From a virus: a stretch of 64,000 bases of DNA. Numbering within the stretch: position 1 is the stretch's first letter; the number at the start of each line of letters is the position of its first letter. The stretch is taken from IMG/VR virus record IMGVR_UViG_3300006310_000773. The stretch is one strand, 5' to 3'. Below the pieces are notes generated by a model. That model worked only from the letters and a program-made list of their open reading frames with translations, made no database searches and was not told where the DNA came from. Below, piece after piece: positions 1 through 64,000 of this stretch. Position numbers and translations under genes: made by a program.

Positions 1-281
1 TTTCTTTCTCGATCACCACATACAAAACATTCAAGCGGTTCTTCCCCCTTTAATAATTTTTCTCTTATTTCCAAAAGTTGTTTATCATTATAAAAAAACT
101 CCTTCAATCTTTCTTTTGCAGGAATTCCTGAAGATTTTTCACTAAACTTTGCTTTCGTGAAGCGTGCTTCACAACACATCTTAATTGAATCTTTTGATGC
201 GTTTACATAAGTATGCATAAATGGGGCGGGACAATGAAATCCCTTTTTATATTTTATTTTTTCATGAATTTCACGTCTCAT
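1..281 (-). CDS. Twitch/SPASM-domain radical SAM protein, N-terminal part (runs off the window)
   Basis: Hand translation MRREIHEKIKYKKGFHCPAPFMHTYVN..KMCCE..IREKILKGEEPLECFVC. Same CPAPFxH/CC/CxxC N-terminal motif as 1457..2833. ATGA overlap with the upstream gene. Confidence 0.8.
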   Translation of the reverse strand, partial: MRREIHEKIKYKKGFHCPAPFMHTYVNASKDSIKMCCEARFTKAKFSEKSSGIPAKERLKEFFYNDKQLLEIREKLLKGEEPLECFVCGDRER

Positions 282-1450
282 AAAAATTCCTTAATTAAAA
301 ATTTATCTTTTTCTAACCAATGTCCAACTTGATTTACTGGTATTCCTCCACGTCGGACATAAAAATTATCAATATCATTTAATTTATTTAATAATTCAAT
401 TTGCTTAGTACATCTATAATATAATCCCATATATACTGCAGTGGGTCGATATTGAAAAATATTACTTAACCACATCAATTTTGTGCCCGAATTTTCATCC
501 TCATCATGTTTAGAAATAAAATCATGAATAGAAAATCTTGAATCCAATAAATCTACATGATCATAATATAAGTTTACATTATCTTTAAATTCATTAAACC
601 AGGATAACCAACTCTGCATTCCTCCAAAATAATCAGTATACTTTTCAAATTCCCCATCTTTTATTTCACTAGCTCCATCCAAAACATCTACACTACTAAT
701 AAAATCTTTATAATTTAATCCATTCCAATTTTCATGTATTTGTTTCATCATATATAATGAATATTCATTACTATCAAAAAATACTAATTTCAAGTCTTTA
801 GTATAACCTGTATCTTTTAAAATTTTTAAATGATTAAGTCCACAAGCTACTGTATAAAATACAGATACATCTTTTATAAAATGATGAGAATGAATAGATG
901 GTGAATTTTCTTTAGGTAAAATTGGCTCCGTATTCCAAGGAAGAAAGTTTGAAAATGTACTATCCTTTATAAAATTATAAACATCATATTGATCAGCTAT
1001 ATAAGTAAGAGTTTTTTTAATTTGAGAACTAAATTCTCTTCTTTCTTTTATTTTTGATAATAAAGGACATCCTTTAGATTTCCATTGTTTAACATTTAAA
1101 TAATATAATTCTTGATCTCCTATAAAAACATCATTATCTATAATATCTTGATCTAATTCTTGTATAAATGAATCATCCTCTGTTTCTAAATCATGTCCAA
1201 CTTTTATTATTATTGCATGATCAACTGATTTTGTTTTTAAAAATTCAAGAGCTTCAACATAAGTACCAAAAAGTTTAAAAGACTTCTCATATGAAGACGG
1301 CGGGGGATATGGATAAGGTTGGGGATTTACTTGCCAATCTAATTCCAAAAACCAATATTCTGTTAAATTTTTATGAAGACCTTTAACAACAGGATCAACA
1401 TTATTTGAATTGTCAATCCAACAAATAAAATATTTTCTTTTTAATTCCAT
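278..1450 (-). CDS. Hypothetical modification enzyme with an MTase/Rossmann-like C-terminal half; paralog of the N-terminal region of 5279..9517
   Basis: Shared motifs ACGLNH..LVFFDSNEYSL..WLSNIF versus SAGFVGNH..VIFYDISGPAL..WVSNVY. Confidence 0.5.
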   Translation of the reverse strand: MELKRKYFICWIDNSNNVDPVVKGLHKNLTEYWFLELDWQVNPQPYPYPPPSSYEKSFKLFGTYVEALEFLKTKSVDHAIIIKVGHDLETEDDSFIQELDQDIIDNDVFIGDQELYYLNVKQWKSKGCPLLSKIKERREFSSQIKKTLTYIADQYDVYNFIKDSTFSNFLPWNTEPILPKENSPSIHSHHFIKDVSVFYTVACGLNHLKILKDTGYTKDLKLVFFDSNEYSLYMMKQIHENWNGLNYKDFISSVDVLDGASEIKDGEFEKYTDYFGGMQSWLSWFNEFKDNVNLYYDHVDLLDSRFSIHDFISKHDEDENSGTKLMWLSNIFQYRPTAVYMGLYYRCTKQIELLNKLNDIDNFYVRRGGIPVNQVGHWLEKDKFLIKEFL

Positions 1451-1456
1451 AATTAA

Positions 1457-2833
1457 TCATATTAAATATCGTTCAAGTTGTGGTGTAATATCTAAAACAT
1501 TCGTTTTTCTTAATTTATCTGCTAATCTGGTATGTTTAATAAATTGCTCTTTATTATATTTTATATTAGGTAACATCCATCTATCACCTCTTTTTTCAAG
1601 ATCATCTGGTAACTTGTCTACAAATTCTGAATCTTTTCTATAATGACTTACATCTTTATTAAGATCTGAATATACTTGCTGAAAACATTCTTGTTCTTCT
1701 TCATTAATATTATAATCATATATTACTCTCTCTATTTCACTTCTAATAAAATCTTTATGATCATCATCTAACCAATGTATATTTAAATGCATTGGTTCAA
1801 CTATTGGATGTAGTGCCGGTGGATCTATAAATTCAAATCTACGGCTTTGCTCTATCATCCATGCAACATGATTGTAAATATGGAAAATATTATATACATT
1901 TATTACACTATTAAATCCTATACTATTAATATTTGGTAATTCACACGCTTTTAAGAAATTAGTATGAACTCTTTTCCACTCACATCCTGTTCTACAATAT
2001 TCAAAAACTTTTCCCAATCCATCAACACTAAACCGCAATTGTAACCCTTTAAATTGAGAAAGAAGATCAATAACTTTCTTAGGCCAAACTGTACCATTAG
2101 TAATTAAATGTAGTTGTATATTTTTAGCATCACCATGTTCAACTAACTGTTTCCATATTTTTATACAACTTGGATCTATAAATGTTTCTCCTCCAGACAT
2201 TTTTAACCAACGGACACCTTCAAGATTATAATTATCATATAATCGAGAATTATCTTGATCCCAATCAATAGATTCAGCCATTTTCATTTGCCACGGATTA
2301 TCAGTCCACATATCCCAATATGTACCTTCTAATAAATCATAATTATCTAAAACTTCCTTTTCTATTTTACTACTCCAAATACTACTACAAGATCGACATT
2401 TGGCATTACATAATTTTCCTGGTCGCAAATCTATGTCTATTGGATGGTCATATATATTTCCTGTTTCAACATTAAATCCCATATTATCCATCGTAATACC
2501 TTCTGGTGCATATCTGTTTATAAAATCAATTCTAGCACTTTCTCTTTCAGCACCAATTTCTTCATAATGCTTACAATAATTACAAGGATTTGAACCATCT
2601 TCTAAAACGGGCCATTCATTTTTTAAAAAAGCTTCTCTAACAGTTTTAATCTTATCACTTGACCACCATTTTTCTTGTTGATTGGCTACAGTATCCCCTT
2701 CTCGAATTGCCGGTGTATCAATTCTATCCATAATATCACTCATACAACATAATTTAAAAGCACTATTACCCATACTAGTATAGGTGTGTAAAAATGGTGC
2801 AGGGCAGAACACCTTCTTGATTTGCTCTTTCAT
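1457..2833 (-). CDS. Twitch-domain radical SAM protein
   Basis: CPAPF..LCC..CNYC N-terminal domain; CNAKCRSC; MSGGET; ITNGT; FSVDG. Confidence 0.9.
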   Translation of the reverse strand: MKEQIKKVFCPAPFLHTYTSMGNSAFKLCCMSDIMDRIDTPAIREGDTVANQQEKWWSSDKIKTVREAFLKNEWPVLEDGSNPCNYCKHYEEIGAERESARIDFINRYAPEGITMDNMGFNVETGNIYDHPIDIDLRPGKLCNAKCRSCSSIWSSKIEKEVLDNYDLLEGTYWDMWTDNPWQMKMAESIDWDQDNSRLYDNYNLEGVRWLKMSGGETFIDPSCIKIWKQLVEHGDAKNIQLHLITNGTVWPKKVIDLLSQFKGLQLRFSVDGLGKVFEYCRTGCEWKRVHTNFLKACELPNINSIGFNSVINVYNIFHIYNHVAWMIEQSRRFEFIDPPALHPIVEPMHLNIHWLDDDHKDFIRSEIERVIYDYNINEEEQECFQQVYSDLNKDVSHYRKDSEFVDKLPDDLEKRGDRWMLPNIKYNKEQFIKHTRLADKLRKTNVLDITPQLERYLI

Positions 2834-5292
2834 AATTTTCCTTGTCTTCTTGCTTTTAATGCTTCGCGGATTCCAATTTTAACATACTTTTCATCATCTA
2901 AAAAATGCAAACTAGTATCTTTCCATTCTGGCATTTTTTCAAATCCATCCCACATTTCCGTTAAAATCCAAGGGAATTCATGTGGACCTAACGCTACATG
3001 CATACATTTTGTTTCATATAATTTAAATTCTTTGCAAAGTTCTTTATGCCAGTTTAAATATTTATTAGGTATAAAATCACATGAAAAATTATTCATTTGA
3101 TGATTCGCTATATGCGCCATTGATAATGTTAAATGATTATAATCATTTGTTACAGCAATTGTACCATCAGTAAAATTACTATATCTAATTCCTATCCTCG
3201 AATGACCTAATCCCAAACTTTTACTTAAACTAAAACACACTTCTTTTATGGCAGGATGATTAACATCTATAGTAATATCATAACATGTACCATACCACGC
3301 ACAATCAATAAGTACTGGTACATCTTTTTCTAAACATGAATCGAGAGTTTCTTGTAAAAATGGAACTTGATTCCCATTTCCACAAAATGGCATACTAATT
3401 ATAACCCAATCATTTTTTTGTATTGGTTCTTGAATATCGTCGTGGGGATATTCCGTATCTATAAATTCCCATTCATTAAAGATTCTTCTATGATAATGAT
3501 ATTCCCCTCGATAAAATCTCAATCTTCTATCTTTATATCTAAAATAACTTTCATCAAGTGCTTGAGTAGTACCTATAATTATATGCTTTTGTTTGAATTT
3601 GTCTAATCCTTTTATTTTATTTAATTTTGTTGATTTAATCCATGAGTCTATATTTTTTAAAAACTCTTCTTTACATTCCCAAAATCCCGAAGCTTCAAAT
3701 TCCTCTTTCCAAGGTAATTCACCTAATGATTTTTGAAAATTTGGATCAAAAATTGCGTGGTGCTTATCTTTGAATAATATACTATTCTCTTTTAAAATTC
3801 TTTTTTTCCTCGGATAATTTATATTTTTTAAATGTGCATAAATTGGTTCAGCTATCTCAGGTAAAGATTCTCGAAAATTCTGTGATCTATACTTATCAAG
3901 TGCCTCAGTACGATCAATAAACTCTCTAATATGATATGATTCATCTTGTGCCCACATATATTTTAAAATAGAATTTAAACAATTCGTTGTTACATCTATT
4001 ACATAATCATTATCCACAATATTCTCATAATGTTTCCACACCTTTCTCTGTTCTATTAATTTGGGAAACCTTTCTAAAAAACTTTCATATTTAGATTGAA
4101 CTAATAGTTTTATTCGTTCTGGCAAACATCTAATATTATAATATAATGGATTATGTAAATGGTGCATACTAAAAAACATATGTTTACCATTTATATTAAA
4201 TCTTTTAAAATTTTGTTCTATTGTCCATTCTATTAATTCAGGAATATTCAATACATTAAAAACTTGAACTGTTGTAGTAAACCATCCATTTATATTTGGA
4301 ATTTGATCAATCTTATGAACCGTTTTTTCAATTTTTTTCCAATTACTCGGAAAGCGTATATATTCATTAACATCTTTAATACCATCAACACTTCCGCCCA
4401 ATTCAACAAGTCTAAAATGTTTCCATAATTCAAATGCCTTATCAGGTATATTAACTAAATTAGTATTATAATCTAATGCAATACGCTTAGATCTACCTGT
4501 GTCAATAAATTTTTGCAATAATTCATAATTAGCTTTCGCTATAGTAGGTTCTCCACCACTAATATGAATCATTTCAATATTAGGGGCATTTTCAACTATT
4601 TGATTAAAAATATCACCACGTTCATGCCAACTATAAGGATCAAAACCATCTATACATATTTGACCTTGTTTATCCTTTTTTAAATACAAATACTTATCAT
4701 CTGCTGCATCATGTCTAAATCTATTCCATCCAAAAGCATTATACCAATCATCTTTCCAAGGGCTACTTTCTGTCGGTCCGCACATTCTACATTTTAAATT
4801 GCACAAATTCCCCAATCTAATATCAGTATGTAAAATAGGTGAAGAGAAGTCAATAGATCCGTCTGATTTTGTTAAATTTTTAGCGTCATCTATAGTAAAA
4901 GACTGTAGGGTTTTGTCTTCAACTAAAGGCTTTTCCCACGAAGGACATTGTAATTCAATTTGTCCTTCTCGCAATGCCCTCTGCTCATATCTTCTTCTAT
5001 CCACAACTCTTCTACTTTGTTGTCCCGCATCTTCTTCCTCATTACATCTTTGACATACTGGATGCCTTTCACCTTTTAACATAGATGATCTAACGTCTTT
5101 TAATAATTTACAATTTCTTGCTTCATTTATAGAAGCATTATCAGCTGTCATTATTTCATTATTATCTTTTCTGCAAACTCCTCTAGTTTTTCTATGAGTA
5201 TTTGCTTGAACACACATACGATATTGTCCATTATTATTAATACTAAAACTAGTCCAAGGGACGGGACAATAACTTATATTATTTGTATTCAT
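2830..5292 (-). CDS. Twitch radical SAM fused to a C-terminal PLP-dependent aminotransferase-like domain
   Basis: CPVPW..CQRC; CNLKCRMC; SGGEP; C-terminal LIDCAWYG..FSLSKSLGLGHSRIG (fold-type I PLP lysine motif). Confidence 0.85.
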   Translation of the reverse strand: MNTNNISYCPVPWTSFSINNNGQYRMCVQANTHRKTRGVCRKDNNEIMTADNASINEARNCKLLKDVRSSMLKGERHPVCQRCNEEEDAGQQSRRVVDRRRYEQRALREGQIELQCPSWEKPLVEDKTLQSFTIDDAKNLTKSDGSIDFSSPILHTDIRLGNLCNLKCRMCGPTESSPWKDDWYNAFGWNRFRHDAADDKYLYLKKDKQGQICIDGFDPYSWHERGDIFNQIVENAPNIEMIHISGGEPTIAKANYELLQKFIDTGRSKRIALDYNTNLVNIPDKAFELWKHFRLVELGGSVDGIKDVNEYIRFPSNWKKIEKTVHKIDQIPNINGWFTTTVQVFNVLNIPELIEWTIEQNFKRFNINGKHMFFSMHHLHNPLYYNIRCLPERIKLLVQSKYESFLERFPKLIEQRKVWKHYENIVDNDYVIDVTTNCLNSILKYMWAQDESYHIREFIDRTEALDKYRSQNFRESLPEIAEPIYAHLKNINYPRKKRILKENSILFKDKHHAIFDPNFQKSLGELPWKEEFEASGFWECKEEFLKNIDSWIKSTKLNKIKGLDKFKQKHIIIGTTQALDESYFRYKDRRLRFYRGEYHYHRRIFNEWEFIDTEYPHDDIQEPIQKNDWVIISMPFCGNGNQVPFLQETLDSCLEKDVPVLIDCAWYGTCYDITIDVNHPAIKEVCFSLSKSLGLGHSRIGIRYSNFTDGTIAVTNDYNHLTLSMAHIANHQMNNFSCDFIPNKYLNWHKELCKEFKLYETKCMHVALGPHEFPWILTEMWDGFEKMPEWKDTSLHFLDDEKYVKIGIREALKARRQGKL

Positions 5293-8200
5293 TATACAAC
5301 TCCTTTAATTCAGGAAAAATTATACTAAAATTAAGTTGTCTAATATTTTCTAAATTTTGTATGTATTCAAATGTCTGTGGCAATAAATTAGATTGATCCT
5401 CAGACCACATAAATTCAATTAATGATTTTAATTTTTTAATTCCATTTGGTTTTTCCAATACTCGATCATAATATTCAAAATTTTCTTCCAACCATTTATA
5501 AAAATCATTATATTTGTCTGAAATTTTTTCTTTATATTCTTTTGTTAAACATTTTACACTTAAAAAATTAGGACTATGTAAAAAATGAATTCCTATCATT
5601 CCTCCATGTTCAGGCCATTTATTTATTTCAGAAATTTCATCTTGTGTCAATTTCCATTTAATAAAATCTGGTATGTGCATTATATTAAAAATACTCGCAG
5701 TCGTGTCTATATTAATTTTTATATGTTCATTATTTTTTGCAAAATTATTATATTTTATAAGATTTTGCATTGTCGTATCCAATTTACTAGGATATCTTAA
5801 CCATTCATGACGCTTCTCAACACCATCCAGACTCACAGCAATTTCTACTAATGATAACCTCTTTAACATCGAAAATAATTTATCATCAATTTCTTCAGCA
5901 TTTGTATTAAAGCGTAAATTTGTTGTTTTTGGAGAATTTTTAATAAAATCCTTAAATTCGTTTATAATTGTAGGTTCACCTCCTAATATATACGCATCTG
6001 ATATTGGTTGCTCTGATAACTCTTTCCAAGTTTGTTCATTCTTATACCAATTATATCCACCATTTTGATCCTTCCCCTTAGACCAACTTAATTTGTTTTG
6101 TAAATCTGAACTTATATTACTATTCTTCATTTTTGTCCAATCCTTTATCCAAAAACTACTATCATCTGGATTACAAGTTGAACAGGCTAAATTACACTTA
6201 TTTCCTAGTTTTAAATCAACATAATGAATTTTTGCTGGTGCTTCTCCATCATCTTTAGTATGCCACACAATCGAATTATAATCCAATTTTTTCTTCCATT
6301 TTTTATTTTCCCAAATACGTTTGCTATTATATCCAACTTCTTCTTCTTTGTAACATTTTTGACATTCTCGTGGTTTATTTCCTTTAATCATTTCTGAACG
6401 CACATTTTTCATATAATTGGTATTCCAATAATCTTTCCAATTATCATGTTTTAAATTAACCAATTGACCATCATCTTTTCTATTACAACCTATTTGTGGA
6501 TGTTCATCATCACTACTACTATTAGCTGTACAACATAATTGCATATTGCCTGTAGTTCTAGTACTTAAATGCATCCAAGGCAAAATACAAAATCCACTAT
6601 CCTCTTTTTTCCAAGGCGCGGGTGGTGCATTATCTAAATAATCAATCATCTCTGATGCTAAATGATTTTTATATTGTTGATTTCTAATATTATCATAAAA
6701 TCTAGTTGTTTTCTTTAATTGATAATGTTTTAAATCTTTTATATTATTGATAATTGTATTTTTAACAAAATTCTGAAAGAATTTTAAACGTGGTTTAATT
6801 CCTACAACTTCTTTTGTATTTGCTTCAAATTTTTCTAAAGCTAATTTTAATAAATCATGATCAATAAATTCAGAATTCAATTCACTACTTTGTGGTATCA
6901 TTTGGAAATCAACAGCCACATCTATCATTGCATCAGGGCCATCATGTTCTGAAAGATTTGTATAATATTTTTTATATAACTCGTCTGCCCATTTATAAAT
7001 ATCATCCAAATTAAATATGTTATATGGTTGAGCAACTATAGAAAATCCTACTGAAACCCTGTTTTGTAAATATTCCTTTTCTTTAAAATGACTAAACATT
7101 AAATTAACACTCTTATTCAACATATCCCAATTAAAAGGATACCGAATATAATCATAAAGCTTATCAGTACCATCTATAGAAATTCTAAAACGACAAAATT
7201 TAAAATGTGAAATTTTTTCTAATAAATCTGAATTAAATTTTGTACCATTAGTAGTTAAATCTAATACTATATTTTTAGCATAATCATTTTTTATAGCATA
7301 ATCAACTGCATTTAAAAATTTATGATTAACTGTTGGTTCCCCACCAGTAACCTTTAAAACTTCTAATTCTGGTAAAGCGGAAATAACATCTTGTTCTAAA
7401 AATGGTTTTTCAGCATGAGATGATAATCTATGAGACAATTCTTTTTTATACTTATTATTATTTTCATATTCACCATAATCAAAATGATTTGGTATGCGTT
7501 TACCATCATTGACTTGAATGAGTAATTCCTTTTGATGTTGATCACTACTACCTGCGCTACACATTCTACATGCTAAGTTACACTTATTATCATACTTTAT
7601 ATCTAAATATTTTAATTTTGGTTTTTTCAAATTAAATGTATCAATATTATCCGCAAATCTCCCATTCATGGCAATTCGTAAACTTGCGATTCCCATATCT
7701 TCTCTTTTCCAACACGTTGAACAAATATTTGGTCTTTCATTATTTAAAAATTGTTTTCTTATTTTATTCATTTCTGGACTATAAAATGCATCTTTAATTG
7801 TAGCAACATTTGCATGTAATGCATCTTGGGATGTAACATCTTTTGAATCACTACCCACTCGTAAATTTTTATTACTGTCACAACATACTCGATACCAACC
7901 AGCCACACTTGATGTCATATGTATCCACGGCAATATACAAAAATTTTTTGTAGGAATATTTATGTTTTCCTGTAAAAACTTTTTTGTATATATTTCACCT
8001 TGTAAAACTTTTCGACCAAAACTATTATATATTCGTTCTGAATCATCATCATCTAATTTAATATCAGGTAAAAATCCGTACACATATACTTGATCATTTA
8101 ACTTAGAAATAAGTTTTTTTAATTGCTTAAAAATATTTGAATAATTTTTATGTTCCCATAATGCATATTCATTAGCATAAACATTACTAACCCATATAAA

Positions 8201-9517
8201 TGTATTTCCTTTGAGATTATTAATTTCATTAACCTGCCAACCCTCATAATTATTTAAAATGTCCCATCGCCAATATTGATGTTGTTGTCTATTCTTTACA
8301 AATGTTTCCCAATGTTGTACAAAATTTTCTAATCCTCCCCATCTAGTACATTCTTCTGTCCATAACTCATCAAATTCTATAATATCATCACAAAATTCTA
8401 TTAAACTATCCTCACTATTTGAATTATCTTTAAATTTTATATCAACCAATTCATTAAATATATCTTTAAATGTTTGTTTTTTTAGATTCCAATGTTCTGA
8501 CAATAATCTCTTAAAAGATAAAGCGGGTCCACTTATATCATAAAATATAACATTTTCTTTTCCTGAATAATTAAAAGTATTTAAAATATGATTTCCAACA
8601 AATCCTGCAGATAATACCACATAATTATCAAATTGTTTTGGTGCATTTATTCTTTCTAATAAGTTATAAAAATTATTTTCAGGTATTTCTGTTGGATATG
8701 GTTCTGAATTAAATGCATATAATTTACTAGAATATCCTCTAGTTGTAAGTGAAGTTTGATATCTAACCTTAGTTTCCATATCATTAAGCATTTTTTTATC
8801 TTGCTGTACTTCATCCAAATAAAAATATTCTTTACTTTCTCTTATTTTATAATTAAATCCTTCAACATTATATCCATATTTAAAAACTGTATTTAAAAAG
8901 TTCCACCCCCATCCCATACGTGATCCCTTTTCAATTTTTTTCATTTTTAATTTATAATCTCTCGGCTTTAACCATAGAGGTGTATAATCATCATGAAAAT
9001 CTTCAACACATCTTTCAGGTTCATATAATTCTTCTATTGTCAAAATACTAGAAGTGTGCAGGTCAGGGCAATGAATATCTTTATAAATTTCCAAATTTAA
9101 AAACATCATTTGAGGATGTATACTATACCAATTTCTATTCAAATGAATTCTACTTTTAGCATCATTGTCAACAATATGACAAAGCATAGCTGTATTTGGA
9201 GAAGCTTCTGCTTGTTCAATCAAATAAAAACACGTATCATGACTAAGACGATGCCCCGGTTTTTGAATTAATGCATATTTCCTCTCACTAGATAATGCAT
9301 CTTTGATACATTCTTGTAAATCATTATTTTCACTGTAATATATGTTTGCATGAATGTTGGCCAATTGTCCTTGAAGCTTCGATTTTGTAAACTGATCTGC
9401 AAGATCAAGTAAATATGGATCATCAATCTCATCTTCCCAATCAGAAAAAGTTCTCCAATAGCAAAAATAAATTTCTTTTTCAGCTATCTCATTTAATACT
9501 TTATTAGAATTTAACAT
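5279..9517 (-). CDS. 1412-aa multidomain enzyme: N-terminal GT/MTase-like region plus two tandem twitch radical SAM modules
   Basis: Two FCILPWxH..CC..CxxC modules with CNLACRMC and CNLACSTC, each followed by GGEP and S(I/L)DG. Confidence 0.88.
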   Translation of the reverse strand: MLNSNKVLNEIAEKEIYFCYWRTFSDWEDEIDDPYLLDLADQFTKSKLQGQLANIHANIYYSENNDLQECIKDALSSERKYALIQKPGHRLSHDTCFYLIEQAEASPNTAMLCHIVDNDAKSRIHLNRNWYSIHPQMMFLNLEIYKDIHCPDLHTSSILTIEELYEPERCVEDFHDDYTPLWLKPRDYKLKMKKIEKGSRMGWGWNFLNTVFKYGYNVEGFNYKIRESKEYFYLDEVQQDKKMLNDMETKVRYQTSLTTRGYSSKLYAFNSEPYPTEIPENNFYNLLERINAPKQFDNYVVLSAGFVGNHILNTFNYSGKENVIFYDISGPALSFKRLLSEHWNLKKQTFKDIFNELVDIKFKDNSNSEDSLIEFCDDIIEFDELWTEECTRWGGLENFVQHWETFVKNRQQHQYWRWDILNNYEGWQVNEINNLKGNTFIWVSNVYANEYALWEHKNYSNIFKQLKKLISKLNDQVYVYGFLPDIKLDDDDSERIYNSFGRKVLQGEIYTKKFLQENINIPTKNFCILPWIHMTSSVAGWYRVCCDSNKNLRVGSDSKDVTSQDALHANVATIKDAFYSPEMNKIRKQFLNNERPNICSTCWKREDMGIASLRIAMNGRFADNIDTFNLKKPKLKYLDIKYDNKCNLACRMCSAGSSDQHQKELLIQVNDGKRIPNHFDYGEYENNNKYKKELSHRLSSHAEKPFLEQDVISALPELEVLKVTGGEPTVNHKFLNAVDYAIKNDYAKNIVLDLTTNGTKFNSDLLEKISHFKFCRFRISIDGTDKLYDYIRYPFNWDMLNKSVNLMFSHFKEKEYLQNRVSVGFSIVAQPYNIFNLDDIYKWADELYKKYYTNLSEHDGPDAMIDVAVDFQMIPQSSELNSEFIDHDLLKLALEKFEANTKEVVGIKPRLKFFQNFVKNTIINNIKDLKHYQLKKTTRFYDNIRNQQYKNHLASEMIDYLDNAPPAPWKKEDSGFCILPWMHLSTRTTGNMQLCCTANSSSDDEHPQIGCNRKDDGQLVNLKHDNWKDYWNTNYMKNVRSEMIKGNKPRECQKCYKEEEVGYNSKRIWENKKWKKKLDYNSIVWHTKDDGEAPAKIHYVDLKLGNKCNLACSTCNPDDSSFWIKDWTKMKNSNISSDLQNKLSWSKGKDQNGGYNWYKNEQTWKELSEQPISDAYILGGEPTIINEFKDFIKNSPKTTNLRFNTNAEEIDDKLFSMLKRLSLVEIAVSLDGVEKRHEWLRYPSKLDTTMQNLIKYNNFAKNNEHIKINIDTTASIFNIMHIPDFIKWKLTQDEISEINKWPEHGGMIGIHFLHSPNFLSVKCLTKEYKEKISDKYNDFYKWLEENFEYYDRVLEKPNGIKKLKSLIEFMWSEDQSNLLPQTFEYIQNLENIRQLNFSIIFPELKELYNEYK

Positions 9518-10157
9518 TATTATATCCGTTTATGAAATTTTTCCAACTTCTTCTGACAATAGGATTCCAAAATTCTGAATCCATATTACATCCATTAGTA
9601 AGAATATGATAACGTGGCTTATCACTATTATTAATACACTCATGGTTCCATACATTAGAAAAAAGCCACGTAGATCCATTATCAATTGGGATATTGCCCC
9701 ATCCTGATACATGAAAATCACAACCTTTTGGATGTTGAATAGAGAAATGCAGGATACTTGGACCCATTATATCAAGGGTAAGTGGTTGGTCTTCAATATC
9801 TCTATCATTATGTAAAAAAATTGAACCTCCTGGATCAATTTTCATAAATCTTGTTCTTTCATGAGATATTATTCCCGCGTGGTTTTGTAAAAAGTCTTTT
9901 GTTTTTGGACATTTATCCGCTATACTTGTCCAATCATATCTAACATGTTCTAATTCTTCATGATAAACACTGCCGAATTCACCACTAATTCCATGTAATG
10001 CTAAACTAGACCAATTCTTTCCACTACTTTCTCTATATGGTATCCATTCATCTAATTGTTCAACTTCATGTAAAATGTCTTCCCAACGAAATTGAAAGTC
10101 AAGCATTAACCACGGCAATGCACAATTATCTATTGCGTAACTATATTCTTTATTCAT
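9504..10157 (-). CDS. Aspartyl/asparaginyl beta-hydroxylase-family 2OG-Fe(II) oxygenase
   Basis: WSSLALHG, RFMKIDPGGSIFLHND (HxD), HECINNSDKPRYHI. Confidence 0.8.
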   Translation of the reverse strand: MNKEYSYAIDNCALPWLMLDFQFRWEDILHEVEQLDEWIPYRESSGKNWSSLALHGISGEFGSVYHEELEHVRYDWTSIADKCPKTKDFLQNHAGIISHERTRFMKIDPGGSIFLHNDRDIEDQPLTLDIMGPSILHFSIQHPKGCDFHVSGWGNIPIDNGSTWLFSNVWNHECINNSDKPRYHILTNGCNMDSEFWNPIVRRSWKNFINGYNNVKF

Positions 10158-10458
10158 TTTTTTTATCTATAAAAGTGTCTCTATTTTTTAATTCACATGT
10201 CTGTTTACATTTTTTAACAGGCTCATCTGAACTCCATGAATTTATAATACCATTAAATAACGGGCCATCTAATATTTCTTGTATTGTTTGACTATACAAA
10301 CTATTATTATATTTTGCATTAAATTCACCAAACAATGTTTTTGGGGGATGTCCAGCCGCCATATTTAATGATTCAGCATTTACATAACAACACGGTATTA
10401 ATTCACCAACATGATTTATAAATATTCTTTTTTGATTTCCATATTTACATTCTATCAT
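10150..10458 (-). CDS. Stand-alone SPASM/twitch domain (C-terminal half of a split rSAM)
   Basis: IECK..IFINHVGELIPCC..ILDGPLF..SW..CKQTC matches the C-terminus of 12415..13476. Confidence 0.8.
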   Translation of the reverse strand: MIECKYGNQKRIFINHVGELIPCCYVNAESLNMAAGHPPKTLFGEFNAKYNNSLYSQTIQEILDGPLFNGIINSWSSDEPVKKCKQTCELKNRDTFIDKKNE

Positions 10459-11828
10459 ATTACTTTCTTTATACTATCCAAAAAATAATCTGCTAGCCAT
10501 TGATTTGACTTTTTTCCAGGATGACTTAAATCTCTTGCATAATCATCATAAGCAGAAGGAAGTTTATTTTTTTCAATGTATTCAATTACTTGTTCTCTCG
10601 TAGCCTGTTTTCCATCTTCAACAAAATTCTCTATCATTTCTGCCATCTCACTAATTGATGTAACATTTATCTGTGCATCTACTTTATTAAAAGGTATCTC
10701 ATAATCATCAGCCAAAAAATAATGAAAGGAAGCCTTATTTTCATAACAAACACCTTTAACAGCATTAATATTTCTTGATGCATTTAATTTATTCATATAT
10801 ATATTTCTGGACATATGATTAACCAATTGTTTTACATATTGATCAAAATATATATCCCCCTCTTCACCCTGATGAGATCCGAACGGATTTGTACAAATAT
10901 CAAATTCAAATAAGTCAGTATATTCAGTTTTATGTTGAATAAAAGAAACATCTTCCCACCAGTAAGGCTCTTTCTGGAGCGCCAATTTCCAATTAGATTC
11001 AAAACCCTTTAATATAAGATATTTAAATAAATTTTCATTAAAATGAAAAGTACGAGTAATATTAGGACCTAAAAATACTACATGTTTCGGTTTTAAAAGA
11101 GGTATTAAATATTGACTAAAAAGATATGCTTGATCATGACTACCTCCTGATAAACCTACATTATAGTTTTTTAATCCCAAAGTTTTACTAAGTATATTAG
11201 AAAAACGATCTTTTTCTGCTAAACCTATACCATAAACATAACTACATCCTAATATTAAAATACTATCACCTTTATTGTCAAAATCAAATTCATCAGACCT
11301 AAATCCCCAACTATTATGTCTATACCAAGGCACTTCTTCACATTCAGTCTGTAAATAATTTATTTGTTTTTTTGATAATGTATATGGCCAATCCTGGCCA
11401 TCATGAATCATTTTAATTTTCTCAAATTGTTCTGTATATCCACACATATCCAGTACATATTTGCCGTAACTGGAATTTTGAAATTTATCATATCGCTCTT
11501 TATTATCTTGCCCCATATAAAGATAATCGCCATTACGTCTATGCCAAGATGTATGCAAAAATGGTATAATTTGTTTTTCTGTAAAATCATGATTTTGTAA
11601 ATATCCTATAAAATGAGTCAATTCTGTATCATGAACATTAAAATTTGTTAAATCAAATTCTCCATTATCAATTCTTTGACTAATTTTAGAAATCTTTTCT
11701 TCTGAACCATCTTTAATAGGGCATTTAGGTAAAATATCATCTTCCCATTCTAAACAAAATCCTTTAGTTTTGAAATCTTTTCCTAATTTAAACTTAGCAT
11801 TATTGGCATTTAGATGTTCTTCACTCAT
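10455..11828 (-). CDS. SGNH/GDSL hydrolase-like protein
   Basis: NSWGFRSDEF, ILILGCSYVYGIG (block I), NVGLSGGS (block II), ARDLSHPG (DxxH). Confidence 0.72.
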   Translation of the reverse strand: MSEEHLNANNAKFKLGKDFKTKGFCLEWEDDILPKCPIKDGSEEKISKISQRIDNGEFDLTNFNVHDTELTHFIGYLQNHDFTEKQIIPFLHTSWHRRNGDYLYMGQDNKERYDKFQNSSYGKYVLDMCGYTEQFEKIKMIHDGQDWPYTLSKKQINYLQTECEEVPWYRHNSWGFRSDEFDFDNKGDSILILGCSYVYGIGLAEKDRFSNILSKTLGLKNYNVGLSGGSHDQAYLFSQYLIPLLKPKHVVFLGPNITRTFHFNENLFKYLILKGFESNWKLALQKEPYWWEDVSFIQHKTEYTDLFEFDICTNPFGSHQGEEGDIYFDQYVKQLVNHMSRNIYMNKLNASRNINAVKGVCYENKASFHYFLADDYEIPFNKVDAQINVTSISEMAEMIENFVEDGKQATREQVIEYIEKNKLPSAYDDYARDLSHPGKKSNQWLADYFLDSIKKVI

Positions 11829-12415
11829 TTCACTTCTCCACTACCTGTTCTATGTGAATATATTTTTCTAAATCTTTTAAATCCTTCAACTTTAGACATA
11901 TTCTCTGCCTCCTTTATTAAATGTTCATTATGATCAAATACAATAAATTGCCATGTTGCATTGCCGCCCGCACCTATAAATGCTCTATAATTTTCCTGCA
12001 CCTTTTTAAAATTAGATCCAATTCTATATTTTTCCAATGATTTTTGATCTGTTCCATCAAGACCAAAAAATACAGATAACTTTCTTCTACCCAGATCTTC
12101 CCAGAATTTAATAGTTCGAGTAGATCCATTAGTAGCAACATTAACATCTGAAAAATCTAAAAAATAATCTACTATGTCTATAAATTCCGGATGAGTAGTG
12201 GGTTCATCGACTGATCCACAAAAATTTATAATTTTCAAATTGGGTAAATATCCTTTCGGAATCCATTTTTTTAAATCTTCAAATTTAATATAAGACTTAT
12301 TAAGTAATGGTCCAACTTTATCATGCATTTCTTGACGAAGACATCCTGGACATTTAATATTACAAAAACTAGTAAGTTCTATATCAATCCATTCTATGGT
12401 ATTTTTATTCCACAT
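11825..12415 (-). CDS. Radical SAM core domain lacking SPASM (N-terminal half of a split rSAM)
   Basis: IELTSFCNIKCPGC; CGSVDEP; TNGS; FGLDG; WQFIVFDHNEH. Confidence 0.85.
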   Translation of the reverse strand: MWNKNTIEWIDIELTSFCNIKCPGCLRQEMHDKVGPLLNKSYIKFEDLKKWIPKGYLPNLKIINFCGSVDEPTTHPEFIDIVDYFLDFSDVNVATNGSTRTIKFWEDLGRRKLSVFFGLDGTDQKSLEKYRIGSNFKKVQENYRAFIGAGGNATWQFIVFDHNEHLIKEAENMSKVEGFKRFRKIYSHRTGSGEVK

Positions 12416-13476
12416 TATAAAAATTGTTCATTATATGCATCAAATCCTATTCCACATTTGTTAGCGCAAACTTTAAGTTTTCCATCTTTAACACTGGAAC
12501 ATGACCAAGAGTCTTCTATGGCTTTGAAAAACGGGCCGTTAACTATTTCTTTTATAGTATGTTTTCTGAGACTGATATTTTCATAATCTCCTATTAATTT
12601 CCAAATAGGTGCTTCGCGGGGTTTCCAATACCATTTATATTGTTGTCCCGCTGTCCAACAACAAGGAAACACATGCCCCTCTGCTGTAACAAATATTTCC
12701 TTCTTATTTATTGCTTTACAATTAATAGGTGTTGTATCATAATATGCATCCATGCTACCATGTTTAGCAACTAAATCTTTTTCTTTTTTTAATGCAACAT
12801 TAACAAACTCTAAACTAGGTTTTTCTAACTTCTGAGTATTTTCGCCTTTTCGATTTGTTGCTTGATGGGCGTCTTTACCTTTATGTTGAACAGTCGAAAA
12901 GAAACGTCCTGTTTTTTTAACTTGAAATTTTTCAAAGCCCATATCCATCGCCAATTGTCTTGCCTCATCTACCTGATGTTCATTATGTTTAAACACTATA
13001 AAATCCCATTTAGCATGACCACCTCGATCAATAAACGCTTTGGCATTCTCCATTACTCTTTCCCATTTAACTTTTTGCCTATATAAATGATTAGTATCCT
13101 CTAAACCATCTATACTAAATGTTACAACTACATCTATATCTGCTAAATCTTCCCAAAAATATTCTGGTTTAGCGCCTCCATTGGTATTCATACCTAACCA
13201 CATATTGGGATTAGCATTTCTAAAAGATCTAAATCCCTCGATTGCATAATTGCTTATGCATGGATCACCTAAATTACCACACATATACATAGAGTCCAAC
13301 TGTTCTACAAAATGCCAAGGAAACATTTCATAATAATCCATAGAACTTAACATTGCATTTGTGAGATAGGGATTATCTTTACCACCATTTATATTACGGT
13401 CACATTGGGGGCAAGCGGCATTACATCCCTGAGTAGGTTCAATATGAACACTTTTTATTTCATCATATCTATACAT
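12415..13476 (-). CDS. Radical SAM protein with C-terminal SPASM/twitch domain
   Basis: CNAACPQC; CGNLGDP; FSIDG; C-terminal CK..PCCW..CANKC. Confidence 0.9.
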   Translation of the reverse strand: MYRYDEIKSVHIEPTQGCNAACPQCDRNINGGKDNPYLTNAMLSSMDYYEMFPWHFVEQLDSMYMCGNLGDPCISNYAIEGFRSFRNANPNMWLGMNTNGGAKPEYFWEDLADIDVVVTFSIDGLEDTNHLYRQKVKWERVMENAKAFIDRGGHAKWDFIVFKHNEHQVDEARQLAMDMGFEKFQVKKTGRFFSTVQHKGKDAHQATNRKGENTQKLEKPSLEFVNVALKKEKDLVAKHGSMDAYYDTTPINCKAINKKEIFVTAEGHVFPCCWTAGQQYKWYWKPREAPIWKLIGDYENISLRKHTIKEIVNGPFFKAIEDSWSCSSVKDGKLKVCANKCGIGFDAYNEQFL

Positions 13477-14834
13477 AATTCTGGAAAAACTTTTTCAAAT
13501 TGTTTATGTGGTCTTAATCTATTTAAATGTGAAATATATTCTTGAAATTCGGGAAGTCTTTCAGACCAATCTTCATCATCCATGAAATTTAATAGTCCTT
13601 CATATCTTTTAATTCCATAGGATGAATTTGCCCAATCATCAAATTCTATATTTTCTACACCGGTACATAATTTCCAATTATCTTCCATCCAAGGGAAAAA
13701 CTCTTCTTCATATTTCTCTCTAATTTTATATTTTAATTCTTTTGGTATTATTTTAACATTTAATTGTGGTGGCCAATATGCCAAATGACAATTGATCATT
13801 CCTGCTCCCCCAGGCCATTTATTTATTTTCTTATATCCTTGCTGAACTTTCCAAGATATAAATTCTGGAAGATAATTAATACTCAATGCCATAATAGTTG
13901 TTGCGGTTGTTACTGTAATATTATCATCAGTCTGATCCATTAATTTTAAATTCTTTTCAATAATTTTCCATCTACTAGGATAGCGAATATAATCATTATA
14001 CTTTCCCCAACTATCTATTGAAAAATGAAATATTACATGTTTAAATTCACTCCACAACTTAAATAACTTATCTGGTAATTCAATACCATTTGAATTATAT
14101 CTTAATTCAATTTTAGGAGCATAGCCCATTTCAATTACTTTTTCAAGTAAGGTATAATGCTCGTCAATAATAGTTGATTCACCTCCTGCAAAATATAATT
14201 GATAAATGTTTGGTATTTGTTCATATAAATCTTCCCAAAAATGAGGACTCATTTTATGCCAATTATACGTTCCGCCGTCTTCATTTTTTTTCCATTGACT
14301 AGTATCTTTCAATCTTTCATTTTTTATTTTAGGATAAAAATCTAACCACTCTTTATTCCATCCAGAAGAATCATTTGGAGAACACATCACACAAGCCAAT
14401 TGACATTTACTTCCCATTCGTAAGTCAATATATCTAAGTTTGGGGGCAACTGATCCATCTTCATTTGTGTTTTTTACTAATTCATTTAAATCATAAATTT
14501 CTCCCCATTTATTAGTTTCCCAAACTCTTTTAGGAATATGGCCCGCATCTTCTTCTTTAAAACATTTTTCACATTGAGGAGGGCGTTCACCTTTCATCAT
14601 CATCAATCTAGTACGCCTCATATAATCATTATTCCACGCATCTAATAATCGAGTGGTATTTAAATTAGCACATTGGCCATCTTCATTTCTTATATTTGCT
14701 TTTGTTCTTATGGAAGAATTTGGATCTTGAACAGCAGACGCATTCGCAGTACAACATACTCTCATATGTCCGTTGGGTCTTGTTGATAAATGTATCCACG
14801 GCAATGCGCAAAAAGTGGGGGAAGGATAGTCCAT
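13455..14834 (-). CDS. Twitch-domain radical SAM protein
   Basis: FCALPWIH..VCC..CEKC; CQLACVMC; FAGGES; FSIDS. Confidence 0.9.
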   Translation of the reverse strand: MDYPSPTFCALPWIHLSTRPNGHMRVCCTANASAVQDPNSSIRTKANIRNEDGQCANLNTTRLLDAWNNDYMRRTRLMMMKGERPPQCEKCFKEEDAGHIPKRVWETNKWGEIYDLNELVKNTNEDGSVAPKLRYIDLRMGSKCQLACVMCSPNDSSGWNKEWLDFYPKIKNERLKDTSQWKKNEDGGTYNWHKMSPHFWEDLYEQIPNIYQLYFAGGESTIIDEHYTLLEKVIEMGYAPKIELRYNSNGIELPDKLFKLWSEFKHVIFHFSIDSWGKYNDYIRYPSRWKIIEKNLKLMDQTDDNITVTTATTIMALSINYLPEFISWKVQQGYKKINKWPGGAGMINCHLAYWPPQLNVKIIPKELKYKIREKYEEEFFPWMEDNWKLCTGVENIEFDDWANSSYGIKRYEGLLNFMDDEDWSERLPEFQEYISHLNRLRPHKQFEKVFPELCIDMMK

Positions 14835-14887
14835 AATTGTCTCACTAAATATTAATAATCATATACTTTTATTTATGCTATTAAAAT

Positions 14888-15640
14888 ATGACTAATTTTT
14901 TTTGTTTGAAGTGGGGAAATAAATATCCTCCAAAATATGTGAATCGATTATTCAATTCTTTAAAAATACACTATAATAATTCTTTTAATTTTCATTGTTT
15001 AACAGAAAATTCTAAAGGATTAAATAAAGATATTGAAATAAAACCAATTCCTACAACATTCGATGAATTTCCAAGAACTCAAATTTTCACTTCAGAAAAA
15101 ATGTGTTATTTTGGAGATTATGCTAACATGTCAGGTAAAAAGGCATGGTTTGATTTAGATATATTGATTCAAAATAACATAACAAAATACATACACAAAA
15201 ATCATCCAAAACCAAAATTTATTTGGAATTATTGGAGAGATTCATTGGCCTCAAAATTAAATTATGGATATTTAACAACTCCTATAAATTCTTCATTTGT
15301 TGCTTGGGATAATGATGCTGGATATGAAATGTATGAAAATTTATTAAAAACAAAAAAGGAAGCATTCTTTTCATATCCATCTTTCGATAAACTCATATTT
15401 TATCAATGTCATCGCAAAAAAATGGTAGATTTCTGGCCTCCAACCACTGCCTATAATTACAATATAGGTGCAAAATTTCCAAATGATATGACTCCAAAAG
15501 AATATAAAAAACGTTATAAAATATGTCTATTCAATACTTCACATAAAGCATGGGCAAAAGAACATGAACAACATGTAGAATTGCATGATGCACAAGGATG
15601 GGCAAAAGAATTATGGGAAAGTTATAATGTCATCTTATGA
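14888..15640 (+). CDS. Phage GT-A fold glycosyltransferase
   Basis: CLKWGNKY..YVNRL, FHCLTE, WFDLD (DxD), INSS. Confidence 0.75.
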   Translation: MTNFFCLKWGNKYPPKYVNRLFNSLKIHYNNSFNFHCLTENSKGLNKDIEIKPIPTTFDEFPRTQIFTSEKMCYFGDYANMSGKKAWFDLDILIQNNITKYIHKNHPKPKFIWNYWRDSLASKLNYGYLTTPINSSFVAWDNDAGYEMYENLLKTKKEAFFSYPSFDKLIFYQCHRKKMVDFWPPTTAYNYNIGAKFPNDMTPKEYKKRYKICLFNTSHKAWAKEHEQHVELHDAQGWAKELWESYNVIL

Positions 15641-16160
15641 AACTTTATTAAAAACAAAACATAAAAAATTTAAATATTTAATTGAATATTCTAATAATAA
15701 AGATGTTCAAAAAATATCATGGCGAGTATTTGACGAAATCATGATACATTATGAAGAAGAGCCCGTACATTTTTTATGTAGTTGGTTCTGTCATATAGAA
15801 GTGGATGATTTTGAATTATTCGGTTATAAGTGCTATTATTATGATATAGATCCTATGGTATGCAAAATTAATAAATTAATAACAAAGAATGTTATTAATA
15901 AAGATGTCATATTTGATGATGTTAAAATAGAAGACGGTATAATTGTAAATAAATATTGTGAAACATGTTATCCTGTTGGTAGAAAGTTCTCAGGAAAGTT
16001 TGTTTTAGTTGGTTCTGATAATCCACATCTATCTTGTATTAATCCGATAAATAGTTGTCAACAAATTATAGATCAAAATCAATTAACAACAATTCATTAT
16101 AAAACTGAAATAAAAGGTAAACATAATTATTATTTGGTGGTAGGATGCAATCAACTATAG
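15627..16160 (+). CDS. Hypothetical protein, possibly a degenerate class I methyltransferase
   Basis: Likely start MSSYETLL overlapping the upstream stop. Motifs CSWF, YYDIDP, VNKYCE, CINPINS..IIDQNQ parallel the downstream MTase-like gene. Confidence 0.5.
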   Translation: MSSYETLLKTKHKKFKYLIEYSNNKDVQKISWRVFDEIMIHYEEEPVHFLCSWFCHIEVDDFELFGYKCYYYDIDPMVCKINKLITKNVINKDVIFDDVKIEDGIIVNKYCETCYPVGRKFSGKFVLVGSDNPHLSCINPINSCQQIIDQNQLTTIHYKTEIKGKHNYYLVVGCNQL

Positions 16161-17038
16161 AAAAATTAAAAAAATTTGAAGATAATATTGAAAAGAAAAA
16201 TCAAGAAATTAGAGATTCTGCAGGAAATATTAGAAAAACTATTGGAAAATTAAAAAATGATGTTAGAAAAACTATTGGAAAATATAAAACAAATATTGGA
16301 AAAAATAAAAAACATGTAAGTGATACCACAAAAAAAATTAATAAATTACCATATCATAAAATAGAACAATGGATAATAAACAATCAGGTTGGTAGTTTAG
16401 AAAGTTATCAAGATTCTTTATCACATGGACAATTATCTTCAAAACAATGGTTAGTTAACAAATTACCCAAAGGAAAAGATTTATATCTTGAAGTTATTTC
16501 AGACGGAACGCCAACTATTTTAGGATATACACAACATTTGCCTTTGGTCAATAGTGAAGGTAATACTGACCCATACCCTGAATCATCTTTATATATTGAA
16601 ATTATTGGTGGATGGTTTGGTTGTCCATTAATAGATCTGTTACATTCTAAATTAGAAATAAAAAAAATAGACTTTTATGAAAAAGATGAATTATGTAAAA
16701 AAATATTAGCACAATATCTAAATCATTTTGAATTTCCCTTTGAGGTTTCTATTTTCGGAGATTTTTTTGAAAGAAAAGAAATTAGACGTAGAGATTTAAT
16801 CATTAATACCTCAGGAGAACATATGGAAGATATTATAAAAATGAAACATTATTTTAAAGGAAATCCTGTAGTTGCTATACAATCAAATGATTATTTTGGA
16901 TTAGATGAACATATCAATTGTGTTCATAATGTTGAAGAATTAATTGAAAAAAATCAAATTAAAAATGTGGTATATAAAGGTGAATTAGATTTTCCAAAAT
17001 ATACAAGATATATGACCATAGGTCACTGGTATGTTTAA
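16145..17038 (+). CDS. Class I SAM-dependent methyltransferase-like protein with basic N-terminal repeats
   Basis: GQLSSKQWL, IIGGWFG, IINTSGEHM, QSNDYF..HINC, RYMTIG. Confidence 0.65.
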   Translation: MQSTIEKLKKFEDNIEKKNQEIRDSAGNIRKTIGKLKNDVRKTIGKYKTNIGKNKKHVSDTTKKINKLPYHKIEQWIINNQVGSLESYQDSLSHGQLSSKQWLVNKLPKGKDLYLEVISDGTPTILGYTQHLPLVNSEGNTDPYPESSLYIEIIGGWFGCPLIDLLHSKLEIKKIDFYEKDELCKKILAQYLNHFEFPFEVSIFGDFFERKEIRRRDLIINTSGEHMEDIIKMKHYFKGNPVVAIQSNDYFGLDEHINCVHNVEELIEKNQIKNVVYKGELDFPKYTRYMTIGHWYV

Positions 17039-17666
17039 ATATGCGGTTGCATGTATATGTGTTGGTGACAAATACAATGTAAAAGATGTAAAACGTTTAG
17101 AAAAAATGGTTTTTGAAAATACCACATATAATATAAACTTTCGAGTATTTGATGAACCTATTCTTCCCAAATGGTGGACTAAAGTTTTATATCATTCCCC
17201 AATGATAGAACCATTTGAAGAAGAAGTCGTTTTAGCTTTTGATTTAGACGTGATCATAAAAGGAAACATAGATCCCCTATTTGATTGGGTAGAACAACAA
17301 GATTATTTGTGTGCATGTTGGTGTAGGTGGAGAGAACATATGGAAGATTTTGAAAAACGCCGGTCACAAAAAGAATGTTGCACCCCCTATAACTCTTCTA
17401 TATTAGGATGGAAACCAAACAGCAGTTTAAAAGTGTGGGAGAAATTTGAATTTGAAGATATTGAAAAATGTGGTGGATTTGATACATATCTTTGGATGAA
17501 ATATCTTGATCCCATTCGTATACCAGACCATTTTTATTATTCTGCTAGTTATTCTAATTATCAAGAATTAGATTATCCAATAGCCATTTTTAATAAAGGA
17601 TATTCTGATGGACTAGAAAAGGAAGAAATATATTCTACTGTTCCTTGGACTAAAAAATATATCTAA
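17031..17666 (+). CDS. GT-A fold glycosyltransferase, paralog of 14888..15640
   Basis: CVGDKY, WWTK, AFDLDVII, YNSSILGW. Confidence 0.72.
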   Translation: MFKYAVACICVGDKYNVKDVKRLEKMVFENTTYNINFRVFDEPILPKWWTKVLYHSPMIEPFEEEVVLAFDLDVIIKGNIDPLFDWVEQQDYLCACWCRWREHMEDFEKRRSQKECCTPYNSSILGWKPNSSLKVWEKFEFEDIEKCGGFDTYLWMKYLDPIRIPDHFYYSASYSNYQELDYPIAIFNKGYSDGLEKEEIYSTVPWTKKYI

Positions 17667-18334
17667 TACCAAACACCATTAGGACTTTCATGAACTAATC
17701 CTATATCCTCTTTTAAAACTTCATTACAAAATTCCACATCATCATGAAAATCATTATTCATCATAAATCCTATTGAAAATCTATTACAGTCCGTTCCTGC
17801 ACAATGCCAAGCATATTCTTTTTTTTCTTCAACATGATCTAAATGACTAGTAATTTTCATAGATTTAATATTCCATCCTGCAGAATCTTGATATTCTTCA
17901 ATTTTTTTTGAATCACCATAAACTTTAAAAATACCATCACCTGTTTCTGACCAAGAAAATATTATATTTTTGCCTGGGATATTCGCATTATGATGCCAAG
18001 CAATATATCCACCAGGAGGATAATGTTGACATAAAGGACTTCTTCTTGCTCCCACTAAAGAAGCTAATTTAGTTGACAATTTTAAAAGTTCTTCATGAGG
18101 TTCAGAAGCTTCCAGACCAAAATCATTTGATAATATATGTGTAGGCCCGCCAGAGCCTGAATCACCTTCCATTATATTAAACAAATATTCATCAGAAATA
18201 GCCTCTTCTTTTGAAATTATTTCTCTTTTATTTCTATCTTCAATATTTCCATCACTTTTAATAAAATCGAATACAAAAGGTTCAAATAATTTTAAAATTT
18301 TTAAAATATCTTGTGGTATATCTTTTTCAATCAT
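17663..18334 (-). CDS. 2OG-Fe(II) oxygenase-like (cupin) protein
   Basis: YPPGGYIAWHHN, WHCAGTDCNRFSIGF. Confidence 0.65.
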   Translation of the reverse strand: MIEKDIPQDILKILKLFEPFVFDFIKSDGNIEDRNKREIISKEEAISDEYLFNIMEGDSGSGGPTHILSNDFGLEASEPHEELLKLSTKLASLVGARRSPLCQHYPPGGYIAWHHNANIPGKNIIFSWSETGDGIFKVYGDSKKIEEYQDSAGWNIKSMKITSHLDHVEEKKEYAWHCAGTDCNRFSIGFMMNNDFHDDVEFCNEVLKEDIGLVHESPNGVWY

Positions 18335-19058
18335 GCCAACCTGTTCCTTTGGGATAACTTAAAAATACAATATCTGAATAATTAACATTTTCTATTTCAC
18401 AATCATATCCTGGTGCTGTAAAATTCCATAAACAATCGTCATTTTTTGTTGTATTAAAATACCAATTCCATTTTATATCATTTCTGTACCATTCATCTTC
18501 TTTATCACATAACATTAAATGTAATGGAAATTGATCCCACATTTCAACAGGACCTTTCTCATATTTAAAATCCCATCTTGAATGCCAATTATGCTTCATC
18601 TTCCATTGCCAATTATTCCACCATTCCTCCATAAATGTTTTCATTTTTTTATTATTTTTCCAAACAAAAGCACCACCATGAGGTCTTTCTTCTTCATGAA
18701 TGTTCCACCAACATGCTGATGCACAATAAGGTCTAATTTTCGTAAAAACTATATCATTATCACAAAGTGCTTCAAATACATTATTTGCATTGTCTGATAA
18801 ACAAACTACATCAGCATCTAAAAAACATGTAATATCATAGGGGGTTTTTGTTAATGCCCACAATTTAGCCCTGATTGTTTTAGGAGCACCACCAATAACA
18901 TTGTCAAATATATGATTTCCTGGATCTAAGATCCATTCATTGTCAGTAACTAATGTGATTGGATATTGTGTATATTCTTTTATGCTGTCGGCGAGGAGTT
19001 GTGCCGCAGTAAGAAATCTTTTATTTTTGGAAGCGACAACAAGAAATCCATTATTCAT
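18327..19058 (-). CDS. Glycosyltransferase (GT8-like nucleotide-diphospho-sugar transferase)
   Basis: Likely start MNNGFLVVAS overlapping the upstream stop; AKLWALTKTPYDITCFLDAD; WDQF. Confidence 0.75.
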   Translation of the reverse strand: MNNGFLVVASKNKRFLTAAQLLADSIKEYTQYPITLVTDNEWILDPGNHIFDNVIGGAPKTIRAKLWALTKTPYDITCFLDADVVCLSDNANNVFEALCDNDIVFTKIRPYCASACWWNIHEEERPHGGAFVWKNNKKMKTFMEEWWNNWQWKMKHNWHSRWDFKYEKGPVEMWDQFPLHLMLCDKEDEWYRNDIKWNWYFNTTKNDDCLWNFTAPGYDCEIENVNYSDIVFLSYPKGTGWHD

Positions 19059-19518
19059 TTTCTTCAATTGCTGGTTTGAGAACATTTCCCCATTCAGTAA
19101 GACCATGAATTGGATCACTGATTGATTTTAGTAATAATACAGTAACCCATGCATTTAATTCTACAAGATTTGTTGATTTTCTTATTTTGGAACGAAGAAT
19201 TTTATCTTTAGACTCTTTCACTTCTGATATTTCAAATGCTTTTAATTTTGTATCAAATAATGTTTTTAAATCATCTTGAGCTTTATCTGATTCTTCTTCT
19301 TTTTTTTGATTTATTATTTTTCTTTGAGAATGGGCATGTGAGAAATCATCTATTTCTTTAGGAGTAAATTTTTTGAAAAATTCTTCCCAATGTTCTGTTC
19401 CTACAGAGGTTTGTATCGAATATGTATCATCATCATTTGCGTTTTTTAATAAAATTGCAATAGAGGTTTTTTCAGAATTAGTCCAAATTCCTTCAACCAC
19501 TTCATCACTAAATATCAT
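19051..19518 (-). CDS. Hypothetical protein (possible fibre-associated chaperone)
   Basis: 155-aa ORF directly downstream of the YxGQ protein, with helical C-terminus LFDTKLKAFEISEVKES..KIRKS. Confidence 0.55.
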   Translation of the reverse strand: MIFSDEVVEGIWTNSEKTSIAILLKNANDDDTYSIQTSVGTEHWEEFFKKFTPKEIDDFSHAHSQRKIINQKKEEESDKAQDDLKTLFDTKLKAFEISEVKESKDKILRSKIRKSTNLVELNAWVTVLLLKSISDPIHGLTEWGNVLKPAIEENE

Positions 19519-19534
19519 AATTTATCCTATTATA

Positions 19535-20629
19535 TTATCCAATTCTCTTATAAAGATTATAAGCGTTTATAACGTTAGAGCTTCCATCATTTTGAATTGT
19601 AGCTCCTGTCCAATACCCAGTATATTGTCCAGTATATTGCCCGCTATATTGTGTACCATATTGTCCAGTATACCACGGCCCGTATCGAGCTCCACCAAAA
19701 TTTCCATATTGTACTCTATATTGTCCTGACCACTGACCAGTATATTGTCCGGTATATTGTCCGCTATATTGTGTAGAATATTGTTGATTTGCTACAGAAC
19801 ACATATAGTCAGTGAATCCCCCAACTTGTGTCCAAGTTCCAGATCCAGATGCTGATCCCGTTTTTATTTCATAATCTCCCACATTATTTCCACCACTGCC
19901 TCCAGTAATACGATTTATCCAATGTGCGACTAATGTTTCTATTTCCGCATCTGTCATTTCTTGAACATCTCCACCAGTTCCCTTATATTTTACTGGTTGA
20001 AAGCTTCCCACACTACCTGTAGAAGTTTTTCTCCAAAGATAAATATTTGTGCTATGTGAATCTTGTGCGGTGGTTTGTGCATAGTCTATATGTTCTCCAC
20101 CAGAAGGGGGGTTAGTTCCTGTTGTAACATTTATCCACGTTCCTCCTAATGAACCTGAGGGCTCGCTTGCTCCCAAATAATATGTACCAACTCCTGTATT
20201 ACTTCCCGTTAAAACATATACTTCTTGACAACATCTCATAATATCATCTACCAATTTAGCGGCATTCATTTCTTGTAAAACGCCCGATCCTTCCCAAGCT
20301 AAAGGCCACACCTCTCCTCCTGTGGCTTCTGCAGAATTATCATTCGCTGCAAGACCATATTCACTGATTGTAGAAGATCCACTACCAGTAGGATGATACC
20401 CCACAGCATCATCTCTTTTAGTATCAATGAAGTATCCTAAATTTCCAGTTGTAGTTGTTGCTCTTAATTGAATGTTTCCGCGTTGTGCATCAGATTGGTC
20501 ACTTGCCCATTTTGCTAAAATAACAGGAACAATTTTATCCTTTATATCAGCATCTGTCATTTCTCTTAAACTGCTGTTACCTGGGTCTAAATCTGATACC
20601 CACAACGGTCTGTTATCACCTGCCGCCAT
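19535..20629 (-). CDS. Putative virion/fibre protein with a C-terminal (Y/W)xGQ repeat hairpin
   Basis: G/S/T-rich; three internal repeats (LREMTDADI, LQEMNAAKL, VQEMTDAEI); QYSTQYSGQYTGQYTGQWSGQY..WYTGQYGTQYSGQYTGQYTGYWTG. Confidence 0.7.
   Translation of the reverse strand: MAAGDNRPLWVSDLDPGNSSLREMTDADIKDKIVPVILAKWASDQSDAQRGNIQLRATTTTGNLGYFIDTKRDDAVGYHPTGSGSSTISEYGLAANDNSAEATGGEVWPLAWEGSGVLQEMNAAKLVDDIMRCCQEVYVLTGSNTGVGTYYLGASEPSGSLGGTWINVTTGTNPPSGGEHIDYAQTTAQDSHSTNIYLWRKTSTGSVGSFQPVKYKGTGGDVQEMTDAEIETLVAHWINRITGGSGGNNVGDYEIKTGSASGSGTWTQVGGFTDYMCSVANQQYSTQYSGQYTGQYTGQWSGQYRVQYGNFGGARYGPWYTGQYGTQYSGQYTGQYTGYWTGATIQNDGSSNVINAYNLYKRIG
19604..19786 (-). repeat. Degenerate 12-bp coding tandem repeats (tattgtccagta-like) in two arms
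   Basis: Visible in the DNA; encodes the 4-residue Y-x-G-Q periodicity. Confidence 0.85.
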
Positions 20630-20642
20630 ATTTTATCCTTTA

Positions 20643-21629
20643 TTATGGTCCTAATCTTGTTCCTGAGGTATTGAATACACCAAAAGTAACCCATTGTGCT
20701 AATCCATTTCCGTCAGAATCTTGTAACAATTTATACTGTGCGGGAGATCCGCCTGAAATTGTAACAGTATTAGATAAAGTTACAGTATTTCCATGTCCCA
20801 TTGTTATAGCTACATCTCTACCCAATCCACCAAGAAGACCACTATCAATAATGACTTCTTGTGCTGCATTCATTGTAATAGTATCTTCTGCTTCAGAATT
20901 TTGAATAATATTTCCGGATAATTTAAGCTTATCAGCAGTTACTTGTACGGTTCCGTCTACAGCATTATCAATGGTTTCTCCGTTGCCAAATGTAATAGTA
21001 TTTCCACCAAATGATACATTATCTGTTATCTCCCATTTGGATCCTGAATCATTCCACAATATACTATGATCAGTCGCTCCATCATTTACTTGAATTCCAG
21101 CACCAGTAGCAGTTGCTGTAGTTTTTATCGCCGCATTTGATAATTCAATAGTTTTGTCTGTAGTTACAAGAGTTGTTGATTCTACTTTAGTTTGTGTACC
21201 CTGAACAGTTAAATTTCCTGTAATAACTGTATGGGCCGCCGCTAATTGTAAATGAGAAGTTGTGGCTGTGATTTGAGATGTATTAACAAATATTCTCTCA
21301 TTCCCTGCACCAGCATCTCCTGCATAAATTTTTATTTCATCTTCATCATTACCCCATCCTTCATGGACTGTAATTTTTGTATCTTGATCTTTATCTATTA
21401 AATCATTTAATGCTATCCACTCCGCATCATGATATCCTTCATATTTTCCTAAAGTTGAATTATATCTAACTTGACCAGTGTTCGGACCATACACTCCCGC
21501 GGGTCTTTGAGCAGTGGTTCCAACAGGAACGGTCATATAACCAGTAGTGTTAAAAATCGTGTTTCCTGTAATTACCTGATCACCATCGATATCAACTGTT
21601 TGTGATAATTCATAAGCTCGTGATGTCAT
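20643..21629 (-). CDS. Tail fibre-like structural protein
   Basis: VPVGTTAQRP..GQVRYNST..YEGY..IDKDQDTKITV; GNLTVQGTQTKVEST..DKTIEL. Confidence 0.75.
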   Translation of the reverse strand: MTSRAYELSQTVDIDGDQVITGNTIFNTTGYMTVPVGTTAQRPAGVYGPNTGQVRYNSTLGKYEGYHDAEWIALNDLIDKDQDTKITVHEGWGNDEDEIKIYAGDAGAGNERIFVNTSQITATTSHLQLAAAHTVITGNLTVQGTQTKVESTTLVTTDKTIELSNAAIKTTATATGAGIQVNDGATDHSILWNDSGSKWEITDNVSFGGNTITFGNGETIDNAVDGTVQVTADKLKLSGNIIQNSEAEDTITMNAAQEVIIDSGLLGGLGRDVAITMGHGNTVTLSNTVTISGGSPAQYKLLQDSDGNGLAQWVTFGVFNTSGTRLGP

Positions 21630-21634
21630 TTTTA

Positions 21635-22150
21635 TTATTCCTTCGTTTTATTTTTAGTAATCCAATTGTCGATGGATGTCCAATCGACCCAATCTTCTAA
21701 TTGATTTAATGCTTTAAAGGTCATATTTTGTAATCCTCCAAAATTAGGAGAAAATAGATCATTGTCTATCATATCACCCGCATCCATTTTTGTAATATCT
21801 AATTCTACAATACTATCATTTAATATATTTATGTCATTTAATGATTCTTCGTGCTTACTCTGATCAACTGCCCAAGTATTTGTAGCTGGGTCATGTGTTC
21901 CATATTTATTTAATATTTCTGCTCTATTATTTAAATAAATTTGATGATGTTGTTTAATTGCTCTTGCGCATATAAACAATTTCCAAAAAATTGCAGTTTT
22001 GTCCCAATCTCGTTGTAAATATGCACTTGTCTGAAAATATTTTGTCCATAATTCATTTATAAAAATGACATATTCTTCATCAGTAAAATATGCATATCTA
22101 ATTTTCACATTTTTATCATTATTTACAACTTTTTCTTTTTTATTCTTCAA
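21635..22150 (-). CDS. Hypothetical protein, possible tail-fibre assembly chaperone
   Basis: Lies between two fibre genes with an 11-nt overlap; RAEILNKYG motif. Confidence 0.5.
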   Translation of the reverse strand: MKNKKEKVVNNDKNVKIRYAYFTDEEYVIFINELWTKYFQTSAYLQRDWDKTAIFWKLFICARAIKQHHQIYLNNRAEILNKYGTHDPATNTWAVDQSKHEESLNDINILNDSIVELDITKMDAGDMIDNDLFSPNFGGLQNMTFKALNQLEDWVDWTSIDNWITKNKTKE

Positions 22151-24584
22151 TTTCTTCCATTAATATTTTATATTTTTTACCTGTCAAATTATTTGTTAAT
22201 GACAAGTAATCACTTTCCTCGACGACTTTCCAATCGCCACGTTCATTTTTCAAATTTAAGTCAGAAGTATATATGTTAGCCCATCTTAAAGAATCACTTC
22301 CCATATCTCTCGTTCCATTAGCATCAGGTAAAACATCTGAAGCGAAAAAACCTCCAGACATATCAATATTCGAGTTAAATGTCGCTAATCCTGTAAAAGA
22401 AGATGTAGTTCCCACCAAAAGATTATCTTCAATTTCTATTGCTCCACAATGGAAATTTTCATAATCCGCTATTGTTATATTTCCTGCTGCTGATCCATCA
22501 TCTCCTACACGACATGTTGAAAATTCATCCAAACTTTCATCCCAAATAAATGCCGTATTTCCAAGATCATTAGTTCCTCTAATGAATACAAATCCGGTAT
22601 CATAAGCATTATTTGTTGGTACTGCTGAAAAATTATTAAGAACTATAAACGGATCTGTTATAGTCATAGTATCAGAACTAACTTCAGTAGTTGTTCCTGT
22701 AATATGTAAATTACCAATAAGAGTTGTGTCTTGACCTGACGGGGTTATTGTTAATTCACCAGCCGCATTCGTCGCAAAAGTAGTATTTGCCGCAAAACTA
22801 TGTAATAATTTTAATTGAATTGCATCAGTTCCATTACCCTTAACATCTAATGTAACTGCTGGTTCTTTAACGCCAATACCAACTCTATCATTATGTACAT
22901 CAACAGCAAATGTCGCGTTAGCATGTGATACAGGATCAACACCAATATAAGTATTAGCTTGAACAGAAGACCATCCGGCGGTGTTTGCCCATCTATCTTT
23001 AGTATAAACATCAGTATTTTCAAAAGAAGTCCACGCCCAAGATTCAACTATATTACCTACTGTTTGAGCTGGAATAGTAACAGAAGTTGCATTAGTTGCT
23101 GTCAATAAACTTTGATCAATTTTCACTCCTTCACTAAATACTTCAATCATTCCAGGAGTATATCCACCATTAATCGTAAACGTTGTCTGACTAGCGGTTG
23201 CTACAAATCTCTCTTTTGTCATTGCCGCTTTGGATAAATCTGTTGCAGCCATTGACATAACATCTATTATATCATCTACTCCAACGGTAAAGTTAAGAAA
23301 AGTTATAGCACTTCCTAATACATCAGTGTCATAATCAGCAGAATCCAGTTTAATACCGTTCACGAATACTTGTAACCAATTTGGATTATATTGTGCACTT
23401 ACTGAGGTAGTTGAATCTGTCGGTGCCTCAATTCTTGTATTATATACTGTTGTGGATGGAGAGAGTTGATACCACGCCGCTGCTGTATTTGAGTAATACT
23501 CCATTTGTCCTTTACCGGCATCATACTCTTTATTAAATCTAAGCATACCATCTTCAAGATCAGTCGATGGTCTTTGTGCTGAAGATCCTGATGGAACAGT
23601 AATAGAAGTCTCACCATCTCTTCCTAAAATATTATGACAAAATACGTTGTTAGCCCATACTGATTGTACTCTCTGGTCTGTTTTTCCTATATGAAGTTCA
23701 GTTCCGCTACCGGACCAACTACTTGGTAAAAAATATCCATCATCAGTATCACTTCCAATATACCATCTCTCTGTTCCTTCAGTATAAAATTTAATTTCGT
23801 CTTCATCTCCGCCATGAGTAGTTTCAACAGTTATTTTTGTGTCTTGGTCTGAATCAATAGCTCCACCTAATGACATAAAAGTATTAGAAACATGATCATA
23901 ACCCTCATATCTGTCTAATGTTGTATTATATCTAATTACTCCGCGTAAAGAATGATCTGCATTTGTGGTACTAGATAAATCTGTAATTTCTGGTCTATCT
24001 GAAGTTTCGCCAGAAGGTATTTTTAAATGTGAAGTTGTGTTTGCTCCAACCGTGTCCCATACATAAAGGTTTTTCCATCTTTCCCCATTATTACCTAAAC
24101 TAATTGCAGTATTTGTTAAACCAATTGGAGGTAATGGTGTAATATCTGCGGCAATGTCTCCCACTATTGTTACAGTATCTACGTCTGCATCATCACCTAA
24201 TTGAATATTTCCTTCTGCTTTAACTACTCCTGCTACGTAAACTGATCCGCCGACATTTAAACTTTTTTGAACTGAAATACCACCTTTAAATATAGCGGAG
24301 CCTGTGGACAAACTTGCTCCAAAATCATCACTTGTACCATCTGTCACATCTCGTAAACTATTGGAGGTTATTCCACCTTCTCCTGTTGTATTGAATTCTA
24401 TTGATCCATTTGCTATTAAATCACCAATTCTTATTCCACCATTTCCATCATCATCTCTTCTTACTACTGTATTTGCGATACCTGCGTCTGTTCCAGCATT
24501 AACGTCGGCAATGACCAAGTTGGTCTGATTACGCCACGTTTCAAAGGTATCAGTTAAAGCTACGTTTGCGAATGAAGTTGCCAT
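22140..24584 (-). CDS. Tail fibre protein
   Basis: TDTFETWRNQTN N-terminus; PSGxxxxRP repeats; VFVNGIKL and ATASQTTF modules; C-terminal RWANIYTSDLNLKNERGDW. Confidence 0.8.
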   Translation of the reverse strand: MATSFANVALTDTFETWRNQTNLVIADVNAGTDAGIANTVVRRDDDGNGGIRIGDLIANGSIEFNTTGEGGITSNSLRDVTDGTSDDFGASLSTGSAIFKGGISVQKSLNVGGSVYVAGVVKAEGNIQLGDDADVDTVTIVGDIAADITPLPPIGLTNTAISLGNNGERWKNLYVWDTVGANTTSHLKIPSGETSDRPEITDLSSTTNADHSLRGVIRYNTTLDRYEGYDHVSNTFMSLGGAIDSDQDTKITVETTHGGDEDEIKFYTEGTERWYIGSDTDDGYFLPSSWSGSGTELHIGKTDQRVQSVWANNVFCHNILGRDGETSITVPSGSSAQRPSTDLEDGMLRFNKEYDAGKGQMEYYSNTAAAWYQLSPSTTVYNTRIEAPTDSTTSVSAQYNPNWLQVFVNGIKLDSADYDTDVLGSAITFLNFTVGVDDIIDVMSMAATDLSKAAMTKERFVATASQTTFTINGGYTPGMIEVFSEGVKIDQSLLTATNATSVTIPAQTVGNIVESWAWTSFENTDVYTKDRWANTAGWSSVQANTYIGVDPVSHANATFAVDVHNDRVGIGVKEPAVTLDVKGNGTDAIQLKLLHSFAANTTFATNAAGELTITPSGQDTTLIGNLHITGTTTEVSSDTMTITDPFIVLNNFSAVPTNNAYDTGFVFIRGTNDLGNTAFIWDESLDEFSTCRVGDDGSAAGNITIADYENFHCGAIEIEDNLLVGTTSSFTGLATFNSNIDMSGGFFASDVLPDANGTRDMGSDSLRWANIYTSDLNLKNERGDWKVVEESDYLSLTNNLTGKKYKILMEEIEE

Positions 24585-24594
24585 GTGTTAATCC

Positions 24595-24798
24595 CTAATA
24601 GTTAATAAATTTTTTAATTTCTAATATTTCCGCTTTTATTTCAGAAATTTCCGTCTTTAGTGTATTTATCTCCGCTTGTCTACTGTCAGCTTGCCTTTTC
24701 ACTAATCTATGGGCAGTTAATGCATCTATATCATTTCTTAATATTGCATTGCTTTCAGTATCTTTCAGAAATCCTGGAGCGTCTGTTAAAATTTTCAT
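24595..24798 (-). CDS. Small coiled-coil protein of T4-like phage structural regions
   Basis: FLKDTESNAIL..EINTLKTEISEIK; ATGA overlap. Confidence 0.65.
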   Translation of the reverse strand: MKILTDAPGFLKDTESNAILRNDIDALTAHRLVKRQADSRQAEINTLKTEISEIKAEILEIKKFINY

Positions 24799-27700
24799 GA
24801 ATCTAATGCTACAGCTCTTAAATCCTTAATTTTTGGTGGATCTATATTACTTGAAGATGTTAAAACAACTTTTATTGCAAAATATTTAAAATCTTTAAAA
24901 GTTGTAGATCCAACAGTATATGCAGCAGAATCATCTGCTGTTTTATAATTATATGTCAAGAAATCTGACTCATTTGCAGAATATACACTTGAATCGGTTT
25001 CTTGTGTCATTTTATTCCAATATTTATCATCAAATGATTCAGAATCAGTTGAACTAAGTGCTTTATAATAAATATTAATATTTGAGGTACTAGGTTTATA
25101 TGCTCTTATATATACTCTAACATCTTCAGCGTCAAACCCGTCTTGTAATGTCACTCTTCTTGTTATATATCTCGCTATTCCATTTCCACCTTCTCTATCC
25201 GTTTCTGCTGAAATTGTTACAGATCCACTTGTACCACCAGACAAAGTAGCAGTAATATTATCAAAATATCCACTTCCCTCCGCTGAAGCATATGCATCTG
25301 TAATTGCTCCTGTACCATCTGTGACTAATGTAACTCCCGCTCCCGTTCCTGTTGTTCCAGAAAGTGTGATATTACTAGTACCGTTTGCATATCCTGTTCC
25401 TCCCCCAACTACAGCCACATTATTATTACTAATTCCACCATTGTTAATATTATTTTCAACAGTTATTAAATTTAATCTAGATAAATCTATAATTGGTGAA
25501 ACATCTGAATTTGTTGTGGACATTTTCACTTGTATTTTCATATCTGGATCAGTACCACCATCATATTTACCTGTTCTAATAGTTTTTCTACTATCATGCT
25601 TAATATTTTTATTTGATGTAAATTTAGTAAAAGAATTATCTCTAACAGCAATATGAGGATATGCTTCATTTTCAGTAGTTGTTTGATAAAAATAATCTAT
25701 TACTGAATCTGAAAATTTCAATTCTGATGTACTTAATTTCATCAAATCATATGCCGTATTAGCTGTTCCATTTGAAAGAGGATGTGGAATTACATCAAAT
25801 TGACATAAATTAGAATTAAAAGATGTTAATTGAAAAGAACATTTTTGTGTTTTAAACATCAAGCTTCTATTAGTAACCGGAGTCCATTTACTAGAATTAT
25901 TTGTAACAAAAAAGTCTCCAACTTCAGGACCCTTTCCTGCTTTTGTATTTGTAGTATCAGTGTTAGTTACCATATTTCCTTCAACAGCGCTATAAACTTT
26001 ATATTTTGGACTATTTGTCATTAAAACAATAGCGAATTCGCCAGGTGGTAAATATACTGGTGATGGAAATTTAAATGTCGTTCCACTTGATGATTTTGTT
26101 GTATCAGGAGAAGAAGAGTCAACAGTTATTTCATCAGGAACAAGAACTTTTTCACCAAATGGTAGGACTTGAGCAACGCTTGGTGTTCCGTCTGTCATTG
26201 GTCTTACTTGTACTGTTACAGGCAAATAAGTATCCTTTTGTGAAAAATAGAATGTAACATTTCTTAAAAACATCCCATTTGGATATCTAGACTCATCTAT
26301 CACTATAGACTGTGCCATCGGATTCACAAAATTCGAAGAAGAACTTTTATCAGAAACAGCTGATTTTGTCACAACAGCGGATCTAATATCTTGTCTTCTC
26401 ACTAAAGAAGATCTTGTAGAAATTATACTTCCATCTGATACAGACTCCATACCCTTTATATGAAATGTTTTTTCAGCTACAGAATTAGTTTTAGATAATG
26501 TATTGTCAGCATGATCAGTAAGTCTTACTAATCTTTCTCCCATTCTAAATTGTCCAGCTGTAAATTCAAAATTTCCAACTACAGTACCATTTATATCAGA
26601 TTTAAGATTATTAACATATGTTGTTGGTACGGCTGATAAAGTCGCATTTGCTGTTACTGTTCCACTCGCAGAAACATAATCTGCTTCCACAATTGTTGAT
26701 GTACCTGTCGCAGTCCAATCACCAATTGTATTCGCAAGCATTAATGTAGTATTTCCCGTATAATCTACATGAACCAATGTTCCAGAAATTGAACTATTCG
26801 CACTTACTGTTACATATTCTCCCTCATTCGCTATAAATTCTGAGTTTCCTCCGTCAGTAATGGATAATGTCACTCCAGTATTAGCCTGCTCTGTTAAATT
26901 TACACCATCTACATATAAGTAATGATCAGTACTTGGTTTTAATCCTTGTGCTTTAAATAAAACAGTTTGTTTTCTATTCCATGAAACAATAGTATCATTA
27001 ACTTGTTTATTGTTTACTGTTTTCTTAACTGATTCTGGTTGATCTTTTGATAAAATCCCATCTCTTGTATTTTGTTGATCTATAGTCTTGGCTGATCTAT
27101 CTACTTTAGTAGAAGATGTTGATTTTTTATTCGCTTTTGAAACATCATCATTATTAATCTCTACACCACTCCAATTTTTTGACCAATTGTCCCATTGTGT
27201 ACCAAATCCATAATTATATTTACCAGATTCCCAATTATCACTACCTCCAGTTAAATTTATTAATACCTCTGGGCGCCTTCCATCATAAAACCAGGTATCA
27301 CTAGGATTTGTCATAGTTAAAATTCCATTAAACATACCAGAACCAAATGGATTTACTTCTTCAGTCGTTGTTGTAGCGGGTTGATCAATAAATCCCGTGT
27401 CTGTATAAGCAACAGAAACCAAATCTCCTGTTTTCATTATATTCGCACTATTAACATCAAGTTTAAATTTAAAATTATCAGATTCAAATGTCGGTCTTAA
27501 AAGTGTTTGATCAAAATCTATCGCTATTCTATAATCATCATCTAAAACATCACCTATTGCATGTCCCGCAAATTGGTCTACAAGTATACCATTCTTAAAT
27601 CTTTCCACTCCACCATCTGTAAATATCGCTTGTTCCTTTGCATCTTTTTCCAAAAATGAGAGAGAAGTAAAATATTCAAGTTGTTCAACTCTTTTTTCTA

Positions 27701-30700
27701 TTTTACCAATATCCCTCATAGTAAATCTTTTATTTTCAATATATTGTAAATTTACATCAGTAACCTCAAATGTATATTCAGGAATATCTGCGATATAAAT
27801 TGTCATAGAATCTTCATCATCTGCCGGAACAATAGGATCAACTGAAGGATTTCCTTCAATTACACCAAATTCCCTATCTTTTGTTACAACAATTTTATCT
27901 TTTCTTGGTAAATAAAATTGTACATCTGTCGTTAAAACAACATCTGAATCTGGTAATCTTGGTAGAACTACAGATTGATTAATTGTCGCAGAATCTAAAG
28001 CAAATGACGCAGATTCATCACCATTTGTTCTCTTTGGTCTAAAATCTAAACAATCTCTTAAACTTACTGTTTTTCCAGTTATAGGACTTGTGTATGATGG
28101 GATATCAGAAAATTCTACGCCCGCAGTTGCTCCAAGATAAGTATCTACAGTAAATGGGCCGTCTGCAGCCTGATGTACAAAATAATCAAATACCGCCACT
28201 ATTGGCACCGCCGGTGCGGATTGACCTGGTTTCAATTTAACAAATCCAAAATCATATAAATTATCTCTCTGGCCAGTTTCAAAATTATATTTGTCCGTTA
28301 TATTATTAGTATCACCAGCACTTGCACATGCTGTTGTAAACAATTCAGTAGTAAGGCTTGCAATATCAGTGTCTGGAGATTTAACAATTGCTTTCAAAGA
28401 TTTTACATCTGATGTTCTTAAACTAATCGTCGTATTAGCATAATCCGCAGCAGTAGTTGCTTTATATTGTCCTAATCCTCTTAAAGTTGTATTAGTATCA
28501 CCACTAGTAAAGGATGTTGTATTTGAATTAACAATAGTTTTAGTTCTAAAGGTAGATGCGAGAGGAGATAATGAAATAGCCGCAGTTATTGTGGCAGTGA
28601 AATTATCATTACTTCCCACACCCGTATCTAAAGCCATTGAAGTACCAGCTGCGTCTACTGAAGAGGTAGCACCAGCACCAAAATTAATAATGTCTCCAAT
28701 GTTACGCGGACACAATGCACCAATACTCCCTGTAATAGTACACACAACATGATTAAGTAAATCTGCAGATCCTAAAGAAGAACCCTTACCCGGCAAAAAC
28801 ACTCCACCAGTTTGAGTAATAGATGCAAGACCATTAGTAAAAGTTACACTAAAAAATTGCTGTTTTACTGTGTAATCAAATTTAGAAGTGACAAGAGGAT
28901 TTAAGGTTTTTACTACTGCTTGTGGTAATTCATATATTAAAGAACTTCTATCAGTATCAAATATTTTAGTAAGACTATTTGGATCTAATTGATCAACTTT
29001 ACCAAATTGTGAAATGTCTGCATACTTTTCAATATTTCCAGAACCATCTGATTCTATAACACTTTCCAAATATTTTGCGGTAAAATCAATTTCACACGTA
29101 TCACTAACTCCAACATCTGCTAAAAATGCATTTGCTAAAGTAATAGTATTTCCTTGATGATCTGTGATGAGTCTTGATACTCCATCATTATAACCACTTG
29201 TCATTTTAATTGAAGCACCAGCATATGCTAAAGAAACATTAGTGGATTTTGTAGAATTTAAAACAAGTGTTGTTCCTCCTGCAGCAATGCCCGTATGAAC
29301 ATTAGACGTTATACTTGACATTTTGGTATCATACAAATATAAATCATAAGTACCATTTGTTGCCCCAGGAGTACCAGAAAAATAATCTAATTGTCTAGGT
29401 CTAGCAGTTCCTATCTTTGATGTATTATATGTTGCTGCGGAAGTAGTATTGATATTTACTGTTCTTACACAATGTAAATCTATTGGTGCTTGTGTAGCGA
29501 CATTAAATGAACCATTCGCACTATCAATTCTCAAATTATTTCCAAAATTTGTATTCATAACAAATTCTATCGCATTGTTAGTGTCTCTACCCTTTCTTAT
29601 ATCAGCATATTCTACGGCAACACTTTCATAATCATATCCTCTTACATAAGCTTTGCCTGGTTCCAATCCAACAGACAATTTATCTAAATTATGAATAAAT
29701 TGTGTTTGTCCTGATCCAATAGGAGCAGAAACAGTCATATTCTCATCATCTGCGATTGCCGTAACTGTAGTTGTTGCAGAATTAAAAGATCCATTTGTTA
29801 AATAAACAGAATCACCAATTCTAAAATCTTTTAAAAATTTAGATTCAAGTCCAACTATTGATGCTGTTGTACTGGCTAATGTCCATCCACTCGCATTTTT
29901 ATGAGTATTTAAATTAGCCAAAAATGGTTTAACAGTATAGTTTCCTGATTCATCATAAGTTCTTCTTGCTAAAGTGTCATCTAATGCGGAATATACTGGA
30001 TATTTTACAATTTTTGTTGGAAGACCATTAACAACTCTTAATAATTCTATAAAATTTTGTTCTGAAATAGTAGTGAGTGATTTTTTACCCAATATTAAAG
30101 CAATTTTATATCTATTTGCTCCAGGTGCATTAACGTTAAAAGACCCTGAAGCATTATCTAACAATGAAGAATCATCAGTATTATTTGTAATACTTTCAGT
30201 TATAGTTAATCCAACTTTATATGATGGTGTCGTTGCAAATTTTTCTAAAACAATAGTTTGGGCGTCAACTGTGACAAAAAATCCGTTTATATAATAAATT
30301 CCAGCAGAAATACTTGCAATAGAACCATCTCCTGTAATGGTTCCGGCATCTGCGGTTTGTGCACTTATACCAGTACTGCCTGCAACATGTATCGTTGCTG
30401 ATGTTGTAGTAATTGTATCAGAACCAGAATATACTCCTATTAAAACGGGAGCATCGCTACCTTCAGCCTCTACAGTAGTAATTACATCAAAGGTAATTGT
30501 GTCTGCACCACTAAGTTGAATTTTTTGATTTGCGAATGTTGATGCAGTTTCAGTTGATGCTAATCTAATATAACTAACGTTAGTATTTAAATTAATCTGT
30601 CCACCTGTAACAATACTACCATCCTTATAAAAGGAATCGCCCAATCTGGATATTTGATTTTGTAAAATTGTCTGAAGTTGTGTTAACTCTCTAACCTGAA

Positions 30701-30806
30701 GAGAAACTCCAGGTTGAAATAACATTCTAAGAAATTTCTTAGTTTCATCATAATCATCAAAATAAGGACTTTGCTGTAAAGATGAAAGTAAACTTAATGT
30801 AGCCAT
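24795..30806 (-). CDS. Large virion structural protein (DUF4815/VrlC-like)
   Basis: PYFDDYDETKKFLRMLFQPG..QVRELTQLQTILQNQI; NAPGANR; ARRTYDESGNY; RFKNGILVDQF; C-terminal PPKIKDLRAVAL. Confidence 0.85.
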   Translation of the reverse strand: MATLSLLSSLQQSPYFDDYDETKKFLRMLFQPGVSLQVRELTQLQTILQNQISRLGDSFYKDGSIVTGGQINLNTNVSYIRLASTETASTFANQKIQLSGADTITFDVITTVEAEGSDAPVLIGVYSGSDTITTTSATIHVAGSTGISAQTADAGTITGDGSIASISAGIYYINGFFVTVDAQTIVLEKFATTPSYKVGLTITESITNNTDDSSLLDNASGSFNVNAPGANRYKIALILGKKSLTTISEQNFIELLRVVNGLPTKIVKYPVYSALDDTLARRTYDESGNYTVKPFLANLNTHKNASGWTLASTTASIVGLESKFLKDFRIGDSVYLTNGSFNSATTTVTAIADDENMTVSAPIGSGQTQFIHNLDKLSVGLEPGKAYVRGYDYESVAVEYADIRKGRDTNNAIEFVMNTNFGNNLRIDSANGSFNVATQAPIDLHCVRTVNINTTSAATYNTSKIGTARPRQLDYFSGTPGATNGTYDLYLYDTKMSSITSNVHTGIAAGGTTLVLNSTKSTNVSLAYAGASIKMTSGYNDGVSRLITDHQGNTITLANAFLADVGVSDTCEIDFTAKYLESVIESDGSGNIEKYADISQFGKVDQLDPNSLTKIFDTDRSSLIYELPQAVVKTLNPLVTSKFDYTVKQQFFSVTFTNGLASITQTGGVFLPGKGSSLGSADLLNHVVCTITGSIGALCPRNIGDIINFGAGATSSVDAAGTSMALDTGVGSNDNFTATITAAISLSPLASTFRTKTIVNSNTTSFTSGDTNTTLRGLGQYKATTAADYANTTISLRTSDVKSLKAIVKSPDTDIASLTTELFTTACASAGDTNNITDKYNFETGQRDNLYDFGFVKLKPGQSAPAVPIVAVFDYFVHQAADGPFTVDTYLGATAGVEFSDIPSYTSPITGKTVSLRDCLDFRPKRTNGDESASFALDSATINQSVVLPRLPDSDVVLTTDVQFYLPRKDKIVVTKDREFGVIEGNPSVDPIVPADDEDSMTIYIADIPEYTFEVTDVNLQYIENKRFTMRDIGKIEKRVEQLEYFTSLSFLEKDAKEQAIFTDGGVERFKNGILVDQFAGHAIGDVLDDDYRIAIDFDQTLLRPTFESDNFKFKLDVNSANIMKTGDLVSVAYTDTGFIDQPATTTTEEVNPFGSGMFNGILTMTNPSDTWFYDGRRPEVLINLTGGSDNWESGKYNYGFGTQWDNWSKNWSGVEINNDDVSKANKKSTSSTKVDRSAKTIDQQNTRDGILSKDQPESVKKTVNNKQVNDTIVSWNRKQTVLFKAQGLKPSTDHYLYVDGVNLTEQANTGVTLSITDGGNSEFIANEGEYVTVSANSSISGTLVHVDYTGNTTLMLANTIGDWTATGTSTIVEADYVSASGTVTANATLSAVPTTYVNNLKSDINGTVVGNFEFTAGQFRMGERLVRLTDHADNTLSKTNSVAEKTFHIKGMESVSDGSIISTRSSLVRRQDIRSAVVTKSAVSDKSSSSNFVNPMAQSIVIDESRYPNGMFLRNVTFYFSQKDTYLPVTVQVRPMTDGTPSVAQVLPFGEKVLVPDEITVDSSSPDTTKSSSGTTFKFPSPVYLPPGEFAIVLMTNSPKYKVYSAVEGNMVTNTDTTNTKAGKGPEVGDFFVTNNSSKWTPVTNRSLMFKTQKCSFQLTSFNSNLCQFDVIPHPLSNGTANTAYDLMKLSTSELKFSDSVIDYFYQTTTENEAYPHIAVRDNSFTKFTSNKNIKHDSRKTIRTGKYDGGTDPDMKIQVKMSTTNSDVSPIIDLSRLNLITVENNINNGGISNNNVAVVGGGTGYANGTSNITLSGTTGTGAGVTLVTDGTGAITDAYASAEGSGYFDNITATLSGGTSGSVTISAETDREGGNGIARYITRRVTLQDGFDAEDVRVYIRAYKPSTSNINIYYKALSSTDSESFDDKYWNKMTQETDSSVYSANESDFLTYNYKTADDSAAYTVGSTTFKDFKYFAIKVVLTSSSNIDPPKIKDLRAVALDS

Positions 30807-30809
30807 GAA

Positions 30810-32558
30810 TTAAAACTCTATTATTAATTTGATATCTTCGGTTTGATCTGAGGCTCTTACAACAGGAGACCTATTTTCCACATACAAAAGTGTTCCAGAA
30901 TATGGTTTAAATTCTCCAGCAGTTAAAGAGGTGACGGTAGCCGTACTTCCATCACATGTAACAGTTTCAGCTTCCTGGAATCCTCCCGGCTTGCCAGCAA
31001 TATCAGGACCTTGATTAGGATTTGTCAAATTTGAACCAGTACCTGCCGCAGTTCCTAGTAATCTATTTGCATTTGTTGGACCCAAAGACATTGATACTAA
31101 TCTCAAATCTTTTACACCTGATGAAACAACTACTTCATCAACAATTCTTCCTATTGCGCCTGACGTATTTCCTTGAACATATCCATCATCAATAAAATTT
31201 GAACCATTTATTGAAGAAACCCGCATTGTTACAGCCTGAGTACCTGCCTGTGCCGTAAATCTATGTGTTGTATTAGCTGAAACAGGATTTTTTATTAATC
31301 CAACTTTTCTAAAATCATTTACTACTGGAAATTTACCACTCTCACTTTGTTCTATTCTTTGATTAATCATAATAAAATTTCCCCCCAATTCTTCAACAAT
31401 ATCATATGCATGACCACCTGACGGGCCAATTCTTGGTACAATCACACCACCGGAACCAGTTGCTCCTGTACCAGATTGTATTACTTTAACTTCTGCAGTG
31501 TTATAACCAGAACCTACTACTCCCGCAAAAACCGCACCAAGTGTACCAGAAGTTCCCCCCTCTACACATCGAGCTGTTGCTCCTGTACCATCACCATAAA
31601 CGGCGAGTCGAGGTTGAACTGTAAATGATCCTGTTGCATCTCCCGCTAATGCTTCAGTTAAAGTAAATTGTCCTTTAGACTGTCCTTCATCATATACATA
31701 AGTATCTATTATTCGAATATCATTATTAATATAAACTGCTGAACCATCATAAATTCCATCTGTAGTATTAATTCCCGCTGTCGCAGTTTCAAAGAAAGTC
31801 GTAGTTGTAGAACCTACTGTTGCTCCGGTAAAAAATAAATAATTTGATCCTGCGTCTGTAATATTATAAACATCTATCGCACCTTTTACAGAATTCACCT
31901 CAATATCATATTGATTAGATCCATCATCCAAAGGCATTCCCGTAGATCCCGTTAATCCTATAGAATTAGCATTTCTTAATGTCTTACAAGGAATATAATT
32001 TGGTGTCACAAATTTTAATGCTTCAGCTGCAGTAATTGTATACAAAAACTTCCATTTATAATTATCCAATCCATATTTGTCTTCTATCGCGCTGGCCTCT
32101 GTACTAACAGAAGTTGGTACCGAGGTTGATGTTGAATTATTAGCATTATCCATACATTTGTATACATTAAAATCTGTAGTCATAACATGTATTGGGTTTG
32201 CAGTATTAGAATATAATGTATCTACATCTTCCTTATACATCGCATATACTGATCCTGAAGTCCAATTATTTCTTGGTATTACATGTGAAGTATATGATTG
32301 TGTAACTTTTTTCGCGGCAATCATGGAGTCCCAAGAATCATGAGTATTTTCAAATACACTATCTCTTGGTGTGGGTGGAGCGTTATCATCAGACCATGCC
32401 GTTGTATTACCAATATACAAATAAATATGATCATCCAATGTCGTTGAATCTTCAGAACCTGAAACGTCCGATCCGCTCCAATCTATAGTTTCACCCAAAC
32501 CTTCTCTAAATTGTTTAGCTTGATGAGTTCTAAATTTTCTTGTTACTAAAGCTGGCAT
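30810..32558 (-). CDS. gp8: Baseplate wedge subunit, T4 gp8-like
   Basis: YLYIG..W.D..PPTP; VIPRNNWTSG; VYKCMDN; YKWKFLYTI; C-terminal YVENRSP..DQTEDIKLIIEF. Confidence 0.85.
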   Translation of the reverse strand: MPALVTRKFRTHQAKQFREGLGETIDWSGSDVSGSEDSTTLDDHIYLYIGNTTAWSDDNAPPTPRDSVFENTHDSWDSMIAAKKVTQSYTSHVIPRNNWTSGSVYAMYKEDVDTLYSNTANPIHVMTTDFNVYKCMDNANNSTSTSVPTSVSTEASAIEDKYGLDNYKWKFLYTITAAEALKFVTPNYIPCKTLRNANSIGLTGSTGMPLDDGSNQYDIEVNSVKGAIDVYNITDAGSNYLFFTGATVGSTTTTFFETATAGINTTDGIYDGSAVYINNDIRIIDTYVYDEGQSKGQFTLTEALAGDATGSFTVQPRLAVYGDGTGATARCVEGGTSGTLGAVFAGVVGSGYNTAEVKVIQSGTGATGSGGVIVPRIGPSGGHAYDIVEELGGNFIMINQRIEQSESGKFPVVNDFRKVGLIKNPVSANTTHRFTAQAGTQAVTMRVSSINGSNFIDDGYVQGNTSGAIGRIVDEVVVSSGVKDLRLVSMSLGPTNANRLLGTAAGTGSNLTNPNQGPDIAGKPGGFQEAETVTCDGSTATVTSLTAGEFKPYSGTLLYVENRSPVVRASDQTEDIKLIIEF

Positions 32559-32589
32559 TTTTAATTCCTTTATTATAGTCTATGTTTAT

Positions 32590-35500
32590 TTATGTCCGTT
32601 TCATAATGGAAATATTCTCCACTCCAAATAATGCAGGAGTCTGTGATGGAGAATATGCCCAATTACCTTGATTAAGTTTATATCTTATATCTTGATCTAA
32701 AGTTATTTTTCGAGAAGCTATCGTATCAATTGTATGTAGTTGATAATCTGTCACAAAAATTGGATTATCGACAAAACCTTTCGATGGTCTGCCCTCTAAA
32801 GCTAATTCATAAGTCTCATCGCCCATTAAATCTATTTTTCCACCTCCGGACGCGGTTTCTAATAATACATTTTCATTTAATCCAATATATTGTCTATCAA
32901 AAAATACTTCAGTATTAGCAGAATAATTTGAAAATTCAACATTTTGCAAATCATTTGTCAAACTATCAAATCTATAATCACTTATCTTAAAATCTTTATA
33001 ATATGACCAATATTCTGATGATAAATTATCTATAGTAGATTGAGTAATAAGTTCTTTTGACAATCTAATAATTCTATATGAAACATCATCTAAAACTGTT
33101 ACTCCTGTATAATCTTTTACTGGTAGCCCATCTACTTGTAATAATATTCCTGTATCTGCAGCGAGGTCAATATTATTTATTATAAATTTTTGATTATTTA
33201 ATGTTATTGAAGTATTACTAAATTCTGGAAAACCATCTATTTGAACGATATCATTATTACGCAACCATAAATCTGTATCAGTTTTAATTTTAACATAACT
33301 TTCAACCACTCTCAATTGTTCCGTGTGTGAAGCTGATGCTGTAATCGGAATTGTGAAAGCTGTGCCGCTAGTTTGAGTTATATCCGCATGAGGAATAATT
33401 TTATCATTTATAAAAACTGTTAATGTACTAGGTTCATATGTTTTAGTAAGTATGTGAGATGTTGCAACAGAACTGATTGTTTCTCCAGAAAGATCAAAAT
33501 AAGAAGTTTCATATTTTGTTGTAATACCATCATTTGTAGCCGCGTCTTCTTTTATAAAATATGTCTGACACAAAGACCAAAATCTAACATCATCATATGT
33601 TTGTTCTAAAAAGGATTCTTTCATTACCTGTTCTGTGGTCGCTGTATGCTTAACTTCACACTTATCTGCCTCACTTAACCAAACACCATCAATTCTTTCA
33701 TCATCTGATCCTGTTGTCCATTCAATATGAGACAGATCAAATTTTGGTTCAGGAACAGGCACCACTATAGGAATATCAAAAACTAGTAAAAAGGATCTAT
33801 ATTTTATATTTTGATTAACATTTGAATTCTCAACAGTATTGACAGTTGTTGCTGGATCAGTTTTAAACAATGACAGATCCAAATCATTTCTCATAATTAC
33901 TTCACCAAACATATTTAATCCTGCTGGATGAATTGTATTTAAAATTAAATCCCTAAAAAGTTCAACTGATTTATCTGATTTTATAACATAAGAAAAATCT
34001 TGATAATATACACTATCTTGCAACTTCTTTTGTGAACTACATTGTCCATCCGCCCCCGCATAAAACCCAGGATAATATCTAACAGAATCCATAATGAGCG
34101 AAGCATTAGCAAGACCATTTCCAAAACCAGTAAAATCAAACGTTGGTGGAATTGGAGTTCCCCATTTATCCGTGCCATATCCTGTTCCAGGATTATCAAT
34201 GCGGACTGATGTAACACCTCCCCCCATAGTATCAACAATAAATACCGCATCCTGTCCTATAGGATAAGATCGACCACCAGTTGAAGGATATCCATTAGTT
34301 TCTATGTAATTAAAATTAGTATCTATTGAAAGAGTTGGCGTTGATTGATAACCTTTTCCATAATCCATTATTTCTATAGTTTCAATTTTACCTACCGTAA
34401 CATCTGAAAATGTAAGAGATTCTAATGTTGATGTATTAGTATTTGAAAGAAATATGGCCGTGTGTCCCACATTAGCAGAAATTCCCCCGTAATCACCATT
34501 TATTGCGACAGAATTTGTATATGGATGATCACTTTCAATTTCAGAAATTAATGTAGGAGTAAATGCAAATCCATCTCTTCTAAAAGCATAAACAGTATCA
34601 TCTGAAGTAAAAGCCAGACTTGTATCTGCAGATGAATTTGCGGTTGGTGCATATCTAATAACAGTATTACTCAATACTTCAACTACAACTCCCCTCTTTG
34701 TTGATTGAGACGCATTATTCTGTATAAAATAATTTGAAAGTAAAAATTCCTCTCTTATGGGAATATCTGTTTCTGAAGAGAGTGTCATAACATGAGTATT
34801 ACACAAATCAAAAATTTTCTCATTACTTATTTCTACAGTAGAAAGTGTAAATTGATCTAATTCTGTAACTTTCGCTCTCGCGCTTTCCGTAGGAAGTGAT
34901 AACGTATTATCAAAATCTACCCAATCTCCTACTTGATATCCTGAACCGTCATTAATTCTTCGTAAACTTGTGACTTGATCCTCTGTAGTACTACCGACTT
35001 TTGCTATAGCACCTACACCAACTCCACCAATTAAAGGAATAGTTTCCTCTTTTGTATATTCTCTTCCCTCAGTGATCATAGTAGCTACATTCACATTTGG
35101 ATTAGAAGAAATCATTCCTAAAACTGCGGAATTCGCAAAAGAACCATCGTCGCTTTCTGAAGTTGCTTGAACTATTTCTCCTATATCAAAACTTCCAATT
35201 TGATTTTTTAAATATAACTCTGTAACATACGTAGTAGATACTTTATTAAGAGCTAATGAAGTTATAAATGCACTCGATCCAGTAGTTTGCCCTACTATAG
35301 TTCTACCTAAAAATTCACGATTTACAAATTCATCATTAACATGTAAGGTTATATTTCTAATCCAAGCTCCATGAGAAGGTTTAAGCATATCAACTTTTGG
35401 ATAATAAAAGTCTACGCTTTCTGTTGACAATGCTGCTCTAAAGAGTGTTTGATATGATCTTTCATCACCCTTTTCCATGTAAACTTCTTTAATTTTCGAT

Positions 35501-35982
35501 GCGAATATTTTTTTATCAATATCTAAGTCTTCTGGCCAGTTTTCAAAAAATTCATATCTAAAATTATAAAATAATTCATTATTAGGAGATGGAAATTCAC
35601 TCCAATCAAGAGCAACTTTCGAAGCATTTAATGGATTTCTTCTATAATGATGTATTGTCCCTGTCGCACCATTACTACCAGTTATAGTTTCACCAGCTTC
35701 AAATATTACATTATTAGTTTGTGACACATACAAGTATACTCCGGTTCCCAAATTCGTAGAAGTATCTATTGATAATATCTTAGCAGTAGCACTGTTCGTA
35801 TCACTTGTAATTACTTCTCCCTCAGAAAATGCGCCAGTATTCGCGCTAAGATGTACTTGAATTGATTCTAAAAATTGATAATAGCTTTTTAGAAACTGGA
35901 CAAACATCGTGTTTTCTTTTCGAAAACTAACGGGAAGCTGATTTTCTACAATACAAGATAAATTATTATTAACTACAGCCAT
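32590..35982 (-). CDS. gp7: Baseplate wedge initiator, T4 gp7-like
   Basis: FVQFLKSYYQFLE; KEVYMEKG; YYPKVDMLKPS; LQDSVYYQDFSYVIKS..HPAG; position between gp6 and gp8. Confidence 0.78.
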   Translation of the reverse strand: MAVVNNNLSCIVENQLPVSFRKENTMFVQFLKSYYQFLESIQVHLSANTGAFSEGEVITSDTNSATAKILSIDTSTNLGTGVYLYVSQTNNVIFEAGETITGSNGATGTIHHYRRNPLNASKVALDWSEFPSPNNELFYNFRYEFFENWPEDLDIDKKIFASKIKEVYMEKGDERSYQTLFRAALSTESVDFYYPKVDMLKPSHGAWIRNITLHVNDEFVNREFLGRTIVGQTTGSSAFITSLALNKVSTTYVTELYLKNQIGSFDIGEIVQATSESDDGSFANSAVLGMISSNPNVNVATMITEGREYTKEETIPLIGGVGVGAIAKVGSTTEDQVTSLRRINDGSGYQVGDWVDFDNTLSLPTESARAKVTELDQFTLSTVEISNEKIFDLCNTHVMTLSSETDIPIREEFLLSNYFIQNNASQSTKRGVVVEVLSNTVIRYAPTANSSADTSLAFTSDDTVYAFRRDGFAFTPTLISEIESDHPYTNSVAINGDYGGISANVGHTAIFLSNTNTSTLESLTFSDVTVGKIETIEIMDYGKGYQSTPTLSIDTNFNYIETNGYPSTGGRSYPIGQDAVFIVDTMGGGVTSVRIDNPGTGYGTDKWGTPIPPTFDFTGFGNGLANASLIMDSVRYYPGFYAGADGQCSSQKKLQDSVYYQDFSYVIKSDKSVELFRDLILNTIHPAGLNMFGEVIMRNDLDLSLFKTDPATTVNTVENSNVNQNIKYRSFLLVFDIPIVVPVPEPKFDLSHIEWTTGSDDERIDGVWLSEADKCEVKHTATTEQVMKESFLEQTYDDVRFWSLCQTYFIKEDAATNDGITTKYETSYFDLSGETISSVATSHILTKTYEPSTLTVFINDKIIPHADITQTSGTAFTIPITASASHTEQLRVVESYVKIKTDTDLWLRNNDIVQIDGFPEFSNTSITLNNQKFIINNIDLAADTGILLQVDGLPVKDYTGVTVLDDVSYRIIRLSKELITQSTIDNLSSEYWSYYKDFKISDYRFDSLTNDLQNVEFSNYSANTEVFFDRQYIGLNENVLLETASGGGKIDLMGDETYELALEGRPSKGFVDNPIFVTDYQLHTIDTIASRKITLDQDIRYKLNQGNWAYSPSQTPALFGVENISIMKRT

Positions 35983-35993
35983 TAAAAATTACC

Positions 35994-37832
35994 TTAATAT
36001 GATGTTGTCGTAGTTGTTGTTGAATTTGCGGTGACACTTCTTCTTTCTAAAATATTTACGTCTGTGACATTAACTGTAATATCACTATCTAAAATTTGAA
36101 AAATTTGTTCTCTTACTGGAATCATATCCTCTTCAACTGGTTCAAAATATATGTGAACAATATTATTTGTAATAGCTTGTGGTGCAAAAGCTACTAATGT
36201 TACTTGTCCTGTAGTATAATCAATAGATCCAATATTATTTCTTATTATAGTTTTTATATTGTTTTGCTTTCTATAAACTCTTATAACTCCATTATAATCT
36301 TCCATTTTACATGCATCATATAAAGTGCCTGCCGTATCTTTATATGAAAAACTTGAACTAGATATAGCACCCAAATATCCATCAAATGCGTGTGCTATCG
36401 CATTATTAAAATAAAATCTATAGGTTACTGCCGTAAGCAATGAGGGAATAAATGATGTATAAATTTTAAGTGTCATAAGACTATTAGTAATAGATTCATC
36501 TGATTTATCTATTTTTGTCAATAGTTTTGAAAATTTAAAATTAGTATCAAATAATCTTAAATCTGTGCTATTATAATTCTGCACTGTAGTTTTTACTTTT
36601 GCCGCAATCGCCGATGAAGATCCTGTAGTTAAAGCGGAATCATATTTTACTGTTATTGTTGGTTGAACTTTATAAATGATTGGGTCAGTTATTACTGGTT
36701 CAATTGCTACCATTTTTCTATCAGACAATAACGCTATAACCGTTTTTCTTTGTGCTGTTGTTAAAAATTCCGCACCTTTTGGTTTTATCGCAATATACAC
36801 TTTACCATAAACAGGAGTTGCGGAAGTTTCTCCTCCCCAAGACTGTATACTTTCCGCATCTGGAAAATTTGCGAATATTAATGCTTTATAATCTTCTACT
36901 GTTACCGCTCGTCTTTGAGAAGAAAAAGTTTTTGGTGCATTAAATTTTACTGATTCAATCGATTCTCTTTCCGCTCCACCATATGCCGCGGTTGAAGTTG
37001 ATATGGAAATATTATCAAATCCCCCCACCGCATCTAATGATTTAAATGTTGAAGCTCCATTGGGTCCTGCTCCATTACATACTAATGCTCTAACCTGAAC
37101 TTGGTTTCCATGTGTTAACGCTCTTCCAATAGAACCATCACCAAATTGAATTTCATATCTACCATTAGACACTTCTGAAGTAAAATATATATTTGCTGTG
37201 CCAGATATGGCTGTAAAATCTCCCGCCTTTTCATATACATAAGATGTTGCATCAGATGGAGATACTTTAACAGTGACTTCTGCTGTCGATATATCCACAT
37301 TTGAATTTGGTAACACAAATCTTTGTTCTTTATCTGAAGTATTTTTAGTGAATGTATATACTGAAGGGACTCCCTCTTTTACATCTATTTGTTTTACATA
37401 AGCCCCCGCTAAACTTCTATCTATTTGAAATGCCTGTGTTGTAGCGAACACATATTGTTTTCCTTTAATTGTTGAATTAAATTTTGTAAATTTATCACAT
37501 GTAACAAAGGAGGGGGTGCCCGCCGGCACAACAGTAACAATGATTGTCGCACTTGCTCCAACTTGAGATCTTGGTGTATAATTTAACATTGCGGCTTTGG
37601 ATGCAACTGAATTTCTTATAGAAGCACTGCCTAAATACATTTCATTCGCTATCATATTTAAATAAAATGAGTTATAATGTGTATTATAAGCCAAAACATT
37701 AAGAATCGTATTTATTCCTGAAGCTGTAAAATCATAACCAGAAAAAACAGTCTGATTACCTAAAAATGATTTTAGATTATCTTTAATTTGATCAAAATCT
37801 AAATCTGTTACATCTAATTTTTCTGTTGACAT
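35994..37832 (-). CDS. gp6: Baseplate wedge subunit, T4 gp6-like
   Basis: LDFDQIKDNLK..DF..LAYNTHYNSFY.NM..NE; FGDGSIG; QRRAVTVEDY; WGGE..YGKVYI. Confidence 0.93.
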   Translation of the reverse strand: MSTEKLDVTDLDFDQIKDNLKSFLGNQTVFSGYDFTASGINTILNVLAYNTHYNSFYLNMIANEMYLGSASIRNSVASKAAMLNYTPRSQVGASATIIVTVVPAGTPSFVTCDKFTKFNSTIKGKQYVFATTQAFQIDRSLAGAYVKQIDVKEGVPSVYTFTKNTSDKEQRFVLPNSNVDISTAEVTVKVSPSDATSYVYEKAGDFTAISGTANIYFTSEVSNGRYEIQFGDGSIGRALTHGNQVQVRALVCNGAGPNGASTFKSLDAVGGFDNISISTSTAAYGGAERESIESVKFNAPKTFSSQRRAVTVEDYKALIFANFPDAESIQSWGGETSATPVYGKVYIAIKPKGAEFLTTAQRKTVIALLSDRKMVAIEPVITDPIIYKVQPTITVKYDSALTTGSSSAIAAKVKTTVQNYNSTDLRLFDTNFKFSKLLTKIDKSDESITNSLMTLKIYTSFIPSLLTAVTYRFYFNNAIAHAFDGYLGAISSSSFSYKDTAGTLYDACKMEDYNGVIRVYRKQNNIKTIIRNNIGSIDYTTGQVTLVAFAPQAITNNIVHIYFEPVEEDMIPVREQIFQILDSDITVNVTDVNILERRSVTANSTTTTTTSY

Positions 37833-37833
37833 T

Positions 37834-38286
37834 TTATTCTATTTCCAAAAATTCTGTAATAGTTATTGTTATCGGTTCTTTAACTGGTTTTACTATGATT
37901 TGTACACTATATCCATTTTGATCTGGTCGCGGAATACATATAACATTTTGAAGTTCAACTATACCGCTTCCATTTTCTTTAATTGCATCTGTAATGGTAT
38001 TTCTAATTGCTTGTGCAGTAATTTCATTAACCATTTCAAATAAATGATGGCCAATATCACAATAAAATTGTGAATTAAAAGGAACTTCATATCTTCTTGT
38101 TTTTAATAAATGCTTTATTCCCTGTGCAATAGATTCTGTTTTATTTTTAATAATAACATCCCCCGTCAAAGGATGTTTTGCGAAAGTTAAAGAAACGTCT
38201 GAAATCGTTTCTGATTTATTTAATTGAGTTTGGACATCTTTTTCGAACAGCCAATCTCTTTCTAAGTTTCCGTGTGTATATGCCAT
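37834..38286 (-). CDS. gp25: Baseplate wedge protein, T4 gp25-like
   Basis: SDVSLTFAKHPLTGD..IKHLLKTRRYEVPF; directly upstream of gp6. Confidence 0.85.
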   Translation of the reverse strand: MAYTHGNLERDWLFEKDVQTQLNKSETISDVSLTFAKHPLTGDVIIKNKTESIAQGIKHLLKTRRYEVPFNSQFYCDIGHHLFEMVNEITAQAIRNTITDAIKENGSGIVELQNVICIPRPDQNGYSVQIIVKPVKEPITITITEFLEIE

Positions 38287-38294
38287 AATACTAA

Positions 38295-38302
38295 TATTTA
38301 TA
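38295..38302 (-). promoter_or_regulatory. T4-type late promoter TATAAATA
   Basis: Exact consensus 8 nt upstream of the gp25 start; gp33 co-activator is encoded in the window. Confidence 0.7.
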
Positions 38303-38317
38303 TGTTATCTAACTAAA

Positions 38318-41300
38318 CTATACTAAACCCGCCGCTTCTAATAGTTTTGCGGTTTTTTGACTACCATCCCCTCCTAAAAATAACATCATACCATAAGTAA
38401 AATCTATATTTTCTGGTGGTGGATTACCAGCGTTAATTAATTTATTCCTTACTCTCTCAGTTCCACCATTCGCAGGAGGAATATAAAGAAAATATATTCC
38501 AGCATCAACAATTCCTATTTTTATTAATGCTAAAAATTCTTCCATCAATTTTAATATTTTTACTAATTTTGGTACAATTTTTTCTTCAATAAATTCAATT
38601 AGATCGTCTATTTTTTTAATTAAACCTGAACCTATTCCTTTTAATCCTTCTAAAAAGTCTATTAATAATTCTAATATTGGTCTAAGTGCGGGCACTACAT
38701 CCTCTACATTCATGCTCCAAAAATCAGGATAAACAGATTCAGGTATATCTTCCTTTTTGAGTGTATTTTTATTAATTGCCTGAACAGAACAAACTCTTGG
38801 TGCGGGAAGATTAGCACTACCTTGATTTTTCCAATTAGGAAGCCATAGATATCCATCCAATATAGCTTCAAAATGTCTCAATAAATCAACATTAATGTCT
38901 GCAGCATTTAAACCTGATCCTTCTAATATCATTTGTGCTGCCCATGTACTTTCTTCATCTGTCAAATCTCCCAATTCATCGTCATCATAATCCGGTTTAT
39001 CTGGATCTTGGTCATCATCATCATCATTAACTAACTTGTGAAGAAGTTCTTCCCATAGTCTTGCTCCTTGTGCATCTGGTGCACCGGTTAATACTGGTGC
39101 ACCGTGATGGCTATCAGTCACTACACCAAAACCCATAGATTGGGTAGTATGCTCACGTAAGCTTCGAACACTTCCCCCCTCCCACACGATTCCTTCATTC
39201 GATTTTCTTTCTGCCTCTTTTGCCGTTTCTAGTTGTGCTGTTTTATTTGTGAGAGCTAACTCCAACTCTTGAATTTTATCTTCAAATCTGCTGTGAGTAG
39301 ATGATATCTCCAAGTTCCTAAGTGCAATGGCTTCATCGAGTTTTACTTTTTCCTCTTCTAAAGTTTCTATTTTAGTTTGTGAGGATTGTTTGTCCTCCTC
39401 AAAGCCATTTATCTCTACTTTCAGTTTTTCTATTTCCGCGTCATAATATTCTATTTGACCAGAATACTCTCCGGAACTGCCATCCTCATTTCGGCCTTCG
39501 ACCGCGGCTGTTGCTGTTTCTAATGTTTGTGAAGCTTTTGATTTTTGGGATTTTAAGCTTGCCCACTCTAGGGAAATATCTCGATAATGTTGATCGTCTC
39601 GATATAATTTTTCTTCAATCTTCGCTGGAGTCGATTCTTTAACACCATATTTGTAAGCGAGGACGTCTGCTTCACTAAATGTCATTGAATTGCCTATTCT
39701 CGTCATTTCTACGTCATAAGCTTGCTGAAATATTTCTTGCCGTTTGGATTCTTCGTAGTCGCGTACCTCTTTCTCTATATTAATTAAATCTGTTTCTAAA
39801 CTAGTTAAATTTTCTTGTGCATTTACTTGTTTAGATTCTGATTCTTGCACAGACTTCATTTCAGCTGATAGCGTTTCTAAAGCCTTATCCTTCTCCTCTT
39901 CCCTTGTTGATATTTCTGCTTCTTTTTCTTTAATCCTAGTCTCAGTACGTTCTATGCTTGATTCTATCTCAGCAATTTGTTTGTCTTTTTGAACTTTGTC
40001 TGCTTCATGTTGTTGTAGTCTATCTGTAGGAGCTCCTACAGAGTGTTCAGGGACTTTTAACTGTCCTATTTGAGTTTTAATTTTCTCGATTTCCGCCTCA
40101 GTAGTACCAACCGCAGATGTTGCAGCAAGTGCTGAATTTTCTAATTGCTCCTCTCTTTGAGACGTTTCTTCCTGACTAAGTTTCCTATGATATGTTAAAC
40201 TTTCTTCATATCCTCCTTGACTAATCTTATCATTATAATATTGATATAAAGCTACTTGTCTACTGTCCGCGCCTGAATCATGTTTCCATCGTCTCATCGC
40301 CATAATTCGTTTCATTATATCTTCTTTTTGATCATCCTCACCAAACACCTTTGTTCCGTTTTTTAATACATAAGAATTCCAAACCTTAAATGCGTCACCT
40401 CCTCCTGGATCAGGTTTAGTGGGCTGTCCTTCTTCATCAATTACTCCAAGTCTATTATCAAGTTCGACTTCAACCAAAATATCTCCAGGTCTAGTATTTG
40501 GAAATATAGTCTCATGTAAGACATCAATTGATTGTTCATATCTCTCTGTTGTTCCTTGAGTAAAAAGATCTACACTAGCATCACCTGCAGCTGTTTCGAC
40601 TCCTGGAGTAATATGATCATACCATTCCGTGTTTGATGTTTCATCAGTTCCGCCACTCGTCGGAGCTTCAAATTTTGTTGCCGTTCCAGATGCAAGTATT
40701 TGCATTACTTCGCGAGTTCTTAAATTTTTAAAAAATACCTTATCCTCTTTATTAGAATTAATGTCAATTCCTCTTCTTCTAAATTTTTCTTTATTATCAC
40801 TATTTGTTCCTATTTTAAATATATCTCGTTCTGCTTTTATGCTTGATTTTTTTCCGGGCTTGATTGGCCATTTTTCTATTGGCGGATTTGTCATGCCAGG
40901 ATTAGGTGCACATAAATTTGTAACAACAATCTTTTCTTCTCTTAAAGCGTCTAAATCATTTGTCAATTCTACAGCTATATCAAATGCATCTTTAATGGGT
41001 CTTATATCTGCAAAATAGTTATAAAGTTTAGCTAATTTTTCTACTATTTTAGCTGGATCTGACGTACCAAGAATTATTACTAATGCTCCAGCTATTCCAT
41101 CTTCTGATATTACTGGCCTGTTCACATCACCTTTATCATCAAAGGCTGCGTTCATTATTTCTATCATTTTACTTGGTTTGCAGATTTGCATTTCTCCTCC
41201 AAGAGCCCAAATAGAATCTGGATAAGTAATATCATGATACCCATCACCAGATTTCTCTAAAACCGGTTTTCCTTGAGCTGATCCGGATACTCCAGGTATA

Positions 41301-41908
41301 GCTCTATTATAAAAAACCTTTCCATTCCAAATTACATAATTTGTATGATTATTTTCATACATTTCCCAAGATTTTTCATGAGGAATACCTGGCCTGTATG
41401 GTTGATTTCCTTCTGCTGCCTTCATATCATCAATATCAACTATCGGGTAAGCTGTAAATTCAATTTTATTCGTAAAGGGATTAACGTATATTCCTGATAT
41501 TGCTGCTTTTTTTATTCGAAGATTTGGTGTTCTAGATTTGACTTTATAGATTGATAATTTTGGATTTTGACCATTGATAAAAATAGTATATATTCCTGAC
41601 CCCATAAAATCGTCAATTTGATTTTGAATCTTTGAGATCATTGCATCTAAAATTAAAAATAATGGATTTATCGACGCAAGAAGAAAAGCCTTATTTGCCT
41701 TCAACAATAACTGACCAGTTTCCATTGCTTTTTTATATGCTGATATCGCCTCTGTTACATTTTCTATCAGGTCTGGAAAAAGTTGATTAGTTTTAACACT
41801 TGCTGCTAACCAATTTCCCTCCTTAATAGCTTTTTCCCGCAGCGCTCTTTTCTCTTCTGAACCGCCCTCAACTAAACGACTAACATTTCCACCTTTTCGA
41901 AAAGTCAT
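38318..41908 (-). CDS. 1196-aa baseplate-region protein with a central coiled coil and amphipathic termini
   Basis: Long E/K-rich heptad region; related N- and C-terminal segments (GSGIYTIFI / DAGIYFLYI). Confidence 0.6.
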   Translation of the reverse strand: MTFRKGGNVSRLVEGGSEEKRALREKAIKEGNWLAASVKTNQLFPDLIENVTEAISAYKKAMETGQLLLKANKAFLLASINPLFLILDAMISKIQNQIDDFMGSGIYTIFINGQNPKLSIYKVKSRTPNLRIKKAAISGIYVNPFTNKIEFTAYPIVDIDDMKAAEGNQPYRPGIPHEKSWEMYENNHTNYVIWNGKVFYNRAIPGVSGSAQGKPVLEKSGDGYHDITYPDSIWALGGEMQICKPSKMIEIMNAAFDDKGDVNRPVISEDGIAGALVIILGTSDPAKIVEKLAKLYNYFADIRPIKDAFDIAVELTNDLDALREEKIVVTNLCAPNPGMTNPPIEKWPIKPGKKSSIKAERDIFKIGTNSDNKEKFRRRGIDINSNKEDKVFFKNLRTREVMQILASGTATKFEAPTSGGTDETSNTEWYDHITPGVETAAGDASVDLFTQGTTERYEQSIDVLHETIFPNTRPGDILVEVELDNRLGVIDEEGQPTKPDPGGGDAFKVWNSYVLKNGTKVFGEDDQKEDIMKRIMAMRRWKHDSGADSRQVALYQYYNDKISQGGYEESLTYHRKLSQEETSQREEQLENSALAATSAVGTTEAEIEKIKTQIGQLKVPEHSVGAPTDRLQQHEADKVQKDKQIAEIESSIERTETRIKEKEAEISTREEEKDKALETLSAEMKSVQESESKQVNAQENLTSLETDLINIEKEVRDYEESKRQEIFQQAYDVEMTRIGNSMTFSEADVLAYKYGVKESTPAKIEEKLYRDDQHYRDISLEWASLKSQKSKASQTLETATAAVEGRNEDGSSGEYSGQIEYYDAEIEKLKVEINGFEEDKQSSQTKIETLEEEKVKLDEAIALRNLEISSTHSRFEDKIQELELALTNKTAQLETAKEAERKSNEGIVWEGGSVRSLREHTTQSMGFGVVTDSHHGAPVLTGAPDAQGARLWEELLHKLVNDDDDDQDPDKPDYDDDELGDLTDEESTWAAQMILEGSGLNAADINVDLLRHFEAILDGYLWLPNWKNQGSANLPAPRVCSVQAINKNTLKKEDIPESVYPDFWSMNVEDVVPALRPILELLIDFLEGLKGIGSGLIKKIDDLIEFIEEKIVPKLVKILKLMEEFLALIKIGIVDAGIYFLYIPPANGGTERVRNKLINAGNPPPENIDFTYGMMLFLGGDGSQKTAKLLEAAGLV

Positions 41909-42060
41909 TCATTCTCCTTCTTTTTTTCTTTTAAAACATCCACTTCTTTTTTCAAACTAACAATAGTTCCTTTTATTATATCAATCATAGATTCTATTTG
42001 ATCAGCCATTGGATTTGGTGGCAGTTCTTCTTCTGTAGTTTTCCATTTATCAGTTTCCAT
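41905..42060 (-). CDS. 51-aa hypothetical protein (absent from the ORF track)
   Basis: Hand translation METDKWKTTEEELPPNPMADQIESMIDIIKGTIVSLKKEVDVLKEKKKENE; fills the gap and overlaps both neighbours. Confidence 0.65.
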   Translation of the reverse strand: METDKWKTTEEELPPNPMADQIESMIDIIKGTIVSLKKEVDVLKEKKKENE

Positions 42061-44617
42061 AATATTTACTCCTTCCTTTCAACATATCATATTCATTTCT
42101 TTTATCTCTAACTTCTTTATATTTAAACTGTAAAGAGTCTGCCTCTGCTACAACTTCATTAATTAACCCTATATCATCACCTAAAGCAACATTTACCGCT
42201 TCATATATTGTTCTTCCATAAGGAACCAATGTCCCTGAAGCTTTAGCGGGAAGAGCTGAAACTCTTATACCAGGTTCAGTTCCATTAGATGATTGACCTC
42301 CACTATAAGTGGGATTTCCAATTCTAGCATTCAATTCTGTCAATCTTGTAGACATTTCAGAGTTACATGTATTTAAATCATCTCGTAAGGCATTAGCATC
42401 TGTCATAATATATGTTACATTATCAATCTCTTCATTATGGTAACTTTCCAAATCAGTAAATTCTTGTTTACAATTTCCTACAGCGGTATCAAATGTTTCC
42501 GCCGCCGTTTTCTTTGCTGCATCATATTCTCCTCCCCCGTCAACTTCTAAAAGAGGATCTCTATAAGATACTAATCCATCTAATGTGTCAATTTTTCCTT
42601 TTGCGAATGAGTAATCATTTGCAGCGGTAACTTCATCTCCATTTATTATATGTTGAACATCATTAAATAAACAATCAACTTCATTAATAGTATATGAAGT
42701 GCTATGTGTACTATGTGTAGCATTTGCTGAAGAACATCCCGCGCTGAATGTATGAATTTCAATCAATTTACTTGAAGGATTTCTCTCATATATACTAATG
42801 GGAGATACGGCGCTCATACCACTGCAAGAGCCTCCGCCAGTTGTATTTGTTTCGTTTCCTGGATTGGATGCTGAACCCCAACTAAAATAAGTACTATAAT
42901 TATCTCCTTGCCATCCTTCTACAGCAGGCACAGTTCCACCCGTTCCTATATAACCAGCCGTAGAAGTTACTTTGGTTGTTGAATTGGTAGCTCCATCTAA
43001 TGCATTCGCAACATTTGTCATTGCGGGCTGTAATTGTGGAGTGAATGTTGCTTGTGGTTCTGTTCCTCTAGCCGTTACAGTATTTGGTAATGTAGTAACT
43101 GTTGGAGTATAATTATGAGCTCCCACAAATGGACTCACCAAATAAAAAAAATGAGCACCGAAATCTATCATATATCGATAATCACCAATCAACGCTCCAG
43201 TAGTATCTTTTCTTTTTTCTTCATATTTTACAAACCTTCCTGCAAATATATCTTTCATTCCTAATCCAGTCGGCTGTAATCCCCCATCATCATAACTATC
43301 TCTGGCGCCTTGAACGGCAGGAAAAAGTGGATTTAATACGTTACCACTATAATCGCCCGTATCTTGTCCTATTTCTGAACTGGAGGAAACCAATTCTGTA
43401 GAAGCTGATTTAAATAAATCTAAAGAACTTGATTTCGCCGTTGGAGGATTAAATACACTAAGAGCGGTTTCAAATGCGGATTTATCCATAACTGTTAAAT
43501 CTTCAAATGATTCATTAGTTCCACCATAATTTCCATCATCATCACCAACAGGTTTCCAGGATGAATCAGGAACCATTCCCTCAGGAACAATTTGTGCAAT
43601 TGCGAACATTGTATTTTCTTCTCTTGTTGGCATAATTTGTTTTGATGTAATCTCTAAATTAGTATATACCTTATCAACATTATCATTAAGTACTACCACA
43701 TTTAAATCTGTATCAATTGCGACTACAGTAAGATTAGATGTCCATGCCGTACTTGATAATTCTGATCCCATTACTAATTTCGATGCATCAGAAGTGGTTA
43801 TAGTATTTCCTGTAATATTTGTTACTAAATCTAATGTTGTATTAGCAGTTATAGTAAATGTTTCAAAATCATGAGTAAATCTTTTTAATCCAAAAAAATC
43901 TCCAATTTTAGGTGGAGAAACATCAACTTCTGCAGAACCTTGTTCTAAAGTATGAGATAAGGTAACAAACTGATCTAAGGTAGAATTAAATTCTACAGAA
44001 CCGATATTAGCATATGCAAATTTTTCATTCCAGTTTCCCACTTCTGTAGTAACACTATCCCCAAATGTAACAGTGTTTCCAAATGCCATGTCGACTCCAG
44101 GATTGACATATGGAGTTGTATTAGCCATTAAATCTATTAATTTTCCCGTTTCTCTACTTCTAACAAAATAATAATCACCAATATAATTACTATAAGTATT
44201 AGACGTTCCATCCGCCTCAGTTGATGATACGGTACTTCCAGGAGTATCACTTAAAGAAATTGTATAATTAAGATCTTTATCTCGAATTAAAACACCGAAT
44301 TTGGGGTTTCCTCCCGCTCCACCGGTTAAAGAAGGATATGTAAAAGATGTTACTCCTGCATAATCACTTGGAGAACCTAAATTAAATTTTAAAATATCAC
44401 TACTACTTGCTCCCAAACAATTTGCTCTTATTTGGGCATTTGCTAATGCTAATGCAGGAACATCTACCGAAGCAGCTACACCTGCACATAAATTAGCAAA
44501 CGCATCTTCAAATAATTCCAATTCTCCGATAATTCCCAATCTCGCATCTATCAAACTTTGAGGTAGAGCTTCAATATCTTCTTTAGTTTCTAATATTTTT
44601 TCAACTTGAGATGTCAT
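42050..44617 (-). CDS. Putative structural protein of the baseplate region
   Basis: 855 aa, T/S/G-rich, in the gp5-gp25 operon with ATGA coupling. Confidence 0.55.
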   Translation of the reverse strand: MTSQVEKILETKEDIEALPQSLIDARLGIIGELELFEDAFANLCAGVAASVDVPALALANAQIRANCLGASSSDILKFNLGSPSDYAGVTSFTYPSLTGGAGGNPKFGVLIRDKDLNYTISLSDTPGSTVSSTEADGTSNTYSNYIGDYYFVRSRETGKLIDLMANTTPYVNPGVDMAFGNTVTFGDSVTTEVGNWNEKFAYANIGSVEFNSTLDQFVTLSHTLEQGSAEVDVSPPKIGDFFGLKRFTHDFETFTITANTTLDLVTNITGNTITTSDASKLVMGSELSSTAWTSNLTVVAIDTDLNVVVLNDNVDKVYTNLEITSKQIMPTREENTMFAIAQIVPEGMVPDSSWKPVGDDDGNYGGTNESFEDLTVMDKSAFETALSVFNPPTAKSSSLDLFKSASTELVSSSSEIGQDTGDYSGNVLNPLFPAVQGARDSYDDGGLQPTGLGMKDIFAGRFVKYEEKRKDTTGALIGDYRYMIDFGAHFFYLVSPFVGAHNYTPTVTTLPNTVTARGTEPQATFTPQLQPAMTNVANALDGATNSTTKVTSTAGYIGTGGTVPAVEGWQGDNYSTYFSWGSASNPGNETNTTGGGSCSGMSAVSPISIYERNPSSKLIEIHTFSAGCSSANATHSTHSTSYTINEVDCLFNDVQHIINGDEVTAANDYSFAKGKIDTLDGLVSYRDPLLEVDGGGEYDAAKKTAAETFDTAVGNCKQEFTDLESYHNEEIDNVTYIMTDANALRDDLNTCNSEMSTRLTELNARIGNPTYSGGQSSNGTEPGIRVSALPAKASGTLVPYGRTIYEAVNVALGDDIGLINEVVAEADSLQFKYKEVRDKRNEYDMLKGRSKYYGN

Positions 44618-45096
44618 GCTGGTGGTCCTGTTACTACTACTGGTGGTGAACCAGGAATCATTGCTGTTATTACTATTTGTGTTGTATAATTATTTATCGC
44701 ATCTGCAATATCTGAGCCAAATTGTGCTCCAGAAGCTGGCTGTTTTGAAAAAATTTTACCCATTTTTGTTAAAAACATTGGAAGACCCGCTGTCGTTACT
44801 ATAGAAATTTGGTTTGAACATTGTAATGTCATAAAAGCTCCATCAATTTTCTTCGCAACCTTTTGCCCTATCAGTGCTGGTATTGGTGATTGCTTTTGCA
44901 TAATTTTCCCTATTTCTAAATTTAATGTTTGTAATTTCGGCATAGCTGCGTAATTTCCCCCAGCCGGATCCATTGCATTAGAAATATACTGTTCTACTCC
45001 ATCCTTAATTATCTTCCCTACATCTAATCCTGTTGTATTAGCTTTTGCGAATCCGGATTGTAATCCTGCTTTTATTTGTGGCATTCCTAAAGGCAT
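44614..45096 (-). CDS. Hypothetical gp5-adjacent protein
   Basis: 160 aa, internally repeated, C-terminal PGSPPVVVTGP. Confidence 0.55.
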   Translation of the reverse strand: MPLGMPQIKAGLQSGFAKANTTGLDVGKIIKDGVEQYISNAMDPAGGNYAAMPKLQTLNLEIGKIMQKQSPIPALIGQKVAKKIDGAFMTLQCSNQISIVTTAGLPMFLTKMGKIFSKQPASGAQFGSDIADAINNYTTQIVITAMIPGSPPVVVTGPPA

Positions 45097-45103
45097 ATTG
45101 TCC

Positions 45104-46954
45104 TTACATTATACATTGCATAATTTTTGTTTTAACTAAATTTAGTGCCGCAGTATTTAATGGCATTCCACTATTTCCTGAACCAGTAGGCACTGTTATC
45201 TTTGTAATTTCATCTATTAAATCATCAAAACATGATTTTAAAGACTTTCCTGCACCACTAATAGATAACGGTGCACCAGATTTTAAACTATACGTTCCAA
45301 ACGTTCCTGAAAATGCGACGGGTGATTGCATCACTATTCCAGCTGGAGAAATTACAATTTTTCCAAGAGTTCCAGTATTACCTAAAAATAAATTAATATA
45401 ACCTGTGGCGCCAACCGCACTTTCTGCCGCATTGATCTCTATGGGTGCTAATCCTGTATGTAATTTAATTCCAGATCCCGCAATAAATGGCGTTCCTATA
45501 GTTTGAATATCGATGGCGCCTATAGATGTGGTAATATTGACATCACCAGATCCAGATAATCCAACAGTACCTTCTGATCTCATCTTAATTTGTGAAGCAT
45601 CTGCAAATAGGGGGCCTTCAGCGTCAAGTCGCATTAATCCTGTTGTATTTAATTCTAAAGTACCACCACCAGAAATAGTAGATCCTTTTTTTGTACCTAC
45701 CATAAAACTAGTTGTATTCGATTCATATCTATCAGAAGTAATATAATAATTTCCACCATCAACATTTGCATAATATGATCCACCCGCTCCAACTTTTAAA
45801 GAAAAATTTCCTTGTGTGGATTGTTGATCTCTATTAACAAATAACTGAAAACTCTTATCAATTGTTTCAATCTTATGTCCTTCAATATGTTCATATGAAT
45901 TTGAATGGACTATATTATACGCCTCATTTACTGATTTTGTTACTACAGTTCCGTCAGGATGATATTCTAAAAATGATCCTGACCTATGATATAAATGTAC
46001 TCTTTCAGAATCAGGAGTATCATCAAATTCAAAAACATGTCCACTTTCCGTTTGTTGTACATGATTATATGGATATACTGCATTATATGGTGGTAGAGGT
46101 TCAGAAAATCTATTTATTATTGGTTTAAGTAATGCTTCTTTAAATTTATCAGAACTGAGCTGAAGTGGAGTAAGAAAAGGCAGGTTCATATTCTTTCTTA
46201 TATTTACTATTGAACCAAAATCACCACCAGTACCCACATTTACTTGGCCCGCATTGCGTGAATTTTTCTTTCTTTTTAAAATAGAATACTGACTTTCTGT
46301 TCTTTTTCCATCTTCAGAAGTTCTTAATTTTGATGTTGGATCACTATATCCTCTTGCTAATCTATTTGTAGTTGGTTCATTCAAATAATGATAAGAAGGA
46401 AAAGGAGAAAGTTGTTCTTGTTCAGTAATTATTACACCATCACCCGCACCAGAATATTCTAATATTTCCGGTTCTCGAGGAACTTTATCTGATTGTCTTG
46501 TATCAGCGCCAAGTAATAAAGATCTAACTCTTTTTTTAGCGGCTTCTAAACTAAATGGGTGTGTATCAGATGCAATTGCATTGTCATACATCCTAGCATC
46601 ATAAAAACCTATTTGAGCCGTATAAATTTCTCTCACATCTTGTTCAGGAACTCCGTGTAATGTACCCATCATTACTGGTTCTTGTGCTTCTCTTCCATCA
46701 CGAAAAAATCCCATTACCCAAGTTCCCTCTACAGGCCCAAGTGGGGTTTGTCCAACTCCCGTCTGAGAAGCAGAGGTTATTGGCATCAATGGAAAAGCCC
46801 ACGGCAAATCTATAGGAGGCATTAATTTTTTATCATCAGTATGCCAACCCAAACAGCGAACTTTACATCTACCTAAGTACATTGGATCATGTCTATCTTC
46901 AACAACACCAACCCACCAAATAAATTCCATTCCCATAGAATCAGAAGTTAACAT
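45104..46954 (-). CDS. gp5: Baseplate hub/spike, T4 gp5-like (OB-fold plus beta-helix, no obvious lysozyme domain)
   Basis: WWVGVVEDRHDP..GRCKVRCLGWH..LPWA; GTWVMGFFRDG; YPYNHV..TESGH..EFDDTP..ER. Confidence 0.92.
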   Translation of the reverse strand: MLTSDSMGMEFIWWVGVVEDRHDPMYLGRCKVRCLGWHTDDKKLMPPIDLPWAFPLMPITSASQTGVGQTPLGPVEGTWVMGFFRDGREAQEPVMMGTLHGVPEQDVREIYTAQIGFYDARMYDNAIASDTHPFSLEAAKKRVRSLLLGADTRQSDKVPREPEILEYSGAGDGVIITEQEQLSPFPSYHYLNEPTTNRLARGYSDPTSKLRTSEDGKRTESQYSILKRKKNSRNAGQVNVGTGGDFGSIVNIRKNMNLPFLTPLQLSSDKFKEALLKPIINRFSEPLPPYNAVYPYNHVQQTESGHVFEFDDTPDSERVHLYHRSGSFLEYHPDGTVVTKSVNEAYNIVHSNSYEHIEGHKIETIDKSFQLFVNRDQQSTQGNFSLKVGAGGSYYANVDGGNYYITSDRYESNTTSFMVGTKKGSTISGGGTLELNTTGLMRLDAEGPLFADASQIKMRSEGTVGLSGSGDVNITTSIGAIDIQTIGTPFIAGSGIKLHTGLAPIEINAAESAVGATGYINLFLGNTGTLGKIVISPAGIVMQSPVAFSGTFGTYSLKSGAPLSISGAGKSLKSCFDDLIDEITKITVPTGSGNSGMPLNTAALNLVKTKIMQCIM

Positions 46955-46960
46955 ATTTTC

Positions 46961-48712
46961 TTATCTCCCACTTTGACCTTTCATTCTTCCAGATACAGCA
47001 AGTGCTTCATCTGTATCTTTGCCTTCCCATGTGCCAAAATTAGATGGAACATAATCAGTTCCTGGTAATTTTCTAGATAATCCATCTTTCATTACATGTA
47101 AGCTTAAAGAATGTTCAATTCTACTCTGCGTTTTTTGAAAAACATGTGATAATCTTGTTACTACAAATTTTCCAGAAGCCAAAGTCGACTGCCTCATTGT
47201 CATATTACCAGTGAGCTCACCTAATTTGGTCGGTAATTGTAAATTTATAACATCACCAACCTCTCTGTGTGTATTTCCTGGAACCGTTATTTGATATATG
47301 AAATTATTCAATAATTGATCTTGCATTTTTCTTTTAGCATACCAATTTTCTATGTGTGTTTCTCTTAATCTAGAATCTTGAGGAGCTCCTTCACTATTAA
47401 TATCCGTAAATCTCACATAACAACCTTCATTCGTCGATTTTAATGAAACATTCGCTTGAGGTTTTCCTATTACGTCTGATCCTCTAGATATTACAGGGGC
47501 ATCAGATAAATGAAATGTATCATCATCAATGACATATGTTTGATGTTGATGTTTAGAATTATTTTCAACAGTATTTCCAAAATCATTTGCAGTAGTGGGA
47601 GGTAATACTTGAATCAGTGCACCAGTTTCAGCATCCGTTCGAATATTTCCAGCGTCTAAATAACCTTTCTTATAATATAAATCATGATAATCATGACGCA
47701 TTCTTATAATATTATGGGTTATTAATCTATTTCCATACATACCATTTTTTAAATTGGTATCAACAGATATTGAAGATACTCTTTGATAATCGAGAATCTT
47801 ATGGCTTTCAATAGCTACTTCATCATATGCATTTTTATAAGATAATCCCACAGGAGCAGAAACATATTGAATTTTTTCATTTCCTTGCATTAATGTCTCT
47901 AAAGATTTAAATTTAAATCCTCCTCTTATTGTATCATAAAAACAATAAAATGCTCCCTTTGTATCTTTTCCTTCTTCAGTAAGTCCTGCAGCTTGGAATA
48001 ATCCCGGATCAACTTGACCAGCATCATAGCCTTGAGCTGCGGTTCCCGATCCTGCTGCTTCAGCTCTGGATGCTAAAAATAACATTGCCTGAAAAGGTGT
48101 TAAATTTGGTATAGTGAAATTGTGCTCAGACTTTGTGGTTTCAACATCTAGAACTCTTTCCGGAATCTCCAGATTTGCAGTCGCGGCACCAGAAGTGTGT
48201 GGATTGATATAATCTTCATATATATTTTCAACCATATCACTAATTTTCATTCCAGCATAACATTTTTGAACTTTTGTTGCTAAATTAATAACATATTCAA
48301 TACTAGTGAAATTTAAAGTATAGGTAACTAATCTATCATTTTTGGGATCTATATTAAAATTTGTTACTTTTACAACTCGAAAATATCTATCTATTTTATC
48401 TTCAGGTATATCTGCTCCAACAGATTGAAAGGATATATGAAGAACCTCTTCTCCAATAATAGGTATTCTTTCAAATAACCCAGTTGCATCACCAATATCT
48501 ATATATCCACTAACATAAGGAGAAAATATATTTTCAGTAATCTCACATCTAGTAAACATTTTTGTAAGATCAACAATACCTCCGGGAAAATTATTAGGAC
48601 TAATTATACTAAAATGGTTAATTTTAACATGTCCCGCATACTTAGGGATTGTATGTGCCGTTTGTAAACGGTCACCATTGAAAATAATTGAATCATAATT
48701 ATTAGATGCCAT
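46961..48712 (-). CDS. Baseplate hub protein (gp27-like)
   Basis: ITENIFSPYVSGYIDIGD..PIIGEE; FKFKSLETL; VPGN..VGDVINL..SGKFVVTRLSH; between gp53 and gp5. Confidence 0.65.
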   Translation of the reverse strand: MASNNYDSIIFNGDRLQTAHTIPKYAGHVKINHFSIISPNNFPGGIVDLTKMFTRCEITENIFSPYVSGYIDIGDATGLFERIPIIGEEVLHISFQSVGADIPEDKIDRYFRVVKVTNFNIDPKNDRLVTYTLNFTSIEYVINLATKVQKCYAGMKISDMVENIYEDYINPHTSGAATANLEIPERVLDVETTKSEHNFTIPNLTPFQAMLFLASRAEAAGSGTAAQGYDAGQVDPGLFQAAGLTEEGKDTKGAFYCFYDTIRGGFKFKSLETLMQGNEKIQYVSAPVGLSYKNAYDEVAIESHKILDYQRVSSISVDTNLKNGMYGNRLITHNIIRMRHDYHDLYYKKGYLDAGNIRTDAETGALIQVLPPTTANDFGNTVENNSKHQHQTYVIDDDTFHLSDAPVISRGSDVIGKPQANVSLKSTNEGCYVRFTDINSEGAPQDSRLRETHIENWYAKRKMQDQLLNNFIYQITVPGNTHREVGDVINLQLPTKLGELTGNMTMRQSTLASGKFVVTRLSHVFQKTQSRIEHSLSLHVMKDGLSRKLPGTDYVPSNFGTWEGKDTDEALAVSGRMKGQSGR

Positions 48713-48721
48713 TTATATACC

Positions 48722-49330
48722 TTAACTAAACATATTTCTTGCTGTTTCCAAAATCTGCTCGACCCAAGAATCATCTATCAAAGCAATTGTCTTTTTACTA
48801 TCATTGCGTAAAATCTCATATTCATAATCAGACACAGTTCTTTCCATACCATCACCCTGTGCGGCAACAAGTTGATAACGAGTTGCATCTACTTCATAAA
48901 ATCTCTCTTCTATTCTTTCTTGTCCTGCACTTGCTGGAACTAATTTTTGTAGTATTTCTTCATAATGATGAACTCCACTATGGGCGGCATCTAAGCTTCC
49001 ATATTTACATATTATATGTTTTCTTAATTCGTCTTGAGATAATGGCCAATCAAAGATAGGATCAAGAATATTATTTGCTAAGAATATAAGCCAAACATAT
49101 TCAAATCCACCATAATATCGAAGAGATAATGTATCAGCCCGTTCTCCTTCAGGAATATTATAAAGCTGCTTAGTATATACAGCTGATTTTATAGAAGATT
49201 TTAATCTATGTCTTAATGATATATCAGTTACTAATTTTTGATGAATTATATCTATTTTTTTTCCAGCATGATTTGTGCCGGTATCAAATTTATAATACAA
49301 TGCTGGCATATTTTTAAAATATTCTGACAT
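48722..49330 (-). CDS. gp53: Baseplate wedge protein, T4 gp53-like
   Basis: YFKNMP; GERADTLSLRYYG..WLIFLANNILDP..DWPL..KYG; HHYE. Confidence 0.88.
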   Translation of the reverse strand: MSEYFKNMPALYYKFDTGTNHAGKKIDIIHQKLVTDISLRHRLKSSIKSAVYTKQLYNIPEGERADTLSLRYYGGFEYVWLIFLANNILDPIFDWPLSQDELRKHIICKYGSLDAAHSGVHHYEEILQKLVPASAGQERIEERFYEVDATRYQLVAAQGDGMERTVSDYEYEILRNDSKKTIALIDDSWVEQILETARNMFS

Positions 49331-50559
49331 TATTTGTAAGGCCCTTCACCTGTTTGATAAGAATGATACACGCCCTTTTCTTTGCCATCGCCACCTTCCC
49401 ACGTGAAATTTACCGGGCCTCCAGCAAGTCTCGCCTTACGCGCTCTTATAAATGCCGCCGTCCAACCGCCCGGGCCCGCGCCTGCGCCGTTGGGCGAGGT
49501 GCGTGCAGGTGCGGGTTTTTCACGTGTGGGTGCAACTTCGGATGATTGGACTGCATCAGAAGTAGAGTTGTCCAACAGATCTATATTCTCTAAAATAAAT
49601 TCTGTTTCTTGAAACACTAATGATAATTTTGTATGTACTGGAAGTGGATCTCCAACTGGATTATCATAAAATGTCGGGCCTGATGCTGATGCATCAAAAT
49701 TTATATCCATAGCTGTTAATACAGACCTTCTTATTCCCATTTGATCAAATCTTTTAGGTCCAGCTGATGTACCAATATAAAAATCAATAAAAAATTCGTG
49801 TGGAAAATCAAAATACACACTCTTCATTCCATAAAAATTATTCATTTTTGGTAACATTCTTCTTTTAAAGGTTTGAACGATATTTCTTACCGCAACAGCT
49901 TCTGTATAATTTCTTGGCCAAAAATCGAATGTCATATCATGTGTTCTAAATGCTCCAGGGCCTTGATATATCATAGCAATGTGTGGATTTATCCCTACTC
50001 CAAACGTAGCTGAAACCGGCGCTAAAGATCCACCAAAATTTGCTATCGCTAATGCTCCCGCACTTGATGCAAAATCTTTTACATCATCTGAAAGGCCTTC
50101 CACCCCCGCTGCTATTGCTTCAGATACGGACTTACTACCTAGACCCTCGCCCACAGCCTTCATTCCTATTCCCGCTAAAACACCAACTACTGCAGCGACT
50201 CCTTTAAACCTTTTTGCTAATGTAGACGCAACAGCGGCACCGGTCATACCAGCACCCATAGTAGCTCCAGAAGATTCAAAAATTGCTCCACCTGTTAGGG
50301 GTGTAAAATTTCCTGTAAATTTAGTTTTCATTGATCCAGGTGGAATATGTAATGCTATGTCAGATGCCCCGAATTCAGCCCCCCTACCGCGATTTCTAGG
50401 TCCTCCTGGTTGTGCATGAAATAATATAAAATTTTGAGTATCTGTCTGGACTTCTCCTAAAGTTAATGGATATTTTAATACTGATGCTCCTTCACCCATC
50501 GTGACACCACCATAAGCTACCGTTGCTGCTCTACTATTCATCAAATTTGGATCTGACAT
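49330..50559 (-). CDS. gp48: Baseplate tail-tube cap, T4 gp48-like, with a GC-rich C-terminal extension
   Basis: LKYPL; INPH..YQGP..FRTHDMTFDFWPRN..EA..IVQTFK; LSLVFQETE. Confidence 0.8.
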   Translation of the reverse strand: MSDPNLMNSRAATVAYGGVTMGEGASVLKYPLTLGEVQTDTQNFILFHAQPGGPRNRGRGAEFGASDIALHIPPGSMKTKFTGNFTPLTGGAIFESSGATMGAGMTGAAVASTLAKRFKGVAAVVGVLAGIGMKAVGEGLGSKSVSEAIAAGVEGLSDDVKDFASSAGALAIANFGGSLAPVSATFGVGINPHIAMIYQGPGAFRTHDMTFDFWPRNYTEAVAVRNIVQTFKRRMLPKMNNFYGMKSVYFDFPHEFFIDFYIGTSAGPKRFDQMGIRRSVLTAMDINFDASASGPTFYDNPVGDPLPVHTKLSLVFQETEFILENIDLLDNSTSDAVQSSEVAPTREKPAPARTSPNGAGAGPGGWTAAFIRARKARLAGGPVNFTWEGGDGKEKGVYHSYQTGEGPYK

Positions 50560-50607
50560 TTTGCTTTTCTTTCTAAATATAAATGTATCTTAAAAACTAT
50601 TCATTTC

Positions 50608-50615
50608 TATTTATA
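50608..50615 (-). promoter_or_regulatory. T4-type late promoter TATAAATA for the gp48-gp53-gp5 operon
   Basis: Exact consensus at the divergent gp48/gp4 junction. Confidence 0.65.
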
Positions 50616-51070
50616 TGGCATACAAAGGAAAATACAAACCAAAGAATCCTAATAAATATAAGGGTAATCCCACAAAGATCATTTATAGGTCTGGTTGGGA
50701 AAGAAAAGTGATGGAAAAATTGGATTTAAGTTCTCAAGTGGAGCAATGGGCGTCTGAAGAAGTCATTATTCCGTATAGATCACCAATTGATAGAAAAATT
50801 CATCGATATTTTCCGGATTTTTGGGTCAAATTTGCGAATAAAAAGGTTGTGATTATCGAAGTCAAGCCGAACAAAGAGACAAAACCGCCCAAAATGAAGG
50901 AAAAATCGAGAAAATTCATCAGGGAAGCCAAAAAATGGGGCGTGAATGAGGCGAAATGGAAAGCCGCGACCGAATTTTGTAAAAATAGTGGATGGAATTT
51001 CTTAATTCTAGATGAATATGACTTAGGAATCAGAAAAAGAAGGAAAAATGGCGGAAACACCGAAAAATAG
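50615..51070 (+). CDS. gp4: Head completion nuclease, T4 gp4-like (TnsA-N fold)
   Basis: MAYKGKYKPKNPNKYKGNP..IIYRSGWE..WASEE..PY.SP.D..HRYFPDF..EVKP..NEAKW. Confidence 0.92.
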   Translation: MAYKGKYKPKNPNKYKGNPTKIIYRSGWERKVMEKLDLSSQVEQWASEEVIIPYRSPIDRKIHRYFPDFWVKFANKKVVIIEVKPNKETKPPKMKEKSRKFIREAKKWGVNEAKWKAATEFCKNSGWNFLILDEYDLGIRKRRKNGGNTEK

Positions 51071-51644
51071 TGGAAATTTAATAGATATTTTACAAGATGT
51101 GATAAAAAGAAAACAAATTCCACAAGAAAATATAAAATCTGCTCAATGGTTGCAAAATAAAATTAGAAATTTTAGAAGAAATTTAAATGTTAAATTAGAT
51201 GACTCTAGTATGTCCGCTGATCAGTTTATGGAAGGGTCTAATTTGATACAAAAGAGAAGAATGACCAAAGCTAGATTAACATTATTCTCATATAAAGCAA
51301 AACATGAAAAAACTTTACCATATTATGACAGATTTCCCTTATCAATGATCATAGGTAAAGAAGTAGATGGATTTATAGGATTAAATTTTCATTATTTGCC
51401 GTATCAACATAGAGCAAGACTATTAGATGCCGTCGCATTTGGAAATGTGATTAATTGGAATACATTAAAGAGAAATAAAGTGACTCGACCATGTATTAAA
51501 AAATATTTAACAAGTCATGTTCAAGGAGCAAATGGTATGGTAATAGAAGGAATTGAACAATTAAAATTTGCAATATTTTTACCAATAGAACGTTTTAACA
51601 CCAGAAAAGAAAAAGTCTGGGAAGATTCAAAAAGGATGTTATAA
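51048..51644 (+). CDS. gp2: DNA end protector, T4 gp2-like
   Basis: Y.AKHEKTLPYYDRFPL..GFIGLNFHYLP..R..LLD; CIKKYL..HV; FLPIERF. Confidence 0.88.
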   Translation: MAETPKNSGNLIDILQDVIKRKQIPQENIKSAQWLQNKIRNFRRNLNVKLDDSSMSADQFMEGSNLIQKRRMTKARLTLFSYKAKHEKTLPYYDRFPLSMIIGKEVDGFIGLNFHYLPYQHRARLLDAVAFGNVINWNTLKRNKVTRPCIKKYLTSHVQGANGMVIEGIEQLKFAIFLPIERFNTRKEKVWEDSKRML

Positions 51645-52255
51645 TGCCAGCAGGATTTAAACAATCAGAACATTTTATCGCAGCGATAAACAAACATAAA
51701 GGCCCCTCAAAGGCAAACAAATATCAACTTACAGGTCCATATGGTGTTATTGTAAATGGAATTGCAAACAATCTTGGATTTGATATGCGGGATTTTAAAT
51801 TTATGTGTGATGCCGCAAATTTACCTGGAAGAAATTTGGCGACTACAGAATTTAGAACAGGTAGTGTATCTAAATCATATGTCCACTCTAATAATTTTAA
51901 CCCAACAATAACTTTATCTTTTATACTAACTGATGATATGTTTATTAAAAAAGTTTTCGATAGATGGATGGATGATATCATCGGTCTCACTGATGCAAAA
52001 TTGCAAGGTGCCGTAGTACAAAACTTAACAAATTATCCAGACGAGTATTGTGGAAGTTTTGGTATAAAAAAACTTGCAACAAATTTATCTAGCAGTCCTG
52101 CAAGTGCTTCACATATAGATACTTATCATGTGGAAATAATGGAAGCATTTCCCAAACAGATTAATCCTATCACATTAACTTACGGTTCTCAGGACATAGT
52201 GAAATTACAAGTCGTGATGGCTTATTCCCGGTGGAGAATAATACGTGGTTATTGA
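51644..52255 (+). CDS. Tail-tube initiator/tube-family protein (gp54/gp19-like)
   Basis: CDAANLPGRNLAT; FDRWMD; EAFPKQI..LTY..KLQVVMAYSRW. Confidence 0.75.
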   Translation: MPAGFKQSEHFIAAINKHKGPSKANKYQLTGPYGVIVNGIANNLGFDMRDFKFMCDAANLPGRNLATTEFRTGSVSKSYVHSNNFNPTITLSFILTDDMFIKKVFDRWMDDIIGLTDAKLQGAVVQNLTNYPDEYCGSFGIKKLATNLSSSPASASHIDTYHVEIMEAFPKQINPITLTYGSQDIVKLQVVMAYSRWRIIRGY

Positions 52256-52280
52256 CAATGACCGGTTTGATACATAAAAT
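52252..52280 (+). promoter_or_regulatory. Sigma70-like promoter upstream of gp26
   Basis: TTGACA-17 nt-TAAAAT. Confidence 0.5.
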
Positions 52281-52305
52281 AATAATTATATAATTAGGAG
52301 ATATT

Positions 52306-53034
52306 ATGAGTTTACCCAAGATTGATATTGCAACATTTAGCACTACTCAACCTTCTGCAAAAAATAAAAAACTTACATTTAGACCATTTTTAGTAAAAGA
52401 AGAAAAAATACTAATGATGGCAATGCAAGGGGAAAATATAGAAGAACAAGTGGTTGCAATTAAACAAATCATAAACAATTGTTCACAACAGGAATTTGAT
52501 GTTGATTCAGTTCCTTTATTCGATTTAGAATGGATATTTTTACAATTAAGAATACATTCTGTTGGAGATCAATTAAATTTAAAATTTAAACACAGAGACG
52601 GAAAAAATAAAAATGATGAAGAATGTGCACATGTATCAAATGTAAACGTGGATCTAAAAGAAGTTGAAATGGTATATGATGAATCACATAATAAAGAAAT
52701 TGAAATAAATGATAAGATTACCATATTTCTAAAATATCCAAATATAGAAACTGCTAATAAAATCAAAAATACTGAAGATGTTGAAGGTATTATGGCTTTT
52801 CTATCTTCAGGAATAGAGTTTATTAAAGATGAAGAAACTTTACATGAAACAAAAGATTTTACACAAGAAGAAGTAATAGAATTTTTTGAACAATTTAATC
52901 AACAACAAATGCTTAAAATTCAAAACTTTTATCGAACTCAACCTGTAATACAACATGACATAAATTATACTTGTGAAAAATGTGGTGGAGAAGAATCTGT
53001 TATTCTTAGGGGTTTGCAGGATTTTTTAGAATAA
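52306..53034 (+). CDS. gp26: Baseplate hub assembly protein, T4 gp26-like
   Basis: MSLPKI..FRPFLVKEEKILMMA; FDLEWIFLQLRIHSVG; CEKCG..GLQDF; AGGAG RBS. Confidence 0.88.
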   Translation: MSLPKIDIATFSTTQPSAKNKKLTFRPFLVKEEKILMMAMQGENIEEQVVAIKQIINNCSQQEFDVDSVPLFDLEWIFLQLRIHSVGDQLNLKFKHRDGKNKNDEECAHVSNVNVDLKEVEMVYDESHNKEIEINDKITIFLKYPNIETANKIKNTEDVEGIMAFLSSGIEFIKDEETLHETKDFTQEEVIEFFEQFNQQQMLKIQNFYRTQPVIQHDINYTCEKCGGEESVILRGLQDFLE

Positions 53035-53222
53035 CGCTTTCTCATGATTCTTTAGAATCTCATTATTTGACTAATTTCGCATTAGTACAACATCATAAAT
53101 ACTCTTTAACAGAGTTAAATGAGATGATTCCTTGGGAAAGAGAAATTTATATTGAATTATTAAAAAATTGGATACAAGAACAAGAAACTGAAGCTAAACA
53201 AAGAGAAGCAGAAAGACATTAA
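53022..53222 (+). CDS. gp51: gp51-like hub assembly chaperone in the -1 frame of gp26, with no ATG before its conserved region
   Basis: Hand translation FFRITLSHDSLESHYLTNFALVQHHKYSLTELNEMIPWEREIYIELLKNWIQEQ..RH*; TAATG overlap with the next gene. Confidence 0.75.
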   Translation, partial: FFRITLSHDSLESHYLTNFALVQHHKYSLTELNEMIPWEREIYIELLKNWIQEQETEAKQREAERH

Positions 53223-55177
53223 TGGCAGCAGCACCGAAACCATCTGGAGGAAGAAAACCAGGACAATTTGGTACAACAGAACTTCGACTAGGACGAGCAA
53301 CTGGAATCGGAGAATTTTTTGATGTTTTAGAAGATGCGACCGCTAAAAGAATGGAAAGAATGGCAAAAGGATATCTACACGCCATTACAGCTTCTGCTCT
53401 TTCTCCATTACCAACATTTGCACAAGCTAGTATATATGATGCCATTACTGATCCTTTTGGGGGAGGAAGAGATACTGCACAAGATCCAACTGGAACTGCT
53501 GAGAGGGAACCTAATTTAGATAAATTATATAATGTACCTTTACCTGTTATAACACAAGAAGGAGAAGAACATGGAACAGCACAAAAAGTAGCAAGTGCGA
53601 TTGGTATAGGTGGTACAAGGGTTCCATTATGGCAAAGTAATTTAGAAAAATTATTTAAGGTTCCTCTACTTATTACAGAGAAAAAAGATACATTAAAATT
53701 AATAGAAACAGAGAGAGAAACAGAACCAGAAAAAGTAAAAGACGACGAAAAACCCAAATTCAGCATGAAAGATTTTTTTAGTAGTCTTTTTGGAGGTATT
53801 GTTGATCTTGGTGCATGGATTTTAAAGGGTATTGGAACTTTAGCAATAGGTGCTTTAAAGTTTACAGGGGGTCTTGGTATTATGGGTCTAATGGCAAGTT
53901 TGCTCTTTAATAAAGAAATTGTAGATCAATTTAGATTAAAATGGGGTGAGGAAGCTGAAAAATTAGGAGCTAAAACTGAATGGGGTGCAAGAATAGCTAA
54001 ATTTCTTGGTGGCGGTGAAGCAAATGGTCAATCTTTTGAAAAAGCGGCAATTGCAGGTCTAAAGGGTGGAGGAATCGGAGCTATAACAGGACTTTTCTTT
54101 GGAGGACTGCCTGGTGCATTGGTTGGATTTCTTTTGGGAAGCGCTTTTATGGGTCTTGGTGCAGCTTTAGGAGAAGCGAAAATCACATTGGGTACAAATT
54201 TTCTCGCAACTTGGTTGGAAAAGACTTGGGAAGCCGCGCGGATGGAATGGGAAGATGCGAAACAAGTTCAACTAAATGCTGAATTAAAGGAATTAAGAAA
54301 TAGATTAAACTCCGGAAAAGAAACCGAAGAAAGTCTAATATTAATTCAAATGCAAATCAGAGCGAAAGAGGCGGAGCTCCTTGAATCAAGAATGGAACAT
54401 GCAAAACAATGGCAAGAAATGGTTGATGATGAATATGCGAAAAAGGGTGTAGGAATTGAAATACAGAAAGAAGCTCAAGACCGGTTAAAGGAATTTAAAA
54501 CTGAATTATTTGAAGCACAGGAAGAAATAGAAAGTCTCACAAGGAAAGGGAAAATTGATAAGAAGGAAACGTATTTGGGGATTCCTGGGATAGATACTTA
54601 TAGAGAAAACATTCATGATGACTTGAAAGATAAATTAATAAGTTATTTTCAACGTGGAGATGTGGCTGGAAGACAAGCATTAAATTTAATGAAGAAATAT
54701 GGAATCATTAATGACAAATGGGAGGTTACTGATCCAAGACTATTAACTGACCATGTTTACCGTAAAGATCTGTTCGAAGCATTAAATAATGTAATTCAAA
54801 CACAAATCGATAAAGATGAAGAATGGCGGAAAGGGAGTGGAGCAGGAGCCAAAGCATTTAGAGAAGCTCAGAAAAATCTAAAAAAAGTTATAGAAGATAG
54901 AAAAACCAGCAATGCAGTACTTGATACTACAGGACAGAAGACAGAGGTAGTTGAAAAAACTATCGACTGGACTAAAACGCTGGACAATACAATAAGGTTC
55001 GGAATGTTTGACACATCAACAATGGGCGGGGGAGCAGGAGGGGTGATAATGCCAAGTATGATTAACAATGATGGATCAGTACATACTAACAGTGCTTTGA
55101 CCATTAATACATTTTCGGACGTAAAATTCTCTACTGAAAATTTAAAGATAGTAGGAGCTTTTGACGGTCACGTATAA
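53222..55177 (+). CDS. Tape-measure-like protein (gp29 position)
   Basis: Gly-rich hydrophobic helices followed by a coiled coil; directly after gp26/gp51. Confidence 0.55.
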   Translation: MAAAPKPSGGRKPGQFGTTELRLGRATGIGEFFDVLEDATAKRMERMAKGYLHAITASALSPLPTFAQASIYDAITDPFGGGRDTAQDPTGTAEREPNLDKLYNVPLPVITQEGEEHGTAQKVASAIGIGGTRVPLWQSNLEKLFKVPLLITEKKDTLKLIETERETEPEKVKDDEKPKFSMKDFFSSLFGGIVDLGAWILKGIGTLAIGALKFTGGLGIMGLMASLLFNKEIVDQFRLKWGEEAEKLGAKTEWGARIAKFLGGGEANGQSFEKAAIAGLKGGGIGAITGLFFGGLPGALVGFLLGSAFMGLGAALGEAKITLGTNFLATWLEKTWEAARMEWEDAKQVQLNAELKELRNRLNSGKETEESLILIQMQIRAKEAELLESRMEHAKQWQEMVDDEYAKKGVGIEIQKEAQDRLKEFKTELFEAQEEIESLTRKGKIDKKETYLGIPGIDTYRENIHDDLKDKLISYFQRGDVAGRQALNLMKKYGIINDKWEVTDPRLLTDHVYRKDLFEALNNVIQTQIDKDEEWRKGSGAGAKAFREAQKNLKKVIEDRKTSNAVLDTTGQKTEVVEKTIDWTKTLDNTIRFGMFDTSTMGGGAGGVIMPSMINNDGSVHTNSALTINTFSDVKFSTENLKIVGAFDGHV

Positions 55178-55180
55178 TGA

Positions 55181-55210
55181 TTAACTAACGGACTTTCGCC
55201 CGCTAGTTAA
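55181..55210. terminator. Imperfect hairpin between convergent genes
   Basis: TTAACTA-A-CGG..CCG-C-TAGTTAA. Confidence 0.4.
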
Positions 55211-55216
55211 TATAAT

Positions 55217-56125
55217 TTATGCAGCTTCTTCAGCTAATTTCTGAAAATACGTCAATGATTCATCATTTTCATTTTCAGCTGTTGTAACACTTTCAACAAC
55301 AGGTTCTACATGTGGAGTGGTCATAGGTTTACCACCATCAAAGGGAGGTTCACTTACTGGAACAACTGATTCTGGTCCTTGTGCACCAAGAACTCTATCA
55401 AGTCTGGACTTCAATTCAGAAAATTCCTTAAACCTACTATCATCTGTAAATTCAGAAAGTGGAAATTCTTTCTTCCAAAGTTCTTCAAGTTTTTCATCCG
55501 CACCTTCAAACAATGGTGAAACTGAATCAAATTCAGATTTATCAAAATTATTAAATCCATCTACCTTACGAATCTTCAAACGAAAGTTCGCTCCTTCCCA
55601 AAGATCAAAAGGATTAATAGGATTTTCATCTTCAAATTGTGGATTCATTTGATCATTGATTTTATCAAAAATCTTCTTACCATATTTGAAAAGTTTAAGT
55701 TCTCCCTCATTTTGAGGATTGGCGGGATCTTTGAGAACTAAAATATTTGACATATAAACAAGACGCCGCTTTTGTTTGCGAGCGATTTCCTTATTTGCCT
55801 CAATTCCAGAATTCCAAAGTGAGGAATTATATTCACATACTGGACACTTTTTTCCAATAGTAGTTGGACATTCCTCAATGTACCATCCACCAACACCTTG
55901 AAATCCATGATTCCAAGTTTTTGCCCACGGCAGATCTTCTCCTGTTGGTGCTGGGAGAAACCGGGTAACAGCATATCCATTACCAGATTTATCAAGTTCC
56001 GCTTTCCACATACGAGTGTCTTCCGCGAAACCCTTTGAACTATCTGCTTGTTCTTGTAGTTTTTTATTGATTTTGTCAATTGACTTTTGACGTGACTTTT
56101 TTAGATCAGAAAATGATTGTGACAT
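55217..56125 (-). CDS. gp32: Single-stranded DNA-binding protein, T4 gp32
   Basis: DKSGNGYAVTRFLPAP; HGFQGVGGWYIEECPTT..CPVC; FKYGKKIFDK; PFDLWEGANFRLKIRKV; acidic tail. Confidence 0.96.
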   Translation of the reverse strand: MSQSFSDLKKSRQKSIDKINKKLQEQADSSKGFAEDTRMWKAELDKSGNGYAVTRFLPAPTGEDLPWAKTWNHGFQGVGGWYIEECPTTIGKKCPVCEYNSSLWNSGIEANKEIARKQKRRLVYMSNILVLKDPANPQNEGELKLFKYGKKIFDKINDQMNPQFEDENPINPFDLWEGANFRLKIRKVDGFNNFDKSEFDSVSPLFEGADEKLEELWKKEFPLSEFTDDSRFKEFSELKSRLDRVLGAQGPESVVPVSEPPFDGGKPMTTPHVEPVVESVTTAENENDESLTYFQKLAEEAA

Positions 56126-56186
56126 CTTATATCCTTATATTTTTATGGTTAACATTATATTTCATCTGATTCGCACTATACATACT

Positions 56187-56215
56187 ATTATACACTATTT
56201 ATCATCCCATGTCAA
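56187..56215 (-). promoter_or_regulatory. Consensus sigma70 promoter upstream of gp32
   Basis: TTGACA-17 nt-TATAAT exact match. Confidence 0.75.
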
Positions 56216-56849
56216 GCCCCCCCTTCATTATTTTTTTGAATTTAGAAATATCATCTATTTTTAGAAAAGGTTCATATTTAATCATCAGACGATAAACATC
56301 TGGCCAAACTACTTTATCTAAAATATTTTTATTCCAGAACTCTGTAAATTGTAAAATTTTATCCATTATAATTGCTGATTCTATATTGATTCTTTTTCCT
56401 AATATCTCTTCTAATAAAATTGGGTGCTGTCCTTCTTCAACAGTAAATATTCTATTAAATCCCAACTGTAATCCCAATTCTCTATTGTTAAAATTCTCAA
56501 TTAGAGATCTTAACTCATTTATATCTTGAGTAAATTGATATGTTAATGATTCAATTTTATTCTTCCATTTATTATGAGTTCTTTTCGCGTCATCACCATA
56601 CATTTCTCCAACCCACATATCAGAATTATAAACAAAATTGGAAACCAAAAATCCTTCAACTTCTTCATGTTTTCTTAATTCTTTGGCGAGATTTTCAAAA
56701 AAATACCTATCATTTCTATTTTGATAAGTAGTATATCTTGCAGAAACGCCCCTATTCTTAAAAGAATAATTAAAATAATTGTATCTATCTGAATTAAAGT
56801 GTCTTTTTAATGCAAGATAAGTTTTATATACATCAAACCCTCTTAACAT
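56202..56849 (-). CDS. gp59: Helicase loader, T4 gp59-like
   Basis: DVYKTYLALKRHF..YNYF.Y; RNDRYFFENL; GQHPILL; KYEPFL; upstream of gp32. Confidence 0.88.
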   Translation of the reverse strand: MLRGFDVYKTYLALKRHFNSDRYNYFNYSFKNRGVSARYTTYQNRNDRYFFENLAKELRKHEEVEGFLVSNFVYNSDMWVGEMYGDDAKRTHNKWKNKIESLTYQFTQDINELRSLIENFNNRELGLQLGFNRIFTVEEGQHPILLEEILGKRINIESAIIMDKILQFTEFWNKNILDKVVWPDVYRLMIKYEPFLKIDDISKFKKIMKGGLDMG

Positions 56850-56851
56850 AA

Positions 56852-57346
56852 TTAAAATTTAGATATAAATCTTGCTATAGGTTGGATAAAGGGAAGTAAG
56901 GCAACTGCCATAACTGTATTCACTCCTGTATGTACAAGTGCTACTTGTTTTGTGACTCCTGAGGGCATACCATCACTCACTAATATTCCTGCTATCCATA
57001 TCGTTCCAGTTGTACCCACATTCGCTCCTAATATTGCTGCAATCGCTGATGGTAAAGGTAAAGCACCAGATGCAACAAGTCCGATGACCGCAGTTGTAGT
57101 GAGTGAGGAAGATTGCCAAAGGAGGGTACATACAATTGCTCCAGAGAACATCCAGTAAGGGTTTCCTAAAAACCATTCAAGTTGTTCTAAGTGGCTCATT
57201 GATTTCATTCCACCTGAGAACATCTTTAAACCAATGTAAAATATGACAAGACCCAAAAGAGTTTGAAAAATGGGGTTATTAAATTCCATAAAATTTCTCG
57301 ACTTATATTTCCATGAATCGTAAAGTTTTCTATCTTTCTTTTTCAT
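56852..57346 (-). CDS. Na/Pi cotransporter-family protein, single repeat
   Basis: GLVIFYIGLKMFSGGM; TLLWQSSSLTT; ILGANVGTTGT; ALVHTGVN; true start may be MEFNNP at 57289. Confidence 0.85.
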   Translation of the reverse strand: MKKKDRKLYDSWKYKSRNFMEFNNPIFQTLLGLVIFYIGLKMFSGGMKSMSHLEQLEWFLGNPYWMFSGAIVCTLLWQSSSLTTTAVIGLVASGALPLPSAIAAILGANVGTTGTIWIAGILVSDGMPSGVTKQVALVHTGVNTVMAVALLPFIQPIARFISKF

Positions 57347-57597
57347 TAAATCGGGAGTTTGGATGTCTTAGGAAAGAAATTTAATTTCTCTGCGTCATCT
57401 CTAAGTCGTTCTTTATTTTCAGCACTAAGTAAAGACTTAATTGTTTCTGCTTCAAGATTATTTTCTTCACAATAACATAAAATGGCATCTAAGTAATTCA
57501 TATTAGACGTGGAATTCACTAAATGAGTTATTCTTTCATTAAATGCTTCTCTATCATTAATATTAAGCATATTCTTTTTTTTATCGGATTTTGCCAA
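57346..57597 (-). CDS. gp33: Late-transcription coactivator, T4 gp33-like
   Basis: MNYLDAILCYCEENNLE..LLS..KERL..DAEKLNF..KLPI. Confidence 0.85.
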   Translation of the reverse strand: MAKSDKKKNMLNINDREAFNERITHLVNSTSNMNYLDAILCYCEENNLEAETIKSLLSAENKERLRDDAEKLNFFPKTSKLPI

Positions 57598-57600
57598 TGA

Positions 57601-57987
57601 TTAAATTGTAGATTGTTTACTTTTATAATCTTTTATTGCAGCTTTGATTGCATCCTCTGCAAGTACTGAACAATGAATTTTCACTGGGGGAAGAGATAGT
57701 TCTTCAACTATCTGAGTATTATTAAGAGCCATAGCTTCATCTACAGACTTGTTCTTAATCCATTCTGTTGCTAGTGAAGATGCTGCAATCGCAGAACCAC
57801 AACCAAATGTCTTGAATTTAGCATCGATAATTTTGTTGTCATCATTAACTTCGATTTGTAGTTTCATAACATCCCCACACTCTGGAGCACCCACAAGACC
57901 AGTACCGACATTATTACTCCGCTTATCCAAACTACCAATATTTCTTGGTTTTTCATAATGTTCCAATACTTTATCTGAATATGCCAT
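57601..57987 (-). CDS. iscU: Fe-S cluster scaffold IscU
   Basis: MAYSDKVLEHYEKPRNIGS; GAPECGDVMKLQI; FKTFGCGSAIAASS; LPPVKIHCSVLAEDAIKAA. Confidence 0.96.
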   Translation of the reverse strand: MAYSDKVLEHYEKPRNIGSLDKRSNNVGTGLVGAPECGDVMKLQIEVNDDNKIIDAKFKTFGCGSAIAASSLATEWIKNKSVDEAMALNNTQIVEELSLPPVKIHCSVLAEDAIKAAIKDYKSKQSTI

Positions 57988-58352
57988 TAACTACCTTCAC
58001 CAACTGCCGCAGATTCCTTTTGTTCAGGATCATCTTTATCCTTGAACCAGTAATCCGTTGACTTAGCCAACACTGCGACATATGCGCCAACCATAATATT
58101 AATTAGATCGCGAGATTCAGCAGGTAATGCTCCAAAAAACAATAACCACACTAAAAACAAAAATGTACATACTATAATCATGGACAATAAAAATCGTGCC
58201 CACCAATTCAACTTCTTTCTTGTCTCAATTCTTTCATGTCTAAGTGCTTCCATTGGATTATTCTCCCATAATTTTTCTTCTAAATTTTCAATCATTTCAA
58301 CTGAAGTGTTAATTTTTCCATCACCAATTCTATCTCTGGTTTTTTGATTCAT
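57987..58352 (-). CDS. Two-TM membrane protein
   Basis: Hydrophobic segments FLLSMIIVCTFLFLVWLLFF and LINIMVGAYVAVLA..DYWF. Confidence 0.65.
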   Translation of the reverse strand: MNQKTRDRIGDGKINTSVEMIENLEEKLWENNPMEALRHERIETRKKLNWWARFLLSMIIVCTFLFLVWLLFFGALPAESRDLINIMVGAYVAVLAKSTDYWFKDKDDPEQKESAAVGEGS

Positions 58353-58871
58353 TTAATTTTCATCCCATTGTAATAATTCATGAACTCCTTGTTCTTCTAG
58401 AAGTAAGCGATTCTGCCAATGTTGATCTTTAACATCATCTTTATTCTGTCCATGATATCCAACTGCGTAACCATTTTCACACATCCATTTGTTTATGTTT
58501 GTCCATCCACCAAATTCATGTCCATCTTCAGTACAGTTAATCCAAAGCTCTCCTAATACCCTACCAAACTTACCTCGACTATCTGACTCTGGACATCTAC
58601 ATTGAATTTCAATATCATCTCTATCTGACAATATTGCCCAATGCACCCACGATGTTAATGCGGTCTTGGATAACTTACCATATATTTTTTCGTTCTTGTG
58701 TCTTGTTCTGGATTCTGGTGTGTCGATTCCTAGTAATCGAATTCTATTACATATTCGTACATCGAAACCTAAATCAAAAACTGCATCGATAGTATCTCCA
58801 TCGACAATCTTTTCTACAGCAGTTATGTTGTAAATAAATTCACATGGTTCTTCGTTTATATATTCTGCCAT
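58353..58871 (-). CDS. Thermonuclease (SNase-like) family protein
   Basis: KIVDGDTID; RIRLLGIDTPESRT; GKFGRVLG; GYAVGYHG. Confidence 0.88.
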   Translation of the reverse strand: MAEYINEEPCEFIYNITAVEKIVDGDTIDAVFDLGFDVRICNRIRLLGIDTPESRTRHKNEKIYGKLSKTALTSWVHWAILSDRDDIEIQCRCPESDSRGKFGRVLGELWINCTEDGHEFGGWTNINKWMCENGYAVGYHGQNKDDVKDQHWQNRLLLEEQGVHELLQWDEN

Positions 58872-58874
58872 ATA

Positions 58875-59018
58875 TTATTTTCCTTGCCCTCTATATTTCT
58901 TCCAGCATTTTTTCTTGTGTTTATTTGTTGGTCGAGAATATTGTGATTTACCTATACTAGTTCTTTTTGGTGTAGGTCTTTTTCTAACGGTTTGTCTTAT
59001 TGTCTTAGGTCTCGCCAT
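58875..59018 (-). CDS. 47-aa highly basic protein (absent from the ORF track)
   Basis: Hand translation MARPKTIRQTVRKRPTPKRTSIGKSQYSRPTNKHKKKCWKKYRGQGK; fills the intergenic gap exactly. Confidence 0.7.
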   Translation of the reverse strand: MARPKTIRQTVRKRPTPKRTSIGKSQYSRPTNKHKKKCWKKYRGQGK

Positions 59019-59102
59019 CTACCCACACCCACAATCACCATTTTTACATTCACAAGGATCACAAGTACAATTTTCACACTCGCATTGTTCGTTATTACAC
59101 AT
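59019..59102 (-). CDS. 27-aa Cys-rich metallothionein-like peptide (absent from the ORF track)
   Basis: AGGAG RBS then MCNNEQCECENCTCDPCECKNGDCGCG*; 9 Cys, four CxC pairs. Confidence 0.75.
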   Translation of the reverse strand: MCNNEQCECENCTCDPCECKNGDCGCG

Positions 59103-59111
59103 ATTTTTCTC

Positions 59112-59618
59112 CTATTTAAATCTTTCGTCTGTTTGCCAAATTTTATCATCATCATAAGCCCAAGCTACTAAAGAATATCTAGCTCCAGATATTACTTTTT
59201 TCACTCTATGATTAATATTTGAATCGTAAGTAATACAGTCACCAATATTTAACTTTAAATCATTCAGCCCTTCAAATTCTAATTCACCACCAGTGAAATC
59301 ATTATTAAGTAATATTATATGTGAACGAATTTTACTTTTATCATTATGCCAATGAAAACATTGTCCTACTTTATATTCAGAAAATTGTAATGCTAAATTA
59401 CTTTCCAATCCTATTAATTCATCTTTATCACTAATTTCATAAAGTTTACTTATTAACTCTTCTTCTTTATAATTATACCAACTTGAATTTCTAAGTTCTT
59501 TAACTATTCCTCGATCATTTACTGGTGCAGCCCGCACATATTGATAATTTTTTAAAATTATATTAAAACAAGTTTCCTCGTCAAGAAATTCTCTTCTTAT
59601 TTTCGGTTCAAATGTCAT
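59112..59618 (-). CDS. 2OG-Fe(II) oxygenase (prolyl 4-hydroxylase-like)
   Basis: QFSEYKVGQCFHWHND; LNNDFTGGELEF; HRVKKVISGARYSLVAW. Confidence 0.88.
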   Translation of the reverse strand: MTFEPKIRREFLDEETCFNIILKNYQYVRAAPVNDRGIVKELRNSSWYNYKEEELISKLYEISDKDELIGLESNLALQFSEYKVGQCFHWHNDKSKIRSHIILLNNDFTGGELEFEGLNDLKLNIGDCITYDSNINHRVKKVISGARYSLVAWAYDDDKIWQTDERFK

Positions 59619-59636
59619 AAAACTCTAAAATATAAT

Positions 59637-59680
59637 GGGGGAATTCTTCTGTTCCTAAGTGATTCCCCCCAAACTCGCTA
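59637..59680 (-). repeat. Second copy of the structured element found at the tmRNA coding-piece 3' end
   Basis: GAGTT..GGGGGAATCACTTAGGAACAGAAGAATTCCCCC versus GAGTT..GGTCAGTCACTTGGGAACAGAAGAACTGACC (59946-59985). Confidence 0.75.
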
Positions 59681-59681
59681 A

Positions 59682-59909
59682 TTACTGCTTCTCTACAAAT
59701 TCATAGAGTTCTGTAGCCTTCTTCTTAATATCCTCAATGGAATAAGAATCTGGCTGAAGTTCTTCAAACAACTTCATATTTGCATCGCCTTGCTCTTTTG
59801 CAAATTCCCATGCATCAATAGCAAAGTGTTTTTGTCTTTCTTGTTGATCATAGAGATAACTTTGTGCCATCTCTAAAAGTCTAAATCTTAATTCATATGG
59901 ATTAGACAT
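59682..59909 (-). CDS. Phage hypothetical protein, 75 aa
   Basis: AAAGGA RBS then MSNPYELRFRLLEMAQSYL..IKKKATELYEFV. Confidence 0.75.
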   Translation of the reverse strand: MSNPYELRFRLLEMAQSYLYDQQERQKHFAIDAWEFAKEQGDANMKLFEELQPDSYSIEDIKKKATELYEFVEKQ

Positions 59910-59945
59910 ATTGTTCCTTTCATTTGTGTGTGTGTTGTGTGTAAT

Positions 59946-60290
59946 GGTCAGTTCTTCTGTTCCCAAGTGACTGACCTGAACTCGGCTATAGTCTACGCAG
60001 CGAGTGCGTAAGAGTATGCGGTATAATCGTCATTGTTTGCGATTAATTTAATGGACCGTTACGGTGGTGCCTCTACCGAATACCTCTATATCTACCTTCA
60101 CAATCAATCGAAATCTATTTCAGCCCCATCAACGAAAGTCATATCCAAAATAAAGTGTGACATAGGTAATACCTAAAGCGAGCAATATCATTATTGTGAG
60201 CCACATTAATTTCTTTTCCATAACTTCCTTTGGTGGAGCTGATCGGAATCGCACCGATGTCTTAACTGTTATCTAGATATGTCAACAGTA
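59946..60290 (-). ncRNA. ssrA: Circularly permuted (two-piece) tmRNA gene: acceptor piece ~60290-60231, coding piece 60127-~59946
   Basis: Acceptor piece ends ATCGG-TGCGATT-CCGAT-CAGCTCC-A-CCA. Coding piece starts GGGGCTG (7-bp stem with G3.U70). Helix-2 pairings TTGATTGT/ACAGTTAA and TAGATAT/ATATCTA. Tag frame 60040-59993 is ANNDDYTAYSYALAA*, flanked by pseudoknots. Confidence 0.92.
60129..60221 (-). CDS. 30-aa single-TM peptide nested in the tmRNA intervening segment
   Basis: AAGGA RBS right after the CCA; MEKKLMWLTIMILLALGITYVTLYFGYDFR*; stop lies 1 nt before GGGGCTG. Confidence 0.7.
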   Translation of the reverse strand: MEKKLMWLTIMILLALGITYVTLYFGYDFR

Positions 60291-60938
60291 TCAATAACTA
60301 TTTATAACCTCCTGTAATCTTTCTACATGTTCATCAGGATCCGCATAAAAAATTTGTGGTGTTCCATCAACTACTGCAATAACTATAACTACTTGAGTTA
60401 CTTTATTTCCTGTTCTTTCTTCATACATCTTTGCATATGCAGTTCCCTGTAATTTATAACTTTCTATCCATTCTTCTTTTTTTGGTTTAGAAGAGGTTTT
60501 CCAATCTATTATAGAAATTTCATCATCATATTCAGCAATACAATCACATCTACCAGCTACTCCAAGAAATTTAGACCACAAAGATACCTCAAGACCATAA
60601 ATTTTTCCAATATGAGTATTTAAAATTGATTGAACTGATTGAAATAACTCAATAGAATCAGGCATATGCCCACTCAAATAATCTTGCTGATTTTTGAGAT
60701 AGTCTTCGATAATCGAATGCGTTCTTGTTCCTCTTCGCGAAGCTTGTGTTGAGATTCTATTGGCTTCTTCTTCTCCAACCCGCTTTCTCCAAGCCTGTAT
60801 ACCAGCTTTGGACAAAGATGATAATACTGTAGTGATACTCGGGAAATTTCCATCTGGTGTCTCGTATAATCTTTTTCCTGAAGTATTTATTTGTTTTATT
60901 TGACCAGGAATATCAACTGTTTCGTGTAAAAAATTCAT
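60291..60938 (-). CDS. PD-(D/E)XK exonuclease (Cas4-like phage exonuclease)
   Basis: RLYETPDG..PSITTVL; WRKRVGEEEA; RGTRTH; AGRCDCIAEY..IIDWKTS; Q..AY. Confidence 0.88.
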   Translation of the reverse strand: MNFLHETVDIPGQIKQINTSGKRLYETPDGNFPSITTVLSSLSKAGIQAWRKRVGEEEANRISTQASRRGTRTHSIIEDYLKNQQDYLSGHMPDSIELFQSVQSILNTHIGKIYGLEVSLWSKFLGVAGRCDCIAEYDDEISIIDWKTSSKPKKEEWIESYKLQGTAYAKMYEERTGNKVTQVVIVIAVVDGTPQIFYADPDEHVERLQEVINSY

Positions 60939-60939
60939 A

Positions 60940-61194
60940 TTAAGGTATATTCATAGTGCTTCCGGCATGAGAAGATTTAATTTCTTTTAATCTATCTCTA
61001 AATCCATCATCTGGTTTACGCATACCCATCTTAATTGTATCGCCAAACGCCGGAGCCGCTAACATTTTTATTATTGTACCATGACATGATCCACATGGAC
61101 AAGGGTATTCTGTTGGTTCATTCATTTTAGCGATAGATAACTGACGCTCAAATTCATGTCCACATTTTTCACATTTATAATCGTATGTTGGCAT
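60940..61194 (-). CDS. FmdB-family zinc-ribbon protein
   Basis: MPTYDYKCEKCGHEFE..CPC. Confidence 0.85.
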   Translation of the reverse strand: MPTYDYKCEKCGHEFERQLSIAKMNEPTEYPCPCGSCHGTIIKMLAAPAFGDTIKMGMRKPDDGFRDRLKEIKSSHAGSTMNIP

Positions 61195-61195
61195 A

Positions 61196-61513
61196 TTATT
61201 CTGATTCTCTTAATGTTACTAGTAAAGGGTATTTATTTTTCTTAGCTTCTTCTAATGTATCAACCGCTTTTTGCTCTGCTATTTGATATGAATAAAGTCC
61301 CGCCACACCTTCTCCTAATTTATGTACATTTAACATAATTCTTTCAGCATCAGGTGTAGTTTTATTAAAAATACTTTTTAATATATAAATAACAAATTCC
61401 ATAGGAGTATAATCATCATTTAAAAGTATAACAAAATAAGTTTTAGGAACTTTTGAATTTATACTTTTCTTTTTCCTAACCTTAATTTTATCTTTTACAT
61501 CTATGTTTGACAT
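61196..61513 (-). CDS. clpS: ATP-dependent Clp protease adaptor ClpS
   Basis: VILLNDDYTPMEFVI..IMLNVHKLGEGVAG..AEQK..YPL. Confidence 0.93.
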   Translation of the reverse strand: MSNIDVKDKIKVRKKKSINSKVPKTYFVILLNDDYTPMEFVIYILKSIFNKTTPDAERIMLNVHKLGEGVAGLYSYQIAEQKAVDTLEEAKKNKYPLLVTLRESE

Positions 61514-62353
61514 TTAAAATTCCTGATGCCATTTAAAATTACAAACCTTCATATCTTTCCAAGTTTCAGGATGCTTTATTCTATCTTCTACTAAAGCATT
61601 TATTTCCCTTATATTTGGTGTTGATATTGTATATAATTTTTCTTCTGGTCTATTTTCAGGATGTATTATTATCATTTTTTCATCATCATATTCTGTAATA
61701 CCACCACGTTTATAAACAAACTTTCTACCCTTTCTTCGATAATGTACAAAGGAATCGAGTATTTTCATATTCATATATGAGTTTATTTTTTCAAATAAAC
61801 GTGTGTCTCCATGATGCATTCCAACATACTCCTCATCATATCCACCAGACTTCCAAAAATCTTTTTGTTTTATACAAAACACATTTACTGATTGTTTTTT
61901 TCTTTTTCCAGTTATAAAAGAATAATATACATTGTCAAGAAATTCTCTTCTTAAAATAAATTCACATGGTTCTTCGTTTATATATTCTGCCATTTTAGAT
62001 TTATTATTTCTGGAGTCATAAACAGAAGTCCTGAAAATATTTTCAACTAAATCTTTTAATGTATTTGGTGGAATCTCCACATCAATATCAGCAAAAAATA
62101 TCCAATCAGTTTCTACATGTTTTGCCGCTAAATTTCTTGCTCCATGAGAATTAAATCCCAAATCATCATCTACCACAAATAAAGAAATATCATCTTCTTC
62201 TACTAATACATCTTTCGCTGGTATTTTTTGTGATCCATCATCAACAACTATTAATCTTTTAATTAAAGAATTTCGTATAAAATATTTAGCCGCCTCAACA
62301 TATTTTTGTAAATGATCAGGCTCATTATAATATGTTGTTACTAAAGTAATCAT
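61514..62353 (-). CDS. GT2-family glycosyltransferase
   Basis: TTYYNE; IVVDDGS; GARNLA; FADID; GGYDEEY..HGD. Confidence 0.85.
   Translation of the reverse strand: MITLVTTYYNEPDHLQKYVEAAKYFIRNSLIKRLIVVDDGSQKIPAKDVLVEEDDISLFVVDDDLGFNSHGARNLAAKHVETDWIFFADIDVEIPPNTLKDLVENIFRTSVYDSRNNKSKMAEYINEEPCEFILRREFLDNVYYSFITGKRKKQSVNVFCIKQKDFWKSGGYDEEYVGMHHGDTRLFEKINSYMNMKILDSFVHYRRKGRKFVYKRGGITEYDDEKMIIIHPENRPEEKLYTISTPNIREINALVEDRIKHPETWKDMKVCNFKWHQEF
61934..61993. repeat. Composite exact repeat: 20 bp identical to 59580-59599 plus 40 bp identical to 58832-58871
   Basis: gtcaagaaattctcttctta and aaataaattcacatggttcttcgtttatatattctgccat each occur twice. Confidence 0.9.
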
Positions 62354-62361
62354 TTAATTTA

Positions 62362-62435
62362 TGGAGCGAGTAAGAGGAATCGAACCCCTATCATCAGGTT
62401 GGAAACCTGAGGTACTACCTTTGTACGATACTCGC
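62362..62435 (-). tRNA. tRNA-Gly(TCC)
   Basis: GCGAGTA/TACTCGC acceptor stem, U73, encoded CCA; anticodon arm TCAGG-TTTCCAA-CCTGA; T-loop TTCGATT. Confidence 0.93.
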
Positions 62436-63065
62436 TTATATTAACCATTCATTACCAAATGTTTTAAATGCCCAATTCTTTTCAAAACACCACCAACATC
62501 TTCTACATGCTTTTGTAAATCCTTCACTTTCATCAAAATGCCCAATACAACTCACAGTTAATTCAAATATATTTTTTAGATTAAGTTCTTTATAAATTAA
62601 AGCAAGATCTTGTTTATGCATATTAGTAAACGGAACCCATTCACCTTCCTCATTAACTTCTGGTTCTTCCGGAGCTTCCCATGCTCTATCTTTTTGATCA
62701 CCTGGCATTACCACTAAAGGAGGATTTCTCGTTGTTCCTCTACATATAATATCTACATTTCTTTCTTTTGGATTTAAATATTCTTTTAAAATTTCTGTTG
62801 TTTTATGTTTAGCATATCCAACATGTGGACGCTCTATAGGAAAAAGAGAACCACTAGATCTCTCCACTTCCATAATAACATCATATACTGGTTTAATCAT
62901 GGAAGGTCTATCTATATGACAAAATATTAAAGGATGTATAGTAACATCTAATAAATTATCTTCAACAATTTGATTACATAACAAATATAACAATAAAGAA
63001 GAGTCGCACCCACCTGACATGGCAAGTCCTATCTTTTTAACATTTTTTGGAATATTTAATTTCAT
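62436..63065 (-). CDS. PP-loop ATPase, QueC-like
   Basis: LAMSGGCDSS; PF..HKQD; TVSC..CRRCWWCFEK zinc motif. Confidence 0.65.
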   Translation of the reverse strand: MKLNIPKNVKKIGLAMSGGCDSSLLLYLLCNQIVEDNLLDVTIHPLIFCHIDRPSMIKPVYDVIMEVERSSGSLFPIERPHVGYAKHKTTEILKEYLNPKERNVDIICRGTTRNPPLVVMPGDQKDRAWEAPEEPEVNEEGEWVPFTNMHKQDLALIYKELNLKNIFELTVSCIGHFDESEGFTKACRRCWWCFEKNWAFKTFGNEWLI

Positions 63066-63442
63066 CTATGAAATGGTTGACCAGCAAAAAACTCTTGTAA
63101 ATTAATAAATGGTTTATATGTTCCATCTTGATCTCTATTAGTTACCATCCATTCACCATTTATATAAGTATAGATATGTTCCACACCAGTTTCATAACCT
63201 ATATCCATTAGGTCATAGTAATCTTCAACTGTTCCTCTATCATCATCATATACTTCAATTTCATTTTCATTTGCCCACAAAGAGCGATAATTGCCCCCAG
63301 CAGTTAAACGTGATATTTTTTCTATTTGATCATAATAATGATACAGAGTGTATCCTGTTTCTTCAATCTCTCCATTGAATTCTGTAGTACAATAATCGAA
63401 TCCATTATCAGATTCACTTGCTATTATTGTTATATTTTTCAT
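63062..63442 (-). CDS. Acidic hypothetical protein
   Basis: 126-aa ORF with ATGA coupling. Confidence 0.6.
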   Translation of the reverse strand: MKNITIIASESDNGFDYCTTEFNGEIEETGYTLYHYYDQIEKISRLTAGGNYRSLWANENEIEVYDDDRGTVEDYYDLMDIGYETGVEHIYTYINGEWMVTNRDQDGTYKPFINLQEFFAGQPFHR

Positions 63443-63461
63443 TTTAATTTATTCAAAAGTG

Positions 63462-63534
63462 TGGAGCGAATGCATGGAATTGCACCATGATCTCAAGGTT
63501 GGAGCCCTGTATTCTGCTTTTGAACTACATTCGC
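63462..63534 (-). tRNA. Aberrant tRNA-Gly-like gene (6-nt anticodon loop, no D-loop GG, T-loop TGCAATT)
   Basis: GCGAATG/CATTCGC acceptor stem, U73, CCA; CAGGG-CTCCAA-CCTTG; CATGG-TGCAATT-CCATG. Confidence 0.75.
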
Positions 63535-63551
63535 ATTTATCATAATATACC

Positions 63552-63580
63552 ATTATACCATTATAATTATATATTGTCAA
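63552..63580 (-). promoter_or_regulatory. Consensus sigma70 promoter upstream of the aberrant tRNA
   Basis: TTGACA-17 nt-TATAAT exact match. Confidence 0.8.
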
Positions 63581-63589
63581 GTGAAATAT

Positions 63590-63799
63590 TTATTTTAATA
63601 TTTCTATAGTGAGTATTATCGCAATCCATAATAATAAAAAATTACATATTAATAATTCTATTGCTAGAATTGTATGATACCATACCCAATTTGTTTCATA
63701 TTTTTTATCTCTTTCAAGTTCAACTTTAGTCTTCCCTTCTTGTAATCGTGGCATCCAAAGTCGTGCAAATTTTTCTTTGGTTTTATTGATAATCCCCAA
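63590..63799 (-). CDS. Small membrane protein
   Basis: C-terminal hydrophobic helix ILAIELLICNFLLLWIAIILTI. Confidence 0.55.
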   Translation of the reverse strand: MGIINKTKEKFARLWMPRLQEGKTKVELERDKKYETNWVWYHTILAIELLICNFLLLWIAIILTIEILK

Positions 63800-63807
63800 T
63801 TTACCCC

Positions 63808-64000
63808 CTACATTTCTGGCCCTGTTGCATTATCACTATCTGAACATCCTTGTGAATTATACCTGCTTTCTCTCCATGTATGTTTGCCTTCATTATATCT
63901 CAACCATTTCTGATTTCCGTTTGGATCACAAAATTGTACATATATTTTACCATTTATAGTAAATAATCCTGCTCTACTGAAACCTTCCACTTGTGGTAAT
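63808..64000 (-). CDS. Hypothetical protein, C-terminal part (frame open to the window edge)
   Basis: No in-frame stop between the GTG at 63990 and the window end. Confidence 0.5.
   Translation of the reverse strand, partial: LPQVEGFSRAGLFTINGKIYVQFCDPNGNQKWLRYNEGKHTWRESRYNSQGCSDSDNATGPEM

Follow-up and report, generated by a model that had tools for sequence, protein, structure and literature searches.

The window analyzed here, a 64,000-nucleotide stretch of viral DNA (IMG/VR record IMGVR_UViG_3300006310_000773), contains the hypervariable "host recognition cluster" of a pelagimyophage-like phage, with VrlC and the tail fibres on one side and neck gp14 on the other. A VrlC homologue lies at 24795-30806, and 20643-21629 and 22140-24584 match structural PHROGs, which bears out the initial annotation in describing the enzyme genes as a direct continuation of the tail-fibre genes. 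A second contig, G001, which is 98% identical to window positions 1-19999, carries the island ~16 kb further to the left and has a T4 neck protein and gp15 at its left end; the locus therefore has the arrangement by which pelagimyophage host recognition clusters are defined, with VrlC and neck gp14 enclosing a variable island. Window positions 1-14834 together with the ~16 kb to their left in G001 are best explained as one accessory island of ~28-31 kb, which would have entered the genome of a pelagimyophage-like T4-type phage at a hypervariable site flanked by neck genes and tail-fibre genes.

Of the nine radical SAM (rSAM) domains in the island, six are N-twitch, two are rSAM/SPASM (one in a split gene) and one is of a 343-aa type. 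The island also encodes an rSAM-fused PLP enzyme, an AspH-like oxygenase, a PP-loop enzyme, several adenylate-forming enzymes and methyltransferase-like proteins. Its left part, seen in G001, includes TctA, next to which a signal-peptide protein is encoded, as well as methyltransferases and two adenylate-forming enzymes. No membrane segment was predicted in any island protein within the window, and soluble enzymes as the sole products of the island are the best explanation of its content. The late-promoter-like motif upstream of the minus-strand operon (Table 1) also precedes baseplate genes, and overall TATAAATA is under-represented; judged by this motif, the operon may be transcribed late.

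Table 1. Genes and features at the left end of the window (aa, amino acids; GT, glycosyltransferase).
Feature	Position	Strand	Evidence or remark
N-twitch rSAM gene, C-terminal end	3..281	-	complete in G001: 434 aa
390-aa protein, no assigned family	278..1450	-	no Pfam or NCBIfam match
N-twitch rSAM (NF033640)	1457..2833	-	251 bits; CxxxCxxC at residue 142
N-twitch rSAM-PLP fusion	2830..5292	-	rSAM residues 1-482, 336 bits to NF033640; PLP residues 482-820
1412-aa protein: N-domain (~residues 1-500), then two N-twitch rSAM domains	5279..9517	-	
AspH/LpxO-type Fe/2OG oxygenase	9504..10157	-	PF05118, 45.1 bits (cut-off 22.6 bits)
Split rSAM/SPASM gene, SPASM-only piece	10150..10458	-	PF13186, 24.1 bits
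457-aa ORF inserted between the split-gene pieces	10455..11828	-	GCSYVYG motif
Split rSAM/SPASM gene, rSAM-core-only piece	11825..12415	-	PF04055, 37.5 bits; CxxxCxxC at residue 18
rSAM/SPASM enzyme	12415..13476	-	Pfam Radical_SAM 34.6 bits, SPASM 24.2 bits
Anchor N-twitch rSAM, first gene of the minus-strand operon	13455..14834	-	396 bits to NF033640
T4-type late-promoter-like motif CATAAATA	14870..14877	-	read directly; 35 nt upstream of the operon's first ATG
GT-A-like protein, DLD motif	14888..15640	+	family in 18/53 repeat-protein loci
191-aa protein	15585..16160	+	no family match
Class I methyltransferase-like protein MT1a	16145..17038	+	Atlas 0.95 to class I MTase clusters
GT-A-like paralogue, DLD motif	17031..17666	+	relatives group with the 14888-15640 family
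Prolyl-4-hydroxylase-like double-stranded beta-helix protein	17663..18334	-	AF2 pLDDT 80; after the repeat protein in 43/53 loci
GT-A glycosyltransferase-like protein (Nucleotid_trans/GT8-like)	18327..19118	-	Atlas 0.96-0.97; 43/53 repeat-protein loci
155-aa charged protein	19051..19518	-	44/53 repeat-protein loci; no family match
Fibre-like repeat protein	19535..20629	-	three ~100-aa units (QEMTDAEI), period-4 aromatic repeats (Y-x-G-Q), conserved C-terminal tail

Radical SAM enzymes of the island

Seven CxxxCxxC motifs were located in complete genes, at 1457-2833, 2830-5292, 5279-9517 (two), 11825-12415, 12415-13476 and 13455-14834, and every one of these genes gave a Pfam Radical_SAM match, although that of 1457-2833 reached only 20.7 bits, under the 29.5-bit cut-off. 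With the Pfam and NCBIfam matches and the complete copy of the truncated gene in G001 (L004:15452-16756, 263 bits against NF033640), the seven rSAM domains and truncated eighth gene described in the initial annotation are confirmed. Five island genes (six domains), four of them in the window, belong to NF033640 (NCBIfam, N_Twi_rSAM, twitch domain-containing radical SAM protein), scoring 251-569 bits against a curated whole-protein cut-off of 170 bits, and both the CxxxCxxC motif and the N-terminal Cys-rich twitch region are present; in alignment A1, C9, C27, C28, C88, C91, C144, C148 and C151 are invariant. The highest score belongs to the 1412-aa protein, whose domain map was derived from BLAST and in which the match extends over two stretches, with CxxxCxxC at residues 646 and 1108; to its residues 1-500 the 390-aa protein shows a weak colinear BLASTP likeness (E 0.039, 265 aa). 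Relative to NF033640 in general, the N-twitch domain is here also fused to a PLP domain, or placed in tandem behind a 500-aa domain. The paralogues are old, being mutually 22-38% identical as against 55-62% to orthologues elsewhere.

The PLP domain noted in the initial annotation, which lies in the 820-aa protein, proved sound. Sequence searches of Pfam and PDB returned nothing significant for it, and the AF2 model (pLDDT 84) of residues 482-820 is a fold-type I PLP enzyme, which Foldseek aligned to class I/II aminotransferases with a probability of 1.0 and E 7.5e-10. K210, in an SxSK motif, and D182 are invariant across 28 sequences, so that fold, Schiff-base lysine and pyridine-binding aspartate are all in place. 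In Bdellovibrionota and other phages the N-twitch rSAM and the PLP enzyme are separate neighbouring genes, with PLP genes adjoining an N-twitch gene in 24 of 32 cases. BtrN is a twitch rSAM dehydrogenase that acts before a PLP aminotransferase; dehydrogenases of its type have an auxiliary cluster and oxidise a secondary alcohol on an aminocyclitol or sugar. By analogy the fusion suggests formation of a ketone by oxidation followed by transamination. As in the butirosin/2-deoxystreptamine system, a twitch rSAM would be functionally coupled to a PLP enzyme, here by fusion or adjacency; sequence kinship with BtrN beyond the superfamily is, however, not detectable (SkfB was the only match in the PDB profile search, and a weak one), the twitch domain is N-terminal here and C-terminal in BtrN, and the PLP domain is of the class I/II rather than the DegT type.

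Both PF04055 and PF13186 exceed the Pfam cut-offs in the rSAM/SPASM gene at 12415-13476 and in the split pair, the equivalents of whose two pieces are spanned by a single intact gene in L008. The intact enzyme is at most 52.5% identical to its relatives in the genome collection (best match L049, labelled Neisseriaceae). The ORF that interrupts the split gene has no Pfam, NCBIfam or PDB match and only seven relatives, all unannotated; it had been called an SGNH hydrolase, and where such enzymes have GDS(L)...DxxH blocks it has only a GCS motif.

Distribution of the enzyme set and the repeat-protein module

The anchor N-twitch gene is represented by more than 2300 clusters in metagenomes, and at 55-62% identity by at least 364 viral loci and 63 genome loci, the latter mostly from Bdellovibrionota (~55%). 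Viral contigs with the same enzyme set number at least 364, and Bdellovibrionota chromosomes carry it as well. Clustering of the ORFs of 143 loci recovered a recurring set of N-twitch rSAM, rSAM/SPASM and MT1, to which many loci add a PLP enzyme, a PP-loop enzyme, an SDR or a carbamoyltransferase, with a median of 5 and a maximum of 11 rSAM genes per 20 kb. The family of the rSAM/SPASM gene at 12415-13476 accompanies the anchor gene in 75/75 viral and 49/63 bacterial loci, and that of MT1a, confirmed as the methyltransferase-like protein noted initially, is a near-universal partner (72/75 and 40/63). An enzyme set that is widespread and laterally mobile best explains this distribution.

In viral loci the rSAM genes stand in same-strand arrays with a DegT aminotransferase, UDP-Glc/GDP-Man dehydrogenases, a cupin and a cytidylyltransferase, while the bacterial clusters contain GT2 genes, a GT-C-like protein, a PP-loop enzyme and an AspH-like protein. 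Genome G002 has 5 of its 11 GT2 genes inside its 36-kb N-twitch cluster. At least 16/75 viral and at least 19/63 bacterial loci have classic sugar-nucleotide genes no more than 10 kb away, an association that is not universal. Carbamoyltransferase and amidinotransferase-like genes are also present in related loci.

The fibre-like protein, with the C-terminal Y-x-G-Q run already noted as a Tyr-repeat, has a high content of Tyr, Gly, Ser and Thr. Its 53 distant homologue loci always place it a short distance downstream of VrlC, and in 43 of them it is followed, as here, by genes for the small protein, the GT and the oxygenase-like protein, so that the co-orientation of a GT and an oxygenase gene downstream of the repeat protein, first remarked on in this sequence, represents an evolutionary linkage. 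N-twitch rSAM genes occur in none of the 53. Therefore, we distinguish two units, a mobile rSAM island, probably for sugar tailoring, and a conserved module of fibre protein, GT and hydroxylase-like protein, and consider the latter the likelier of the two to act in virion decoration.

DxD motifs were read in the proteins at 14888-15640, 17031-17666 and 18327-19118, none of which has a significant Pfam match itself; among 86 relatives, pooled from four small-protein families and hence not assignable to one of them, there were 5 GT8 and 4 GT2 matches. The family of 14888-15640 occurs two to four times beside the repeat-protein module. The product of 17663-18334 has the double-stranded beta-helix fold of Fe(II)/2OG prolyl 4-hydroxylase-like oxygenases, with VIA Z scores of 9.4-9.9 over ~150 residues to P. 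putida P4H, PHD2 and PhyA; ALKBH7 and PiuC are tied with these within 1 Z, and the Foldseek E is ~2e-4. H113, N115, H176 and R184 are invariant, in a spacing that matches that of PHD2, and in all 31 sequences of the family Asn occupies the Asp position of the H-x-D/E...H iron triad. Of the two 2OG-Fe oxygenases originally proposed, that at 9504-10157 is thus upheld by PF05118, and that at 17663-18334 by its fold but not by its motif, which reads H-x-N...H instead of H-x-D...H.

The module resembles hydroxyproline-linked glycosylation, found in plant extensins and in Dictyostelium Skp1, where the prolyl hydroxylase PhyA acts with GT77-type transferases: a PHD/P4H-like fold and a Nucleotid_trans/GT8-like transferase are encoded beside a repeat-rich structural protein. 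The likeness here is one of genes, and the phage family differs from the known enzymes in the replacement of the iron-binding Asp by an invariant Asn.

Proposed sugar tailoring and competing explanations

Editing of an unusual sugar is the most likely function of the rSAM island, ahead of the cross-linking of virion proteins. We give even odds (probability about 0.5) to the reading that it is one version of a mobile radical-chemistry set for sugar tailoring, the product of which is transferred by GTs with a virion fibre as the most plausible acceptor. This is based on the DegT, dehydrogenase, cupin and cytidylyltransferase neighbours in viruses and the GT2 neighbours in bacteria, on the rSAM-PLP coupling with its confirmed PLP fold, on NF033640 membership, wide distribution, a recurring gene set and old paralogues, and on the lack of an island membrane protein in the window together with the late-promoter-like motif upstream of the operon. 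Radical chemistry would tailor a sugar or sugar-like building block, most likely one step per old paralogue (C-H/C-OH oxidation, epimerisation or dehydration, for example), after which the neighbouring GT-A-type transferases would move the finished product onto its acceptor in the cytoplasm, most plausibly a virion fibre protein. Gene content, family membership, folds, distribution and synteny are observed features of this model; that the substrate is a sugar, what reaction each step performs and which acceptor receives the product are its inferred ones. Against it count the non-universal association with classic sugar-nucleotide genes, the amino-acid (class I/II) type of the PLP domain, as opposed to the DegT sugar type, the Pfam-negative GT-like genes of the window, the uniformly weak matches to named rSAM enzymes (MoaA, peptide maturases, BlsE, viperin), and the standing of NF033640 as a catalogued family in which no member has a known substrate or reaction. 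SPASM and twitch rSAMs are, moreover, frequently peptide maturases. A more specific version, in which an undescribed radical pathway builds the edited sugar and GT-A transferases and the prolyl-hydroxylase-like enzyme attach it to the period-4 aromatic-repeat fibre protein, is tentative and on present evidence rather unlikely.

That the island instead remodels the host envelope, altering LPS or a surface glycan during infection so that superinfection is blocked, seems to us unlikely. The glycosyltransferases of pelagimyophage clusters were proposed to act in this manner, and rSAM cassettes are mentioned in the same work (Zaragoza-Solas et al. 2020, PMC7029224); homologous bacterial clusters are also GT2-rich and have a GT-C-like membrane protein. 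However, the phage island lacks a flippase, polymerase, ligase or Gtr-type membrane protein, all window products are predicted to be soluble, a Wzx gene is absent from the bacterial clusters examined, and a late-promoter-like signal suits virion assembly better than early host takeover.

The initial annotation favored rSAM enzymes that, like RiPP maturases, cross-link or modify side chains of the Y-x-G-Q repeat or other fibre proteins. SPASM and twitch domains are common among peptide maturases, there are weak NCBIfam matches to PapB, WgkB, DynA and SkfB, the fibre genes adjoin an island that may be transcribed late, and the residue composition of the repeat protein would suit such chemistry. 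Once near-identical phages were excluded, however, the tie between the rSAM cluster and the repeat protein failed the co-occurrence check: besides the absence of N-twitch genes from the 53 repeat-protein loci, only 2 of which have an rSAM/SPASM gene, the repeat protein is found in 0/75 N-twitch loci. Bdellovibrionota chromosomes carry orthologues of the core rSAMs (52-59% identity) with no repeat protein nearby, the overlapping genes of the operon leave no intergenic space for a precursor or substrate gene beside a maturase, and the partner genes encode small-molecule enzymes; among ORFs of at least 90 aa surveyed in other loci, no non-enzyme family was common to viral and bacterial loci. Because of the lack of co-occurrence, the chromosomal orthologues without a repeat protein and the want of room for a precursor gene, RiPP-like virion cross-linking is decidedly unlikely. 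What stands of the earlier interpretation is a biosynthetic-cluster-like tailoring pathway, as opposed to scattered metabolic genes, with its option of an unusual glycan now the best reading; what is not supported is a link of the rSAM cluster to the repeat protein.

It is highly unlikely that the product is a diffusible small molecule or cofactor, such as an acylated or aminocyclitol-like metabolite, with no glycan acceptor: the gene content of the island's left part in G001 and the carbamoyltransferase and amidinotransferase-like genes of related loci would suit one, but the island is flanked by GT-A-like genes, the bacterial clusters are filled with GT2 genes, and an export gene is absent from the window. 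Production of a hypermodified DNA base or tRNA nucleoside by the rSAM, PLP, PP-loop and methyltransferase enzymes is scarcely probable, for although phage thymidine hypermodification pathways employ PLP, rSAM and flavin enzymes, and weak QueC/TilS-like matches of the PP-loop protein and weak viperin/QueE-like matches were seen, DpdA/Tgt, hydroxymethylase and DNA kinase genes are absent from the island and related loci, and linkage to GT2 and sugar-nucleotide genes suggests a different role.

Relation to known phages and significance

The locus shares its position, hypervariability and GTs with the pelagimyophage host recognition cluster, some genomes of which contain "radical SAM cassettes" that receive only passing mention (PMC7029224). 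The cultured reference HTVC008M differs in having four 2OG oxygenases and no rSAM gene at this site, and its gp6 and VrlC are only 36-39% identical to those of the present phage. T4-type phages with 11-12 rSAM genes, environmental T4-like phages in one case (Nishimura et al. 2017, PMC5332604) and Campylobacter phages in the other (Timms et al. 2010, PMC2853527), have been called unusual, with no role assigned. Those reports gave counts; here a conserved gene set, a bacterial counterpart and a link to sugar enzymes are defined instead.

N-twitch rSAMs are abundant, in hundreds of viral contigs and many Bdellovibrionota, yet a reaction is known for none, and that a phage devotes ~30 kb to an island of them implies a strong selective benefit. 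The search for their function is narrowed by the minimal conserved set of N-twitch rSAM, rSAM/SPASM and methyltransferase-like pair, by the Rosetta-stone fusion of rSAM and PLP enzymes, by the GT2-embedded bacterial counterpart and by the separate fibre-like/GT/hydroxylase-like module. Together these provide concrete constructs for enzymology and for tests of virion glycosylation in marine phages, a little-explored subject. If fibres are decorated with an edited sugar, phages would have an equivalent of the glycosylation seen on flagellin or pilin. Since the pathway is common to phage and predatory Bdellovibrionota, a glycan coat may be a device shared by predators of bacteria, which, if so, may serve adhesion to prey or evasion of recognition.

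Genomic site and its two gene units

The source of the window is an uncultured marine T4-like myophage, whose baseplate gp6 shares 39% identity with gp6 of Pelagibacter phage HTVC008M, whose VrlC homologue is 36% identical to HTVC008M VrlC, and in which window positions 30-50 kb are filled with baseplate and tail PHROGs. An IMG/VR contig, G001, 98% identical across window 1-19999, extends 16 kb further left and terminates in the T4 neck protein and gp15. A hypervariable "host recognition cluster" between VrlC and gp14 was described by Zaragoza-Solas et al. (PMC7029224), who noted glycosyltransferases (GTs) in it and mentioned radical SAM (rSAM) cassettes in passing. Based on the VrlC homologue and on the end of G001 in the neck protein and gp15, we therefore place the rSAM island, which comprises window 1-14834 and about 16 kb further left in G001, in this cluster. 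The island has a G+C content of 27-30%, the structural genes one of 33-36%. HTVC008M, in contrast, carries only 2OG oxygenases at the same site. Among 50,697 phage records, DNA searches with the island and with the structural region returned no match; tblastn against the same records gave only four weak matches for the anchor, the N-twitch rSAM (NCBIfam NF033640) encoded first in the minus-strand operon, and none for the repeat protein.

Upstream of the rSAM operon, at a distance of 35 nt, lies a CATAAATA motif resembling the late-promoter motif that precedes baseplate genes. TATAAATA is depleted in the whole window (6 copies vs. ~16 expected by chance). Two of the six copies are located directly upstream of tail or baseplate genes, a placement that fits that of a late promoter.

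The initial annotation joined the rSAM genes and a nearby structural protein with Y-x-G-Q repeats into one virion-tailoring system. The C-terminus of the repeat protein is indeed a run of Y-x-G-Q units, and the protein has 53 distant homologues (25-36% identity), always encoded shortly after VrlC. In 43-44 of these 53 loci, the same 155-aa protein, GT-like protein (in the window resembling a GT8/GT77-type transferase) and hydroxylase-like protein follow. Beyond them there is often a methyltransferase-like gene grouped with two to four GT-like genes in convergent orientation. An N-twitch rSAM was found in 0/53, so that the proposed linkage to the repeat protein stands for the GT and oxygenase-like genes but not for the rSAMs. 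In two of the loci (L154 and L156), a single further small ORF separates the hydroxylase-like gene from the neck genes downstream. Taken with the 0/53 count, this layout indicates that the rSAM island was inserted next to a fibre-protein module that is itself conserved.

Proteins of the repeat family (19535-20629; L153-L205) range from 330 to 1800 aa and carry period-4 aromatic repeats ([YF]-x-G-x), with a maximum of ~50 motif matches per protein, three QEMTDAEI-type units and a conserved tail at the C-terminus, with L-W-[LK]-R-[TI]-A as its last residues. The family is absent among cultured phage records. Two 2OG-Fe oxygenases had been annotated; the one in the AspH/LpxO family was upheld, and the other, in the module, has a prolyl-hydroxylase-like fold, but in each of the 31 members of its family Asn replaces the Asp of the iron-binding H-x-D. 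The Arg expected to bind 2OG is retained in this protein, which, judging from its sequence, is perhaps not a canonical Fe/2OG hydroxylase.

Enzymes of the rSAM island

Features of the island and of the adjoining region (window positions)
Feature	Position	NF033640 score
Tail of truncated rSAM gene	3-281	263 bits (continuation in G001)
390-aa protein	278-1450	
N-twitch rSAM (NCBIfam NF033640)	1457-2833, 2830-5292, 5279-9517 (twice), 13455-14834	251-569 bits
AspH/LpxO-family protein	9504-10157	
SPASM-only half of second rSAM/SPASM gene (102 aa)	10150-10458	
457-aa ORF	10455-11828	
Core-only half of second rSAM/SPASM gene (196 aa)	11825-12415	
rSAM/SPASM protein	12415-13476	
Methyltransferase-like protein (MT1a)	16145-17038	
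Prolyl-hydroxylase-like protein	17663-18334	
GT-like protein	18327-19118	
Repeat protein	19535-20629	
VrlC homologue	24795-30806	

All seven CxxxCxxC motifs reported earlier were recovered, in six complete genes, and the truncated eighth gene proved to be the tail of one that continues in G001. The six N-twitch domains of the island share a mutual identity of only 22-38% and are therefore old, differentiated paralogues, not recent duplicates. The second rSAM/SPASM gene (window 10150-12415) is interrupted by the 457-aa ORF, with the pieces joined via 4-nt overlaps, and an unsplit orthologue is present on contig L008, labelled Planctomycetota. Family and PDB searches gave no match for the reading of the 457-aa ORF as an SGNH hydrolase; as a homing endonuclease it was rejected, having neither a nuclease motif nor a family match. 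The 1412-aa protein (5279-9517) bears a 500-aa N-domain with a Rossmann-like motif, to which the free-standing 390-aa protein aligns colinearly but weakly (E 0.039), and the alignment suggests that the two may be paralogues.

The PLP domain of the initial annotation is borne out, as the C-terminal 339 residues of an 820-aa protein adopt the architecture of fold-type I PLP enzymes and contain an invariant SxSK lysine. Of 32 PLP genes elsewhere, 24 lie next to an N-twitch gene; in the window phage, the two form a single fused gene. Every island product within the window is predicted to be soluble. The part of the island present only in G001 adds a 343-aa rSAM, a PP-loop protein, two adenylate-forming enzymes, methyltransferases, TctA and an epimerase. 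The 11-helix TctA transporter gene (G001, locus L004, 4722-7275) adjoins a gene whose 371-aa product has a signal-like segment at its N-terminus, and the pair may serve to take up a carboxylate precursor.

MT1a resembles a class I methyltransferase. A further family, MT1b (~229 aa, VDGDA motif; e.g. L140:757-1443), comprises ~2400 clusters (~60% identity), is without annotation anywhere, and almost always adjoins a methyltransferase-like gene, to which it is at times fused. Its motifs provide a lead towards a GT-A-like fold; when compared by hhalign with a GT2 alignment confirmed by Pfam, however, the family reached a probability of only 2.4%. PDB sequence and profile searches with the N-twitch and PLP families, MT1a, MT1b, the 457-aa ORF and the AspH-like protein yielded nothing usable.

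Distribution and neighbours of the N-twitch set

The anchor protein is represented by >2300 metagenome clusters at about 60% identity, and viral contigs contribute at least 364 loci. Species-representative genomes contribute another 63, almost all of them from Bdellovibrionota, with a few from CPR and marine MAGs. N-twitch genes number 8-10 in each of three Bdellovibrionota genomes (G002-G004) vs. none in any of 14 control genomes. The N-twitch clusters (L005-L067; G002-G004) are concentrated in predatory Bdellovibrionota, with a few in CPR bacteria. Partners were counted by clustering all ORFs from 143 loci. An rSAM/SPASM gene occurs together with the anchor in 75/75 viral and 49/63 bacterial loci, a methyltransferase-like family in 72/75 and 40/63, respectively, and the 343-aa rSAM in 45/63 bacterial loci; a PLP protein, a PP-loop protein, an SDR and a carbamoyltransferase are also recurrent. 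The median number of rSAM genes per locus is 5 and the maximum 11.

The rSAM genes of viral loci are arrayed on one strand together with those for a DegT aminotransferase, UDP-Glc/GDP-Man dehydrogenases, a cupin, a cytidylyltransferase and a carbamoyltransferase. Bacterial clusters contain several GT2 genes, a GT-C-like membrane protein, an FAD amine oxidase, a PP-loop enzyme and an AspH-like protein, and in one of the three Bdellovibrionota genomes 5 of 11 GT2 genes fall inside a 36-kb N-twitch cluster. Classic sugar-nucleotide genes are near N-twitch sets in only about a quarter of loci, and a search of the three Bdellovibrionota genomes for a Wzx flippase found none within the N-twitch clusters. 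Because of the viral array neighbours, the bacterial GT2 clusters, the adjacency or fusion to PLP proteins and the solubility of the island products, we favour the view, drawn from gene context, that the N-twitch set would tailor a sugar or sugar-like unit.

Earlier work and a possible pathway

T4-like phages with multiple rSAM genes have been noticed previously (PMC5332604, PMC2853527, PMC7029224), and the N-twitch family is already catalogued; our literature search found no paper on its function. Four points are new: the rSAM island and the fibre-protein module are separate units, an rSAM is fused to a PLP domain, Bdellovibrionota carry a counterpart enriched in GT2 genes, and the repeat protein, the GT and the HxN hydroxylase-like protein form a conserved module. 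We propose that radical oxidation, epimerisation or dehydration would take place on a sugar-like unit, with one oxidation presumably coupled to transamination through the fused PLP domain, and that methylation and possibly acylation or amidation would follow. GT-A enzymes would then move the product onto a cytoplasmic acceptor, most plausibly the fibre proteins.

What the first reader, a model, noticed from the sequence alone, without database searches (positions are those of the whole stretch)
19604..19786. Symmetric (Y/W)xGQ repeat hairpin as the probable modification substrate
Seen: QYSTQYSGQYTGQYTGQWSGQYRVQY-GNFGGARYGPW-YTGQYGTQYSGQYTGQYTGYWTG, with an aromatic residue every fourth position in two arms around a Gly/Pro turn. 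The DNA shows synonymous divergence between repeats, so selection appears to act on the peptide. Inference: a long beta-hairpin needle displaying a ladder of Tyr/Trp and Ser/Thr. It resembles a multi-core RiPP precursor embedded in a structural protein, suited to aromatic cross-linking or O-glycosylation, and the tip may be the receptor-binding loop.
Basis: partly seen in the sequence, partly recalled or inferred. Interest (0 to 1): 0.8.

Follow-up and report, generated by a model that had tools for sequence, protein, structure and literature searches.

The report
Tyrosine-glycine hairpin stalk of phage fibre
A baseplate-module protein of an uncultured marine T4-like phage ends in a thin two-stranded tyrosine/glycine hairpin whose length relatives change in both strands at once; it is inherited with a sugar-transferase-like and a hydroxylase-like gene, not with the neighbouring radical SAM enzymes.

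Summary
The peptide is real. It lies at 19604-19786 on the minus strand and forms residues 282-342 of a 364-aa ORF (19535-20629) in a T4-like baseplate module. An aromatic residue falls every fourth position, and no shuffle out of 100,000 reaches the observed periodicity.

The hairpin reading is strongly supported by comparison with relatives. Among 20 distinct architectures the two arms run from 12 to 178 residues and stay matched (r = 0.99). The same G-rich turn motif sits at the exact midpoint. Occasional six-residue units are mirror-symmetric, not translationally repeated. Relatives range from turn-only forms to 40 units per arm.

The RiPP/radical SAM reading is not supported. A complete phage genome with a 3,347-aa family member has one unrelated rSAM gene 42 kb away. 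Most relatives have no rSAM within 6-10 kb. rSAM homologues also sit beside family members that have no hairpin.

Three downstream genes are co-inherited instead: a 155-aa protein, a DxD GT-A-like protein, and a prolyl-hydroxylase-fold protein with an H-x-N...H...R pattern. All 46 distinct hairpin- or turn-bearing genes with enough flank have the last two. None of the 3 hairpin-less lineages has either. Modification by these two proteins is plausible but unproven.

The scan has met this hairpin family before in other genomes (e1-5403565, e1-5660687, e1-5643733). I found no publication on it.

The parts
19535..20629 (-). 364-aa hairpin-stalk protein (P0001): three tandem N-terminal domains, the Tyr/Gly hairpin and a C-terminal tail
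   Evidence: ORF and translation. 24 homologues in the word-indexed search, and 101 representative clusters for the N-terminal body. AF2 gives pTM 0.74, with the body at pLDDT about 80-94. No Pfam or PHROG family.
19784..20629 (-). Body, aa 1-282: three tandem domains of about 90 aa, each carrying an (E/Q)MTDAEI-like helix
   Evidence: Alignment A1 and AF2. Weak resemblance to MABP beta-prism domains: VIA Z 5.2-5.8, rmsd 3.8-4.0, 120-123 residues aligned.
19706..19783 (-). N-arm of the hairpin, aa 283-308: seven register aromatics 4 residues apart (6 spacings)
19670..19708 (-). Turn region, aa 308-320 (Y-G-N-F-G-G-A-R-Y-G-P-W-Y). It is homologous to the family turn motif [YF][YF][SGD]G..G..[YF].
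   Evidence: The geometric midpoint of the repeat region coincides with this motif in 40 or more distinct relatives. It is conserved in P0002-P0004.
19604..19684 (-). C-arm of the hairpin, aa 316-342: six spacings of 4 residues
19538..19603 (-). Conserved C-terminal tail, aa 343-364 (A-T-I ... L-Y-K-R-I-G), which returns to the body
   Evidence: Conserved in nearly all relatives, including hairpin-less ones. AF2 pLDDT is 89-92, with strands 340-345 and 353-362.
19051..19518 (-). 155-aa protein of unknown family that follows the stalk gene in nearly all relatives
   Evidence: Found in 51 of 57 loci. Also present beside hairpin-less L059 and L222. No consistent Pfam family.
18327..19118 (-). 263-aa GT-A-like (nucleotide-sugar transferase-like) protein with an invariant D-x-D
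   Evidence: A2 has invariant D101 and D103. 11 of 18 members give weak Glycos_transf_2 hits below the cut-off. Atlas feature hits of 0.96-0.97 go to Nucleotid_trans / Glyco_transf_8 clusters. The fold was not modelled.
17663..18334 (-). 223-aa protein with a prolyl-hydroxylase-like double-stranded beta-helix fold and invariant H114, N116, H177, R185
   Evidence: A5. AF2 pLDDT 80.5. Foldseek gives AlkB/P4H at E 1.6e-4, probability 1.0. VIA gives Z 11.1 to PHD2, 10.8 to P. putida P4H and 9.3 to the PBCV-1 collagen prolyl hydroxylase.

Best explanation
The repeat is the shaft of a two-stranded antiparallel beta-hairpin, a stalk or needle that projects from a compact three-domain body of a baseplate-peripheral virion protein of an uncultured marine T4-like phage.

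How it is built:
- The chain leaves the third body domain and runs out for about 27 residues as (Q)Y-(S/T)-G units.
- It reverses at a conserved Gly-rich turn and runs back in register.
- It ends in a conserved tail that rejoins the body.
- In an extended strand, Tyr and Gly fall on one face, giving a Tyr ladder with Gly providing room. Ser/Thr and the variable residue fall on the other face.
- In this phage the stalk would be roughly 8-9 nm long, and up to about 60 nm in relatives with 40 units per arm (inferred from about 3.3 A per residue).

Length evolves only by matched changes in both arms.

The stalk is not the substrate of the adjacent radical SAM cluster, which is a lineage-specific accessory island.

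The stalk is inherited as a four-gene unit with a 155-aa protein, a GT-A-like protein and a prolyl-hydroxylase-fold protein. These most likely modify the hairpin (hydroxylation and/or glycosylation) or assist its folding.

Shown here: the periodicity, the arm co-variation, the mirror symmetry, the synteny and co-loss, and the lack of linkage to rSAM.

Inferred: the beta-hairpin conformation itself, the virion location, the oligomeric state, any modification, and a host-surface contact role.
For: Location:
- The gene lies downstream of gp25-, gp6-, gp7-like-, gp8- and DUF4815-type baseplate genes. This order is conserved in relatives.

Hairpin:
- 20 distinct spacing architectures were found in proteins of 650 aa or less.
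- Their arms span 12-178 residues, with Pearson r = 0.993.
- The two arms differ by no more than 2 units in 19 of the 20.
- The product of the per-architecture chance probabilities of so central a gap is about 4e-24, not corrected for shared ancestry.
- Six-residue units are mirror-symmetric: L171 matches 40/40 in mirror against 26/40 in translation, L155 23/24 against 15/23, and L164 18/19 against 12/18.
- P0003, the nearest other lineage, lost one unit in each arm.
- There is a graded series from turn-only forms (P0055, P0064, P0080, P0089) to 40 units per arm.
- The midpoint always carries the same turn motif.
- Unit composition is Y 81% / F 18% at position 1, S+T 68% at position 2 and G 79% at position 3, with position 4 variable.
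- AF2 draws strands 288-302 and 320-334, though at pLDDT 36-47, and places the C-tail confidently.

Not linked to rSAM:
- Only 13 of 50 contigs hold any rSAM gene.
- The complete genome OQ984149.1 has a 3,347-aa member and a single 331-aa rSAM gene 42 kb away.
- G052 (99% complete) and G053 each have 9 rSAM matches, but about 40 kb from the stalk gene.
- 30 of 42 GT-seeded loci have no rSAM within about 6 kb.
- Hairpin-less L059 and L222 have rSAM homologues about 2.5 kb away.

Four-gene module:
- 49-51 of 57 stalk-seeded loci carry the three downstream genes.
- In the GT-seeded scan, every locus with enough flanking sequence has the stalk gene upstream and the DSBH-like gene downstream.
- Tally: 46 of 46 distinct genes with a hairpin or turn have both genes, against 0 of 3 hairpin-less lineages (L059, L216, L222).
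Against: - No confident 3D model of the hairpin exists. AF2 pLDDT is 36-47 across it.
- There is no solved or predicted structural relative of the whole protein.
- Family members longer than about 650 aa (up to 3,347 aa) show no single mirror centre. They must be built differently, for example from several hairpins or inserted domains.
- Virion location is inferred from gene order alone.
- The architectures compared are related by descent, so the chance figures overstate independence.
- The hydroxylase-like protein has Asn where the 2OG-oxygenase family has the metal-binding Asp/Glu, so it may not be an enzyme.
- The GT-A assignment rests on sub-threshold matches.
Confidence: 0.72

Rival explanations
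1. One reading: the repeat is a multi-core, RiPP-like substrate embedded in a structural protein. The neighbouring radical SAM/SPASM enzymes would cross-link or otherwise modify its aromatic residues.
For: In this lineage a cluster with nine rSAM domain matches lies about 5 kb downstream. rSAM-like ORFs recur within about 6 kb in 12 of 42 GT-seeded loci. From general knowledge, rSAM/SPASM enzymes often act on Tyr/Trp-containing peptides.
Against: - The stalk occurs without the cluster: a complete genome has one unrelated rSAM 42 kb away, and most contigs have none.
- Multi-rSAM clusters in related phages sit about 40 kb from the stalk gene.
- Homologues of the window's rSAM genes flank hairpin-less family members.
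- The rSAM-rich lineages have among the shortest hairpins.
- No PqqD-type recognition domain was detected in the rSAM proteins at E <= 0.01.
- Four of the enzymes belong to the N-terminal-twitch rSAM subfamily NF033640, and none reached the cut-off of a peptide-maturase model.
Confidence: 0.05
2. The hairpin is a structural stalk, and the co-inherited GT-A-like and DSBH-fold proteins are non-catalytic assembly factors (fibre chaperones) rather than modifying enzymes.
For: - The DSBH-fold protein has H-x-N instead of the canonical H-x-D/E.
- An Atlas cluster of similar shape (TM 0.68) carries the Phage_tail_APC chaperone domain. That domain lies just upstream of the giant stalk gene in OQ984149.1.
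- T4 fibres need dedicated chaperones that are absent from virions (PMC9603124).
Against: The invariant D-x-D in the GT-like protein and the invariant His, His and Arg at the positions expected for metal and 2OG binding look like preserved active sites.
Confidence: 0.2
3. The repeat is a disordered low-complexity linker, or the product of simple tandem duplication, with no defined fold.
For: AF2 confidence is low in the region. The composition is simple.
Against: Arms stay equal over a 15-fold length range. Irregular units are mirror-symmetric rather than translationally repeated. Indels come in matched pairs, and the turn motif is conserved at the midpoint. Drift or slippage predicts none of these.
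Confidence: 0.03

Closest known systems
Needle (D10-D11) of the T4 long tail fibre protein gp37
   Same: Each chain runs from a knob out to a tip and turns back, so both chain ends sit at the base. It is a thin beta-structured rod on a T4-type phage (PMC9603124, read).
   Different: - No sequence or fold match was found.
- gp37 is an interwoven trimer, whereas the oligomeric state here is unknown.
- Here the shaft is a strict four-residue Tyr/Gly repeat of tunable length with a conserved tight turn.
- The gene lies in the baseplate wedge block, not in a long-fibre block.
MABP beta-prism domains, some with a protruding beta-hairpin (MVB12B MABP 3TOW; MACPF/perforin-2 accessory domains 2QP2, 8B6V, 6SB1)
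   Same: The best structural neighbours of the whole model: a body of three similar sub-domains.
   Different: Z is only 3.8-5.8, which the tool itself rates as possibly just a common arrangement. There is no sequence similarity, and the proteins are not viral.
Phage- and virus-encoded modification of repetitive virion proteins: mycobacteriophage virion glycosylation (Freeman et al. 2023, PMC10527164, cited in the paper read) and the PBCV-1 collagen prolyl hydroxylase (PDB 5C5T)
   Same: Virus-encoded GT-like and prolyl-hydroxylase-fold genes sit beside a repetitive structural gene. 5C5T is a Z 9.3 structural neighbour of the 223-aa protein.
   Different: No modification has been shown here. 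The repeat has no regular Pro or Lys. The oxygenase-like protein has a non-canonical H-x-N motif.
Multi-core RiPP precursors matured by rSAM/SPASM enzymes
   Same: Short aromatic-containing motifs repeated many times, with rSAM/SPASM genes nearby in this one lineage.
   Different: The repeat is part of a large structural protein with no leader peptide, and it shows no co-inheritance with rSAM genes.

Membership tests
Tyr/Gly hairpin-stalk protein family of marine T4-like phages (unnamed; no Pfam or PHROG entry) | Three tandem N-terminal domains with an (E/Q)MTDAEI-like helix | tested here: met
   A1. phmmer with residues 1-280 finds 101 representative clusters.
Tyr/Gly hairpin-stalk protein family of marine T4-like phages (unnamed; no Pfam or PHROG entry) | Two equal arms of aromatic-x-Gly-x units around the conserved turn, followed by the conserved C-terminal tail | tested here: met
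   P0001 has the spacing 444444-8-444444. Turn and tail align with those of relatives.
Tyr/Gly hairpin-stalk protein family of marine T4-like phages (unnamed; no Pfam or PHROG entry) | Followed by the 155-aa, GT-A-like and DSBH-fold genes | tested here: met
   Window genes 19051-19518, 18327-19118 and 17663-18334.
RiPP precursor matured by rSAM/SPASM enzymes | Precursor and maturase are co-inherited across genomes | tested here: not met
RiPP precursor matured by rSAM/SPASM enzymes | Leader peptide, and a recognition (RRE/PqqD-like) domain in or beside the maturase | tested here: inconclusive
   No PqqD-type Pfam hit in the rSAM proteins at E <= 0.01. Such domains are easily missed by hmmscan. 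The repeat sits at the C-terminal end of a 364-aa folded protein.
RiPP precursor matured by rSAM/SPASM enzymes | Modified residues demonstrated | not testable with these tools
   Needs mass spectrometry.
T4 gp37-type needle | Sequence or fold similarity to gp37 residues 811-1026 | tested here: inconclusive
   No hit by PDB profile search, Foldseek or VIA wide. However, the hairpin part of the model has low confidence.
GT-A fold glycosyltransferase (263-aa neighbour) | D-x-D metal/nucleotide-sugar motif | tested here: met
   D101 and D103 are invariant in 18 sequences.
GT-A fold glycosyltransferase (263-aa neighbour) | Family-level profile match or GT-A fold | tested here: inconclusive
   Glycos_transf_2 matches are below the cut-off in 11 of 18 members. 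Atlas feature hits of 0.96-0.97 go to Nucleotid_trans/GT8 clusters. No structure was modelled.
Fe(II)/2-oxoglutarate oxygenase, prolyl-hydroxylase-like (223-aa neighbour) | Double-stranded beta-helix fold | tested here: met
   VIA gives Z 11.1 (PHD2, rmsd 3.5, 146 aligned) and Z 10.8 (P4H, rmsd 3.7, 153 aligned). Foldseek probability is 1.0.
Fe(II)/2-oxoglutarate oxygenase, prolyl-hydroxylase-like (223-aa neighbour) | H-x-D/E...H metal triad | tested here: not met
   The invariant residues are H114, N116 and H177, so Asn occupies the carboxylate position. The residue correspondence is judged from strand positions in the model, not from a residue-level superposition.
Fe(II)/2-oxoglutarate oxygenase, prolyl-hydroxylase-like (223-aa neighbour) | Basic residue for the 2OG C5 carboxylate on the strand after the distal His | tested here: met
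   R185 is invariant, 8 residues after H177, at the start of strand 185-192.

The most novel reading that the evidence does not exclude
The GT-A-like and prolyl-hydroxylase-fold proteins are a dedicated maturation pair that hydroxylates and/or glycosylates the hairpin (its Ser/Thr/Tyr ladder or its turn). The stalk would then be a glycan-decorated adhesin. This would be an undescribed fibre design with its own modification system, widespread in marine T4-like phages (447 GT-like relatives in IMG/VR).
Probability: 0.3. Interest if true: 0.75.

Novelty: new variant of a known kind. Interest (0 to 1): 0.6.

Why it matters
Phage fibres and baseplate appendages decide which cells a phage can reach. 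Known shafts are trimeric beta-helices, beta-spirals, coiled coils or collagen-like helices.

A self-pairing Tyr/Gly hairpin that lengthens only by matched insertions in both arms, much as an RNA stem does, is a different and very simple building principle. It appears in hundreds of uncultured marine T4-like phage contigs.

Its strict co-inheritance with a GT-like and a hydroxylase-like gene, and their joint loss when the hairpin is lost, gives a directly testable hypothesis of fibre maturation.

The study also removes an attractive but wrong link between the stalk and the phage's unusual radical SAM arsenal, whose substrate remains unknown.

Tried and rejected
- Homotrimer prediction of residues 205-364 (complex prediction) gave no answer: score 0.24 against a mark of 0.42. 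It is not used as evidence either way.
- Foldseek of the whole model against the PDB gave nothing at E <= 0.001. A PDB profile search with A1 gave none.
- PDB profile searches with A2, A3 and A4 gave only chance-level hits.
- Pfam and PHROG gave no family for P0001. Pfam on all members of A3 and A4 showed no consistent family. NCBIfam gave nothing useful for the accessory genes.
- INPHARED: megablast of 10 kb and tblastn of P0001 gave no match. Only phage C48C1 was reached, and only through other family members.
- The search for related loci with the whole alignment A1 failed because there was no conserved stretch. The genome search could not reach the ENA contigs.
- Mirror-centre search in members longer than 650 aa gave no unique centre, because periodic sequence produces many equal maxima. 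Their architecture is unresolved.
- Literature searches for 'tetrapeptide repeat' plus 'tail fiber', for 'C48C1' and for 'DUF4815' found nothing relevant.
- A beta-solenoid and a parallel-trimer shaft were considered and rejected, because neither requires equal, mirror-symmetric arms.
- A polyglycine-II sandwich as in S16 gp38 was considered and rejected, because the period is 4 with one Gly per unit.

Full report
**What is there**

The window is AT-rich (32% G+C) and carries a T4-like baseplate block on the minus strand. The block holds gp25-like (37834-38286), gp6-like (35994-37832), a wedge protein (32590-35982), gp8-like (30810-32558) and a 2,003-aa DUF4815 protein (24795-30806). Two virion-structural PHROG matches follow (22140-24584, 20643-21629), and then the 364-aa ORF 19535-20629. 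The nearest held record is a 75-kb viral contig that CheckV rates 30% complete, so the phage is probably a jumbo phage.

The finding's coordinates, read on the minus strand, give exactly the quoted peptide, residues 282-342 of that ORF. Aromatic residues recur every fourth position, and 0 of 100,000 shuffles reach the observed periodicity. Gly and Ser/Thr codons differ between units, while Tyr and Gln codons are nearly fixed, as they are elsewhere in the gene. TRF finds only imperfect 12-nt arrays.

**The family**

The protein has no Pfam or PHROG family and no relative of known structure. It does have many uncultured relatives:
- 24 in the word-indexed search.
- 58 loci in IMG/VR.
- 101 representative clusters for the N-terminal 280 residues.
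- One deposited genome, phage C48C1 (OQ984149.1, Kyanoviridae by its record), where the homologue is 3,347 aa long.

All share three features:
- Three tandem domains of about 90 aa. AF2 models them at pLDDT 80-94, with pTM 0.74. The weak nearest folds are MABP beta-prisms, Z 5.2-5.8.
- A run of aromatic-x-Gly-x units.
- A conserved C-terminal tail that AF2 places confidently (pLDDT about 90) in strands next to the body.

Over 1,211 units the composition is Y 81% / F 18% at position 1, S+T 68% at position 2 and G 79% at position 3. Position 4 is variable.

**Is it a hairpin?**

AF2 draws two long strands (288-302 and 320-334), but at pLDDT 36-47, so the model alone proves little. The comparative anatomy is much stronger.

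I defined the repeat region only by its outer boundaries: the end of the third domain and the start of the tail. I then chained the register aromatics. This gave 20 distinct spacing architectures among proteins of 650 aa or less.

- In 19 of the 20, a single central gap (8, 10 or 18 residues; 5 in L029) splits the array into arms that differ by at most two units.
- Arm lengths run from 12 to 178 residues and correlate with r = 0.993.
- The product of the chance probabilities for so central a gap is about 4e-24. This figure is not corrected for common descent.
- Many relatives intersperse six-residue units, and their positions are mirror images about the centre rather than translated copies. 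L171 matches 40/40 in mirror against 26/40 in translation, L155 23/24 against 15/23, L164 18/19 against 12/18, and L040 13/13 against 9/13.
- Within the window's own subfamily, P0003 (64% identical) has lost one unit in each arm.
- The series is continuous. It starts with forms that keep only the turn (P0055, P0064, P0080, P0089), passes through 3+3 and 5+5 (P0044, P0037), reaches 6+6 in this window, and ends at 40+40 (L171).
- The geometric midpoint always carries the same motif: an aromatic pair, then S/G/D-G, then a second Gly and an aromatic. Pairs such as S-G, D-G, G-G and N-G are classical tight beta-turn sequences (general knowledge).

Equal arms, mirror symmetry, paired indels and a conserved turn are what an antiparallel self-pairing rod requires. 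A solenoid, a parallel trimer or a disordered linker predicts none of them.

With a two-residue strand alternation, Tyr and Gly share one face and Ser/Thr the other (inference). At about 3.3 A per residue the stalk here is roughly 8-9 nm long (inference).

Members above about 650 aa show no single mirror centre. Some carry globular inserts or an extra hairpin-like insert in domain 1. Their build is unresolved.

**Is it the substrate of the radical SAM enzymes?**

The window does hold a striking cluster from about 1457 to 14834:
- rSAM or SPASM domains in six ORFs, including a 1,412-aa protein with two modules.
- Four ORFs that fit the N-terminal-twitch subfamily NF033640.
- An Asp/Asn hydroxylase-like gene.

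The near-identical record has nine rSAM matches. Even so, linkage to the stalk fails on several counts.

- Only 13 of 50 related contigs hold any rSAM gene.
- Among stalk-seeded loci with 7-10 kb of flank, most have none.
- 30 of 42 GT-seeded loci have none within about 6 kb.
- The complete C48C1 genome, with by far the longest repeat, has a single 331-aa rSAM gene 42 kb away.
- Two large related contigs (170 kb, 99% complete; 125 kb) each have nine rSAM matches, but about 40 kb from their stalk genes.
- Homologues of the window's rSAM proteins lie about 2.5 kb from family members that have no hairpin at all, L059 and L222.
- The rSAM-adjacent lineages have among the shortest hairpins.

Multi-rSAM arsenals in marine T4-like environmental genomes have been noted before, with 12 such genes in one 183-kb genome (PMC5332604). 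The region downstream of the stalk module looks like a general accessory-gene hot spot.

**What does travel with the hairpin**

The three genes immediately downstream are present in 49-51 of 57 stalk-seeded loci. The loci that lack them either have too little flank or lack the hairpin.

I then seeded independently from the middle gene. IMG/VR holds 447 relatives, and in the 80 best loci every one with enough room has the stalk gene upstream and the third gene downstream.

- The 263-aa protein has an invariant D-x-D. It gives sub-threshold Glycos_transf_2 matches in 11 of 18 members. Its Atlas feature hits of 0.96-0.97 go to nucleotide-diphospho-sugar transferase / GT8 clusters. It is probably a GT-A-type glycosyltransferase, but the fold was not modelled.
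- The 223-aa protein folds confidently (pLDDT 80.5) into a double-stranded beta-helix. The closest structures are prolyl hydroxylases: PHD2 at Z 11.1, P. putida P4H at Z 10.8 and the PBCV-1 collagen prolyl hydroxylase at Z 9.3 (Foldseek).
- The invariant residues of the 223-aa protein are H114, N116, H177 and R185. Asn therefore sits where the family has its metal-binding carboxylate. It may be a non-canonical oxygenase or a non-catalytic relative.
- An Atlas cluster of similar shape carries a tail-assembly-chaperone domain. That domain sits just upstream of the giant stalk gene in C48C1.
- The 155-aa protein has no recognisable family.

Among distinct complete family members with at least 3 kb downstream:
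- 44 of 44 with a repeat hairpin have both the GT-like and the DSBH-like genes.
- 2 of 2 turn-only forms have both.
- The hairpin-less L059, L216 and L222 have neither.
- L059 and L222 still keep the 155-aa gene, so that protein goes with the body and the enzyme-like pair goes with the hairpin.

This is good comparative evidence for a functional tie. It does not say whether the tie is modification or assembly.

**Comparison with known systems**

- The nearest functional analogue is the gp37 needle of the T4 long tail fibre, whose chains also run to a tip and back (PMC9603124). It shares no detectable sequence or fold with this protein, and it is an interwoven trimer.
- Virus-encoded glycosylation or hydroxylation of repetitive virion proteins is known in mycobacteriophages and chloroviruses. 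The references were reached through, and the structure through.
- I found no paper describing this repeat.
- The scan itself has met the same family in other genomes, and follow-up agents reached similar conclusions. I treated those notes as leads and reproduced the arm co-variation and the three-gene linkage independently here.

**Verdict**

- The hairpin inference is well supported.
- The rSAM/RiPP interpretation is not supported.
- Modification by the co-inherited GT-like and hydroxylase-fold pair is plausible but untested.

Noticed in passing
window 1457-14834 (-): A dense radical SAM island. Six ORFs carry rSAM and/or SPASM domains, including a 1,412-aa protein with two modules and an 820-aa fusion. 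Four fit the N-terminal-twitch subfamily NF033640. There is also an Asp/Asn beta-hydroxylase-like gene at 9504-10157. Similar 9-gene arsenals occur in related contigs G052 and G053 at other genome positions. The substrate is unknown.
   Followed up: partly
window 11825-12415 and 10150-10458 (-): A 196-aa ORF with only the rSAM core and a 102-aa ORF with only a SPASM domain flank an unassigned 457-aa ORF (10455-11828). This looks like a split rSAM/SPASM gene.
   Followed up: no
window 14888-17666 (+): Four plus-strand ORFs of 250, 191, 297 and 211 aa have no family hit. Relatives of three of them recur downstream of the stalk module in 13-24 other loci, including beside hairpin-less L059.
   Followed up: partly
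L074 21012-31055 (OQ984149.1 141011-151054): A 3,347-aa family member in the complete phage C48C1 genome. It has about 2,600 residues of period-4 repeat with a 12-residue super-period (Y..R..Y), and two globular inserts near the C-terminus.
   Followed up: partly
P0095, P0102, P0114: Some family members carry an additional Tyr/Phe hairpin-like insert inside the first body domain, while their C-terminal hairpin is minimal. This suggests that equivalent loops of the three domains can each sprout a stalk.
   Followed up: no
L218 6001-6837 and 6864-7631: Two tandem paralogues of the stalk protein sit side by side in one contig.
   Followed up: no
window 17663-18334 (-) and Atlas clusters: The DSBH-fold protein has shape-level neighbours in two Atlas clusters. 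One carries the Phage_tail_APC chaperone domain (TM 0.68). The other is a bacterial cluster named as Nif11-leader natural-product precursors (TM 0.66).
   Followed up: partly
window 19373-19729 (+): A 118-aa TTG-started ORF lies on the opposite strand over the repeat. It is most likely a shadow frame of the conserved minus-strand gene.
   Followed up: no

Follow-up and report, generated by a model that had tools for sequence, protein, structure and literature searches.

The window, the whole stretch of 64,000 nucleotides of viral DNA that was analysed, originates from a marine T4-like myophage, with a gp5-like baseplate hub ~39% identical to those of Vibrio and cyanophage T4-like phages. The locus studied here belongs to a same-strand array of genes for a glycosyltransferase, ClpS, a Zn-ribbon protein, a PD-(D/E)XK nuclease, a tmRNA, a 75-aa protein and a 2OG-Fe(II) oxygenase, and Pfam/PHROG annotation of the region places an SNase gene among the tmRNA neighbours as well. 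Because ClpS is encoded near the tmRNA and on the same strand, two parts of the tagged-protein degradation pathway lie close together in this phage. The nearest virus record, a 30%-complete fragment, gave no tmRNA match. The features of the locus are as follows.

61199-61513, minus strand: homologue of the ClpS adaptor (99 bits with Pfam PF02617), located ~1 kb upstream of the tmRNA
60343..59946, minus strand: match to the alpha_tmRNA model (Rfam RF01849, 62.9 bits)
60292..59993, minus strand: circularly permuted (two-piece) tmRNA of the alpha type (Rfam RF04321, 111.8 bits, E=5.6e-21, full model 1-213)
60231..60292, minus strand: acceptor piece, with T-arm, 3' acceptor strand CAGCUCC, discriminator A and encoded CCA (RF04321 consensus alignment and sequence)
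60230..60128, minus strand: intervening segment (IVS, or spacer) of 103 nt, from CCA to GGGGCUG (an insert in the RF04321 alignment; homologues delimited in 66 viral loci)
60230..60224, minus strand: Shine-Dalgarno-like purine-rich leader AAGGAAG, seen in the sequence, overlapping the 5' strand of the closing helix
60228..60219, minus strand: 5' strand of the closing helix, GGAAGUUAUG, covering the Shine-Dalgarno (SD) motif and start codon (minimum free energy (MFE) folds, fixed-register pairing)
60221..60129, minus strand: nested gene, family A, 30 codons and TGA (ATG 60221..60219, sense codons to 60132, TGA 60131..60129)
60143..60134, minus strand: 3' strand of the closing helix, UAUGACUUUC, within codons 27-30 (Y-D-F-R) (MFE folds, fixed-register pairing)
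60128..60133, minus strand: single-stranded leader GUUGAU, 6 nt, which holds the UGA stop, precedes the expected RNase P site and recurs in almost every spacer, whether an ORF is present or not
60127..59993, minus strand: coding piece, with the 5' acceptor strand GGGGCUG from 60127, then the tag frame (RF04321 alignment and sequence)

Both tmRNA matches exceed the Rfam cut-offs (47 bits for RF04321 and 50 bits for RF01849); ARAGORN missed this tmRNA. The order of the parts is that of a permuted tmRNA, with T-arm, 3' acceptor strand and CCA preceding the 5' acceptor strand and the tag frame in the gene. The acceptor piece ends at 60231 with ...GCTCCACCA (RNA reading ...GGUGCGAUUCCGAUCAGCUCCACCA), and the coding piece starts at 60127 with GGGGCUGAAAUAG. 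GGGGCUG pairs with CAGCUCC, giving the alanine identity element G3:U70, and this G3-U is kept in diverged relatives, such as L391 with GGGACGG/CCGUUCC. The tag reading frame runs from GCA at 60040 to the TAG ending at 59993 and reads ANNDDYTAYSYALAA, with a resume codon and a hydrophobic C-terminus (..LAA). We infer the position of the RNase P cleavage site from the tRNA-like 5' end. From what is known of maturation in the permuted tmRNA family (PMC11915505), the mature tmRNA should lack the IVS and consist of two RNA pieces held together by base pairing.

The surroundings of the tmRNA yielded several further observations. A hairpin after the tag stop (59946-59976, minus strand; L391:361-391; L069:~757-785) has an almost identical loop, CACUUGGGAACAGAAGA, and a stem that is wholly changed yet pairing (GGUCAGU/ACUGACC versus GGGGGAU/AUCCCCC); since the alpha_tmRNA model covers it at its 3' end, this hairpin probably represents the coding piece's known terminal helix. 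A 27-aa Cys-rich ORF with the motif C-x-C-D-P-C-E-C lies at 59019-59102 (minus strand), downstream of the tmRNA by four genes. A normal tRNA-Gly(TCC) is present at 62362-62435, and at 63462-63534 (minus strand) ARAGORN called a tRNA with an undetermined two-base 'cc' anticodon (Rfam tRNA score 49 bits).

The open reading frame in the spacer

An earlier note on this DNA, made from the sequence alone, had described a ribosome-binding site AAGGAAG and a 93-nt ORF filling almost exactly the 103-nt segment between CCA and GGGGCTG, and the coordinates and the RF04321 alignment agree exactly with this description. The 9-nt leader of the IVS, AAGGAAGTT (RNA reading AAGGAAGUU), directly precedes the ATG, and a single T (60128) separates the TGA from the start of GGGGCTG at 60127. 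The distance from AGGA to ATG is 4 nt, a short spacing that, together with the predicted pairing of the SD motif (see below), speaks against a functional gene; among relatives the leader also reads AAGAAAG, AGGAATG or AGGGAAG, and an SD-like motif 3-12 nt upstream was found for 21 of the 49 long ORFs of the window. The ORF translates as MEKKLMWLTIMILLALGITYVTLYFGYDFR, a short charged N-terminus followed by a 21-residue hydrophobic core (mean Kyte-Doolittle 2.04 over residues 5-25), and the other two reading frames of the IVS are full of stops. A complete ATG-to-stop ORF of at least 28 codons arose in 0.9% of shuffles of the 103-mer; the presence of the ORF alone is thus only mildly improbable, and the case rests on comparative data and not on the shuffle figure.

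Relatives were collected with an exact 25-mer spanning the T-arm and acceptor end, which retrieved 69 IMG/VR loci (spacer delimited in 66), and with a DNA pattern back-translated from the N-terminus of the peptide, which added further family A members. Family A thereby comprises 53 loci with 34 different nucleotide sequences, which encode 30 different peptides. Each of the 34 sequences is open and exactly 30 codons long with no indel in the ORF, the sole indel in the family being one base in the leader. Across these sequences, 32 of 73 distinct single-base variants are synonymous versus 22% expected (binomial P=2e-5), and replacements to charged or polar residues or Pro in the membrane core number 0 of 30 observed versus 40 of 133 possible (Fisher P=1e-4), these variant counts not being independent events because the metagenomic sequences are related. 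Among the 26 first-collected sequences, pairwise pN/pS was 0.37 in frame, whereas the two other frames gave 0.57 and 1.64; the third codon position was the most variable (16.9 bits, versus 11.2 for the first and 6.4 for the second). Part of the conservation at the ends of the ORF (MEK..., ...YDFR) may be at the RNA level, because an RNA helix, described below, also constrains its start and end. Besides family A, at least five divergent peptide versions place an ATG 9-15 nt after CCA, encode a membrane helix and have their stop in or just before the 3' strand of that helix. The earlier note had asked that ORF conservation and dN/dS be examined in phage permuted-tmRNA spacers, and the 34 open sequences, the pN/pS of 0.37 and the synonymous excess all came out on the side of a gene; its reading of the product as a one-helix membrane peptide is supported by the amino-acid-level selection in homologues and the hydrophobic core. 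We take these comparisons as strong evidence that the ORF is under protein-level, hydrophobicity-preserving selection, as a translated peptide would be.

The peptide resembles little that is on record. It had no match in Pfam (E<=0.01) or PHROG, public gene calls contain no gene whose product is identical to that of the window ORF, and searches of 50,697 phage records with the tmRNA (blastn) and the peptide (tblastn), a set that may lack near relatives, gave no match; a homologue search with a 41-aa GTG-extended frame likewise found nothing. A language-model comparison gave weak resemblance to the enterobacterial small membrane proteins YoaK (0.85) and YncL (0.77), below the level of 0.9 at which a lead is taken up, and neither the YoaK (PF28021) nor the YncL (PF28073) profile was matched in Pfam at E<=0.01.

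Closing helix and contents of the spacer

Pairing between GGAAGUUAUG and UAUGACUUUC was seen in MFE folds of the spacer alone and within the tRNA-like domain. A closing helix of ~10 bp, in which spacer position i faces L-3-i, is common to every spacer class and covaries over 51 distinct spacers: pairs 3-12 are formed in 95% of cells versus 42-51% when the register is slid by 1-3 nt, and compensatory changes occur at pairs 3, 6, 7, 8, 9 and 10. The bases of its 3' strand are almost invariant among the 26 first-collected family A sequences, so that the near-invariance of the last five codons of the ORF reflects a double constraint, coding and helix. Thermodynamic prediction gave a duplex energy of about -9.8 kcal/mol and a mean P(unpaired) of 0.09 for the SD-AUG region in both the precursor and the excised spacer; this value rose, up to 0.83, only after removal of 16 nt from the 3' end, a trimming that would remove the stop codon too.

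Spacers without an ORF consist of just the closing hairpin with a tri- to penta-loop, followed by GUUGAU and GGGG, so a stem-loop is the ancestral or minimal form of the spacer. The spacer genes occupy the loop of this stem-loop: they start within the 5' strand, and their stop codon falls inside the 3' strand or immediately beyond it. The distance from stop to cleavage site is 9-12 nt in the other peptide families. The 66 parsed loci contain the following.

37 of 66 loci: family A homologue of 30 codons
11 of 66 loci: other one-helix peptides of 27-30 residues (MDKVLTWFFTLTLLGMGIAWFYLNYSM, MQKIGIVIVVSLLLWCAIIYAVVYFGII, MSSADMAILVVLIVIGIIMTGTYFYFGG, MNNNKKLILSTIAISGWVLAAYIIVNYYL and others)
2 of 66 loci: family B, a hydrophilic basic protein of 56 residues
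14 of 66 loci: only 25-27 nt, with no ORF
2 of 66 loci (L007, L065): 42-nt remnant left by a deletion in family A

An ORF of at least 27 codons is therefore present in 50 of 66 parsed spacers, 48 of which encode one-helix peptides. The earlier note had held that its reading would fail if related spacers lacked an ORF: this is so in the 14 loci with a hairpin only and in the two remnants, and not in the other 50. The remnants retain both helix strands and the first four codons and have lost 61 nt of the loop, which shows that the tmRNA needs the closing helix, not the ORF. The tmRNAs with empty or deletion-remnant spacers still score 92-117 bits with Rfam, and the cargo is therefore dispensable for the tmRNA. 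The gene has been lost repeatedly, yet it is conserved wherever it is present.

The closing helix and the exchangeability of the spacer contents go beyond what the earlier note had described. On a tree of the mature tmRNA, built from a short alignment and of low resolution, the spacer types (family A, other peptides, family B, none) are interspersed. Some spacers are 83-86% identical to that of the window where the mature pieces are only 61-67% identical, and others are 71-95% identical where the mature pieces are 94-100% identical; this decoupling of spacer and tmRNA identity suggests exchange by recombination. Family B proteins (54-59 aa, hydrophilic) were also found in L069 and L158. The family has 209 protein clusters in the protein collection and occurs free-standing in L186 and L192, where Rfam finds no tmRNA; because of these clusters and free-standing copies, spacer ORFs include a bona fide gene. 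Both free-standing copies (L186:1501-1830, L192:1501-1852) are followed immediately by a Cys-rich small ORF (MACTN..CDPCEC..) and, further on, by ClpP; the small ORF shares C-x-C-D-P-C-E-C with the 27-aa Cys-rich ORF of the window.

Family A itself was found in no other setting. Full-length matches to the N-terminal pattern are without exception flanked by ...CUCCACCA, or its covarying equivalent, on one side and by the GGGG... of a permuted tmRNA on the other, and the host tmRNAs include some with quite different T-arms and acceptor stems (L359, L360, L363, L369 and L391). A profile hidden Markov model of the peptides, run against 12,041 small ORFs from ~250 loci, gave significant matches in spacers only. 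When 1.84 billion protein representatives were searched exhaustively with a profile, only five clusters came up, all with sequences that fit a spacer origin. DNA was examined for two of the five. It confirmed a tmRNA spacer location for the 30-residue form; a 62-aa form, considered as a case of stop-codon loss, was rejected as a gene call made with TGA=W, the DNA having a normal TGA inside the tmRNA. A 44-aa 'read-through' form seems to have arisen in this way too. On some phage contigs (for example, L391:123-308), public gene calls were made with TGA=W, which accounts for false 'extended' peptides running into the coding piece of the tmRNA. In everything searched, family A thus appears restricted to tmRNA spacers.

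Comparison with other tmRNAs and known systems

In a sample of alphaproteobacterial genomes, 146 of 151 had a tmRNA over the cut-off, with matches mostly of 181-260 nt. The cellular spacers had a median length of 36 nt, the range being 5 to about 150 nt (35 parsed loci, longest matches included; 11 of 46 loci were unparsed, and L331, at 354 nt, was probably mis-parsed), and an SD-led membrane-peptide ORF filling the spacer was found in none of the 35. These figures accord with the earlier note's premise that the spacer is normally non-coding. In the Rickettsiales metagenome-assembled genome L315 (G003:C133:4367-4737), the permuted tmRNA match spans 371 nt and includes a spacer of ~154 nt, in which the longest ORF has 31 codons, is GC-rich, has no obvious SD motif and is unlike the phage peptides. 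Other phage permuted tmRNAs, retrieved with a looser pattern, have hairpin spacers of 29-89 nt with no credible ORF, so that in our sample occupancy by an ORF is lineage-specific.

Full-text searches of the searchable literature returned no description of a gene in a tmRNA spacer, and to that extent the earlier note was right to call the arrangement undescribed. A two-piece ssrA has been published for Methylophilales phage Melnitz and pelagimyophages (Buchholz et al. 2022, PMC9004378), with a glutamine riboswitch in the tmRNA 3' domain; the word 'intervening' is absent from that text, and the accessible parts of the paper make no mention of a spacer ORF. The window resembles these phages in encoding an alpha-type permuted tmRNA in a marine T4-like genome and differs from them in the riboswitch, none reaching threshold in an Rfam scan of the window. 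The 2025 tmRNA database (PMC11915505) lists T-loop group I introns, 36 of 883 with homing-endonuclease genes, together with one spacer holding a tRNA-Ala gene and one a repeat element; neither 'ORF' nor 'open reading' appears as a term in the paper. The present case likewise has foreign content in a tmRNA gene, but it includes no mobility gene, nor does the spacer splice itself.

The closest analogue is the IVS of Coxiella burnetii 23S rRNA, which carries an S23p ORF and is excised by RNase III; according to the accessible part of that report, the ORF appears to be untranslated in vivo and decaying (PMC4990558). Both are stem-closed, ORF-bearing spacers of a stable-RNA precursor, excision being presumed in our case. 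They differ in that the host RNA here is a tmRNA, that RNase P and 3' trimming are the expected processing activities and that the ORF is under purifying selection; the S23p protein and family A are unrelated, as the peptide has no Pfam match. The family A spacer is therefore an analogue of the S23p IVS and not a member of its class.

Messenger RNAs bounded by tRNA processing include those of mitochondrial 'tRNA punctuation', the ORFs of the phage T4 tRNA cluster and E. coli tyrT-tpr. As in these, the spacer gene is a coding sequence between a tRNA-like 3' end and an RNase P site on one precursor; unlike in these, both boundaries come from one tRNA-like domain, and the mRNA replaces the loop that joins the two strands of a single acceptor stem. 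A ribosome-binding site shut by long-range 5'-3' pairing is known from the fold-back inhibition of hok mRNA and from the MS2 maturation gene. Here too the SD motif and start codon are sequestered by a distant downstream segment, and translation would then be possible only on nascent or 3'-processed RNA, but the 3' trimming that frees the SD motif (16 nt) also removes the stop codon. What was already known is the permuted phage tmRNA and the existence of ORF-bearing excised spacers; what the searched literature does not describe is a conserved nested gene in a structured, exchangeable spacer.

Expression and possible functions of the nested gene

We consider it probable that the spacer holds a real gene for a 30-residue single-pass membrane peptide, set in the loop of a stem-closed IVS, carried by the tmRNA precursor, loaded with ribosomes while nascent and destroyed as a message by maturation. 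Promoter and terminator scans of the tmRNA region gave nothing above chance level, and the transcription unit of tmRNA and ORF is for this reason one that we infer. With no promoter of its own evident, and in a same-strand array following the PD-(D/E)XK nuclease gene, the tmRNA precursor would be the only mRNA of the peptide. Because the ribosome-binding site is paired at equilibrium, loading on nascent RNA is probable: ribosomes would load mainly before the 3' strand, ~80 nt downstream, is made, much as for the MS2 maturation gene. The helix would then close, RNase P would cleave one base beyond the UGA, and the message would be lost as the 3' end is trimmed to CCA. Since maturation would destroy the message, we propose that the output of peptide is tied to tmRNA transcription and capped per transcript.

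Could the ORF instead be an accident of an AT-rich, structured RNA conserved for folding or processing only? The closing helix is a clear RNA-level constraint, present with or without an ORF, and no public gene call has exactly this product. Against this stand the loop interior, which is third-position-biased, enriched in synonymous changes, without stops or indels and strict in its preserved hydrophobicity; the divergent peptide versions, at least five, that keep ATG, membrane helix and stop placement; and the rarity in shuffles of even one such ORF. We give a non-coding spacer almost no credence. It is also very improbable that the ORF is of the regulatory leader type, its translation opening the helix and acceptor stem and so timing RNase P processing, with the peptide immaterial. 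The start and stop regions do lie inside or beside the closing helix, where a terminating ribosome would cover the acceptor stem. Such a role, however, calls only for an open frame, whereas selection acts on amino-acid sequence and hydrophobicity; the timing would differ greatly among unrelated spacer ORFs, which span 27 to 59 codons, and ORF-less spacers occur with intact tmRNA genes.

The product of the gene is most likely a small inner-membrane host-takeover or accessory protein, carried in a well-expressed exchangeable slot. The peptide shares with type I toxins of the Hok kind the small hydrophobic form and the structure-locked mRNA (30 aa and one helix, with a predicted P(unpaired) of 0.09). 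Such toxins also have a cognate antisense RNA antitoxin and are toxic on expression; the general promoter scan of the region stood at chance level. A holin was considered and rejected: the neighbours include no lysis genes (endolysin, spanin), the C-terminal tail, usually charged in holins, is only GYDFR, and there is no PHROG match. Nothing was found in support of the toxin-, holin- or exclusion-like role that the earlier note had suggested, there being no family match and no adjacent lysis genes.

FtsH is a membrane protease that degrades ssrA-tagged proteins. The peptide might work together with the phage's takeover of trans-translation and proteolysis, for example by modulating FtsH or as a built-in tmRNA substrate; in the latter variant, RNase P cleavage would leave the stop codon 1 nt from the 3' end, to be removed first by exonucleases. 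Several observations are in line with such a functional partnership, which we regard as rather unlikely: family A occurs only in tmRNA spacers, across differing T-arms and acceptor stems; between distant relatives the mature tmRNA has diverged more than the spacer; ClpS is encoded ~1 kb upstream on the same strand; free-standing family B adjoins ClpP; and the UGA lies 1 nt from the expected RNase P site. Yet in close relatives with intact tmRNA the slot takes an unrelated hydrophilic protein or nothing, and the stop of the other peptide families lies 9-12 nt before the cleavage site. Speculative to a similar degree is the wider proposal that the IVS is a dedicated exchangeable slot, in which translation and maturation are mutually exclusive and kinetically ordered and whose spacer-only cargo of 27-30 residues acts with a tmRNA/Clp takeover of host protein quality control.

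Spacers of tmRNAs are treated as throw-away RNA, and annotation pipelines mask them. By the present comparisons, the spacer in a widespread group of marine T4-like phages is usually a messenger for a conserved membrane peptide, as well as a slot in which small genes are swapped, and the precursor of a stable RNA thereby joins the known hiding places of microproteins. The locus would also offer a compact natural system in which to study how translation and RNase P processing compete on one RNA, and one may ask of it, by experiment, whether phages couple the peptide to the way they take over ribosome rescue and proteolysis.
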